A stretch of DNA of 35,487 nt. Source: an uncultured virus (IMG/VR IMGVR_UViG_3300039039_000012) (Duplodnaviria; Heunggongvirae; Uroviricota; Caudoviricetes; Crassvirales). Position 1 is the first letter of the stretch. Every line of letters begins with the position of its first letter. The position numbers and the translations under genes were made by a program. The stretch lies in IMG/VR virus record IMGVR_UViG_3300039039_000012, one strand, 5' to 3'. The notes under the pieces are model-generated. The model had not been told where the DNA came from, searched no databases, and worked only from the letters and a program-made list of their open reading frames with translations. Below are positions 1 to 35,487 of the stretch, one piece after another.

Positions 1-316
1 CTATTGTTCCAACTCCCTCTCTTTCTCTCCTATAACTTCTCGTTATAACTCCATAACTTTTCATTATAACCACTATAACTATTAGTTATACTATCATCTT
101 CTCAGTCTCATTCATTATAACCTTTGGTTATACCATCATCATCAACATTAGTTCTGACATCAGCTTTAGCTCTAGTTTCGTCATAAACTTTATCGTTAAG
201 CCCAGTATTAAGACTAGTCCTAACAGTATTATCAAGTCTAATAAGACTTCTAGTCATAATGACCAATAGCATTAGTTCTAGTTAATAATAGCACTATTAA
301 TATTATCAGTATTATA

Positions 317-493
317 ATGACTATTAATACTAGTCATGCTAATATTGCTGGTGGTATTACTAATGATATTCTTAATATTCTTGATATTACTGATTCTCTT
401 TATACTAATGATACTCTTGATACTATTGATATTTATTATACTCGTAGTAAGTTAATTCCTATTGCTATAACTATTTTAATTATTTTAACATAG
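317..493 (+). CDS. possible 58-aa small protein with hydrophobic C-terminus
   Basis: ATG317..TAG493 read by hand (MTINTSHANIAGGITNDILNILDITDSL...LIPIAITILIILT); strong NNT codon pattern, but lies in low-complexity DNA. Confidence 0.3.
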   Translation: MTINTSHANIAGGITNDILNILDITDSLYTNDTLDTIDIYYTRSKLIPIAITILIILT

Positions 494-539
494 CTATTGA
501 TTATTAGTTAGAATTATAGTATAAATAAATTATAATATA

Positions 540-570
540 TTTGGAGTATTATATTTAATTATTATATTTG
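540..570 (+). promoter_or_regulatory. Bacteroidota sigma-A type promoter (-33 TTTG / -7 TAnnTTTG)
   Basis: TTTG 540-543, 19-nt spacer, TATATTTG 563-570, upstream of ATG635. Confidence 0.8.
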
Positions 571-634
571 TCGTGTTGTTCAGTAGAGTAATATTGCTAC
601 TGATAATAATATTAATCTTAAACTTATAAGTGTT

Positions 635-1252
635 ATGGTAAATTTTGATAATGTTACTAGTAATGTTCAATCTAAGCCTAGAAAGAAAACTATGGCTGAA
701 AGTTTAGAAGAAGCTAAACAAGAGGGTAAACTTGTTGTTCCTGAAGAAGATACACAAGTTAATGCTGTTGTTAGTAGTGAAACTGTTCAACCTAAGAATA
801 AAGCTAGGAAGAAGAAACAAAGTAAAGTTCGTAAACAGGAAGAACAAACTACTGTTGTTAGTCAATCTAATGAAGATAATGATTTTAAAGATGCTAAGAC
901 TGATAAGCGTGGTGTTCCTGTTGGAATTAATGTTCCTCAGCATATTCTTGATGTAGTTTGTATTGTTAAGTTTAATGCTGCTTTTAGACGTCATACTTCT
1001 CTTAATATTCTTCATACTTTAGAAGACGATGGTAGGATTAATAACTCTAAAGGTGCTTATGTTGATTTTCTATGGAATAAGTTTAGAGTTACTGCTGATG
1101 GTGGTCTTCGTAGAGAATATAGATATATAGAAGATTTATTTATTGATGCTCTTGTTAAAGCTCATGCTGATGTAGCTACTGATAATCAAAAGGTTATTAA
1201 TAGTATGATTGATACAGAAGCTGAACTTAATAAAGCTAAATCTCCTGATTAA
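635..1252 (+). CDS. hypothetical protein, basic/disordered N-terminal half
   Basis: 205-aa ORF with genome-typical codon bias, downstream of host-type promoter. Confidence 0.85.
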   Translation: MVNFDNVTSNVQSKPRKKTMAESLEEAKQEGKLVVPEEDTQVNAVVSSETVQPKNKARKKKQSKVRKQEEQTTVVSQSNEDNDFKDAKTDKRGVPVGINVPQHILDVVCIVKFNAAFRRHTSLNILHTLEDDGRINNSKGAYVDFLWNKFRVTADGGLRREYRYIEDLFIDALVKAHADVATDNQKVINSMIDTEAELNKAKSPD

Positions 1253-1269
1253 CTAAGTTTGTAGTATAG

Positions 1270-1413
1270 ACTCCCCGTGGAGGATGATAGTGTTGTTGAA
1301 TTAGTTAAAGCTAGTCTTCATTTGCTATTCATTTTTATCCATTTTGTTACAGGGTTTTATATTTGTTTGTTTAGAGTTAAATACATTGATGATAATCATC
1401 CTCTACTCGGAGT
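1270..1413. repeat. inverted pair of GC-rich dispersed motif (copies 1 and 2)
   Basis: ACTCCCCGTGGAGGATG 1270-1286 and degenerate CATCCTCTACTCGGAGT 1397-1413. Confidence 0.85.
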
Positions 1414-1432
1414 TTATTTTAAATATATTATT

Positions 1433-1612
1433 ATGGAAAGAACTGATATTTATTTTGTTGAAGATGATACAAGTTTCAATAATAATGTTGAAGGTGTTGA
1501 AATTCATGCAGAATGTCTAAGTCAAGATTATGATGACATTGCTTGGGAACCAACAATTGATGATACTCCTGCTGTTGATCCTGAAAATGATATTTTTGGT
1601 TATTACGATTAA
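1433..1612 (+). CDS. small highly acidic protein (59 aa)
   Basis: ATG1433 after an AT-rich leader; MERTDIYFVEDD...DIFGYYD. The GTG1277 start in the ORF track falls inside the repeat motif. Confidence 0.7.
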   Translation: MERTDIYFVEDDTSFNNNVEGVEIHAECLSQDYDDIAWEPTIDDTPAVDPENDIFGYYD

Positions 1613-1627
1613 TTAAATGTTTGTATT

Positions 1628-2179
1628 ATGAATTATAATGAAATTTTTGCAAGTTGTATTATGTCTGAATTACATAACGAAGCCGATTTATCAAAAAGTT
1701 GTGAATATTGTAAAGAATTAGCTGATTTTAGTGAAGCTATTAAAGGTAAAGGTTTATCTAGTAAAGAATATGCTCTAGCTATTAATTTATTTAGTTTTGT
1801 TTATAGAGAAAAACATCATGTTGAATCTTTTGGTAATACTAGAGAAAGTGTTATTGAATATGCTCTTGATAATTTTCAAATAGATTGGTTAGTAAGACGT
1901 TGGGATAACGTAATTAAATCTAAGGATGAACTTAAAAATGTTATTGCTGTTCTTCCTCAAAGTTTTAAAAATATTATTGTTGATATTGTTGATACGCAAT
2001 CTCTTATTAATCATAATATTGCTGAATATCTTATTAAAACTTCTGAAGAAGAATCAATTGAAATAAGTAAGATGCTTATTCCTACTACAGATAATGAAAA
2101 TAAACTTAAACACTTTACTGAAAATGAACTTATAGAAGAACTTAAACGTAGAGAAAAAGAACGAATTGCTACAAAATAA
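1628..2179 (+). CDS. hypothetical protein
   Basis: 183-aa ORF, typical codon bias; C-terminal 'LKHFTENELIEELKRR' tail. Confidence 0.85.
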   Translation: MNYNEIFASCIMSELHNEADLSKSCEYCKELADFSEAIKGKGLSSKEYALAINLFSFVYREKHHVESFGNTRESVIEYALDNFQIDWLVRRWDNVIKSKDELKNVIAVLPQSFKNIIVDIVDTQSLINHNIAEYLIKTSEEESIEISKMLIPTTDNENKLKHFTENELIEELKRREKERIATK

Positions 2180-2205
2180 TTAATAATCCCATTTTAGATA
2201 CTATG

Positions 2206-2502
2206 GTCTGTGAAGATAGTAGTATTATTTCACTTGCTGATGATGGAGGAATTGAACTCCGAAACTATGATATTGTTATTATCCGTTTTAATTTCTAAAA
2301 TTGTAGGTTTTGTAATAGTACGGTCTGTGAAGATAGTGCTATTAATATTTATCATAGTCCAAGTGTTATATGTCATATTTGATTTGGTGTTAATGATGTT
2401 ATTATTGATTGTGAAATTAGTAATAACAATGTCTGTATCAAACATTTCGTTTTATATGATTTCGTATTTGTAGATTTGCCTAGTATTGTCTGTGAAGATA
2501 GT
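2206..2502 (+). repeat. three exact 15-bp direct repeats GTCTGTGAAGATAGT
   Basis: copies at 2206-2220, 2323-2337, 2488-2502. Confidence 0.9.
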
Positions 2503-2550
2503 ACTAGGCTTTTTAGTATGTATATTATTAACTTTAAATATATAATTAAA

Positions 2551-2913
2551 ATGGATAATTTTGATTCTCTTATTTTTGATGGTCTATTAGATAGATACAT
2601 TGAAGAACAAGCTAAGTTTGAAAAAGGACAGGTAGTATATATGGAATATACTTATCAATATCATAATCAAACTAAACTTGGTGTTTGTGTTGGTATTGTA
2701 ACTGGAATTGGAGTTACTAAGGTTGAACGTACAATAGGTAATAATAAATATATTGATTATCCTATTGTATATACTGTTACTCACGCTAAAGGTGTTAGTT
2801 ATAATGTTAGTGAATGTAAACTTGGTTCTGTATCTGAACATATTCTTAAAGAACGTCTTAAACGTGATGGTAAGAATAATGAACAGAATAATGAGGCTGA
2901 ACAGAATGGCTAG
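2551..2913 (+). CDS. hypothetical protein (possible SH3/KOW-like beta fold)
   Basis: ATG2551 (MDNFDSLIFDG...) after an AT-rich leader, within ORF 2476-2913; fold is a guess from the 'FEKGQVVY...GIVTGI' pattern. Confidence 0.75.
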   Translation: MDNFDSLIFDGLLDRYIEEQAKFEKGQVVYMEYTYQYHNQTKLGVCVGIVTGIGVTKVERTIGNNKYIDYPIVYTVTHAKGVSYNVSECKLGSVSEHILKERLKRDGKNNEQNNEAEQNG

Positions 2914-2945
2914 TTATTCATAGTCTGACATGTTCATGGATATAA

Positions 2946-3028
2946 TTCTTTTGCCCTCTGTTGAATTTTCATATATAATCTGATTAATCTATCACGATTA
3001 ATATTGAGTTCAATACAGGGCAAAAGAA
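2946..3028. repeat. intergenic hairpin element, copy A
   Basis: arms TTCTTTTGCCCTCTGTTGAA 2946-2965 and TTCAATACAGGGCAAAAGAA 3009-3028 enclosing TGATTAATCTATCACG. Confidence 0.85.
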
Positions 3029-3071
3029 CTAGCTAATAAATGTTAAACTAAAAATTTAATACAGTTTTATT

Positions 3072-3644
3072 ATGAATTATATTGCTTATAAGAATATTGA
3101 TGGTACTATTACAACTGGATTTAAAGTTAAACTTTATGATATAGTTACTTTGAATACTGGTTATTGGAAAGATAAACTTGCTATTGTTCTATATATTAAT
3201 GAAGCTAAAAAACAAATTAAAGTTCGTATTATCGAATGTGGTATGGATTTAACTCTTAAAGTTAAAGATGTTCAATTTGTTAATCATAATAATAGAACTG
3301 CTGCTCGTTCTTATATTGATTTATGTAATAAACTATCTAAAGCCTTTCATGATAAATATACTGATAAACAGTATATAAAAAATAATTGGTTTACTGATAA
3401 GTTTATTATTAATGATGTAACTGCTACTACTATTGCCATAGGTATTGGTAAATATATTACTAATATTGATAGTGATAGATATTCTGTTAGTGCTATTATG
3501 TGGCTTAGTGATATTAAAGATTATATAGATGCTTTGCTTAAATATGGTGATTTTGATTTTGTTGCTAAGGCATTTAAAATCTATAATATTGCTGATACTA
3601 GATTTGAATTTATTCATAAACTTTATAATTATTTCTATGATTGA
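3072..3644 (+). CDS. hypothetical protein with KOW-like N-terminus
   Basis: 190-aa ORF; 'YDIVTLNTGYWKDKLAIVLYINEAKKQIKV' resembles a KOW motif. Confidence 0.8.
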   Translation: MNYIAYKNIDGTITTGFKVKLYDIVTLNTGYWKDKLAIVLYINEAKKQIKVRIIECGMDLTLKVKDVQFVNHNNRTAARSYIDLCNKLSKAFHDKYTDKQYIKNNWFTDKFIINDVTATTIAIGIGKYITNIDSDRYSVSAIMWLSDIKDYIDALLKYGDFDFVAKAFKIYNIADTRFEFIHKLYNYFYD

Positions 3645-3897
3645 AGATGCTATTGGATATATTCTTGGAGTTTGTGTTGGATGTATTTTATTTCTTATTT
3701 ATGAAGTATTTAATCTATATAAGAAGATTGAACGAATTAATATAGATATTAATAAACTTCAAAATAAAGATATAGAATTTCATCGTAATATTGAATTTAT
3801 TATTAATGATAGTGAATATAATAAAGAAGTTCTTGAACATTTTATTGATAAACTTAATAAACTTAATGATAGTATTAAAGCGAAAGTTGATGACTAG
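3637..3897 (+). CDS. small membrane-anchored coiled-coil protein
   Basis: ATG3637 overlaps the upstream stop; N-terminal hydrophobic helix AIGYILGVCVGCILFLIY. Confidence 0.75.
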   Translation: MIEDAIGYILGVCVGCILFLIYEVFNLYKKIERINIDINKLQNKDIEFHRNIEFIINDSEYNKEVLEHFIDKLNKLNDSIKAKVDD

Positions 3898-3905
3898 CTT
3901 GCTTC

Positions 3906-3956
3906 CATCCTCTACGGGGGGTCGCCACGGAGCGTAGCGTAGTGGCTCTACTAATC
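3906..3956 (+). repeat. GC-rich motif copy 3 plus CGNAG x3 hairpin and CTACTAATC tail
   Basis: CATCCTCTACGGGGGGT 3906-3922; GCCA-CGGAG-CGTAG-CGTAG-TGGC 3924-3946; CTACTAATC 3948-3956. Confidence 0.9.
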
Positions 3957-4033
3957 TAACTATTATTGAATTTATTATAGTTTTAACTATTAAATATAAT
4001 TGTTTTATTAATCTTTAAAAATGTAAAGTACTT

Positions 4034-4366
4034 ATGAAAAAGTATGATGAAGTTTCTGTTGTTCGTCAACTTAATAATGTTGGCGCTGTTATTGGAATCA
4101 ATCCTGCTAGTAAAGTTATTAAAGTAGCTAAGAATAGTTCTATTGGTAATGGAACTAGTGGTAAGATTGATTTTCTTACTCATTATTGCGGTTATTATCT
4201 TGAATATGTTGATGTTATTCAACAACAAAAAGAACGTGATGAAGAAATTGCTGCTAAGAAAGCTGCTAAAAAGGCTGCTCGTAAAGCTAAATTTGCAGAG
4301 GATAATACTTTTAAAGGTATTACTCGTGCTGTTGATAAACGTATGCGTACTATTAAAAGAAAGTAG
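4034..4366 (+). CDS. hypothetical basic protein
   Basis: 110-aa ORF with Ala/Lys-rich helix. Confidence 0.85.
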   Translation: MKKYDEVSVVRQLNNVGAVIGINPASKVIKVAKNSSIGNGTSGKIDFLTHYCGYYLEYVDVIQQQKERDEEIAAKKAAKKAARKAKFAEDNTFKGITRAVDKRMRTIKRK

Positions 4367-4372
4367 TATGCT

Positions 4373-4846
4373 ATGGTTAGCTTTAAATTCTCATTTGGGG
4401 TTGTAGGTAAATCCAAAGAGAAAGGAATAGTCAATAAATATGTTATTATAGTTGCTAAATGTGAAGGTATTATTAGATATATTGATGGTACTTATAAAGT
4501 AGAATACAATGGCAAACTATATAGCATTACAGGTGAAAGTTACAGAACTAAAGGAAAGAAAGTTGTTTATGCTCGTCGATTAGATGAATATAATCATAGA
4601 ATTAAAATTATAAGAGATAGTGAAAATAGAAAAACTGTTGATACTAGATTTTATATTCCTTTTGCTGCTGGACTTATAGCTAAAGGTAAAATTGTTAAAA
4701 TGCCTTTTGCTAAGGAATTGTTTCATATTACTACGTGTTATAATCGTGGTGATAGTGAATCTACTATTTTAGCTTTTCAAGAATGGAAAGAATATGAAGA
4801 TAAAGTTAAAAATAATCTTATTGATATAAATAATGAATTGGAATGA
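4373..4846 (+). CDS. hypothetical protein
   Basis: 157-aa ORF, stop overlaps the helicase start (ATGA). Confidence 0.8.
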   Translation: MVSFKFSFGVVGKSKEKGIVNKYVIIVAKCEGIIRYIDGTYKVEYNGKLYSITGESYRTKGKKVVYARRLDEYNHRIKIIRDSENRKTVDTRFYIPFAAGLIAKGKIVKMPFAKELFHITTCYNRGDSESTILAFQEWKEYEDKVKNNLIDINNELE

Positions 4847-6303
4847 TTAGTAAACTAGAAATAGCTAATACTCCTAAGAAAGACAATAATATTACTTTTA
4901 CTAAAGACCAAGAAATTGCTGTGCATAAACTTATTGAGTTTCTTGCACAGCCTTGGGATGATAAGAAATATATTAATGCTCTTTGTGGTGCTGGAGGTAC
5001 AGGTAAGACATTTGTTATTAAATATGTTATTAATAATTGCAAATGGTCTTGTGGTGTTATAGGCTGTGCTGCTCCTACACATAAAGCTTGTAGAGTTCTT
5101 AGTAATTCTATTGGTGGAAAAGAAGTTAATACAATTCAATCATTGTTTGGTTTTAGACTTGATGTTAATATTGAAAATTTTGACCCTGAAAATCCTGCCT
5201 TTAATCCTGTTGGAAAAGATAAACTAGATGGTCTTAAAGTTTTAATTATTGATGAAGCTTCTATGCTTAATGCTAAACTTGTTAAGTATATTAGTAATAA
5301 ATGTAAGAAGCTTCAAATTAAAGTTATAATGCTTGGTGACTCTAGTCAGCTTCCACCTGTTAATGAGAAAACTAGTCAAGCTTTTCTTATTGCTAGTAAT
5401 ACTTATTATCTTAAAGAAGTTGTACGACAAGGAGATAATAATCCTATTAGTAAACTTCTTAAACTTCTTCGAGAAGATATAGATAATAAGAATGGATGGA
5501 GATTTCTTGATTATATATCTAAAAATAGACAAGATTATAATGAAGAAACTAAAGGATTTTATGTTTGTGGTCAAACTGAATTTTCTGATTTAATTGATAC
5601 TTGTTTTAATGATGAAGAATATACTAAAAATATTGATTTGTATCGTATTATAGCTTATACTAATAGTCGTGTTGCACAATGGAATAACCATGTAAGACAT
5701 ATGATTATTCAAGATGCTGATAAAAGTCTTATTACTCGTAACGATTTAATAATGAGTTATACTACTGTTGTTAATGTTTTTAATGATATTATTATAAACA
5801 ATAGTGAAGAATATATTGTTAAAGATATTGTTGATACAGTTGATAATGATTATGAGTTTAAAGGATTTCTTATTAAGTTTCAAGCTATTCATGGTGGAAC
5901 TATAACTCAACCTTTATTTGTTATTGACCATTATGATAACTATACATTTCAAATGTATTATAAGAAATTGACTAGTCTTATTGATGATGCTAAAAAAGCT
6001 AGTAGTTCTGAACGTGGAAGTAAATGGAAACAATATTTTGATTTTAAACGTAAATATCTTATCGCTTCTAATATTACGAATAGTAATGGTAAGATTTTAT
6101 TTAGTAGAGATTTAGATTATGGTTTTGCAATTACTTCTCATAGAGCACAAGGTTCTACTTATAAAAATGTATTTGTAGATATTAACGATATGATTTATGA
6201 TAAATATGGTCATCCTTATACTAATAGAGATGAAATGCTTCGTAGATTGTATGTTGCTTGTTCTCGCGCTAGTAATCAATTAGTATTATCTTATGGCAAG
6301 TAA
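4843..6303 (+). CDS. dda: SF1B Dda/RecD-like DNA helicase
   Basis: Walker A GAGGTGKT, APTHKA, IIDEASM, GDSSQLPPV, EVVRQ, FAITSHRAQGSTY, LYVACSRA. Confidence 0.92.
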   Translation: MISKLEIANTPKKDNNITFTKDQEIAVHKLIEFLAQPWDDKKYINALCGAGGTGKTFVIKYVINNCKWSCGVIGCAAPTHKACRVLSNSIGGKEVNTIQSLFGFRLDVNIENFDPENPAFNPVGKDKLDGLKVLIIDEASMLNAKLVKYISNKCKKLQIKVIMLGDSSQLPPVNEKTSQAFLIASNTYYLKEVVRQGDNNPISKLLKLLREDIDNKNGWRFLDYISKNRQDYNEETKGFYVCGQTEFSDLIDTCFNDEEYTKNIDLYRIIAYTNSRVAQWNNHVRHMIIQDADKSLITRNDLIMSYTTVVNVFNDIIINNSEEYIVKDIVDTVDNDYEFKGFLIKFQAIHGGTITQPLFVIDHYDNYTFQMYYKKLTSLIDDAKKASSSERGSKWKQYFDFKRKYLIASNITNSNGKILFSRDLDYGFAITSHRAQGSTYKNVFVDINDMIYDKYGHPYTNRDEMLRRLYVACSRASNQLVLSYGK

Positions 6304-6835
6304 AACTGTTGACGAATATCCTGATTGTGAAAGATGTCCAAATCGTATATTTAATACAGGTAAATATATACAAGGTGGTAGAGGAAGTATTCATGGAGAT
6401 GTTGTTTTCCTATTTCCTAGAGGTGATAGAGTTTATTGTGAAGGTTATCAATTATTTACTGATATTGGTAATCTTTATGATGAATATTCTGGACGTAATA
6501 ATACTGAAGATGTGTATATGACTTATAGTATTAAATGTGCTTGTTCTAATAATTATAATACATATCTTACTGCTATTGATAAATGTCGTAATATTCTATG
6601 GAAAGAATTAGCTAGAATTAATTATAAGTATCTATTTATATTTGGTGATGCTTATCTTAGTATTAGTAATAATCATATTCCTAGATTTATGGCTACTGGT
6701 GGTAAGTATATATTTAATAATTATTCTCCTCTTATTAAATTTAAAGATGATAATCTTTATCATATATTTAAACAGCGTTTTGCTGATGATGTTAATTGGG
6801 TTACTAAAAATAGAAATAATTATGGTATAATATAA
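6293..6835 (+). CDS. family-4 uracil-DNA glycosylase-like protein, degenerate active site
   Basis: CERC...G.G...VFL, 'YMTYSIKC', 'KCRNILWKEL', 'FIFG', 'NYSP' map onto the UDG-4 scaffold. Confidence 0.65.
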   Translation: MASKTVDEYPDCERCPNRIFNTGKYIQGGRGSIHGDVVFLFPRGDRVYCEGYQLFTDIGNLYDEYSGRNNTEDVYMTYSIKCACSNNYNTYLTAIDKCRNILWKELARINYKYLFIFGDAYLSISNNHIPRFMATGGKYIFNNYSPLIKFKDDNLYHIFKQRFADDVNWVTKNRNNYGII

Positions 6836-9163
6836 ATGATTAATTGTATAGCTTATGATGTTGAAGTTTTAAGAAATTTCTTTTCTGTTACTTTTGTTAG
6901 TATTAATAGTTATCTTAAAGTTTTTAAGGATTGTGTTAATGCTGATAATAAAGCTATTCCTTTAGTTCAAAAACTATCTGTTGAAGAAATTAAAGCTCGT
7001 CTTGAAACTGTTGAAAAACATAGTTTTCATATAACAGATAAAGATGATAGTCAATTACTTTCTATGATAGGTTATATTAATAAGACTAGATGTTATAAAG
7101 ATTCTAATGGAAATATTATTCGTACTGACTTGTATGGATTTAATAATTTCAATTATGATAATCTTATGATTGCTGCTTTACTTAGTTTTTATATGCGTAC
7201 GAATAGTACGAAAGAACTTATTAATAAGTTATATGAAACAAGTAAAACTATAATTAATAGTCAAAATGATAAAGATAGATTTAAAAATGATTTTTATCTT
7301 ACTAGTCTTAGAAAATATAAACTACCATTTACTGGTATTGATGTAATGAGAATATTTGCTCTTAACAAGGCAAGTTCTGTTATAGATAAGAAAACAGGAG
7401 AACGTAAATATGTTCCTAAAGGTCTTAAGCAAACTTCTATTAATCTTCAATGGTATGAACTTCTAGAATATGAACTTCCTAATATCAATGAAAAAGAAGC
7501 TGAACTATATAATAGTATTCCTAATCTTAAGGGGATGACTGTTCAACAACTTAATAAGTTTGTTGATAAGTGGGATAGATTTATTCTTGATGAATATATT
7601 GAACCTATGATGCATTATAATCTTAATGATGTTTTTATAGTTTGTGAAATTGTTCGTCTTTATCCTGAAGAAATTAAATCCAGATATGCTATTAGTAGAG
7701 CTTATGATGTAGACGTTCTTAATTCTAGTCGTAGTAAAACTGCTGATATTCTTTTTGAGAAGTTTTATAGTAAATTTAGTGGTCTTGCTCCTGAACAATG
7801 GAAAGGTAAGAAAACTGAAAGAACTGCTATGAGTTTTAAAAAAGTTATTTTTCCTTTTATTAAATTTAAAACTAAACCTATGCAAGATTTTCTTGATGAA
7901 TGTCTTAAAACTACTATTTATAGAGTTAATAAAGATGCGTTTAGTAAAGAAGTTAAAATTGGAAATGTAACTTATACTGTTGCTACTGGAGGTTTACATA
8001 GTCAAGATAATCCTATTGAATTATGGAGTAGTGGAAGAGAATTATTTCCATCCTCTACGGGGGGTCAACACGATGTTCTTAATGACGATGATTATGTTTA
8101 TATTCATGCTGATATTAATAGTATGTATCCTAGTATTATTGCTGCTCATAAAGTAGCTCCAGCTCATCTTGATACAAATGCTTTTTGTAATCTTATTGGT
8201 TGGCTTAAAAATAAGAGAGTTGAAGTTAAACACAGCGATGAAGATACTGTTGACGGAATTGATAGAGATACTTTAGCTTTAGTTTTAAAGATTGTTATTA
8301 ATTCTGTTTATGGTAAACTTGGATTTGAAAATGGTAATCTTTATGATAGATTAGCTGTACTTAAGACTACTATTAATGGGCAGTTAATGATGCTAATGTT
8401 GGTTGAGGAATTAGAGTTACACAATATTCATGTGTTAAGTGCTAATACAGATGGTATTGTTATTAAACTTTATAAACGAGATATTGATGTTTATAATCGT
8501 ATTAAAGATGATTGGGAACAAACTACTAAACTTAAGTTTGATACTGATTATTATCATTGTCTTGTTAGTAGAGATATAAATAATTATCTTAGCCAATTTA
8601 GAGTTATTAAAAATGGTGTTCATAAACTTAAGCTTGAATCTAAAGGTGCTCTTAATCCTATGATGTATTCTTTAGATTTAACTAAAGGTTATTCTATGCC
8701 TATTGTTGCTCAAGCTATTGAAAACTATTTTCTTAAGAATAAACCTGTAATGGATACTCTTCAAGAAGCTACTAATATTCTTGACTTTTGTCTTACTCAA
8801 AATGTAGGTAAACAATTTCATGTAGAAGAAACTAAGATTGAAAATGGACAAGTTGCTCATGTTGTTTGTCAAAGATATGTTAGATTTTATGTTTCTAATA
8901 GAGGATATATTATTGAGAAAGTTCATAATGATAACGGTTCTCGTAGTAGAATGGCGGCTGGTTCTGTTGTAACGGTTATTAATAGTCTTGATGATAAAGA
9001 TATTTCTCTTAGAGATATTAATTTTAAATTTTATTATCAAGAAGCTATGAAGATTATTAATCCTATTAAACTTAAGATTTCTCCTAAAGGTAAAGGTAAA
9101 AGTAAAATTAAAAAATATAGTGGTATGTATAATCCTATTTTTAATGAAGATGACTTTGGATGA
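6836..9163 (+). CDS. polB: family B DNA polymerase with 3'-5' exonuclease domain
   Basis: ExoI YDVE, ExoII GFNNFNYD, ExoIII YNLND; motif A DINSMYPS, motif B KIVINSVYG, motif C NTDG. Confidence 0.95.
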   Translation: MINCIAYDVEVLRNFFSVTFVSINSYLKVFKDCVNADNKAIPLVQKLSVEEIKARLETVEKHSFHITDKDDSQLLSMIGYINKTRCYKDSNGNIIRTDLYGFNNFNYDNLMIAALLSFYMRTNSTKELINKLYETSKTIINSQNDKDRFKNDFYLTSLRKYKLPFTGIDVMRIFALNKASSVIDKKTGERKYVPKGLKQTSINLQWYELLEYELPNINEKEAELYNSIPNLKGMTVQQLNKFVDKWDRFILDEYIEPMMHYNLNDVFIVCEIVRLYPEEIKSRYAISRAYDVDVLNSSRSKTADILFEKFYSKFSGLAPEQWKGKKTERTAMSFKKVIFPFIKFKTKPMQDFLDECLKTTIYRVNKDAFSKEVKIGNVTYTVATGGLHSQDNPIELWSSGRELFPSSTGGQHDVLNDDDYVYIHADINSMYPSIIAAHKVAPAHLDTNAFCNLIGWLKNKRVEVKHSDEDTVDGIDRDTLALVLKIVINSVYGKLGFENGNLYDRLAVLKTTINGQLMMLMLVEELELHNIHVLSANTDGIVIKLYKRDIDVYNRIKDDWEQTTKLKFDTDYYHCLVSRDINNYLSQFRVIKNGVHKLKLESKGALNPMMYSLDLTKGYSMPIVAQAIENYFLKNKPVMDTLQEATNILDFCLTQNVGKQFHVEETKIENGQVAHVVCQRYVRFYVSNRGYIIEKVHNDNGSRSRMAAGSVVTVINSLDDKDISLRDINFKFYYQEAMKIINPIKLKISPKGKGKSKIKKYSGMYNPIFNEDDFG
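8049..8065 (+). repeat. GC-rich motif copy 4 (inside polB)
   Basis: CATCCTCTACGGGGGGT, translated PSSTGG. Confidence 0.9.
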
Positions 9164-10186
9164 AAAATATAGTTGAAGAATCATATAGTAAACTTATTAG
9201 TAAATGGGGTTCTAAAGATTATAAAGGTATTGGAACTATCCATTGTGTTCAACCTCTTGATTATTCTGAAATTATAAGTAGAATTATTACTCTTATGAGG
9301 AATAAAAATCCTAATCTTAAAATACTTATTGTTACAGATAATTGGAAAAGAAGAACAGAAATTGTTGATGGTCTTAAAAATCATAATATAAATATAGATA
9401 CTATTAATATTCTTACTCATACTTATGTTAATAGTAGATATAATTATAGTTATGATATTTCTATTGTTGTTGGAGTTAATGAATGGAATCTTTCTTGTAA
9501 TACAGTTTTTAATCATGCTAGATTTAAACTTATGATTATAACTAAAGATACTATTGATACTGCCAAACTAAAAGAAATTTATACTAATATTCCTCCTATT
9601 AATGATAATATAAGTTCTAGTGGTATTAATGCTATGCGAGCTTTACTCCCCGTAGAGGAATACAGAGAGCAAATTTTGTTTGTTAATCAAGATGATATTA
9701 CTAATTATGATAAATATACTGAGTTTATTACTCAAACTATTCAAGTATTTGGTAATCTTGATAATATTAAATGTGCTCGAAATGGTACTCAAGATGGACG
9801 TAGTGCTATGCAATATATTACAGAAATAGCTGAGTATAATGGATGGAGTAATAATATGGATATGACTAATCCTTTTAGTGAACAAATAGATAAATGTTAT
9901 AATCCTATTGTTCTTTCTGAAAGAGTTAAGACTTTCTATAATATTGTTCGTGAACGTACTCTTCTATGTTCTGATAATGTTTGTAAACTAGATAGAATTG
10001 TCGAGATTGTTAAAGATAATCCTGATAAGAAATTTATTATTATTAGTAAGAGAGGAGAATATGCTGCAACTATTACTAAATATATTAATGATAAATTAGG
10101 TGAAATATGTGGTGATTACCATGATAAGATTGATGATAAAGTTCTAGTTGATTCTAATGGTATTCCTGTTTTATACAAAAGTGGAT
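9160..10186 (+). CDS. SF2 (SNF2-like) helicase-related protein, exon 1
   Basis: follows polB as in crAss-like phages; RecA-like alpha/beta pattern; frame interrupted by a group I intron after ...LYKSG. Confidence 0.7.
9645..9661 (-). repeat. GC-rich motif copy 5 (inside helicase-like gene)
   Basis: ACTCCCCGTAGAGGAAT, translated LPVEE. Confidence 0.85.
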
Positions 10187-11015
10187 TAATTTAGGTTCAC
10201 TATAAATCTCTTTAATTGCTGGAAACTCGTGAAGATAATAGTGCTACAACATAGTTTGAAAAGACAAGTGTGAATGCTCGAAAAACTATTATTATATGAC
10301 AATCAGCAGCCAATATACTAAATAATGATGTTAATCATAATATGTATAAGGTTCATCGACTAGTCGAAAGACGTACTACTTTAAATAGTAGGAAATGGGA
10401 GAATAATAAAACTTTTATATATGGAAAATATTTTTAAAATTGTAGAAAGAAAAAGAAATCATTGGGAAGAACATAAGTATAATTCTAATAAAGATAAATA
10501 TAGAATTTGTACTTATATTCATTATTATGATAATGAAACTGTTCCTTTTTATATTGGTCAAGGAACTTTAAATAGAGCTTTCAATATGAATAGATATGAA
10601 AGAACTAATGCTTGGAATAATAAAGTAATTGATACTAATTTAGTTAATGTTGTTATTTATAAAATAGATATTTCTAAATCAGAAAGTCTTAAATATGAAC
10701 AAGAATTAATAGCTAAATATAATTCAACTAATAATTTAGTTAATTATAATACTTGTAATACTGTTAATAGTCAATTACGAATAACTAATAATATTAATAA
10801 AAAAGAAATTGCTTGTTTTAGTTTAGATGGTAAACATATTAAAACTTTTGAAAATATAAAGCAAGCTGCTTATAAATATTTTACTTCTGTTAGTATTATT
10901 AGTAAATGTATTAAAAATAATAAACCTTTTCGTGGTATTATATATTGGAAGAGAATATAAAAGTTTTATTATAAGATATAGTCAAGTTAAATATGAAAGT
11001 ATTTATGTTGTTATG
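10187..11015 (+). ncRNA. group I self-splicing intron, probably subgroup IA2 (829 nt)
   Basis: P1 AGTGGAT/GTTCACT with U-G pair; P AATTGCTGGAAA 10214; Q AATCAGCAGCC 10301; R GTTCATCGACTA 10351; P7.1 and P7.2 hairpins; P8 10404-10420/10955-10971; S AAGATATAGTC 10973; P9 GAAA loop; terminal G11015; P10 TTTAG/CTAAA. Confidence 0.92.
10421..10960 (+). CDS. intron-encoded GIY-YIG homing endonuclease with C-terminal NUMOD1-like DNA-binding domain
   Basis: TYIHY...FYIGQG..R...YEQELI; C-terminal 'FSLDGKHIKTFENIKQAA...IISKCI'; located in the P8 loop. Confidence 0.85.
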   Translation: MENIFKIVERKRNHWEEHKYNSNKDKYRICTYIHYYDNETVPFYIGQGTLNRAFNMNRYERTNAWNNKVIDTNLVNVVIYKIDISKSESLKYEQELIAKYNSTNNLVNYNTCNTVNSQLRITNNINKKEIACFSLDGKHIKTFENIKQAAYKYFTSVSIISKCIKNNKPFRGIIYWKRI

Positions 11016-11374
11016 CTAAAAAGAATACACCGAGAATCATCAAATCTAAGGCTATTTCCACGCTGAATTTGAAGGCTTTTAATGATGGCTTATTAAGAGT
11101 ATTATCCATAAAAAATAGTTCAAATACGGAGCTAGAAACAAGTGTAGACGAATGGATAATAACCTCACCATTATGCGATACAATAGATGAACTTATATAT
11201 AGATATAATGGTATTAATTGTAATCAATCAAAACTTAAAGTACATAAACTTTATATAAGTGGAACTATTGAAGGAGCTGCCTTAAAGAAAGAAAAGTTAT
11301 CACCTAATCATCAGATTATAGAAAATGTTAATTCTAACATTTGTGCTCAAAATTTTGATGATATTATTTGTTAG
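11016..11374 (+). CDS. SF2 helicase-related protein, exon 2
   Basis: joining 10186 to 11016 gives in-frame ...LYKSG-S-KKNTPRIIKSKAISTLNLKAFNDGLLRVLSIK..., 461 aa in total. Confidence 0.8.
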
Positions 11375-11397
11375 TATAAATATAATAGTTACATTTG
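11367..11397 (+). promoter_or_regulatory. Bacteroidota sigma-A type promoter
   Basis: TTTG 11367-11370, 19-nt spacer, TACATTTG 11390-11397, upstream of ATG11427. Confidence 0.8.
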
Positions 11398-11426
11398 TAG
11401 TGTAATCAAAATCGCTCTTTGATGTA

Positions 11427-12359
11427 ATGGACGAAGAAAAAGAAATTAAAGTTAATGATACTGCTATTACTACTAGTAATAATGGTATTGAAAAACACAA
11501 TGGTATTCAACATACCAATGCTGCATATCAGTTAAATTATATGAGTGAAGCTGAAATTGCAGGTCTTGAACTATTTATCAAACGTGTTATGCGTAGTGAT
11601 AAATGTGGTATTAAGTCTGTTGAAGATGGTCTTGCTATTGCAATGCGAGCTAAAGATCTTAGACTTCCATTTTCTACTTGTATTGAACATATTCATGTAG
11701 TTCAAGGTAAAACAGGTGTTGATGTCCATATTATTAAGGCATTACTTGTCAAAGGCAGCGTGAGTTGGGAAAAAATAGATGATTATCGCGCTCTGTACGA
11801 ATATACAGATGGCTTTAATGCTTATGATGAAGATAAACTTCCATCTGACTGTATTAAGTGTCTTACTCCCAAAGAGGCACAAACTAAAAATGCAGAAGAT
11901 AAAGACCATGAACATATATATGTTTATCCTGTTAAATATTATAAAGATTATAATGGTAATGTATATAAAGAATATCAACTTAATGGTAAGTTTGAAATAG
12001 CTACTAATACTACTGAAGCTAAACAAATTGCTTCTACTGGTAAAGTTCCTGTTTATAGAATACCTGCTGTTCCTATTGATTATATTACTAGTTATCGTTT
12101 TTATCGTAAAATTGGAGAACGTAATATGGTTGCTACTGGTGAGTTTACTTATAAAGATGCTATTGTTGCTGGGTGTTTTGAAAAAGATACTTATAAGAAA
12201 TATCCTAAGATAATGATTAGTCATAGAGCATTTGTTTATGGTGCTCGTGAAATTGCTAATGATTTAATTATGGGCTGTCTTAGTACAGAAGAATTAAAGA
12301 CTATGCAAGGAATTGATTTGAGTAATGAAGATATTATTGATATTACTGAAATTCAATAA
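11427..12359 (+). CDS. RecT-like single-strand annealing protein
   Basis: 'AKDLRLPFSTCIEHIHVVQGK' and 'YKKYPKIMISHRAFVYGARE...DLIMG' resemble RecT-family motifs. Confidence 0.75.
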   Translation: MDEEKEIKVNDTAITTSNNGIEKHNGIQHTNAAYQLNYMSEAEIAGLELFIKRVMRSDKCGIKSVEDGLAIAMRAKDLRLPFSTCIEHIHVVQGKTGVDVHIIKALLVKGSVSWEKIDDYRALYEYTDGFNAYDEDKLPSDCIKCLTPKEAQTKNAEDKDHEHIYVYPVKYYKDYNGNVYKEYQLNGKFEIATNTTEAKQIASTGKVPVYRIPAVPIDYITSYRFYRKIGERNMVATGEFTYKDAIVAGCFEKDTYKKYPKIMISHRAFVYGAREIANDLIMGCLSTEELKTMQGIDLSNEDIIDITEIQ

Positions 12360-12437
12360 CATAAACAAGATAGAGATTTTATTATTAAACAAAACAGTTG
12401 TAAAACTGATATTATTAACTTTTAAAATTTAAGTAAA

Positions 12438-13265
12438 ATGAAAGATTTTAGCAAAGGTTTAAGTTTTGGTATGGGTATTGTTAATGCTGGTCAAAGAGCA
12501 GTTAGTGAAGAACCTGAATTGGTAGTTGTTTCTACTCCTGGTAGTTTCCGTATGACTGCCCAAGTTTCTAAAGCTCTCGGCATTGCGCATGGTGAATATG
12601 TAATGTTCATTAATAACTGTGCTAATATTGATAACGCTATTATCAATAAAGTACCCGAAGTTGTCGCTTTCTGTGAAGAAAAAGGTTTGGATGTTGATTC
12701 TCCCGAAGCTGCTATGGCTGTTCATGCTGAATTTGATATTTGGGCTTTAGCTAAAGGTATTGCCGAACTTGATAAGAATGGTAATCCTTGTACTACTCGT
12801 ATTCGTATGACTAAGAACGATAAAATTAAGTATGTTAATACTTATTTTAATGAAACTCTTGAAGGCGCTTTAGCTTCTTCTAATGAAGAGTTAAAAGCTG
12901 TTCTTACTCGTGAAGGTATTACAGAAGATGAACAAAAAGAACTTTTGATTAGCTGCATTCAGGGTGATGAAGTTGCTAAAGTTAAAGGTTCTAAATGTGC
13001 TAATACTGCTGCTTTGTCTGGTATTGGTGTAACTCTTAACTTTACTGATTCTAACGTATGGAAACAGTTGAAGTCTAATATGACCGATGAAGAAGCTACT
13101 TCTAAGAATCGTGTTTACGCTGTTGATATTGACAATTTGCAAGAAGCTGTTGTTAATAACGGTCATAAAGATGTAGTTGTTAAGATTGCTTTGCTTACTG
13201 AATATAAAGACGAAGACCCTATTCGTATTGGTAAGAAAGGTGAAGCCGAAAAGACTGAGAAATAA
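12438..13265 (+). CDS. conserved replication-module protein of unknown function, probably abundant
   Basis: 275-aa ORF, codon usage richer in C-ending codons, followed by a terminator. Confidence 0.85.
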   Translation: MKDFSKGLSFGMGIVNAGQRAVSEEPELVVVSTPGSFRMTAQVSKALGIAHGEYVMFINNCANIDNAIINKVPEVVAFCEEKGLDVDSPEAAMAVHAEFDIWALAKGIAELDKNGNPCTTRIRMTKNDKIKYVNTYFNETLEGALASSNEELKAVLTREGITEDEQKELLISCIQGDEVAKVKGSKCANTAALSGIGVTLNFTDSNVWKQLKSNMTDEEATSKNRVYAVDIDNLQEAVVNNGHKDVVVKIALLTEYKDEDPIRIGKKGEAEKTEK

Positions 13266-13301
13266 TAAATCTTCGTCCTAATATTATAGTATTTTGAACA
13301 T

Positions 13302-13345
13302 AGAGCCGTATTATTAGTAAATCTAATGATGCGGCTTTTATTTTA
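13302..13345 (+). terminator. intrinsic terminator
   Basis: AGAGCCGTATTATTAG-TAAAT-CTAATGATGCGGCTTT then TATTTT. Confidence 0.75.
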
Positions 13346-13373
13346 TCTAATAATTCTTTTAATTACTTTAATT

Positions 13374-14393
13374 ATGTCGACAGAAAAAGAAATTAAGAAT
13401 GAAGCTGCTGTTGCAGCAAGTGCTGAACAAACTGCTAATGCAGAAGTACAAACACCTAAGAAACGTAAAGGTAGAGGTATTAATAATGAATTACGTGATG
13501 TAACTCGTAAGAAATTTGATGAACGTACTGATTGTAATAAAGCTAATGGTTTATTCATTGGACATCTTGAAGATGTTAAAGTTGATTGGGCTACATTGAA
13601 AGATGATGTTCAAGGTATGCCTTCATTTGCTGGTATGAGTATTCCTTATCTTACATTTACTTTTGCTAGTAATCATGAAAATATTAACGAGCGTCGTTAT
13701 GTAACTCAACGTCTTCTTCCTGCTGAAAGTAATGTTGAAACTATTCCTGGAGCTAAAAGTGCTTGGAAAGTTGATAACATCTTCCGTTTTATGAAACATA
13801 TTTATAATGTTTTTGTTCTTAAAGGACGTGATTTAACAGAAGAAGAAATTGATGCTCTTACTCTGCCTTTTGAAGACTTTGATGAAAACATGCAATATGT
13901 TCCTGTTGAACCTGAAGAAGTTATTGCTGGTTATAAAATTGTATTTGAGAATTATGTTAAGTTACTTAATAATAATGGTAAACCGGTTTATAAAGATGCC
14001 AAAGGTAAGCCTATTACTATTTGGATGAAACTTCTTCGATTCATTAAGAATGATGGTAAATGGCGTGCTGTTGTTGGAAGTAAATCTTCATTTGGTGATT
14101 TAGGATTTCCTACATTTATCAACGATGGAGTAATTGAACTTTATAAAGAACAAACTGCTCCTAGTCTTCACATTGACCCTTATAAGGAAAGTATAGTTTA
14201 TAAGCAATCTGCTGAACAAGCTAAACAACCTAATGTTGCAATGCCTGGTGTTAATGTTATGCCTGGTGTTCAACCTGCTTCTCCTATGAATCCTGTTGGT
14301 GGATTTAATGATAACGCAGGTTTCAGTCCTTTTGGTGGTGGAGATGATGCTGCTGGTGCTTTTGTTAATCCAACAAGCGATTTACCATTCTAA
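13374..14393 (+). CDS. ssb: putative single-stranded DNA-binding protein
   Basis: ATG13374 (MSTEKEIK); flexible Pro/Gly-rich tail ending in the SSB-type C-terminus SDLPF; upstream of primase. Confidence 0.65.
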   Translation: MSTEKEIKNEAAVAASAEQTANAEVQTPKKRKGRGINNELRDVTRKKFDERTDCNKANGLFIGHLEDVKVDWATLKDDVQGMPSFAGMSIPYLTFTFASNHENINERRYVTQRLLPAESNVETIPGAKSAWKVDNIFRFMKHIYNVFVLKGRDLTEEEIDALTLPFEDFDENMQYVPVEPEEVIAGYKIVFENYVKLLNNNGKPVYKDAKGKPITIWMKLLRFIKNDGKWRAVVGSKSSFGDLGFPTFINDGVIELYKEQTAPSLHIDPYKESIVYKQSAEQAKQPNVAMPGVNVMPGVQPASPMNPVGGFNDNAGFSPFGGGDDAAGAFVNPTSDLPF

Positions 14394-14422
14394 AAATTAA
14401 AGTTAGTTAAATAGTTGTATAT

Positions 14423-14464
14423 AAGAGGATTAGGTACTAATTTAGTGCCTAATCCTCTTTTTTT
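14423..14464 (+). terminator. intrinsic terminator
   Basis: AAGAGGATTAGGTACTAA-T-TTAGTGCCTAATCCTCTT followed by a T-run. Confidence 0.85.
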
Positions 14465-14498
14465 ATATGTTCACGATAAAGGTCAAATTAAGTATATT

Positions 14499-15710
14499 AT
14501 GAAAAGAAATATTGGAAATACTATTTTAACTAAAGATTATATTTTCTCTAAAGTTAGTCAAATAACTATTTTTAGTACCTATACTGGAATTAGTGTTGAA
14601 GATATTCAACATTGTATAGATACTGGAGAATTTATATCTAGTCCTTTTCGTGAAGATACTCATCCTAGTTTTGGTTTTAGATATGATAATAGAAATAAAC
14701 TTAAAGGAAGAGATTTTGCTGGATATTGGTGGGGAGATTGTATAGATGCTGCTGCAACTGTTCTCTCTGAGATTGTTCATAAGCAAATTGATATTTCTAT
14801 TAAGAGTCAATTTCTATTTGTTCTTAAACATATTGCTTATACTTTTAGAAATATTATTTATGGACAAGACAAAGATGAAAACAACGATAGTAGTATTTCT
14901 AGGGCTATTAGTAATGTACGTAATCATAAACCTATTATTGAACTTGTTACTCGTCCGTGGAATAATTTAGACGCTAAGTATTGGGGACAATTTGGTATTA
15001 GTCTTAATTTTCTTAATACTCATTTTGTTTATCCTGTTGAACAATTTTATATTAATCGTTCTACTAATCCTATTCCTAAATATTTTTATGATAAAGATAA
15101 GACTGATTTATGTTATGGTTATGTGCTTGGACAAGATAATAGAGGTATAGTTAATGTTAAACTCTATTTTCCTAATAGAAATAAGAAAACTGAAGTTAAG
15201 TTTATTACAAATAGTAATACTATTGAGGGAGTTATTAATCTTGAATTAGATAGATATGATGCTATTATTATTACTAAATCTACTAAAGATAGATTAAGTC
15301 TTGAAAGTTATATAAAGAATTATAGCCATTCCATCCTCCACGGGGGGTCTACACTGGAAACTAAGTATATTGGTGTTGTTAATATTCCGCATGAAACTTA
15401 TAAACTTCGTCAAATTGAATATGATTGGCTTCGTAGTAAACTTACTAGAAATGGTTTTCTAATCAGTCTTATGGATAATGATAGAACAGGTCTTATGGAA
15501 GCTGTTATTCTTAAGAATGATTATGATATTATACCTATTATTATTCCTAAAGAACTTGGTGTTAAAGATTTTGCTGAATTAAGAAGTAGTTATTCTATAA
15601 ATGTTATTAATGAATTAACTCAACAAGTTGTTAAATATATAGAAGATAATTATGGAGAAGAAACTGAATTTACTTGGAATACGGAAGAAAGTGATACTTT
15701 ACCATACTAA
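14499..15710 (+). CDS. DnaG-like DNA primase
   Basis: ATG14499; N-terminal SPFREDTHPSFGF...DFAG..GDC; TOPRIM 'IITKSTKD', 'MDNDRTG', 'KDFAE'. Confidence 0.85.
   Translation: MKRNIGNTILTKDYIFSKVSQITIFSTYTGISVEDIQHCIDTGEFISSPFREDTHPSFGFRYDNRNKLKGRDFAGYWWGDCIDAAATVLSEIVHKQIDISIKSQFLFVLKHIAYTFRNIIYGQDKDENNDSSISRAISNVRNHKPIIELVTRPWNNLDAKYWGQFGISLNFLNTHFVYPVEQFYINRSTNPIPKYFYDKDKTDLCYGYVLGQDNRGIVNVKLYFPNRNKKTEVKFITNSNTIEGVINLELDRYDAIIITKSTKDRLSLESYIKNYSHSILHGGSTLETKYIGVVNIPHETYKLRQIEYDWLRSKLTRNGFLISLMDNDRTGLMEAVILKNDYDIIPIIIPKELGVKDFAELRSSYSINVINELTQQVVKYIEDNYGEETEFTWNTEESDTLPY
15332..15348 (+). repeat. GC-rich motif copy 6 (inside primase)
   Basis: CATCCTCCACGGGGGGT, translated ILHGGS. Confidence 0.9.
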
Positions 15711-16080
15711 AAGTTTAGTTGGTATTACTTATACCGTAATGCGTCCTATTACTGAAGAAGATGAAAAGAATATTGATAAGCTAGAATATCTTGATATAGA
15801 TAATAGACATATTGATAAAAAAGATATTTATTGCTATGGAGAAATTAATTTATCTTCTGATGATGATATTCAATATCTCAAAAAGTTTAACTTACTTGAT
15901 ACTGATAATGGTGGAATTATTCATAGTAATTTTAATTATCAAGAAGGTTATGCAGTTATTGAAACAGTAGCTAAAACTTATCCTACTTTTGATGCTATTG
16001 AATGGTTTAAATATAATCATTGTCTTATTGGTAAACCTGCTCGTATTATTATTTATAAATGTAAGAAAGAAGATTTATGA
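15652..16080 (+). CDS. hypothetical protein
   Basis: 142-aa ORF overlapping the primase end; start uncertain. Confidence 0.8.
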   Translation: MEKKLNLLGIRKKVILYHTKSLVGITYTVMRPITEEDEKNIDKLEYLDIDNRHIDKKDIYCYGEINLSSDDDIQYLKKFNLLDTDNGGIIHSNFNYQEGYAVIETVAKTYPTFDAIEWFKYNHCLIGKPARIIIYKCKKEDL

Positions 16081-16637
16081 TAATAAAAGGATACGAAGAA
16101 AAGTTAGATGGTATGTATATTAGATATATTAATCATCTAATTAATAAAAGTAATGCACATGGTGCAATTGAATATTTTATTAAAGATTTAGATTGTACTA
16201 CTATTTATGATGATGGTTCTCGTCCTAGACAAACTATTAATTATGGTTATCGTATTGCTATTTCTAGTATTGAATATATTCTTGACCAATTATATCTTGT
16301 TTTAGAAGAACATCCTGAAAAAGCTCAAGATTATATTGATTATCGTAATAATATTATTAAAAAAGTTATTAATATACATGAAAAGAATATTGATTTCGAG
16401 AGAAGAAACCCAGTACGATATTATACTAAAGAATCAAGGAAAAGGACTAGAAGTTCTAGCAGAGTTAATACAGCAAAAGACATCTTTACAAATAACGCCA
16501 TTGATGTTAGCACCGGTGTTGCAAAGGCTGTTAAGTCTAAAAAGGAAACGGTTGCTCAGCGTAAAGCTAAACTTCTAGGAGGAAAAGCTGTTAGTTTTGC
16601 ATTTAGTGGTTTAAAAATAAGTGAAAACAATGAATAA
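16077..16637 (+). CDS. hypothetical protein, basic C-terminus
   Basis: 186-aa ORF, ATGA overlap with the upstream gene. Confidence 0.8.
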   Translation: MIIKGYEEKLDGMYIRYINHLINKSNAHGAIEYFIKDLDCTTIYDDGSRPRQTINYGYRIAISSIEYILDQLYLVLEEHPEKAQDYIDYRNNIIKKVINIHEKNIDFERRNPVRYYTKESRKRTRSSSRVNTAKDIFTNNAIDVSTGVAKAVKSKKETVAQRKAKLLGGKAVSFAFSGLKISENNE

Positions 16638-17826
16638 ACTTTATCGTAGAAATAATAATGGTGCTCCTACTGTTTGGTGGGCAGAACTTGACAGTGGTAC
16701 TAATAGTATCACTGTTTTTTATGGTCTTATTAAAGGTAACATTCGTAAAGAGATTTATACTGTTACTCAAAAAGATGGTAATAAAGAACTTCAAAGTAGA
16801 TATAATGATAAGATTAAACAAGGTTATAAATATCTTGTAGAGATATGTGATATGAATGATAGACCCCCCGTGGAGGATGTAAGTAGTCTTGAACTATATA
16901 ACTTTCTCAACATTTATCTACCTAAAGAACTTACTAATGGAAATAGTGGTCTTCTACTTCCAATGCTTGCTAAAACGTATAGCAGTAATGTTTGGAAAAA
17001 AGTCGCTTATATGCTTGGTCAGTATAAGATTAATGGTCTTCGTTGTATTATTACTGCTTATGCTCAAAATGATATGTTCAAACCTACCAGACTTCGTTTC
17101 CAAAGTCGTGAAGGTATTACTTGGCATACTCTTGGCTATCTTGAAGATTATCTTCTTTCTGTTATTCCTACAGATGTTATCGGAGATATGATTGATGGAT
17201 ATGTAGCTCTTGATGGTGAAATTTATCTTCCTGGTCATTCAATAAATGAAATTAATCATTTTGTTAAAGACCCTAATTGTCTTGAAAATAAACTTCTTCA
17301 ATTTTGGTGTTATGATATTATGATGGAAGGTAATCAAACAAATAGAAATTGTTATAGATATCATATACATATACCTACTCCATTTGTTGATATTAATACC
17401 CATCTTAATAATAAAGAGCGACTCATTATTCTTCCTCATAGAATTGTTAGTACTGATAATGAAGCTATTGAAGCTAGAAATCATTATATTAATATAGGTT
17501 TTGAAGGTCTTATATTACGTAATCCAGATACTGATTATCAATACGGTCGTCGTAGAGTTAATTATATGGAAAAGTTTAAAGATACTGCTGAAGGAGATTT
17601 TGTTATTATTGATATTTATAAAGAAGAGAAGCGAGATTTACCTATTCTTCTTTGTAGAAATGATATTAATAATGAAACTTTTGAAACTAGATTAAGTTCT
17701 CCACATTCTGTTCAACGTGATGTTTTATATAATAAAGAAAAATTTATTGGAAAAACTGTTCATATACATTATGGCGAAAGAAGTGGAATTAGTAGAGTTC
17801 CGTTTCATATAAAAAGTGTTGTTTAA
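16621..17826 (+). CDS. lig: ATP-dependent DNA ligase with N-terminal WGR-like domain
   Basis: motif I KINGLR, III LDGEIY, IIIa CYDI, IV EGLILR, V EKFK; start may be ATG16630. Confidence 0.9.
   Translation: MKTMNKLYRRNNNGAPTVWWAELDSGTNSITVFYGLIKGNIRKEIYTVTQKDGNKELQSRYNDKIKQGYKYLVEICDMNDRPPVEDVSSLELYNFLNIYLPKELTNGNSGLLLPMLAKTYSSNVWKKVAYMLGQYKINGLRCIITAYAQNDMFKPTRLRFQSREGITWHTLGYLEDYLLSVIPTDVIGDMIDGYVALDGEIYLPGHSINEINHFVKDPNCLENKLLQFWCYDIMMEGNQTNRNCYRYHIHIPTPFVDINTHLNNKERLIILPHRIVSTDNEAIEARNHYINIGFEGLILRNPDTDYQYGRRRVNYMEKFKDTAEGDFVIIDIYKEEKRDLPILLCRNDINNETFETRLSSPHSVQRDVLYNKEKFIGKTVHIHYGERSGISRVPFHIKSVV
16863..16879 (-). repeat. GC-rich motif copy 7 (inside ligase)
   Basis: ACCCCCCGTGGAGGATG, translated PPVED. 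Confidence 0.9.
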
Positions 17827-18210
17827 ATGGAAATACTTGATTATAATATAATTAAAAATCATAGTTTAGATAGAACTAAATCTTACTTTAGTTATTATTA
17901 TAAATCTATTATTCTATTTACTGATTATGATGCTAAAAGTTATAATTTTGCTACTAGATATAATGATATAACTAAAAAGAATGAACTTTATGTAATTCTA
18001 TATAAAGATAAAGTTTCTAATGGTGGTGTTCCTCTTATTAGAGATGCTAATACAGGATTTAAGTTATTTCTTTCTAGTAATATTATTAATACTCTAGATA
18101 AAAGATTATATACTAAGTTTGTTGCTAGTAAATGTGATTTTAATATTAATGTTAAATTTGTAGAAGAACGTGATGATTTTTGTATTATTTATAATATAGA
18201 TATTGATTAA
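17827..18210 (+). CDS. hypothetical protein
   Basis: 127-aa ORF abutting the ligase stop. Confidence 0.8.
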   Translation: MEILDYNIIKNHSLDRTKSYFSYYYKSIILFTDYDAKSYNFATRYNDITKKNELYVILYKDKVSNGGVPLIRDANTGFKLFLSSNIINTLDKRLYTKFVASKCDFNINVKFVEERDDFCIIYNIDID

Positions 18211-18213
18211 GTT

Positions 18214-18252
18214 AAACCTAGTGCTCATATCGAGTGCTAGGTTTTCTTGTTT
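18214..18252 (+). terminator. intrinsic terminator
   Basis: AAACCTAGTGCTC-ATATC-GAGTGCTAGGTTT then TCTTGTTT. Confidence 0.75.
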
Positions 18253-18295
18253 CAGACTGGATGTAAAATGATACATAACACGCTCGTAGATATGA

Positions 18296-18378
18296 TTCTT
18301 TTTGCCTACATTGAATTTTATATATCAAAATGAAGAATCTATCACGATTCAATTTGCGTGGCATTGTGAGCTTTAAAA
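18296..18378. repeat. intergenic hairpin element, copy B (right arm degenerate)
   Basis: TTCTTTTTGCCTACATTGAATTTT-N16-AATCTATCACG...GCTTTAAAA. Confidence 0.75.
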
Positions 18379-18450
18379 TGCGTAATTCTTACTATTATAT
18401 TCAGCATCAAATTTATCATTAAGTTTACTAGTAAATTCCTATTATATTTT

Positions 18451-18458
18451 TATATTTG
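18451..18458 (+). promoter_or_regulatory. possible -7 promoter element
   Basis: TATATTTG upstream of ATG18484; no well-spaced -33 TTTG. Confidence 0.5.
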
Positions 18459-18483
18459 TGCTGATAAAAAAAAACAAATTATT

Positions 18484-19206
18484 ATGAATCTTAATAAACC
18501 TAGTCTTATTGGTATTAAAGGATTTAAAGGAAGTGGTAAAGATACTGTTGCTTCTATGATTAGTTATATCCTTTATGTTGGTACTACCAAAGCTAATTTT
18601 GATAGTTGGCATGTTCAACATCAAGCAGATATTGTTAGTAATAGTGAAATTATAATTCATTTTGCTGATAAACTTAAAGATGATATTACTGATTTATGTG
18701 GTATTAATCGTTGTTTATTAGATAATAGACTTATTAAAGAAACCCATTATTATAATTTTGCAACTGGAATTGTTTCTATGAATACTAAAGATTCTTACCA
18801 TGTTATTGATGAAGTACCTACAAATTTATCTCATTTATTAGCATTAAATGGTAATAATGTTAGTATTAAAATTCGTACCCTTCTTCAATATTATGGTACT
18901 GAAGTTATTAGAAATAAGTTTTGGCAAGAAGCTTTTATTCGTTATACAATTAATAAAGCATTTGGTGTTATACATAAAGAGGGACGTTGTATAATAGCTG
19001 ATGTTAGATTTGATAATGAATGTGAAGCTATTAAAAAATATGGAGGAGTTATAATAAGAATAGACAGAAAAGTTAATGAAAGTAATAACAACCATGAAAG
19101 TGAGAAAATAAAGATTTCTCAAGATGAATATGTTATTACAAATAATGCTACTCTTATGGGATTATTTTATAAAGTTCTTGGTTTTGTAGTTAATAATATT
19201 GTATGA
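18484..19206 (+). CDS. deoxynucleoside monophosphate kinase
   Basis: GIKGFKGSGKDT, FADKLK, RTLLQYYGTE, IADVRFDNE, HESE. Confidence 0.9.
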   Translation: MNLNKPSLIGIKGFKGSGKDTVASMISYILYVGTTKANFDSWHVQHQADIVSNSEIIIHFADKLKDDITDLCGINRCLLDNRLIKETHYYNFATGIVSMNTKDSYHVIDEVPTNLSHLLALNGNNVSIKIRTLLQYYGTEVIRNKFWQEAFIRYTINKAFGVIHKEGRCIIADVRFDNECEAIKKYGGVIIRIDRKVNESNNNHESEKIKISQDEYVITNNATLMGLFYKVLGFVVNNIV

Positions 19207-19592
19207 AGTTACATTCTATTTTTGGTATAAATGGTCTTGCTAGAACTTGTTTATGTTGTGGTAAGATTATAGGTTATACTCCTATTGGAGATAATGTTGA
19301 TGAAGACCTTTCTAATAGTAAACAAATTGCTGATGCTACTGTATGTAAAGAATGCATAGATAAATTAGATAATGAAACTTGTTTTGTGGCTTGTGATGTT
19401 AATAAAGAAGGTTATGTAATTTCTACTTATGATACTTTATGGATTAAAAATAATGGTCTTAAAGAGTTTTTTAAAGAACTTGATTTAATACAACCTATTA
19501 ATATTATGCCTAAAGAACATTTCTATACTGTATTTGGTAATGTAATTAAAGATTTTTATAGTAATAAAGAAGATGAAAATAATAGAACCTAA
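19203..19592 (+). CDS. hypothetical zinc-binding protein
   Basis: CLCCG...VCKEC. Confidence 0.8.
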   Translation: MKLHSIFGINGLARTCLCCGKIIGYTPIGDNVDEDLSNSKQIADATVCKECIDKLDNETCFVACDVNKEGYVISTYDTLWIKNNGLKEFFKELDLIQPINIMPKEHFYTVFGNVIKDFYSNKEDENNRT

Positions 19593-20463
19593 AGTTGAAC
19601 TTTGGCGTCAAGAAGATGCTAAAGCTCATGTTGCTAGATGTGCTAGAGTTTGTTATGGAAAAGAAACAGGTAATGATGAAGCTACTGTTAAAAGATTAAT
19701 TAATAGTAAACATTGGAGTATGTTTCGTCATGAAACTGTATATGCTATGATTCCTATTGAATTATGGTATGGAAATTTTGGAGAAATTCTTAAGGGTTAT
19801 AAAGCTTCTCCTTATATTTCATGGGTTACTGTTAGAGATTATATATATGTTTCTACTAATGGTAATTTTATGTTAGATATAGAAAAATATGAACCTGTTT
19901 TATATAATGAAATTAATAATTATAGAGTTAGTGAAGAAGAATTTAATTCTTGTGAAACTGCTTATAATCTTTTTGCTCGTTGGACATTTTGTGTAGATAC
20001 TCAAATTAGTACTTCTCGTGAATTAAATAGAGTTAGTCCTAATAATATTGCTGAAAAATCTACTCGTTATGTTTACGAAGATGGTACTATTTGTAGACCT
20101 CATTGGATGAGTAATGATATAGCTAATCATTTTAATAATGAACCTATATTTGACGTATTTGACGAATGGATTGTTGAAAATGAAGAACATAAAAAAGTTT
20201 ATTTATATTATGATGCTTGTGAAAGTAGTTTTAATAAATATCACATTCTTATTGATGAATATAATATGAATCGTCAAGATGCTCGTGGTATTCTTCCTAT
20301 TGATACTGCTACTCGATGTGTTTATACATATTCTATTCTTGAATGGCGCGCTATTCTTGATTTACGTTATTATGGTACTACTGGTAATCCTCATCCAAAT
20401 GCCTATATTATTGCTAGTATGATTAGAGATGAATTAATGGAACTTGGTTATGACTTTAGATGA
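19573..20463 (+). CDS. thyX: flavin-dependent thymidylate synthase
   Basis: ARVCY, HWSMFRH, SRELNR...EKSTRY, DARGILP, LDLR. Confidence 0.88.
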   Translation: MKIIEPKVELWRQEDAKAHVARCARVCYGKETGNDEATVKRLINSKHWSMFRHETVYAMIPIELWYGNFGEILKGYKASPYISWVTVRDYIYVSTNGNFMLDIEKYEPVLYNEINNYRVSEEEFNSCETAYNLFARWTFCVDTQISTSRELNRVSPNNIAEKSTRYVYEDGTICRPHWMSNDIANHFNNEPIFDVFDEWIVENEEHKKVYLYYDACESSFNKYHILIDEYNMNRQDARGILPIDTATRCVYTYSILEWRAILDLRYYGTTGNPHPNAYIIASMIRDELMELGYDFR

Positions 20464-20752
20464 ATTTCGTAGACATCCTGCTTATGATTATTATATAAGA
20501 ACTCTTGTTTCAAATTGTCTTATATGTGAATTAGATAATAAGTTTGATTATAAATATAAAAATATTGTTTATATAAAACCAAATTTTGAAAATGAAACAA
20601 AAGATTATATAATACGTGTTCCTCGTGAGATTATTGAGGAAAGTGAAGAATATATTCAATTTCTTATTGCTTATGATAATTATAAAGATTTAGAATATAT
20701 TCGTAAAGATAATGAATTTTATTTTTATCTTAAAACTTATTCTAATGAGTGA
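20444..20752 (+). CDS. hypothetical protein
   Basis: 102-aa ORF in operon; start may be ATG20450. Confidence 0.75.
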   Translation: MVMTLDEFRRHPAYDYYIRTLVSNCLICELDNKFDYKYKNIVYIKPNFENETKDYIIRVPREIIEESEEYIQFLIAYDNYKDLEYIRKDNEFYFYLKTYSNE

Positions 20753-21005
20753 TATTAATCAACTTAAACATTTTGATGCTCTTGATTATAAAGGTGAATA
20801 TTTTACTAATGAACTAAAAGATGGTGAAGAATTTCTTTATTCTACTATTAAAATTCAAGATGATAGTAAAGTTACATTTCTATGTAAATATAATAAAAAT
20901 AAACATATTCAATCTTGTAATTATTGTCCATTAGCAAGATATCTTTGTCTTGGTATTGATTGTCGTGCTGTTATACTTAAACAAGTAAAATATGAAAAGA
21001 AATAA
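20745..21005 (+). CDS. small Cys-rich hypothetical protein
   Basis: ATG20745 (MSDINQLK); SCNYCPL...C...C. Confidence 0.7.
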   Translation: MSDINQLKHFDALDYKGEYFTNELKDGEEFLYSTIKIQDDSKVTFLCKYNKNKHIQSCNYCPLARYLCLGIDCRAVILKQVKYEKK

Positions 21006-21032
21006 ATTATTAATCATTTAAATATTAAAGTT

Positions 21033-21284
21033 ATGAAAAGAAGTTTTTATGGATTTAATAATCGTTTTAGAACTACTAAAAATACAGAAGTTGTTGTATT
21101 TGAAAAAGGTGGATTTGTTGGAAATCTTGGTTTAAGTAAAAAACTATTAAATAAATATGTTGAAGTTTGGAGAAAATATAAAACTGATACAGATAAAATG
21201 ACAGCTAGTGATTACACTCATTTATTTGGATATTTGAATCCTTATTATCGTGCTGCTTATTCAATTCCTAAACGTAAAAGATAA
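21033..21284 (+). CDS. hypothetical protein
   Basis: 83-aa ORF, TAATG overlap with the next gene. Confidence 0.75.
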   Translation: MKRSFYGFNNRFRTTKNTEVVVFEKGGFVGNLGLSKKLLNKYVEVWRKYKTDTDKMTASDYTHLFGYLNPYYRAAYSIPKRKR

Positions 21285-22063
21285 TGGCTAGTATTTATAA
21301 TATTACTTCTGAACTTGAGGATATATTTCTTGAGTTAGAAGAAAATGGAGGTGAATTAACTCCTGAACTTGAAGAACGCCTTGCTATTACACAAGATAAT
21401 CTTAAATCTAAACTTGATGGTTACCGTAAAGCATATACTATGTTTAATCTTGAAGCTGAATCTTGTAAAAAAGAAGAGCAACGATTAGCTGTTCTTCGTA
21501 AAACTAAAGAAAACAATGCTGAAAGACTTAAAGGAGTTATGCTTGATGCTGTTATTGCTTATGGAGATTTAGGTAAGTCTGGTAATAAAGTTATTAATTT
21601 AGTTGATAGTAAACTCTATACTAAGAATAGTAAATGTGTTGAAATTGATGAAAATCTTAATCAAATATTTATTGATTTAGTTCTTGAACATTTACAATCT
21701 CTTTGGGATAATGATATGATTGATAGTAATTTCTCATTTAGTAGAGATGTTCTTCTTGAACAAATTAATGATAAATTTACTGAAAGATATCCTGAACAAT
21801 CTGCTAGACTTAGAGAAGAAACTGGGGGTTATTTTACTCTTGATGATTTAGATTGTATTAAAGTTAAGTTTGAAATTGAAAAGCCTGTTGGTGATTTAGC
21901 TAATAAAATTAATTTTGATTTACTTAATACTTTCTTTAATCATCAACATGAAATGACTAGAAGTAGCAGTGTTAATAAAACTACTATGAAGAATATTCTT
22001 AATGATGGTAGAGATATTAGTATAGCTAAACTTGTTGAAAATACTAGTCTTATTATTAAATAA
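21284..22063 (+). CDS. Siphovirus Gp157-family protein
   Basis: MASIYNITSEL...NGGELTPELEE N-terminus, coiled coil, C-terminal 'AKLVENTSLIIK'. Confidence 0.75.
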   Translation: MASIYNITSELEDIFLELEENGGELTPELEERLAITQDNLKSKLDGYRKAYTMFNLEAESCKKEEQRLAVLRKTKENNAERLKGVMLDAVIAYGDLGKSGNKVINLVDSKLYTKNSKCVEIDENLNQIFIDLVLEHLQSLWDNDMIDSNFSFSRDVLLEQINDKFTERYPEQSARLREETGGYFTLDDLDCIKVKFEIEKPVGDLANKINFDLLNTFFNHQHEMTRSSSVNKTTMKNILNDGRDISIAKLVENTSLIIK

Positions 22064-22072
22064 TTTGGTTAT

Positions 22073-22130
22073 ACTCCCCGTAGAGGACAGAATTAAGTTC
22101 ATCCTCCACGGGGAGTCAACACTACTAATC
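22073..22130. repeat. closely spaced inverted pair of GC-rich motif (copies 8 and 9) plus CTACTAATC tail
   Basis: ACTCCCCGTAGAGGA 22073-22087, CATCCTCCACGGGGAGT 22100-22116, CTACTAATC 22122-22130. Confidence 0.9.
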
Positions 22131-22139
22131 TTGCTAATT

Positions 22140-22259
22140 ATGGAACTAGAAGAAAAAGTAAAAGAATTAATAAAATGGTATATGGATACTTATGGTGTTA
22201 ATAAAGACCAAGCTGTTAGAGATATTGAAAGTGTTATATTACGTATAAGTCATAAATAA
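22140..22259 (+). CDS. 39-aa small protein
   Basis: ATG22140 MELEEKVKELIKWYMDTYGV..., ends 1 nt before the next ATG. Confidence 0.6.
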   Translation: MELEEKVKELIKWYMDTYGVNKDQAVRDIESVILRISHK

Positions 22260-22260
22260 T

Positions 22261-23322
22261 ATGTATAAAGTAAAAGGTAAACCTTGGGCTTATTCTGGTG
22301 CTATTGATGTATCAGATTGTGCTACTGCTAAAGAAGTTATGCTTAAAGCTGGACTTAATTTTAATGTAGCTAAATGTGAACTAGTTGGTAAAATGCCTAT
22401 TAAACTTACTGGAACTGATGAAGAACTTGACAGAATTATTAAAGAACAAAAAGAAGGCGCTCATGTTTTTGGTACTGATATTTATCGTAAGTGTTATAAC
22501 GCCTTTGCTACCTATCGTACTGATTACAATATTCCTTTAGGTGTTGTTAAAAGTAAATATACTATTGTACAAAACAATGATGCTTTTAATTTCTTTGATG
22601 ACGCTATTGGTAAAAATTCTGCTATTTGGCAAACTGCTGGATTTTGGGGAAATGGTGAGAGAATATTTGTAAGTGCTAAACTTCCTAATAATATTCTTGT
22701 TAAAGGTGACCCTGTTGAAAATTATCTAGTATTTACTAATACTCATGATGGTAGTGGTGGAGTTAAGATTTTATTTACTCCTATTAGAGTTGTTTGTCAA
22801 AATACTCTTAATGCTGCTATTCGTTCTAGTAGTAATTATGTTAGTTTTCGACATACAACTAGTGTTCATAATAAGATTTCTGTTGCACAAGAAATACTTG
22901 GAATTAGTAAAATTAAATCTGAAGAATTTGGTCAATATTGTAATTTACTTGCTGATATTAAAGTTACTGACGAAGATGTAATTCAATTTATTGGAGAAAA
23001 TCTTCTTACTAGTGATGAAATTCAACGTCTAAAAGATACAGGTCATACTATTAAAGATATTGCTTATCGTAGCGGTTTAGCTTTAACTGATAGTAAAATA
23101 AGTAGTAGAAAAATGAATGTTATTTCTGATACTTATAGTTATTATTTTGATGGTCCAGGTCAAAGAGATATTCTTGGTACGGCTTGGGGTGCAGTTAATG
23201 CTATTAGTGGGTATTACTCTAATATAGATAATATTGAAGGTACTAAACGATTTGATAGTATTTGCTATGGTGATAAATCAAGAAAAATAGAAAATGCTTT
23301 TGCTCTTGCAGAAGCTCTTTAA
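22261..23322 (+). CDS. DUF932-family phage/plasmid protein
   Basis: LGVVKSKYTIVQN, NTHDGSG, TPIRVVCQNTL, FRHT, GTAWGAVNAIS. Confidence 0.85.
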   Translation: MYKVKGKPWAYSGAIDVSDCATAKEVMLKAGLNFNVAKCELVGKMPIKLTGTDEELDRIIKEQKEGAHVFGTDIYRKCYNAFATYRTDYNIPLGVVKSKYTIVQNNDAFNFFDDAIGKNSAIWQTAGFWGNGERIFVSAKLPNNILVKGDPVENYLVFTNTHDGSGGVKILFTPIRVVCQNTLNAAIRSSSNYVSFRHTTSVHNKISVAQEILGISKIKSEEFGQYCNLLADIKVTDEDVIQFIGENLLTSDEIQRLKDTGHTIKDIAYRSGLALTDSKISSRKMNVISDTYSYYFDGPGQRDILGTAWGAVNAISGYYSNIDNIEGTKRFDSICYGDKSRKIENAFALAEAL

Positions 23323-23341
23323 TTTAATAATTTAATTATAT

Positions 23342-24010
23342 ATGGAAGTAAAAGTATTTAAACTAAAAGAGATTAAACTTCTTAGTGGAGATGTTGTAGA
23401 TGTAGAACAGTATTGTAATGTTCAACCTATTCTACCTGCTTATGGTAAAGAAGGTGATGCTTGTATGGATGTTTATCCTATTCATTATGAATATGATAGA
23501 GATAAAGATAGATTTATCTATCATACAGGTTTAGCATTTAATATTGGAGATGATGCTAATGGTGAACCTAATGAAATGTCTTTACGTCCTAGAAGTAATC
23601 TTACTAAATCTGATTTTTATATACCTAATTCTCCTTCTACTATTGATTGGGGTTATCGTGGAGAACTTTTGGTTGCTTTTAAGAATCGTACTTCTAGAGA
23701 TTTAGTTCATGCTGTATCTACTCTTGTTGAAGTAGTTGATAAACTTAGAGAACATATGCATTTACCTGATAGTATGGTTGGTAATGCTAGACTTAAACTT
23801 AATAATGTTAGAACTACAACTACTAATATTCTTGCTAAAGTTTCTACTCCGCCATATAATTGTGATGGTAAAGATAGATGTTGTCAACTTATTATTAATA
23901 GTGCTCAAAGAATTACTTGGAAAGAAGTTAAATCTATTGAAGAATTAGGAGAAAGTGAACGTGGAGACAAAGGATTTGGAGAAGGAACAGGTGGAGCAGC
24001 TAAAGCTTAA
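23342..24010 (+). CDS. dut: trimeric dUTPase with insertion
   Basis: motifs ACMDV, RPRS, TIDWGYRGE, DRCCQL, RGDKGFG. Confidence 0.88.
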   Translation: MEVKVFKLKEIKLLSGDVVDVEQYCNVQPILPAYGKEGDACMDVYPIHYEYDRDKDRFIYHTGLAFNIGDDANGEPNEMSLRPRSNLTKSDFYIPNSPSTIDWGYRGELLVAFKNRTSRDLVHAVSTLVEVVDKLREHMHLPDSMVGNARLKLNNVRTTTTNILAKVSTPPYNCDGKDRCCQLIINSAQRITWKEVKSIEELGESERGDKGFGEGTGGAAKA

Positions 24011-24221
24011 AGTTGGTGCTTGTTATATTCATAATAAAACGTCTAATGAATATGTTATTGATAATATTACTAAAATGAAACATCCAGATACAGGTGAATG
24101 GATTCCTGCTGTTATATATCATAAAACTAGCGAATCTGATATTTTATGGTGTAGAAGTGTTGAAAGTTTTAAAAGTCATTTTAGTGATGCTAAAGTTGAA
24201 GGAGATGAAGTTTATCTATGA
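23955..24221 (+). CDS. DUF1653-like protein
   Basis: G..YIH.K...Y, HPDTGE..VIY, LWCRSVESF; start uncertain (GTG23955 or GTG23991). Confidence 0.7.
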   Translation: MNVETKDLEKEQVEQLKLKVGACYIHNKTSNEYVIDNITKMKHPDTGEWIPAVIYHKTSESDILWCRSVESFKSHFSDAKVEGDEVYL

Positions 24222-24487
24222 AAAAGTTAATACTATTTTATTTACCTGATTGTAATGTTAGTAAACTTTTTGAAGAAAGGCTTCACAAAGCTCTTGCTCT
24301 TACTGAGTTTGCCGGTAGGTTTAATATTATTAGGTATAATCTATATACTGATAATGGTAGACAAGAGGCTAGGAGTATTGGTGTTAATGACGCTCCTACT
24401 GCTTATTGTAACGGGTCTGTGCTTCGTGGTGTGCAAAGTGATTACTCTATTAGGAAGTATCTTCGGAGCATATTAGAACAGCCATAG
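24218..24487 (+). CDS. thioredoxin/glutaredoxin-fold protein (CxxS)
   Basis: LFYLPDCNVS; GVNDAPT cis-Pro loop; G...RG. Confidence 0.7.
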   Translation: MKKLILFYLPDCNVSKLFEERLHKALALTEFAGRFNIIRYNLYTDNGRQEARSIGVNDAPTAYCNGSVLRGVQSDYSIRKYLRSILEQP

Positions 24488-24493
24488 ACCTGT

Positions 24494-24576
24494 TTCTTTT
24501 GCCCTACATTGAATTTTAATACTTAATGTGATTAATCTATCACGCTTTGATTATCATTCAATGTAGGGCTTTAAAA
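24494..24576. repeat. intergenic hairpin element, copy C
   Basis: perfect 14-bp inverted repeat GCCCTACATTGAAT 24501-24514 / ATTCAATGTAGGGC 24556-24569 enclosing GTGATTAATCTATCAC. Confidence 0.88.
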
Positions 24577-24616
24577 TAACCAATTTTATAAATTCTCATT
24601 ATATTATATAAATATT

Positions 24617-25210
24617 ATGGTTAAAATTGAATTTTATTATAGAAGTGCTGATAAAGATAAAACAGAAGTTATGCGAGAAGCTATTGATATAGCTTTATTT
24701 GGTACTAATGTTCAATGTAATTTTAAAAATCTTCCTGACCATCTTATTCTTGAAGATATGATACTTGAAAAGGCTGTTGCTGGTAAGAATATTACTGAAT
24801 ATCCTACTTGTATTATATATCGAGATGATACAGAATATAAAAGATATAGTAATTCTGTTACTTGGGAAGAACTTCGTAATGATATTAATTATCTTACTGG
24901 AGATGAACCTACAAGACAAACAAATAATATATTTGTTGAAGCGTTTATTGATGAACATGATTGTATAACTCGTGCTAAATGTGCTGATGCTATTGCTTGG
25001 ATGTGGAAATATCAAAATACTAAAGTAGAATATATTCAAACTAATGTTGATAATCCGAATAAGTTTGCTGTTGTAATTAAAGATAGTTGGAGAACTTATG
25101 CTACTTATGTATATTCTGATAGTCTTACTACTGAAATGATTAAGAATACTCTTCTTAGAGTTCCTAATACTATTAAAGAAGCTGTTAAAAATAATGCTAT
25201 TGTGTTATGA
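24617..25210 (+). CDS. thioredoxin-fold-like protein lacking an N-terminal CxxC
   Basis: KIEFYY start and 'NITEYPTCIIYRD..EYKR' cis-Pro segment. Confidence 0.6.
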   Translation: MVKIEFYYRSADKDKTEVMREAIDIALFGTNVQCNFKNLPDHLILEDMILEKAVAGKNITEYPTCIIYRDDTEYKRYSNSVTWEELRNDINYLTGDEPTRQTNNIFVEAFIDEHDCITRAKCADAIAWMWKYQNTKVEYIQTNVDNPNKFAVVIKDSWRTYATYVYSDSLTTEMIKNTLLRVPNTIKEAVKNNAIVL

Positions 25211-25476
25211 TACGTATTGATTGTTTTGTTAAAAGTGAATGTGATGCTTGTAAAATTGCAGTTAAAAGTATAACTAATGTTGTTAATGAAGCCAGTTGTG
25301 ATATTACTTTAAATATTAGAAAAATAAGTGAAGTTGCTACTAGTATTAAAAAGTTTCCTACTACTATTATATATAAAGAAACTTTATCGCATGAACTTAA
25401 AGAACTAGCTAGATTGGAAGGTAGTTTTTCTAGTGAATATATTGAAGATATTATTGATAAACTTGAAAAAGAATAA
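25207..25476 (+). CDS. thioredoxin-like protein (CxxC)
   Basis: ECDACK, IKKFPTTII, ELARLEG. Confidence 0.8.
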   Translation: MIRIDCFVKSECDACKIAVKSITNVVNEASCDITLNIRKISEVATSIKKFPTTIIYKETLSHELKELARLEGSFSSEYIEDIIDKLEKE

Positions 25477-25479
25477 ACT

Positions 25480-25629
25480 ATGACAGTTAAAGAACTTATA
25501 GAAACACTTAAGACTTGTGATGAAAAGTCTGAAGTAAAAGTTGAACATTGGAATAGTACAGTATCTTCTATTGAAGAAGTTATTGATTATAGTAAAGAAC
25601 TTAGTGAAGTTATTATAACTATTGAATAG
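25480..25629 (+). CDS. 49-aa small phage protein
   Basis: read by hand: MTVKELIETLKTCDEKSEVKVE...IITIE; the MTVKELIE.L start is common in small phage proteins. Confidence 0.7.
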   Translation: MTVKELIETLKTCDEKSEVKVEHWNSTVSSIEEVIDYSKELSEVIITIE

Positions 25630-25663
25630 TTAATACTGATGCTAATGGTTTATATGTTATATG

Positions 25664-25692
25664 TAAAGCTGGCTCTAATAGAGCTGGCTTTA
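25664..25692. terminator. hairpin, possible terminator
   Basis: TAAAGCTGGCTCT-AAT-AGAGCTGGCTTTA with two G-U pairs. Confidence 0.55.
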
Positions 25693-25714
25693 TTAAACTT
25701 AATGATTAGCTTGG

Positions 25715-25891
25715 ACCCGCTACGAGTGCTACGCACTCTTCGCTATACTCCCCGTAGAGGATGGAATGGTAGTTATGCTAGTAATATTAGTATAGTTATT
25801 AATAATAATGATTATATTGATTGAATGAATACTAGTCTATTCCATCCTCTACGGGGAGTTGAGCGTAGCGAAGCGGAGCGTTCTACTAATC
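25715..25891. other. symmetric element: motif copies 10 and 11 as a perfect 21-bp inverted repeat around an AT-rich core, with outward CGNAG triplets
   Basis: ACTCCCCGTAGAGGATGGAAT 25747-25767 / ATTCCATCCTCTACGGGGAGT 25839-25859. Confidence 0.9.
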
Positions 25892-25919
25892 CTTAAACTT
25901 ATAGTCGTTGGCATGACTG

Positions 25920-25965
25920 AAACCTCGGTAGCTAAGCTAGTCTTACTACTGGGGTTTATTTTTAT
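25920..25965 (+). terminator. intrinsic terminator-like hairpin
   Basis: AAACCTCGGTAG...CTACTGGGGTTT then ATTTTTAT. Confidence 0.65.
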
Positions 25966-25995
25966 CTTATTATTAAACTTAAATATATTATAATT

Positions 25996-26178
25996 ATGGT
26001 TGCATTTATTGTTCTTCTTGGAATTGTATTTGGTGGTGTTAAACTATTAGCAGTTGCTAATAATATTAGTGATAGTGAAGCTATGGATAAGTATAGTGGA
26101 AAACTATTTGTTGTTGGTATTATAGTTTTTATTATTCTTATGTGTGTTATTGGTAATAATGATGATGGTTTTAATTAA
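25996..26178 (+). CDS. small two-TM membrane protein
   Basis: 60 aa, two hydrophobic helices. Confidence 0.75.
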   Translation: MVAFIVLLGIVFGGVKLLAVANNISDSEAMDKYSGKLFVVGIIVFIILMCVIGNNDDGFN

Positions 26179-26333
26179 GATATTACTATTATTAATAATC
26201 ATATAGGCTATGCGCCTACGCACAAAGGTTGCACCTTTGATTGGCTTATAGAATAGACTAGATATTCGTAGTCGTTAAAGTGCTGATAATCAGCATAAAA
26301 GCTATGTTAAATCAACACCCGTAGTATGACTGA

Positions 26334-26368
26334 TACAAAGATTAGTAGAACTAGTACAAAGATTAGTA
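26334..26368 (+). repeat. 14-bp direct repeat with 21-bp period (iteron-like)
   Basis: TACAAAGATTAGTA at 26334-26347 and 26355-26368. Confidence 0.8.
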
Positions 26369-26389
26369 TAATTTTTTATTCTATTAACA

Positions 26390-26417
26390 TTTGATATAGT
26401 TATATTTTTTATCTTTG
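26390..26417 (+). promoter_or_regulatory. probable host-type promoter of repL
   Basis: TTTG 26390-26393 and TATCTTTG 26410-26417 (16-nt spacer, shorter than usual). Confidence 0.55.
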
Positions 26418-26437
26418 GAATATAAAATTATATTCTT

Positions 26438-27004
26438 ATGCCTACATTTAAATCTATTAGTAAAAGTAATAAATCTAATAATAGTATAGTTAATTATGCT
26501 ATTAATGATGTTAATACAGTAGCTATTGTAACAAAAGATGGTGAAATTATTGATAAGAAAGATGTTCTTGTCATGTATGCTGATTCTAAAAGTCATAAAC
26601 AACTTATTGATGAACAAAAGAAAAGATTATATTTTAAAGTGTTTATTGATACTTTAGGTAATATTTATAATCTTACTAATAATGAAAAAAATGTTTTATT
26701 TTATATTAATAGTCATGTTCTTTTAACAAGACAAAAACCAGATAAAACTAAACTTTATTTTTCAGTTAATGCTATGTTTTATGACGATTGTGAAGAAGAA
26801 ACTAAAGTTCCAAAACCATCTATAAAATCAGCATTATCTAGTCTTAAAGATAAAGGATTTATTAATCATTATAAAGATAAAGAGGATAAATGTGTTAAAG
26901 GTTGTTATGTTGCTAATCCTAAATATATTTATAGTGGTACTCCTGAAGATTATGTTAATGATTGCTTTGAACTTCAAACTAAAGGTATTCTTGTATTAAT
27001 ATAA
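26438..27004 (+). CDS. repL: RepL-like plasmid replication initiator (winged HTH)
   Basis: LTNNEKNVLFYI...PSIKSALSSLKDKGFI...GCYVANPKYIYSG matches the RepL pattern; position matches crAssphage. Confidence 0.72.
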   Translation: MPTFKSISKSNKSNNSIVNYAINDVNTVAIVTKDGEIIDKKDVLVMYADSKSHKQLIDEQKKRLYFKVFIDTLGNIYNLTNNEKNVLFYINSHVLLTRQKPDKTKLYFSVNAMFYDDCEEETKVPKPSIKSALSSLKDKGFINHYKDKEDKCVKGCYVANPKYIYSGTPEDYVNDCFELQTKGILVLI

Positions 27005-27008
27005 AAGT

Positions 27009-27057
27009 AAAAGGGCTTGTCTAGGTAGTGATACCATAGGCAAGCCCTTATTTTTTT
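27009..27057. terminator. bidirectional terminator between convergent gene blocks
   Basis: AAAAGGGCTTGTCTA-GGTA-GTGA-TACC-A-TAGGCAAGCCCTT-ATTTTTTT. Confidence 0.85.
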
Positions 27058-27075
27058 ACTAGATTCAAGTCCAAC

Positions 27076-30000
27076 TTATTCAAATATATCTTTAGCTATA
27101 TCTTTATAAGGTATAATACTAAGTATATTTTCATCAAGTTTATAATAACTATTATTATTAGGTAAATCAAGAACTCGATTAATACTACGAACAACAGGTA
27201 TATTACGAACAGCCATAACTTCAAACTTATTCATACCTTTATATCTACCAGTAGTATATTCCTCTGTGAAATCTTCTTCAATAAGGAATCTAGCAGCCAT
27301 AGCAGTAGTACCAATTAAGTCATTAATAGTTTGTCCAATAGCAACAGGACTAGACCATAGTTTTTTACCTTCAGCATAAGCACCAAATGGAGTAAATGAA
27401 GCAGCTTCAGAAGCAAGACGGTCAGCGTGATAAAGCATAAGATTATACATAATACTTTCATCATCATCACCTCCCATACCAGTTATAGCAATTGCTCCAA
27501 TAATGGCGGCTCCTACATAAAGTAAATCACCTAAATTACGTCTAATATTTGCTTTTTCATGTTCAGGAAGAAGTTCATAGTTAAGTTTGAAATTAACAGC
27601 AAATGAAAGTAAATTCTTACCATAAGTTTGGAATGCTTTAAGAACATCACTTACATTATTAACTTCTCCTACGTTACTTTCTTTAAATGGAATAGTCAAA
27701 TAATCATAAAGACTAGTATAACTACCTTTTTCAACAGTACCTAGAGTTTCATTATAATAACCATTCCAACGATAACGTTTCTTAAAACCAGGATAAAGAT
27801 GTTTATGATATTGCATAACCATACCACCCCACCAATGTTGTTCAATATTAGCAGAACCAAGTTTATCATAAACACCATGAACTTTCTTATTTACTTCACG
27901 AACTTTATCAATAAATTTAGCATATTCTTTAAGAGTAAGTTTACTATCAGATTTTATTTGAGCAATTCCATCTTTAAGTTCAAATTGATTATAAATATCT
28001 GGAAGTTTAGCAAACTTTTTATCAATATTTTTAATAAGTTCTTTACGTTTAGCTATATATTCTCTTTGTTGTTCTTCATTAAGATAAGTCTTAACAAAAT
28101 CGAATATAGGATTAGCTTTAAATAGATTATATTTAGCTCGTTTTTTATTATCAGCTTTAGCTTCATCCATGAACTTATTGAATTGTTCAAGTAGAGCTTG
28201 GTTCTCTCCTCCACGGGGAGTATTTATTACAGACATAAGAGCATCTTGTTCAGCTTTACGATGATACATTTCTTTACTCATTATATCATAACCACCTCTA
28301 CCATTATCAACAAGTCTATGAGATTTAAGCATAGCAAATAGCATAACATTTTGCATATAATGTTCACCAACAGATTGAGGACTAAATAGTAATCCACGAA
28401 CTCTACGAATATTTTCTCTAAGACCTTCAGCAGTACTAACTTCAGTTACTCTATCAAAATCAACTACATGACTAAGTTTAATAATAGCATCTTGAAGTGT
28501 ACTACTATTTTCACTATACATATTAGCCATATAACTAACAGTTCCTTTAATCCATTCAGATTTACCAGCTTCCCAATCTTTAAGATTAATATATTCACCA
28601 GCAGCTCGTTCCATAAATATATTACTAGAACCAGTAAGAACGTTAGCAATACCACCAGTTATATTCATCATCATATATTTACTACCAGCAATATTCTGAG
28701 CAAGAGAACCTAGTTTAACTAGATTAGGAGTTTTATTATCTTTATATTGTTCAAATACAAGACGACGTATAAAACTTCTAAGATGTTCACTAGTTCTAGT
28801 TTGTTTTTCTTGTTTATATTCAATTTCTCCACCAGCACTAGCTTCTCTATTTTCAGTTATACTACCTTTATAATTTATATCATAAGCAGTATTACTAGTA
28901 ATAATTTGGTCAGCAGTATAAAGAAGATTTTTAACTGTTTTAATAGCATTATATCTATTACTTTCAATTAAGAAACTATTAAATACTTCTTCCCAATTAC
29001 GATTAAGAATATCATTATGAATCTTATTATTCTTTTCAATAATTTCATCTCTAGCTTTAATTGCAGCAGCTTTACGTTTACTAAATTCTTCATCACTTTC
29101 ATTAGGTTCTTTAAATCTAGGTATAGTAGGAAGTTGTTGAGTATCTTTATTAACTAACTGAACTAATCTAGGATTAGGAATATCATAATCTTTATCAAAA
29201 GTTAAATCTTCATTATTTCTCCAACTAGTATTATTAGGAACATTGGCTGTCCAACCAAGAAAACTAAGAGCTTGTTCAAAGTAATCTTTAACAGTCATAT
29301 CTTTAGATTTAGGTAAAGCTGGAAGATAACCCATATCAACATATCTCTTATTACTATTAGTAAAACAATACTTTTTCATAAGTTCATTTACTTTATTCAT
29401 AAGTTCAAGTTGATACTCATTAAGATTAGTATAATTAGGATTATCATATCCTGTTCCTATTTTGTACTTATTAACAAAACTACTATATTCTGGATTAACA
29501 AGTTCTTCTTTAGGAGTAATGTGCATTTGATTAATACGTGGTTCATAATTACCAACAACAGCTGAACCATCATCTTTAATCATTTGCATAGTAGTCCAAA
29601 TACGAATAGGTTTAATAGTACGAGTGTAAGGGTCAAAATAATGATTATCTCTATACCATTGTTTATATTCAATACTATCAATACCATATTTGTCAAGAAC
29701 TTCTCTTTCTTTCATATAATAATATTGAGTAGTAGTTTCTCTAGTTCTCTTTTGAAGAATATTAATTGCAGCAGTTCTATCAATATCAGTCCATTTATCT
29801 AAATCTTTAGGTTTAATAATACCATAAATAGTTCGATTAGGTCTTTCTGCAATAGTTCCATTTTCTTCAACTTGTTCACTAAATACTTCTAGCCATTTAT
29901 CATAATACTTTTTACCTTTAGTAAAAGCTCTATTTTTATCAAGTTCATATTGTTTCCAATTATAAGTAACATCACATTCACTTTCAATAAATTCAGCAAC

Positions 30001-33000
30001 ACGTTTTGCTTTATCTTTATCAGTACTCTTTTCACCTCTAGTAATTTCATTAAATACTTCAAAACCAGTCTTGAGTTGTTCTAAATCTTCTTGACTAATA
30101 TCAGCAGTATTAAGAGTTCTAGTAGCATTATCAAAATATTTTTCAAGTATTTTATTAATAGCTTCTCCTACATTAATTTCTTCTTCGCTCTTAGATTTAT
30201 TACCTGTAAGATAATTATAAAAATCAGCACGATAAATTCTTAATTCATCTTCAGCAGAACGAATAATACCAACATAAGGCATACCATTACCTTTAGTATA
30301 TTTATATTTTCTAACTGTTTCAGCTTTTATAAGAGCTGCACGTTCTTCAGGTATTTTACGTCCATCAACTACGTTAAATTCATCTTTAGCTTGAAATTCT
30401 CTAATAGCAAGATTAAGAACACTATTACCTTTATTAGCGTCTTTAAGTTCTTCAAATGCCCAATTTAAATCTTCTATATCTTTAATATCAAGAATATATC
30501 TAGTATTCTTACGAATCCATTCTTTAGCTTCACGATATTCAGGAACTTTCATAAGTTCTTCCATACTAATAAGAAGATTACCATTAGCATCACGTTGACT
30601 TTCATATTTACTAATAATAGAAAGTTGTTCTTTAAGTTTAGAATCAAATCCTTCTTTAGCTTGCTTATCATAGAACATTTCTTTAATTTTACGAATATTA
30701 GTTTGATAAGCACGAAGTCTTTCAGCTACATTTAAATCATGACCAATTTTTTTATTACCATCTTCATCGTAAAGACTAGTAAGACTATCCATTTGAGCGT
30801 ATATACGTCCAAGTTCTTCATCTTGACTTTGCGTAGTAACATTATCAGTAGCTTGACTTAGAATATCTCGTATTCTACCATTAAGTCTTTTATATTCAGC
30901 AAATTCTTTAGGAATACCATCATCTCCTTTTTTAAGTCCTAATAAACTTCTTTCAAGATTTATAATATAAGTAGAATATTCAATAGTAATATTATTACCA
31001 TCTTCATCTTGAACAGTAATTGGTTTAAGATGATGAATAGTAGTCATATCAATAAATTTAGCTTTATTAGATAAAGCAATAAGATGTTCAACACTATTAA
31101 TACCAAATTTTTGTTCAGCTTCAATGGCAGCATCTCTATATTTCTTCATCTTTTCTTCCCAAATAGGATTATTAGGTTGAATTAATCTACCATCATCATC
31201 AATTATACTATCAAGACTAACAGATTTACCATCTTTAGCAGCTCTAGATTTAAGTTCTTTAAGATAATTTCTAAAGTCATTAGATTCTTTAATACCATTA
31301 AGACGACCTTCTTCAACAGTACCCATTACATCTTTAAGTATATTTTGCAATACAAAGTTACGATTAGCACGAATATCTTGTATCCAATAGTCCATAAATC
31401 CAGTATCTCCATAAGCATCAAATTCTTTCATAAGACCACTTATATAATTAGGATTAGTAGTACGTAATTGAATCCATCTTTCAAACCAATCTTTTCTAGC
31501 AGAATGTACAGTAGTATTAGAATCAACTTGATTAACTAGTTTCTGAATCTTTCTAATATTCTCTTTAGTTTTATCATCAAGATTTGTACTATCAATATCA
31601 ATTTCGCTAATAAGTTTGTATTTATTCTTAAATGTATTAGCACTAAGAATAACATCTAAGAAACGATTTTGAAGTTGTTCATCTTTAAGAACTTTACTAA
31701 TAACATCTTTATCGTTAATAGGTTTATCAATACCGTCAATTTTAATAAAACGATTAATATCATTAAGAATATTATTAGCTTCAACATCTATATAATTAGC
31801 TATAACTGATAATGAAAATTCAGAATTATCAGAAAGACTACTACTATCAAGATAGTTAATTTCAGCATTATTTAAAGCATTAAGAACATTTTGAGCAGCA
31901 GGTTGACCATGACGAACAGCACGAGAAATAACTAAACTAGCATTTTTAGCAAATCTACCAATAGGAGTTTGGTCATCAACACTACTATATCTATCAGTAT
32001 TACTAGTAACTCTATTTATTTCATTTTCATTAATTTCAATAAATAATCCAAGTTTATTATCTTCAATATTAGGATATTTAGCTTTATATTGTTTTAAATC
32101 ATCACTTAAATTAATAGCAGTAGTTCCATTAATATTAAGATAAAATTTATCATTAATAGTATATATAGTATTATTCTCAAAAGGAGTATTCATAAAAGGC
32201 TGGAAATACTCATCAGATATATATTTACTATATAGTTCAGGAACTTCTTTATAACCTTTATTTACAGCTTCATTAATATTATCTTTAATACCATCAATAA
32301 ACTTATCTCTTTTTTCTTGTTGAGTAAGACCATCATAAAGGAGAACAGCTAATGGTTTATGAATATTATTATTAGCTATAATACTAGGCTCAATACTATT
32401 ATAAGTTTCAAATGATTCAAGTCTATCAATAGGATAATAAGCTAAAGTTCCATCATAAGTTCCTTTAATATATAAATTTCTATTAATTCTAATAACATTA
32501 ACAGCATCTCCATTTCTTATTATTCCTACATTATCAAGATTTTCTTGACCATTAAAAGTAATAATACCACTTCTTTTTAGACTATAATTAATTTTATTAT
32601 TAGTAAGTCTTTTAAATGTATAACTAGGACAATTAAAACTATTATAATTCTTACGAATAAAACCAATTATATCTTCAACATTATCTTTATCAACAAAACC
32701 ATAACTATTAATACCTTTCATAGCTATATCTCCAATAGCTATTCCGCCCTCACTCAATCCTCTAAGGGGAGTATTACTTATAAGTCTACTAATATTTCTA
32801 GTTCTAAATTTATGACCTTCAACAATAAAAGCATATTTAACTAAATCAAGAGCTGTAAGTTTAATAAGAGGATTGGGATGATTCCAAGCTCTATCAAACA
32901 ATCTATGGGCTTCATCATTAGTAATATCACCTTGTATGTAATTAATATATTGAATATTTACATTACGACGATTATTTCTTTCATCATTAGCAACTATTTC

Positions 33001-35487
33001 AATATGCTCAAATACACTACCATCTTGACTAAAGTTACGTTTAATCCAATCAACTTTCTGAGCAGGAGTAAGTCTAGCAAATACATCAATTTCAGTTTGT
33101 GTAGGTTCAAATATATTTTTAACTACAACATCATCAGTTTTAATATTAACTAATGTACCACTAACTCTACCAACTTCTAAAGCTCTAGATTGACCAGTAC
33201 CATATTCTTTAATATATTTAGGATGAACAAAATCACCATTAACAATAGTAACAGGTAAATTAAGATAAGAACTACCATTATTACCTACTTCTAGTTTATT
33301 AATAAGATAATCTTTATAATCATTATATAACTTTTCAGTCATTATTCCACCTTTAGTCCATTCTGCTATTCTATACACATAATCAATAAATACAGGATTA
33401 GCAGTTTCAAATACTTGTTGAGTAGCTTTAACACTAAGAGCAGTACTCATTTGTAAAAATGCCGCTAAACTAGGATAACTACTTTTAGATATATCTGATT
33501 TAATAAACGCATCTATACCACCGCTAATATCAGGAAAGACACTCTCTAGCAACAAGGTTTGACCCCCCGTAGAGGATGGAGCATAAATATTACTATTCTC
33601 AATAACAGTTCTAGCATCTCTAAATACTTTATCACTAGCATAAAAACTTTGTTTAGCACCATATTTATCAGCACTAAGAATATTAAGATTATTACTTATA
33701 TCCTGTCCGATTGAGTTTAACCGATTGAATTGTGCTAGAACATAAAGGTCAAATAAAGCCTGCTGAACGCCATTCATTTCCCCTCTAAGACGAGATTTAT
33801 ATGCGTCTGATGAAAATATAAGGTCAGGTGATGAAAATGCTTCAGAAACGCTTAAATTGAATATTTTCTTGAAAGTTTCACCATAACTTTCATTAATAAT
33901 ATCAATTAGCTTTTTACGTCCAGCAAAATTAACTTTTTCACCAAAACCAAGACTATGAGCAACTTCTCTAATAGCTTCAGTAAGCGGATTTTTAGTACCT
34001 TCTGCAAGAACACTATTAGTTTCTTTCCATTTACGAACTAGTATGTCAATAGCAGGTTGCCACATAAATCCAATAGCAGTATCATAATTACTTCCAAAGT
34101 CAACAATAGTTTTAAAAGCATTAAACGTATAAGTATTTTCATTATGTATAGCTCCCTCTTTCATAACATCAAGAATATGAGCAGTAGTCTGAGAACTATA
34201 AGGATTAATCAAATAACCATCAACATTCTTATCATCTCCAGACCAACCAAAATTCTTATGAGTAATACGAATATGTTTATTACCAATAGTTTCAACATTT
34301 TCTTTACCATATCTATTAACAGCTTCTTGCTCACTAATCACATCAGTAGTGTACATAACTTTAATACCTTCACTATGATTAGCTTTAGTAACATTACCAA
34401 TACTCATAAAAGTATCTCGATTAACACTGATACCTTTAAGTTTAATACCAGAAGTAGCAGCATCAAACCAATCAAGTTGAGTAAAGAAATCACTAGGAGC
34501 AACAGTTGTTTTATTAGCACCAACTATTTCTGCATAAGTTTCATTAGCTTCTTTGACATTTTCAAAATTAGAAGTAGTAGTATTTTCTTCAAATGCAGCA
34601 GGATTATTAAGTATATCAATAAATGATTGAATAATAGCATTAGTTCTAGCAGCTTGACTACTTGTATCCTCCACGGGGAGTTTCAAGTATGATTCGTAAG
34701 ACTTAAGTCCACCATCATTAGCAATTTTTTCAACAACTTTAAGATTACCATTATAACCTTCAAGAGTAGCATTAATAGCATCTTCGCTATTTTTTAAAGA
34801 AGCTCTAATATTACCTTGTTTATTATAAGTTTTACCAAGAATCTTACGACTAGCTTTATCTACATTATCTTTAACATAATTAATATATCCTACTTCATCT
34901 TTAGTATATCTAGAGTGAGTAATTTCAGTTGGAATACCTTTAACAAGATTAAATGTTTTAGACATACCATAAACACTATCAACGTCAAAGTCAGAACCAG
35001 TTTGAGTAACCCATTCATCAGGAACAACAACAGTACTACCATAGGCATCTGGAAGAAACTCCTTAACATACATAATACATATAGATTGCTTACCTTCAGT
35101 AGGAATACGATAACCAATCATAGTACGTAAGCTATCAGGAACTTGTTCAATATTTAATCCTTTAAGTTTACTACTCCATCTAGGAAGTTTAATTTCAGTA
35201 TAATAAACAGGAGTGCCATCAACTTCTCCAATCTTTTTATATTGAAGTTTACTATCTGTTTGAGTTTGTTTATCAACTTTAAACCCAAAGTCAGATAGCT
35301 GAGCAGCATGCCATCCACTAATAAGTTGTCTAGTAATATTAGTATTAAAATAACTATTAGCAATACTTTCAAGTTTACTATTAATATTAGACAAAAATAA
35401 AGGAAGATTATTAAATCCAGCACTATCTAAATCAAAAAATTCAAGAAGAGCTTTCTCAACTCCTTGTTGTTGAGCATTTTCTTTAAA
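27076..35487 (-). CDS. giant virion-packaged two-barrel DNA-dependent RNA polymerase (5'-truncated)
   Basis: frame is open to the window edge (2803 codons before the stop); GYRIPTEG and catalytic GSDFDVD (34978-34992) as in crAss-like vRNAPs. Confidence 0.9.
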   Translation of the reverse strand, partial: FKENAQQQGVEKALLEFFDLDSAGFNNLPLFLSNINSKLESIANSYFNTNITRQLISGWHAAQLSDFGFKVDKQTQTDSKLQYKKIGEVDGTPVYYTEIKLPRWSSKLKGLNIEQVPDSLRTMIGYRIPTEGKQSICIMYVKEFLPDAYGSTVVVPDEWVTQTGSDFDVDSVYGMSKTFNLVKGIPTEITHSRYTKDEVGYINYVKDNVDKASRKILGKTYNKQGNIRASLKNSEDAINATLEGYNGNLKVVEKIANDGGLKSYESYLKLPVEDTSSQAARTNAIIQSFIDILNNPAAFEENTTTSNFENVKEANETYAEIVGANKTTVAPSDFFTQLDWFDAATSGIKLKGISVNRDTFMSIGNVTKANHSEGIKVMYTTDVISEQEAVNRYGKENVETIGNKHIRITHKNFGWSGDDKNVDGYLINPYSSQTTAHILDVMKEGAIHNENTYTFNAFKTIVDFGSNYDTAIGFMWQPAIDILVRKWKETNSVLAEGTKNPLTEAIREVAHSLGFGEKVNFAGRKKLIDIINESYGETFKKIFNLSVSEAFSSPDLIFSSDAYKSRLRGEMNGVQQALFDLYVLAQFNRLNSIGQDISNNLNILSADKYGAKQSFYASDKVFRDARTVIENSNIYAPSSTGGQTLLLESVFPDISGGIDAFIKSDISKSSYPSLAAFLQMSTALSVKATQQVFETANPVFIDYVYRIAEWTKGGIMTEKLYNDYKDYLINKLEVGNNGSSYLNLPVTIVNGDFVHPKYIKEYGTGQSRALEVGRVSGTLVNIKTDDVVVKNIFEPTQTEIDVFARLTPAQKVDWIKRNFSQDGSVFEHIEIVANDERNNRRNVNIQYINYIQGDITNDEAHRLFDRAWNHPNPLIKLTALDLVKYAFIVEGHKFRTRNISRLISNTPLRGLSEGGIAIGDIAMKGINSYGFVDKDNVEDIIGFIRKNYNSFNCPSYTFKRLTNNKINYSLKRSGIITFNGQENLDNVGIIRNGDAVNVIRINRNLYIKGTYDGTLAYYPIDRLESFETYNSIEPSIIANNNIHKPLAVLLYDGLTQQEKRDKFIDGIKDNINEAVNKGYKEVPELYSKYISDEYFQPFMNTPFENNTIYTINDKFYLNINGTTAINLSDDLKQYKAKYPNIEDNKLGLFIEINENEINRVTSNTDRYSSVDDQTPIGRFAKNASLVISRAVRHGQPAAQNVLNALNNAEINYLDSSSLSDNSEFSLSVIANYIDVEANNILNDINRFIKIDGIDKPINDKDVISKVLKDEQLQNRFLDVILSANTFKNKYKLISEIDIDSTNLDDKTKENIRKIQKLVNQVDSNTTVHSARKDWFERWIQLRTTNPNYISGLMKEFDAYGDTGFMDYWIQDIRANRNFVLQNILKDVMGTVEEGRLNGIKESNDFRNYLKELKSRAAKDGKSVSLDSIIDDDGRLIQPNNPIWEEKMKKYRDAAIEAEQKFGINSVEHLIALSNKAKFIDMTTIHHLKPITVQDEDGNNITIEYSTYIINLERSLLGLKKGDDGIPKEFAEYKRLNGRIRDILSQATDNVTTQSQDEELGRIYAQMDSLTSLYDEDGNKKIGHDLNVAERLRAYQTNIRKIKEMFYDKQAKEGFDSKLKEQLSIISKYESQRDANGNLLISMEELMKVPEYREAKEWIRKNTRYILDIKDIEDLNWAFEELKDANKGNSVLNLAIREFQAKDEFNVVDGRKIPEERAALIKAETVRKYKYTKGNGMPYVGIIRSAEDELRIYRADFYNYLTGNKSKSEEEINVGEAINKILEKYFDNATRTLNTADISQEDLEQLKTGFEVFNEITRGEKSTDKDKAKRVAEFIESECDVTYNWKQYELDKNRAFTKGKKYYDKWLEVFSEQVEENGTIAERPNRTIYGIIKPKDLDKWTDIDRTAAINILQKRTRETTTQYYYMKEREVLDKYGIDSIEYKQWYRDNHYFDPYTRTIKPIRIWTTMQMIKDDGSAVVGNYEPRINQMHITPKEELVNPEYSSFVNKYKIGTGYDNPNYTNLNEYQLELMNKVNELMKKYCFTNSNKRYVDMGYLPALPKSKDMTVKDYFEQALSFLGWTANVPNNTSWRNNEDLTFDKDYDIPNPRLVQLVNKDTQQLPTIPRFKEPNESDEEFSKRKAAAIKARDEIIEKNNKIHNDILNRNWEEVFNSFLIESNRYNAIKTVKNLLYTADQIITSNTAYDINYKGSITENREASAGGEIEYKQEKQTRTSEHLRSFIRRLVFEQYKDNKTPNLVKLGSLAQNIAGSKYMMMNITGGIANVLTGSSNIFMERAAGEYINLKDWEAGKSEWIKGTVSYMANMYSENSSTLQDAIIKLSHVVDFDRVTEVSTAEGLRENIRRVRGLLFSPQSVGEHYMQNVMLFAMLKSHRLVDNGRGGYDIMSKEMYHRKAEQDALMSVINTPRGGENQALLEQFNKFMDEAKADNKKRAKYNLFKANPIFDFVKTYLNEEQQREYIAKRKELIKNIDKKFAKLPDIYNQFELKDGIAQIKSDSKLTLKEYAKFIDKVREVNKKVHGVYDKLGSANIEQHWWGGMVMQYHKHLYPGFKKRYRWNGYYNETLGTVEKGSYTSLYDYLTIPFKESNVGEVNNVSDVLKAFQTYGKNLLSFAVNFKLNYELLPEHEKANIRRNLGDLLYVGAAIIGAIAITGMGGDDDESIMYNLMLYHADRLASEAASFTPFGAYAEGKKLWSSPVAIGQTINDLIGTTAMAARFLIEEDFTEEYTTGRYKGMNKFEVMAVRNIPVVRSINRVLDLPNNNSYYKLDENILSIIPYKDIAKDIFE
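28205..28221 (+). repeat. GC-rich motif copy 12 (inside vRNAP)
   Basis: TCTCCTCCACGGGGAGT, translated TPRGG. Confidence 0.85.
32756..32772 (+). repeat. GC-rich motif copy 13, one core mismatch (inside vRNAP)
   Basis: AATCCTCTAAGGGGAGT, translated TPLRG. Confidence 0.7.
33562..33578 (-). repeat. GC-rich motif copy 14 (inside vRNAP)
   Basis: ACCCCCCGTAGAGGATG, translated PSSTGG. Confidence 0.9.
34665..34681 (+). repeat. GC-rich motif copy 15 (inside vRNAP)
   Basis: TATCCTCCACGGGGAGT, translated LPVED. Confidence 0.85.

Follow-up and report, generated by a model that had tools for sequence, protein, structure and literature searches.

A short DNA word, made up of a pyrimidine run, TAC and a run of G, is scattered through essential genes in the 35,487 bp stretch of uncultured virus DNA analysed here (the window), which points to a DNA signal. 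The window comes from a relative of Carjivirus communis (p-crAssphage), the prototype of the human-gut crAssphages, and is approximately 92% identical to it; the word occurs family-wide. Its copies are constrained as nucleic acid, are evenly spaced along individual strands in a tiling that is independent of local gene direction, and show no sign of having been inserted. We tentatively propose, from sequence comparisons, that the word may mark, on one strand, a site at which RNA-primed DNA synthesis starts or its machinery is loaded, and that its reader may be the phage primase or a virion RNA polymerase (vRNAP) that depends on single-stranded DNA; we regard this as possible, at less than even confidence. 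A first-pass annotation of the window had already suggested a genome-wide cis-acting system of which no description was known. Our results agree, and a literature search found no description of this DNA word.

Copies of the word in the window

A pattern search of both strands for TCCTCYACGGGGRGT returned 13 exact and two near copies, the same count as in the first-pass annotation; in 100 dinucleotide-preserving shuffles of the window the mean and maximum were both 0. The minus-strand coordinates given earlier were correct, and those on the plus strand began 2 bases too early because a frequent CA prefix had been counted. Eight of the 15 copies are inside named genes, in four reading frames, three of them sense and five antisense. 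The previous assignment of these copies to polB, primase, ligase, vRNAP and a helicase-like gene stands, except that the last, by the reference annotation, encodes an SNF2-type ATPase and not an SF1 helicase, and the peptides SSTGG, ILHGGS, (L/P)PVE(D/E) and TP(R/L)(G/R)G were recovered in the four frames reported.

The exact copy in polB (8051–8065, plus strand) is sense, is read as SSTGG and belongs to a hypervariable linker that comes shortly before polymerase motif A. In the SNF2-type ATPase gene (ORF 9160–10194), the exact copy at 9645–9659 (minus strand) is antisense, read as LPVEE and kept in Delmidovirus. The DnaG-family primase gene (primase-like ORF 14415–15710) includes an exact sense copy at 15334–15348 (plus strand) that is read as ILHGGS, and the Delmidovirus primase has a copy at the equivalent place in another frame (PLRGVS). 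An exact antisense copy in the ATP-dependent ligase gene (ORF 16621–17826) is at 16863–16877 (minus strand), is read as PPVED and is also kept in Delmidovirus. The vRNAP gene contains four copies: an exact antisense copy at 28207–28221 (plus strand; TPRGG), an antisense copy with one mismatch at 32758–32772 (plus strand; TPLRG), an exact sense copy at 33562–33576 (minus strand; SSTGG) and an exact antisense copy at 34667–34681 (plus strand; LPVED) that is kept in Delmidovirus.

Among the remaining copies, the exact intergenic copy at 1270–1284 (minus strand) forms the first arm of a divergent pair, the second arm of which is a degenerate copy, TCCTCTACTCGGAGT, with two mismatches at 1399–1413 (plus strand). 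The degenerate copy is inside a mechanically predicted ORF (1277–1612), and its counterpart in the C. communis reference genome, BK010471, lies between gp06 and gp07. It is kept in BK010471 and in three of the five related loci that cover this place (L053, L054 and L058), and was not found within two mismatches in the other two (L056 and L057). An exact intergenic copy at 3908–3922 (plus strand), sense to the flanking genes, is followed directly on its 3′ side by a GC-rich add-on with AGCG repeats (3923–3946, plus strand). Two further divergent inverted pairs are made up of exact copies. The pair starting at 22073 (minus strand) and 22102 (plus strand), which occupies 22073–22116 and has a 14 bp spacer, is between a Gam-like gene and the one that follows. 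The second, starting at 25747 (minus strand) and 25845 (plus strand), has a GC-rich AGCG-repeat add-on outside each copy (25716–25746 and 25860–25883), and the whole structure (25716–25883) is in an ORF-free region approximately 0.6 kb upstream of a RepL-like ORF (26438–27004).

Occurrence in related phages and anatomy of the word

Complete genomes of the C. communis species carry 31–33 copies each, throughout the genome and on both strands, and all 32 matches in bin G001 were on its phage contig. The core YYYYY-TAC-GGG(G) was present at 15–37 copies per genome in 8/8 complete Intestiviridae genomes, where approximately one would be expected. Comparison across Intestiviridae revealed that the 3′ spelling is lineage-specific, as expected if the 3′ tail co-evolves with a phage-encoded reader. 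When contigs were scanned, the 80 stretches listed of at least 126 included multiple copies only on crAss-like contigs (several of approximately 89–98 kb, the others short and from one bin), while unrelated genomes contributed single chance matches. No bacterial-genome stretch among those 80 had the word in multiple copies, and on this evidence the word is not a host signal.

The anatomy of the word was derived from 199 copies in eight genomes, using a pattern fixed from −5 to +4 (pyrimidines, then A-C-G-G-G). TACGGG was invariant, with T at −1 near-constant (92%); as the pattern had set these positions in advance, only the T at −1 counts as a finding within TACGGG. Position −6, which was free in the pattern, is a pyrimidine in 98% of copies, and positions −15 to −7 are pyrimidine-rich (0.51–0.72, compared with a mean of approximately 0.39 further upstream, where single positions range over 0.30–0.53).

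In BK010471, 12/33 copies are intergenic, though non-coding sequence makes up only approximately 6% of the genome, and the other 21 (64%) are inside genes, 11 sense and 10 antisense. The four intergenic copies that stand alone all have the orientation of their flanking genes and begin 16–54 nt past the upstream stop codon. GC-rich add-ons adjoin 7/33 copies, two of which are inside genes. Over the eight genomes, there were 114 sense and 86 antisense copies.

Conservation of copies

Between strains, the motif is 98% identical and its immediate flanks are 91–93% identical. Positions are stable within species as well as between genera: 8/14 alignable coding copies agree between Carjivirus and Delmidovirus in place and in orientation relative to the gene, though the proteins concerned share only 31–60% identity, and two of these eight are read in different frames. 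Copies kept across genera include antisense ones, in the SNF2 and ligase genes, at vRNAP residue 1536 and in gp50. As copies are read in several frames and both orientations, and persist from one genus to another despite changes of frame, the constraint acts on the nucleic acid and not on the protein, as the first-pass annotation had argued from the four frames.

That annotation had also raised the possibility that intragenic copies are insertions relative to orthologues, and this is not so for five of the six genus-specific coding copies, which align with the orthologue without an insertion; the remaining one (vRNAP residue 3690) adjoins a seven-residue gap in the orthologue. At vRNAP residue 823, where the peptide is ILYG(G/R)S, Carjivirus has ATC CTC TAC GGG GGG and Delmidovirus has ATT CTT TAT GGT CGT, and the copy was made by synonymous codon choice alone. 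The density of informative SNPs up to 60 nt from the four coding copies examined was 16–32 against 14 expected, which indicates variable protein loops. Linkage did not drop across copies, the mean r2 being 0.436 compared with 0.458 for controls (seven sites in the 22 strains that were left after one duplicate locus was removed).

Spacing and pairing of copies on each strand

Within a strand, copies recur at even intervals of approximately 5–8 kb. On the minus strand of BK010471 (18 copies), the coefficient of variation (CV) of the spacing was 0.31 and none of 20,000 random placements was as even, and on the plus strand (15 copies) it was 0.55 (P = 0.012). The smallest same-strand gap in BK010471, approximately 1.9–2.1 kb, is larger than expected by chance (P = 0.007 and <0.001). 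The two strands of Delmidovirus cr110_1 had CVs of 0.32 (P < 5e-5) and 0.56 (P = 0.015). Using the generic core, at least one strand had P ≤ 0.001 in 7/8 complete Intestiviridae genomes; in crAss002, which has 15 copies, evenness was significant on neither strand. When both strands were pooled, spacing was much less even (CV 0.66–0.84), and copies on each strand are distributed independently of the other strand. The mixed orientation described previously is thus real, but the view that the word is unlike polar sites was only half right, as it missed the regular tiling of each strand taken alone.

In the large late block, the best-tiled strand is the coding one, and its tiling runs on through the oppositely oriented early block, so local transcription is not the reader. 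GC skew tracks gene direction and therefore gives no independent indication of fork direction. A minus-strand copy was found within 500 bp of 7/15 plus-strand copies in BK010471 and of 7/16 in cr110_1, against approximately 2.8 in shift controls (P = 0.008 and 0.02, respectively). Close opposite-strand copies are 29–120 bp apart, for example those at 22898 (minus) and 22927 (plus) and at 28074 (minus) and 28172 (plus) in BK010471.

Folding of single and paired copies

Only the inverted pairs, and not single copies, were predicted to fold as DNA. The 22073/22102 pair would form a 15 bp stem (−16 kcal/mol, z −7.75), and the region of the 25747/25845 pair (25741–25865) gave −30.3 kcal/mol (z −10). 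A single copy gave approximately −1 kcal/mol (z +0.4 to +0.8), which is no meaningful hairpin. The fold proposed in the first-pass annotation, TCCCC-GTR-GAGGA, is on the weaker-folding strand (−0.5 kcal/mol as DNA and −3.2 kcal/mol as RNA). As RNA, the motif strand gave −6.2 to −7.1 kcal/mol, with 57–76% of the ensemble in this fold, and z-scores for single copies of −1.2 to 0. The stem of 5–6 pairs needs G-T or G-U wobbles, is broken by the Whopevirus spelling (GGGC) and, in the tetraloop register, has a C-A mismatch in half of the Carjivirus copies. One Diorhovirus copy has a longer stem (RNA, −18.9 kcal/mol, z −3.9). No compensatory double changes were found in the stem.

A possible signal for RNA-primed DNA synthesis

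In the proposed mechanism, the word would be read on one DNA strand by a machine that the phage encodes and that moves along the entire genome. The invariant 3′ part (A-C-G-G-G and the lineage-specific tail) would be the recognition element, and the 5′ pyrimidine tract of approximately 6–15 nt, in which C and T are interchangeable, would be copied into a purine-rich primer. The reader could be a DnaG-family primase acting with the phage's own single-stranded DNA-binding proteins (SSBs), or the single-stranded-DNA-dependent vRNAP in the role of a primase. Should the enzyme depend on a long word, stations would be required at regular intervals on each strand, and selection would write copies into coding sequence where the spacing demands them. 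Opposite-strand pairing has the look that would be expected of stations serving both strands. Two inferences complete the model: the replisome as reader, and the pyrimidine tract as template.

In primer synthesis, a primase pairs an initial purine with a pyrimidine of the template and also reads a 'cryptic' 3′ nucleotide (T7 GTC, E. coli CTG). The anatomy of the word, with its invariant 3′ part, 5′ pyrimidine tract, presence on both strands and regular spacing, is compatible with primase or single-strand initiation sites. Annotated genes in these genomes include one for a DnaG-family primase and two or three for SSBs. The primase call derives from the database record itself, as gp21, the protein so annotated, had no match when 48 of the reference's 88 annotated proteins were scanned against Pfam. 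Against a primase, known examples to our knowledge need only 3–5 nt, and a word of 10–25 nt would be unprecedented. The same anatomy would fit a template-strand promoter or a nick site, and neither strand of crAss002 is significantly even. With respect to the vRNAP, one report states that the crAss-like enzyme transcribes single-stranded and not double-stranded DNA, and that its early genes yielded no promoter motif (10.1101/2020.03.07.982082).

Alternative explanations

The sequences would also allow the copies to be programmed single-strand interruptions, a phage nickase cutting one strand at each, which we consider unlikely. The word is asymmetric, strand-specific, on both strands, conserved in relatives and spelled by lineage, and the independent distribution of copies on the two strands would suit nicks. 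The nick consensus sequences of phiKMV-like phages (…CCTA/CTCCGG) and phage tf (TACT/RTGMC) are likewise built from TA(C) together with pyrimidine-rich and G-rich parts. However, the only nickase-type domain (HNH, GIY-YIG, HUH or topoisomerase IB) detected in the 48/88 proteins scanned was the HNH of a dUTPase intron, nicks at opposite-strand copies 29–120 bp apart would produce staggered double-strand breaks, linkage is undiminished across copies, and we know of no nick sites that have even spacing as a property. Less likely again are duplex-DNA sites for a blocking or organising phage protein, which might be RNA polymerase roadblocks in a quiescent plasmid-like state or genome-organisation anchors. 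The number of asymmetric sites (approximately 30 per genome), their spelling by lineage, the intergenic enrichment and the sense orientation of single intergenic copies just past stop codons argue for such sites, as does the description of C. communis as a phage-plasmid in a further report (PMC10983915). On the other hand, 21/33 copies are intragenic and almost equally sense and antisense, and a duplex anchor should be spaced regardless of orientation, whereas pooled spacing is much less even than that of single strands and opposite-strand copies often form tight pairs. We know of no repressor candidate, and RepL, the obvious DNA binder, was undetected in 10 other crAss genomes, seven of which have the word, in a search that yielded no first-look candidates and so may lack sensitivity.

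Folding predictions raise the doubtful case, to which we give a still lower probability, of an RNA hairpin (6 bp stem with C-G and G-U pairs, UACG tetraloop) that might stabilise, pause or mark very long transcripts. The motif strand folds better than its complement (−3.2 kcal/mol), G-U pairing permits free exchange of C and T opposite G, sense copies outnumber antisense ones and the stem is extended in the one Diorhovirus copy. But stem pairing is trivial, as a pyrimidine run faces a G run, and the weak z-scores, lack of compensatory changes, broken Whopevirus stem and Carjivirus mismatch all count against a hairpin, as do the antisense copies kept across genera and a loop and G run that are more invariant than a plain hairpin requires. 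Very improbable is a selfish or REP-like micro-element that inserts into genes and spreads by copying, of which the first-pass annotation had offered the REP-like form. Such an element would account for a GC-rich, multi-copy word in an AT-rich genome, the location in variable protein loops, the gap beside the copy at vRNAP residue 3690 and the add-ons, two of them intragenic. It is largely refuted by the absence of insertions in 5/6 genus-specific coding copies (one differing only synonymously), positions that are stable between genera and within species, and same-strand regularity unlike that of random insertion; moreover, no transposase or RAYT-like protein was found in the 48/88 proteins scanned, and none of the 80 listed stretches was a bacterial genome with multiple copies.

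Comparison with known systems

Like REPs and BIMEs, the word is GC-rich and dispersed and has GTAG/GTGG on one strand. Those elements are extragenic imperfect palindromes of 20–40 nt, whereas single copies of the word are non-palindromic and mostly intragenic (21/33 in BK010471 and 8/15 in the window are inside annotated genes), and no Pfam match to a RAYT (Y1 transposase) turned up when 48 of the reference's 88 annotated proteins, large structural ones excepted, were scanned. Rickettsia palindromic elements and mitochondrial GC clusters are insertions, and 5/6 genus-specific copies of the word are gap-free. Chi, KOPS and DNA uptake sequences are, like the word, over-represented oriented oligomers imposed on coding sequence, with a strand-tracking machine as reader. 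However, they are 5–12 nt, host-encoded and abundant in the host, unlike a word that is multi-copy only on crAss-like contigs among the listed stretches, and host-read words have one dominant orientation per replichore, whereas the word tiles either strand through the early and late gene blocks alike.

The stoperators of Cluster A mycobacteriophages are 13 bp asymmetric repressor sites, approximately 24–36 per genome, almost all intergenic and oriented one way relative to transcription. The word resembles them in its approximately 30 dispersed asymmetric sites per genome and intergenic enrichment, and stoperator spelling co-evolves with a phage protein; it differs in that 64% of copies are intragenic (21, against 12 intergenic) and in both orientations in both gene blocks. 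T7-group promoters (conserved over 23 bp) are also long conserved words that co-evolve with a polymerase. N4-type promoters have a stable 5–7 bp stem and a 3 nt loop extruded on the template strand. The likeness to them lies in a small stem-loop with specific loop bases and in a virion RNA polymerase needing a single-stranded template. The equivalent stem in the word would have 5–6 pairs only with wobbles (−1 kcal/mol as DNA, −6 to −7 kcal/mol as RNA), and the DNA hairpin of the word is negligible. In N4, such promoters number three and lie upstream of early genes at the end of the genome that enters first, and those of T7 all face one direction, unlike a word found on both strands throughout.

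The nick consensus sequences of T5, phiKMV-like phages and tf are asymmetric, conserved, strand-specific words common to related phages and of obscure function, as is the word; their sites number 4–14 per phage with no regular spacing reported, unlike those of the word. Primase sites and single-strand initiation signals include T7 gp4 5′-GTC, E. coli DnaG 5′-CTG and the phage G4 origin. We know of none that is a gene-embedded 10–25 nt word tiled at approximately 5–8 kb, as they are either 3–5 nt or single origins with hairpins of >50 nt. In other respects they match what is proposed for the word: reading of one strand as single-stranded DNA, an invariant 3′ part beside a copied 5′ part, placement at intervals on both strands, and specificity to the lineage of the enzyme.

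Copies of the word and their conservation within the species

The dispersed GC-rich motif reported in 15 copies by the first-pass annotation is borne out: TCCTCYACGGGGRGT is present 13 times exactly and twice with one or two mismatches in the 35.5 kb window, in DNA with a surrounding G+C content of 26–32%, and was not found in 100 shuffles of the window. The motif, here called the word, is a pyrimidine run followed by TAC and a G run, and occurs on both strands. The + strand of the window carries the replication module, and the first part of the giant virion RNA polymerase (vRNAP) gene is on the − strand. Over positions 1–20000 the window is 90–92% identical to the prototypical crAssphage, Carjivirus communis BK010471, and its strains. 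The near relatives used were G001 contig 1 (97,134 bp) and the viral record G002 (95,554 bp, with direct terminal repeats), and the further comparison set comprised the annotated BK010471, 19 IMG/VR loci around polB and ten other crAss-like GenBank genomes.

BK010471 contains 33 copies at ≤2 mismatches. At ≤1 mismatch G002 contains 31 and G001 contains 32, and in G001 every one of them is on the phage contig and none elsewhere in the 2.3 Mb bin. Copy positions are identical across strains, with Y and R letters varying at the same site. Over the 15 motif positions, identity to three strains is 98.1%, with variation only at Y6 (86%) and R13 (95%); it is 90.9% and 93.4% over the 15 nt flanks and 92–95% over the whole genome.

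Some further features of these records were noted. G001 is a 97 kb crAssphage contig binned in a 2.3 Mb bacterial MAG, and MAGs with the labels Clostridia, Clostridiales and Mycoplasma contain similar contigs of approximately 98 kb; this looks like misbinning and not like evidence of a host. From the copy at 22073 to that at 25747, the coordinate offset between the window (about 23300–25500) and BK010471 (24167–25851) shifts by approximately 1.5 kb. In BK010471 an intron with an HNH endonuclease gene interrupts the dUTPase gene, and the window probably carries an intron-less allele. A tRNA scan of the window found none.

Copies in coding sequence

Non-coding DNA makes up approximately 6% of BK010471 and holds 12 of the 33 copies. 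The remaining 21 are in genes, 11 sense and 10 antisense, and use five of the six frames; the sixth would give TAG wherever Y is T. When BK010471 proteins were aligned to the Delmidovirus genome cr110_1 (89.8 kb, with 32 copies of its own), 14 of the 21 coding copies were alignable and seven were without alignment. For eight of the 14, Delmidovirus has a counterpart that agrees in place and in gene-relative orientation, namely for those in polB, SNF2, primase, ligase, vRNAP (residue 1536) and BK010471 gene gp45, and two in gp50. Around these eight, the proteins are just 31–60% identical and there are indels in the flanks. The frame of the primase copy differs by genus (ILYGGS in one, PLRGVS in the other), as does that of a gp50 copy (TPRGG and SPVED). 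The several frames, both orientations and the frame-changed copies kept between genera uphold the earlier proposal that the constraint is on the nucleic acid and not on the protein.

The polB copy is located in a hypervariable linker. In an allele at 83% identity the flanks are unrelated and the word is exact, and the corresponding place in a polB at 56% identity is occupied by TCTTCTACGGGGGAT. Two polB allele classes, with approximately 95% and 83% protein identity to the window, exist within the species (loci L053–L059 compared with window 6836–9163); between them the sequence near the copy is unrelated and the word identical.

Five of the six alignable copies that are absent from Delmidovirus lie in gap-free alignment. 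At vRNAP residue 823, ILYG(G/R)S is encoded in both genera, by ATC CTC TAC GGG GGG in Carjivirus and by ATT CTT TAT GGT CGT in Delmidovirus. We conclude that copies are gained and lost by point changes under selection. A REP-like micro-element, also put forward in the first-pass annotation, is not consistent with five of six genus-specific copies lacking an insertion and with a site made by synonymous codons; a mobile insert is ruled out on the same grounds, and a selfish element is nearly excluded.

Distribution and spellings

A generic core of four pyrimidines, YAC and GGG was counted in complete genomes, where base composition predicts approximately one copy per genome. Eight Intestiviridae genomes representing all three subfamilies contained 31 (BK010471, Carjivirus), 37 (cr110_1, Delmidovirus), 32 (cr3_1, Diorhovirus), 28 (cr8_1, Fohxhuevirus), 19 (cr271_1, Hacihdavirus), 19 (ctcc615, Wotdevirus), 19 (ctbg_1, Whopevirus) and 15 (crAss002, Jahgtovirus) copies. 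There were none in cr127_1 (Crevaviridae) or crAss001 (Steigviridae), and one in cr55_1 (Suoliviridae). The 3′ tail varies by lineage, examples being GGGGRGT, GGGGGAGCT, GGGGGAA and GGGCCAG, and the word is a family trait with lineage spellings. In a scan of the genomes of 185,579 species, among the 80 matches listed of at least 126, multiple matches occurred only on crAss-like contigs in MAGs, and unrelated genomes had single chance matches.

The cultured Steigviridae phage crAss001 (MH675552; L201 and L235–L237) is without the TACGGG word but contains CTTCTGGAG 29 times, 79-fold above expectation. The 18 copies on its − strand are evenly spaced (CV 0.46, P=0.0003); for the 11 on the + strand, P=0.08. 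CTTCTGGAG may be another spelling of the same kind of signal. Crevaviridae cr127_1 (MT774393; L199, L233–L234) has nine copies of a repeat of approximately 45 nt in which agaggtgttccg comes after the core GGCCACAAGGGCG, and Suoliviridae cr55_1 (MT774376; L200, L238–L240) has TTACTYTGG 31 times, not evenly spaced.

Spacing and pairing

The 18 copies on the − strand of BK010471 have a gap CV of 0.31, and none of 20,000 random placements was equally even; for the 15 on the + strand the CV is 0.55 (P=0.012). Per-strand evenness is similar in G001, G002 and cr110_1. Using the generic core, at least one strand reached P≤0.001 in seven of the eight Intestiviridae genomes, and in crAss002 neither did. 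The large late block has the well-tiled strand as its coding strand, and the tiling continues through the oppositely oriented early block. Close neighbours on one strand are rare: gaps are no shorter than 1.9 kb in BK010471 and 1.5 kb in both G001 and G002, with a single gap of 437 bp in cr110_1. Opposite-strand copies tend to cluster; those with an opposite-strand copy within 500 bp number 7 of 15 in BK010471 and 7 of 16 in cr110_1, compared with 2.8 in controls, and intergenic pairs are divergent.

Add-ons and pairs upstream of RepL genes

A GC-rich add-on of 24–31 nt is found directly 3′ of seven of the 33 Carjivirus copies. In the window, add-ons are at 3923–3946, 25716–25746 and 25860–25883, and in BK010471 (L065/L066) they lie beside the copies at 6021, 28074, 28172, 44950, 58724, 93664 and 95864. 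Their GC level is reached by just 1.9% of all 36 nt windows. They consist of AGCG repeats, several centred on a small stem-loop whose loop reads GAA, GTA or GAAA. Two are intragenic (gp45 and gp50); the extra residues are missing from the Delmidovirus gp50 orthologue, and cr110_1 has no add-on of the AGCG type.

Each RepL gene has, on its upstream side, one divergent pair bordered by GC-rich add-ons. Approximately 960 bp of the window without an ORF (25477–26437), near a sign change of GC skew, precede a RepL-like ORF (26438–27004). At 25741–25865 is a 125 nt near-perfect inverted repeat with arms that end in motif copies (DNA fold −30.3 kcal/mol, z −10). This repeat accounts for the only Rfam matches in the window, which were to plant miRNAs and sub-threshold (39 and 34 bits; gathering score 130). 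A similar pair is found 260 bp upstream of gp88, the second RepL gene of BK010471. The pairs are possible origins.

Contigs from RNA-library runs have joints or loose ends right at copies (window 22126 to 33555; 15330/15355; 33555/33561; 16852; 22102), and one loose end runs on into the flank of a different copy. Such features probably arise where the word recurs, through assembly or through template switching.

What may read the word

As single-stranded DNA, single copies fold at approximately −1 kcal/mol, no better than shuffles, and a DNA hairpin was rejected as their functional form; only inverted pairs fold (z −7.8 and −10). An RNA hairpin, an improbable reading that ranks ahead only of a selfish element, would draw on the 6 bp stem and UACG loop that the motif strand forms as RNA (−6 to −7 kcal/mol, with weak z-scores), and which the complement strand does not form. 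However, the pairing is a trivial outcome of a Y-run opposite a G-run, no compensatory changes were found in the stem, and the Whopevirus spelling disrupts it. That the copies are duplex-bound roadblocks or organisers is improbable, if a little less so. Nick sites rank next after priming, and are also unlikely. Among the 48 of 88 annotated proteins scanned, none had a nickase, topoisomerase IB or HUH domain. The pentapyrimidine sites of topoisomerase IB, CCCTT/TCCTT, resemble the word, and this enzyme was rejected as the reader because the 48 proteins include no such domain. RepL was set aside after the Pfam RepL model matched nothing in ten other crAss genomes, in a first look without candidates that was of uncertain sensitivity. 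A recombination hotspot found no support, at low power, in an alignment of 23 strains over window 1–20000 (L048 dropped as a duplicate of G002): across seven copies, mean r2 was 0.436 and the four-gamete fraction 0.276, much as at 313 control positions (0.458 and 0.305).

TACGGG is invariant over 199 copies; bases −5 to +4 were set by the search pattern, which leaves the T at −1 (92%) as the sole informative base among them. Pyrimidines make up 98% of position −6, and positions −15 to −7 are also rich in them. An invariant 3′ word with a pyrimidine tract on its 5′ side matches the way in which template start sites for RNA synthesis are laid out. Stations at regular intervals on both strands would suit the needs of lagging-strand priming, if the enzyme were highly sequence-specific. 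The crAss-like vRNAP works on single-stranded DNA, and no early promoter motif is reported for it (10.1101/2020.03.07.982082). Given this layout, the regular stations and a polymerase that uses single-stranded DNA, we tentatively favour a priming or loading signal. The reader would follow one strand over the whole genome, be phage-specific and co-evolve with the word. A little less probable is the specific proposal that replication is initiated by an enzyme (the primase, or the single-strand-dependent vRNAP in the role of a primase) that starts only at a long lineage-specific word; evenly spaced stations on both strands, put into essential genes by synonymous change, would follow from such a restriction.

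Significance

We found no description of the word in the literature searched on crAss motifs, promoters, nicks, origins or the word itself (supplements excepted). Term searches of the C. communis phage-plasmid preprint, the PacBio crAssphage paper and the crAss001 persistence paper returned none, nor did passages of the vRNAP preprint (10.1101/2020.03.07.982082). The present analysis adds the conservation of copies between genera in shifted frames, the synonymous-codon site, the pairing of copies on opposite strands, the add-on hairpins of Carjivirus and a possible crAss001 analogue. The word also accounts for peptides that recur in unrelated proteins (SSTGG, LPVED and TPRGG).

As the word occurs in the most abundant human-gut phage and in its whole family, at approximately 30 sites per genome under very strong selection, it appears to mark a core process such as replication priming, nicking or silencing. 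It is a lineage marker, expected to change together with its reader, and provides a concrete sequence for tests in phages that can be grown: crAss002, C. communis in culture and perhaps crAss001 with its own spelling. If the priming reading is true, the word would supply the long-missing recognition sequence of the crAss vRNAP or primase, and priming from a single long word would represent a mode of replication for which no other virus is known.

Follow-up and report, generated by a model that had tools for sequence, protein, structure and literature searches.

A back-to-back pair of a dispersed strand word in prototypical crAssphage, a possible zone of single-strand initiation

The palindromic element described here is a back-to-back pair of a strand word that is dispersed over the crAssphage genome, with one copy on each strand and an AT-rich spacer between the two. 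Both copies are of a rare "long form", in which the word is accompanied by three GNA-loop mini-hairpins on its own strand. The element lies in a stretch of 35,487 nucleotides from an uncultured virus (IMG/VR record IMGVR_UViG_3300039039_000012), here called the window, which comes from a strain of Carjivirus communis, the prototypical crAssphage. By analogy with the ssiA/ssiB sites of RSF1010 and with the G4 complementary-strand origin, the element can tentatively be read as a single-strand initiation zone, an interpretation that we consider possible and hold with some reserve.

Organization of the element

The core of the element is a perfect inverted repeat with arms of 21 bp, which lengthens to 30 nt at 90%, and with 71 nt between the arms (Table 1). 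An earlier sequence-only reading of this DNA had described a two-fold symmetry in which each strand presents the motif and then three C-GNA-G units running outward, and this layout and its coordinates were confirmed. The units of the left tail, read on the - strand, are CGAAG (25738-42), GAGTGC-GTA-GCACTC (25724-38) and CGTAG (25720-24), and on the + strand the right tail contains GAAGCGG (25870-25876) and GCGGAGC (25873-25879). The element is insulated by a hairpin on each side, as had also been proposed, at 25663-25689 and at 25920-25957, the latter being the stem-loop of a feature whose T-rich run lies within 25920-25966. The stem of the upstream hairpin contains two G-T/G-U pairs and belongs to the + strand only. 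The small ORF that follows (a homologue of gp42) is kept together with the palindromic element.

Table 1. Features of the element, copies of the dispersed word and neighbouring features in the window
Feature	Position	Strand	Remarks
Word copy	1273..1285	-	
Long-form copy (word + GNA-hairpin tail)	3907..3960	+	intergenic
Word copy	8050..8062	+	within family-B DNA polymerase gene
Word copy	9648-9660	-	
Word copy	15333..15345	+	within ORF annotated as DnaG-family primase in relatives
Word copy	16866-16878	-	
Tight back-to-back pair	22076-22088, 22101-22113	-, +	hairpin just 3' of ORF end
Terminator-like hairpin	25663..25689	+	3' of upstream ORF; 11 bp stem, loop TAATA
Left tail	25704..25746	-	three GNA-loop units, then GGGTCCAAGCTAATC
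Left arm	25747..25767	-	dispersed strand word, one copy
Spacer, 71 nt	25768..25838		21% GC; variable, two versions among strains
Right arm	25839..25859	+	dispersed strand word, one copy
Right tail	25860..25891	+	GCGTAGC/GCGAAGC/GCGGAGC overlapping (25863-25879), then GTTCTACTAATC
Intrinsic-terminator-like hairpin	25920..25966	+	12-bp stem with G-U pairs, + strand only; T-rich run 3'
Small hydrophobic ORF, 60 aa	25996..26178	+	95% identity to gp42 of BK010471
Two 14-nt direct repeats TACAAAGATTAGTA, 21 nt spacing	26334..26368	+	inside variable cassette
Initiator-like ORF, 188 aa (previously labelled repL)	26438..27004	+	rare allele, in 820-nt cassette 26180-27000
Word copy	28206-28218	+	
Word copy	32757-32769	+	
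Word copy	33565-33577	-	
Word copy	34666-34678	+	

The 25747-25859 pair is the sole perfect inverted repeat of at least 15 nt with a spacer of at most 150 nt in the window, and Markov-1 resamples contain a mean of 0.06 inverted-repeat seeds of that class. When the element is folded with DNA parameters, its two strands are nearly equal in stability and both lie far from shuffled sequences (z -10.3 and -8.6). As RNA it is also far beyond shuffles on both strands, with -114.7 kcal/mol for the + strand (z -9.5) versus -85.2 kcal/mol for the - strand. The spacer, formerly described as very AT-rich, is indeed AT-rich, just modestly above the window background (21% GC versus a mean of 28%, which corresponds to the 15th percentile of 71-nt windows), and exists among strains in two versions that are about 25% apart, so that its proposed role as an exceptional unwinding element is not supported. 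The compositional outliers are the arms and tails, which are GC-rich (53-55% GC), rather than the spacer.

A comparison of the whole window with Rfam gave no match at the gathering threshold; the best sub-threshold match, to a plant microRNA-precursor model (39 bits versus a threshold of 130, on both strands), amounts to a signal of just "a long hairpin". No tRNA or tmRNA was found in the searched window, and a scan for sigma-70-type promoters gave 22 sites versus 20.2 in shuffles, that is, no signal. The Bacteroides-type promoter box has the consensus TAnnTTTG, which between 25500 and 26500 is matched once, at 26410, preceding the initiator-like ORF; there is no match within the element.

A word dispersed over the genome and shared by three genera

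The arm word, YCCATCCTCYACGGGGRGT, is present in 14 copies in the window versus 0.01 expected, two of them being the arms themselves, and the suspected link between the element and a dispersed motif system is therefore supported. The word runs from a pyrimidine tract through T/CAC to a G run, with a length of about 25 nt, and its copies are found both inside and between genes, most of them inside. Genome-wide counts, made with a 13-mer and one mismatch allowed, gave 32 sites in the reference genome BK010471 and 26 in Delmidovirus cr110_1; Whopevirus ctbg_1 contains 23 sites of a variant word and none of the reversed-pattern control, and reversed-pattern controls were also 0 in two further scans. 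In variant form, the word is common to three genera (Carjivirus, Delmidovirus and Whopevirus). It occupies the same spot of a variable loop of the DNA polymerase in the three, in differing reading frames, and in this window the copies at 8050 and 15333 also use two different frames. The polymerases of the genera with matching word positions are only 48-59% identical. Because the same polymerase spot carries the word in different frames, it is the nucleotides, and not the protein, that are under selection.

The copies are evenly spaced, with a coefficient of variation (CV) of 0.46 in each of the three genomes when close pairs are merged (P at most 3.5e-4). This regularity is also seen strand by strand: on the - strand of Carjivirus (n=18) the CV is 0.31 and none of 20,000 simulations was as even, on its + strand (n=14) the CV is 0.50 (P=0.005), and on the + strand of Whopevirus it is 0.38 (P=2.5e-4). 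Short-form copies recur every 5-7 kb per strand. Word orientation was compared with gene direction in the three genomes and 48 of the 81 sites are co-oriented (P=0.12), a count in which site 95745 (-) was scored as "anti" although it is directed into a - block. A bias towards gene direction (about 17-18 of 24) had been obtained with a strict 15-mer and was gone with this fuller list. Orientation independent of gene direction speaks for a process that travels along the DNA on both strands, more than for transcription. Site pairs on opposite strands within 900 nt amount to 7/14 in Carjivirus versus 4.0 expected (P=0.05), and an excess of such pairs was not significant in Delmidovirus or in Whopevirus.

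In a 2.3-Mb metagenome bin, the 29 exact matches to the word all fall on its crAssphage contig. Short likenesses of the word to a DnaA box, to a conserved part of 16S rRNA, to Chi sites, to the nick sites of relaxases and to the ssoA consensus were dropped, since they fail across the three genus variants. A text search of the literature with 11-letter pieces of the word returned unrelated matches only, a search for crAssphage promoter hairpins, transcription start sites or terminators returned nothing relevant, and a search for crAssphage inverted repeats returned MITE work, which describes no relation to crAss phages already known.

Hairpin tails and their conservation

GCGNAGC occurs 5 times in the window versus 1.3 expected, a number attained by 2 of 100 shuffles, and all five occurrences lie directly 3' of an arm word and on the same strand. 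In BK010471, at least two CGNAG follow within the next 50 nt at 7 of the 32 word sites, with about 0.04 expected per tail, and six of these seven long forms are co-oriented with genes. The sequence of the middle tail stems varies between copies, always with the pairing kept. Among 19 aligned strains, the left-tail stem shows compensatory changes (pair 33/39 is GC in 14 and AU in 5), its loop remains GNA on the - strand through these stem changes, and the right tail is invariant (19/19). In a second pair, described below, AGC-GAA-GCT is changed to GAC-GAAA-GTC in 2 of 20 strains. The word copies of Delmidovirus and Whopevirus are without GNA tails, indicating that the hairpins are not essential to the word family.

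The identification of GCGNAGC as a stable DNA mini-hairpin, made from the letters, is in agreement with PMC13037366, in which it is described as a DNA-specific ultra-stable fold (with a Tm of 70-76 C versus 39 C for r(GCGAAAGC)) that is poorly bound by SSB and that is present at the G4 primase site, at RSF1010 ssiA and at the N4 hairpin promoters.

The element was found in all nine GenBank strains and in the assembled contigs of all four sequencing runs compared, regardless of the form or absence of the neighbouring cassette. Outside the arms, two base pairs (pairs 74/144 and 75/143) are kept even though the two spacer versions have different bases there; the inner fold of the spacer lacks conservation. 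The idea of a + strand spacer fold shared by all strains was rejected, as such a fold holds for the common version only, in which the + strand fold has 7-10 G-U pairs versus 0-4 on the - strand; in the other version, carried by four strains, the strand bias shrinks or vanishes (for example, -83.2 versus -84.1). The possibility that the second version is an inversion of the first was rejected on sequence comparison.

A second pair of the same build is located at the head of the genome, upstream of the genome's other repL, and shows the same + strand bias in its G-U pairs (14 versus 1). An origin is predicted by OriFinder directly upstream of that other repL, according to a preprint (PMC10983915). 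Delmidovirus has a back-to-back pair at the place that matches that of the element, 3' of a gene of the N4-gp49 family and near the end of the replication block, and this pair is also followed by a similar hairpin.

The neighbouring initiator cassette and a candidate primase

The next larger ORF, which starts 547 nt downstream of the element, had been labelled repL and linked to it. The ORF is initiator-like, the label repL being less secure: in Pfam it gives only sub-threshold matches to TrmB and Rep3_N, and its likeness to the true RepL-family protein of the genome is weak and local. A PHROGs search with the initiator ORFs and gp42 gave no match. Of the 9 GenBank strains, 4 have an unrelated allele in place of the 820-nt cassette that contains this ORF and the other 5 lack the cassette; its direct-repeat region (26334-26368) has no counterpart in GenBank strains, and in the contigs of 2 of the 4 runs position 26179 is joined directly to 27001. 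The element is unchanged wherever the cassette is swapped or absent, so it is not a private site of the adjacent initiator and the link to the neighbouring repL is not supported.

The ORF at 14415-15710 shows 62% and 49% identity to genes annotated as DnaG-family primase, a label that is the depositors' annotation of these relatives; Pfam and PDB sequence searches with it gave no match.

A possible single-strand initiation zone

The closest analogy is with RSF1010, whose oriV carries ssiA and ssiB as a pair of inverted repeats of 40 nt, one on each of the complementary strands. An ssi site consists of a 5' linear recognition stretch and a hairpin, with the primer start 3' of the hairpin (described in PMC8567376). 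The primase RepB' reads these signals in single-stranded DNA only, one daughter strand being initiated from each (PMC8567376, PMC13037366). The crAssphage element similarly has two similar signals in inverted orientation on complementary strands, and in both systems a linear stretch is followed by one or more hairpins, including a GNA-type mini-hairpin (PMC8567376, PMC13037366). There are also differences, as the crAssphage word has no sequence likeness to the ssi sites and is longer, it recurs at some 30 scattered sites of the genome, against a single occurrence of ssiA and of ssiB, and its tail has three mini-hairpins instead of a single 21-nt hairpin. At the G4 complementary-strand origin, an SSB-resistant hairpin I with GCGAAAGC marks the start of the DnaG primase on single-stranded DNA (PMC13037366). 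The stable mini-hairpin is a likeness to the crAssphage element, of which one tail variant has the GAAA form; however, G4, with its single-stranded genome, has a single site on one strand, while crAssphage has signals on both strands of a 97-kb duplex and an additional linear word.

Recognition of the signal in single-stranded DNA, its role in directing priming and the identity of the enzyme that reads it are inferred. Unwinding of the region would come from a fork or from local opening at the spacer, and each exposed strand would then present the word and its hairpins, which would stay folded and bind SSB poorly. A phage enzyme, for which the ORF annotated as a DnaG-type primase and the virion RNA polymerase, dependent on single-stranded DNA, are candidates, would lay a primer. 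This primer would be extended towards the 5' end of the template, inward across the spacer, with the new strands departing in opposite directions. The short-form copies may be ordinary re-start sites of the same priming system. From the earlier proposal of a bidirectional origin, the strand-specific priming signals are thus retained as the best-fitting reading, and the initiator link and the exceptional unwinding core are not.

This initiation-zone reading is favoured by the dispersal of the word, by its even spacing per strand and by its conservation at the nucleotide level. The tails look single-stranded, given the GNA enrichment and the compensatory stems, and the pairing is kept, the matching place is conserved and the presence of the element is independent of the cassette. 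Several observations argue against it: the absence of GNA tails in Delmidovirus and Whopevirus, an excess of close opposite-strand pairs barely above chance, and a co-orientation of the long forms with genes that also fits an RNA role. The better RNA fold of the + strand, the location of the element between two + strand terminator-like hairpins and the only modest AT-richness of the spacer also count against it, as does intrastrand pairing of the arms, which would bury the word in a stem. Finally, the primase label comes from the annotation of relatives and finds no match in Pfam or PDB.

Alternative explanations

The element might instead be transcribed, as a 190-nt + strand region between terminators that folds into a long and almost perfect hairpin and would act as a processing or stability structure, or as a small non-coding RNA whose stem strands match the word in phage messages, a reading that we consider unlikely and still worth keeping in mind. 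It would account for the more stable + strand RNA fold, for the G-U excess of that strand in the common spacer version and in the second pair, for flanking hairpins that are functional on the + strand only and for the gene orientation of most long forms. This strand bias, however, is reduced or lost in the four strains that carry the second spacer version, and the inner spacer fold is without conservation. The GNA loops of the left tail exist on the - strand only, where they are kept by compensatory change, and the RNA mini-hairpin is far less stable than its DNA form (PMC13037366). The words are on both strands regardless of gene direction, no Rfam family is found at threshold and the strands fold almost equally with DNA parameters. 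Compensatory changes in the hairpin tails would also be needless if the words were recognised in duplex DNA, either by an architectural or condensing factor or by a nickase, as behind the fixed nicks of T5 type, the pair then being two sites that face each other by chance. The length of the word, its presence in both orientations, its even spacing and its conserved positions are what such protein sites would show, but opposite-strand copies only 25-31 nt apart (22076/22101 in the window, 61312/61343 in Delmidovirus) would place nicks close together, and no reader protein was identified. This explanation, too, is of low probability.

In N4, the promoter hairpin is on the template strand. That the element consists of promoters of this type for a virion RNA polymerase, as in the previously suggested divergent promoter, is improbable. 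The virion-packaged polymerase of N4 recognises, in single-stranded DNA, a mini-hairpin with GCGGAGC or a GAA loop (PMC13037366). The purine-centred 3-nt loops of the element fit, GCGGAGC at 25873-25879 is the very mini-hairpin word contacted by the N4 enzyme (PMC13037366), and the crAss-like virion RNA polymerase of phi14:2 uses single-stranded DNA, and not double-stranded DNA, as its template in vitro (10.1101/2020.03.07.982082). According to this last source, though, early transcripts have no common upstream motif, middle and late genes depend on the host RNA polymerase, and the crAss enzyme is not T7-like, being a two-barrel, QDE-1-like enzyme (10.1101/2020.03.07.982082). N4 uses a T7-like enzyme and a few promoters before early genes, with the hairpin on the template strand, whereas the crAssphage copies are found throughout late genes, inside them and on both strands, and 6 of 7 long forms are on the coding strand, which with a template-strand hairpin would give antisense transcripts. 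The divergent-promoter claim is left without support. That the element is an origin dedicated to the neighbouring RepL-type initiator, its arms being the initiator sites, is very improbable, since it is largely refuted by the strains without the cassette. It would recall the P1 lytic origin, where a RepL-family initiator is also encoded beside the candidate origin; in the reference genome a pair lies upstream of each of the two RepL-type genes, and the two pairs of Delmidovirus have RepL-like genes within some 0.3-0.7 kb. But the P1 origin lies within repL (PMC10983915), while the crAssphage element is outside the cassette, whose initiator and direct repeats are replaced or missing in strains that keep the element, and 30 other word copies are far from initiator genes. 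There is equally little reason to believe in a selfish or REP/MITE-like repeat without function for the phage. A GC-rich repeat with inverted pairs in an AT-rich genome, the location of in-gene copies in variable loops and the apparent exchange of tail modules between copies would agree with such an origin; nevertheless, the matching gene positions across genera with the nucleotide sequence kept across frames, the even spacing (unlike insertional scatter), the existence of both pair geometries together with many solo copies, and the restriction of exact matches in the metagenome bin to the crAssphage contig argue against it. REP/MITE elements are marked by intergenic placement, a single fixed terminal-repeat geometry and insertion polymorphism, whereas the word is mostly inside genes, occurs in both pair geometries and as solo copies, and has positions conserved across genera.

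Significance for crAss-like phages

Prototypical crAssphage ranks with the most abundant viruses in the human gut and can now be propagated on Phocaeicola (PMC10983915). That report gives origin predictions elsewhere than this element and does not contain the words "hairpin" or "inverted repeat". For a phage with double-stranded DNA, it is unusual to have a genome-wide, evenly spaced and strand-specific signal that passes through essential genes and is kept from genus to genus. The element, being short, intergenic, invariant and provided with DNA mini-hairpins, is the clearest handle on this system. Rather speculatively, crAss-like phages may hard-wire the starts of their DNA strands by means of this evenly spaced word, read either by the phage primase or by the single-strand-dependent virion RNA polymerase in the role of a replicative primase, and with the long-form pairs as the strongest sites, which would launch both leading strands without a neighbouring initiator. 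If the word does fix strand starts, this would amount to a novel organisation of replication.

Structure and variation of the element

The window comes from a strain of Carjivirus communis, the prototypical crAssphage, and its positions 25600-26000 share 96-97% identity with nine GenBank records. The sequence-only reading had described a perfect inverted repeat, short GNA-loop units outside each arm and a hairpin on either flank, and all of these were recovered (see the feature table); the repeat is the only perfect one of at least 15 nt with a spacer of up to 150 nt in the whole window. The AT-rich core that it also proposed does have a low GC content (21%), although this is modest only, at the 15th percentile of 71-nt windows. 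Both strands of the element fold far better than shuffled sequences.

Coordinates of the element and of other features in the window
Feature	Position	Description
Element	25704-25891	
strand units	25720-25742	on the - strand: CGAAG, GAGTGC-GTA-GCACTC, CGTAG
Inverted repeat	25747-25767 / 25839-25859	perfect 21 bp, 71 nt between arms
+ strand units	25863-25879	overlapping GCGTAGC, GCGAAGC, GCGGAGC
Flanking hairpins	25663-25689; 25920-25957	
Initiator cassette	26180-27000	
Direct repeats in cassette	26334-26368	two of 14 nt, 21 nt apart
TATCTTTG box	26410-26417	just upstream of initiator ORF
Initiator ORF ("repL")	26438-27004	
Putative primase ORF	14415-15710	holds a word copy (15333)

A scan of the collection for the two-arm pattern returned 37 loci, 17 of the element and 20 of a second, longer-spaced one. 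Across 19 aligned element sequences, variation in the right arm and tail is limited to one Y position, and in 9 of the 19 this position leaves the arms with an A-C mismatch. The left tail contains compensatory changes (pair 33/39 is GC in 14 and AU in 5), its loop is TAC or, in some strains, TTC, which preserves GNA on the - strand, and two base pairs just outside the arms are maintained by differing sequences (75/143: GC in 14, AU in 4). The spacer occurs in two versions, and since the + strand G-U surplus and a fold advantage of 15-22 kcal/mol are confined to the common one, the inner spacer fold was not taken as conserved.

The dispersed word and its long form

Both arms are copies of a dispersed, strand-specific sequence (the word), which confirms the suggested tie to a dispersed motif system. 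The arm 20-mer, with up to 3 mismatches, is present at 9 places in the window (0 expected) and the 13-mer ATCCTCYACGGGG, allowing one mismatch, at 14 (0.01 expected). The word has a consensus of about 25 nt, composed of YCCATCCTCYACGGGGRGT and a few weaker positions, and the crAssphage reference genome BK010471 contains 24 strict sites (control 0), or 32 under a looser criterion. Delmidovirus cr110_1, with a DNA polymerase 59% identical, carries 26 sites of TCCTCTACGGGGGGTC, and Whopevirus ctbg_1 carries 23 of its own variant CCCTTTACGGGCCAG (control 0) and no sites of the Carjivirus or Delmidovirus versions; the core common to the variants is a pyrimidine tract followed by TAC and a G run. 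A 2.3-Mb metagenome bin contains 29 exact matches, every one of them on its crAssphage contig. The word appears in no paper of the searched library, nor is it described in the crAssphage papers that the literature search found.

Copies are mostly intragenic. In the family-B DNA polymerase of all three genera the word lies in a variable loop ahead of the DxxSxYPS motif, where it encodes PSSTGG (Carjivirus, Delmidovirus) or LYGGV (Whopevirus); the Wotdevirus polymerase lacks the word and its loop is deleted. The Whopevirus polymerase copy, CTTTACGGGGGAG, is nearer the Carjivirus version than its genus's own. Window copies at 8050 and 15333 are in different reading frames; it is at the nucleotide level that the signal acts.

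At 7 of the 32 BK010471 sites the strand of the word carries, 3' of it, two or more CGNAG units arranged about a small hairpin (long form; copies without this tail are short), the chance level being about 0.04 CGNAG per 50-nt tail. The middle stems vary by copy (C/G, AGC/GCT, GCAC/GTGC, AGTGC/GCACT, GAC/GTC) with pairing kept in all, and their loops are GNA, or GAAA once. All five GCGNAGC occurrences in the window are within long-form tails, three of the seven long forms belong to the two repL-proximal pairs, and only in the element do two long forms stand back to back. That GCGAAGC is a stable DNA mini-hairpin, as had been stated, agrees with a review (PMC13037366), according to which the GCGNAGC fold is formed by GNA loops only, has a Tm of 70-76 C as DNA versus 39 C for r(GCGAAAGC), is bound poorly by SSB and is found at the G4 primase site, RSF1010 ssiA and N4 promoters. 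On this basis we infer that the tails act as single-stranded DNA.

Spacing and orientation of the word

When sites up to 700 nt apart are merged, the gaps have a CV of 0.46 in all three genomes (P values relative to random placement: 5e-5, 3.5e-4 and 1.5e-4).

Evenness of word spacing on each strand
Genus	Strand	n	CV	P
Carjivirus	-	18	0.31	0/20,000 simulations as even
Carjivirus	+	14	0.50	0.005
Whopevirus	+	13	0.38	2.5e-4
Delmidovirus	-	15	0.55	0.0125
Delmidovirus	+	11	0.59	0.06
Whopevirus	-	10	0.61	0.10

This even spacing on both strands continues through oppositely transcribed blocks, and therefore suggests that a process acting on DNA, not transcription, lies behind it. Word and gene direction coincide at 48 of 81 sites in the three genomes, which is not significant (P=0.12). 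Across the giant virion-protein genes of BK010471 (30-59 kb), gene-co-oriented and opposite-strand copies follow one another in near-strict alternation, commonly at distances of 0.2-2.3 kb; a runs test over the whole block was not significant (an estimate, z about 1.5).

Similar pairs in other positions and genera

A second pair of like build (left copy short, right copy long, spacer 91-103 nt) is located in the divergent region of BK010471, 260 nt ahead of gp88, the only protein that reaches the Pfam RepL threshold. For C. communis, the preprint PMC10983915 reports an OriFinder-predicted origin directly upstream of the gp88-type repL, with higher long-read coverage there; the terms "hairpin" and "inverted repeat" do not occur in it. 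In Delmidovirus, the matching place (downstream of its N4-gp49-family gene, near the replication-block end) is likewise occupied by a back-to-back pair, here too with a terminator-like hairpin after it; another pair lies at the genome head, and RepL-like genes are present within 0.3-0.7 kb of both. Tandem CTTGCTGCT repeats stand at both ends of the cr110_1 record (L033 1-70 and the end of L034), beside the head pair and a TA-repeat stretch of very high AT content.

The neighbouring initiator cassette

The initiator ORF has no significant likeness to the RepL-type protein gp43 of BK010471, only a short likeness to gp88, and sub-threshold wHTH and Rep3 matches in Pfam; it is a rare allele with few relatives (10 clusters found), and its cassette matches no GenBank crAssphage. 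At this place, 4 of the nine GenBank records have an unrelated allele (gp43 type) and 5 have none. Of four sequencing runs, two have contigs joining 26179 directly to 27001, the third has 768 different letters and the fourth the window's allele. The element is retained in all strains and runs, whichever the cassette state, so its proposed tie to the adjacent repL is not supported.

On one side the cassette is bordered by a small ORF, on the other by the end of the virion-RNAP gene. Its direct repeats are likely the operator or iterons of the initiator ORF, and the TATCTTTG box is likely a host-type promoter; a longer pair of direct repeats, of about 25 nt and spaced 42 nt apart, lies upstream of the other repL of BK010471 (L027 about 47422-47490). 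The N4-gp49/Sf6-gp66-family gene, gp41 in BK010471, is missing from the window at about 25509-25639, where contigs of other strains have 576-598 extra letters. At 23635-23650, a contig from one run is longer by 1030 letters, corresponding to the annotated HNH-endonuclease intron of the BK010471 dUTPase gene; the window's copy is apparently intron-less.

Possible function

By analogy with the layout of RSF1010 oriV, the element is tentatively read as a single-strand initiation zone, the most likely of the explanations considered. PMC8567376 describes ssiA and ssiB as inverted repeats of 40 nt, one on each of the complementary strands, that comprise a 5' recognition stretch followed by a hairpin; priming begins 3' of the hairpin, and extension proceeds through it. 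The element likewise presents an inverted pair on opposite strands, with the word and then mini-hairpins in each copy. A right-tail primer on the + strand would be extended leftward via word and spacer, a left-tail primer on the - strand would be extended rightward, and both together would give two diverging leading strands, with short solo copies as possible re-start sites. The phage encodes its own DNA polymerase, SF1 helicase and ligase; the putative primase ORF, annotated in relatives as DnaG-family, found no match in a Pfam or PDB sequence search. Its virion RNA polymerase belongs to a family that, according to 10.1101/2020.03.07.982082, accepts single-stranded DNA alone as template in vitro.

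The + strand fold, the terminators on both flanks and the co-orientation of 6 of the 7 long forms with genes favour an RNA hairpin, which we consider unlikely. Duplex protein-binding or nick sites would account for the length and spacing of the word but not for the covarying hairpins; we consider them equally unlikely. Specific contrary evidence renders N4-type promoters improbable and a selfish repeat highly improbable, and an origin private to the neighbouring initiator is very unlikely, because the element is unchanged where the cassette is swapped or absent. What is new here is the palindromic pair of long forms with DNA mini-hairpin tails, the twin pair at the genome head and the independence of the element from the initiator cassette.
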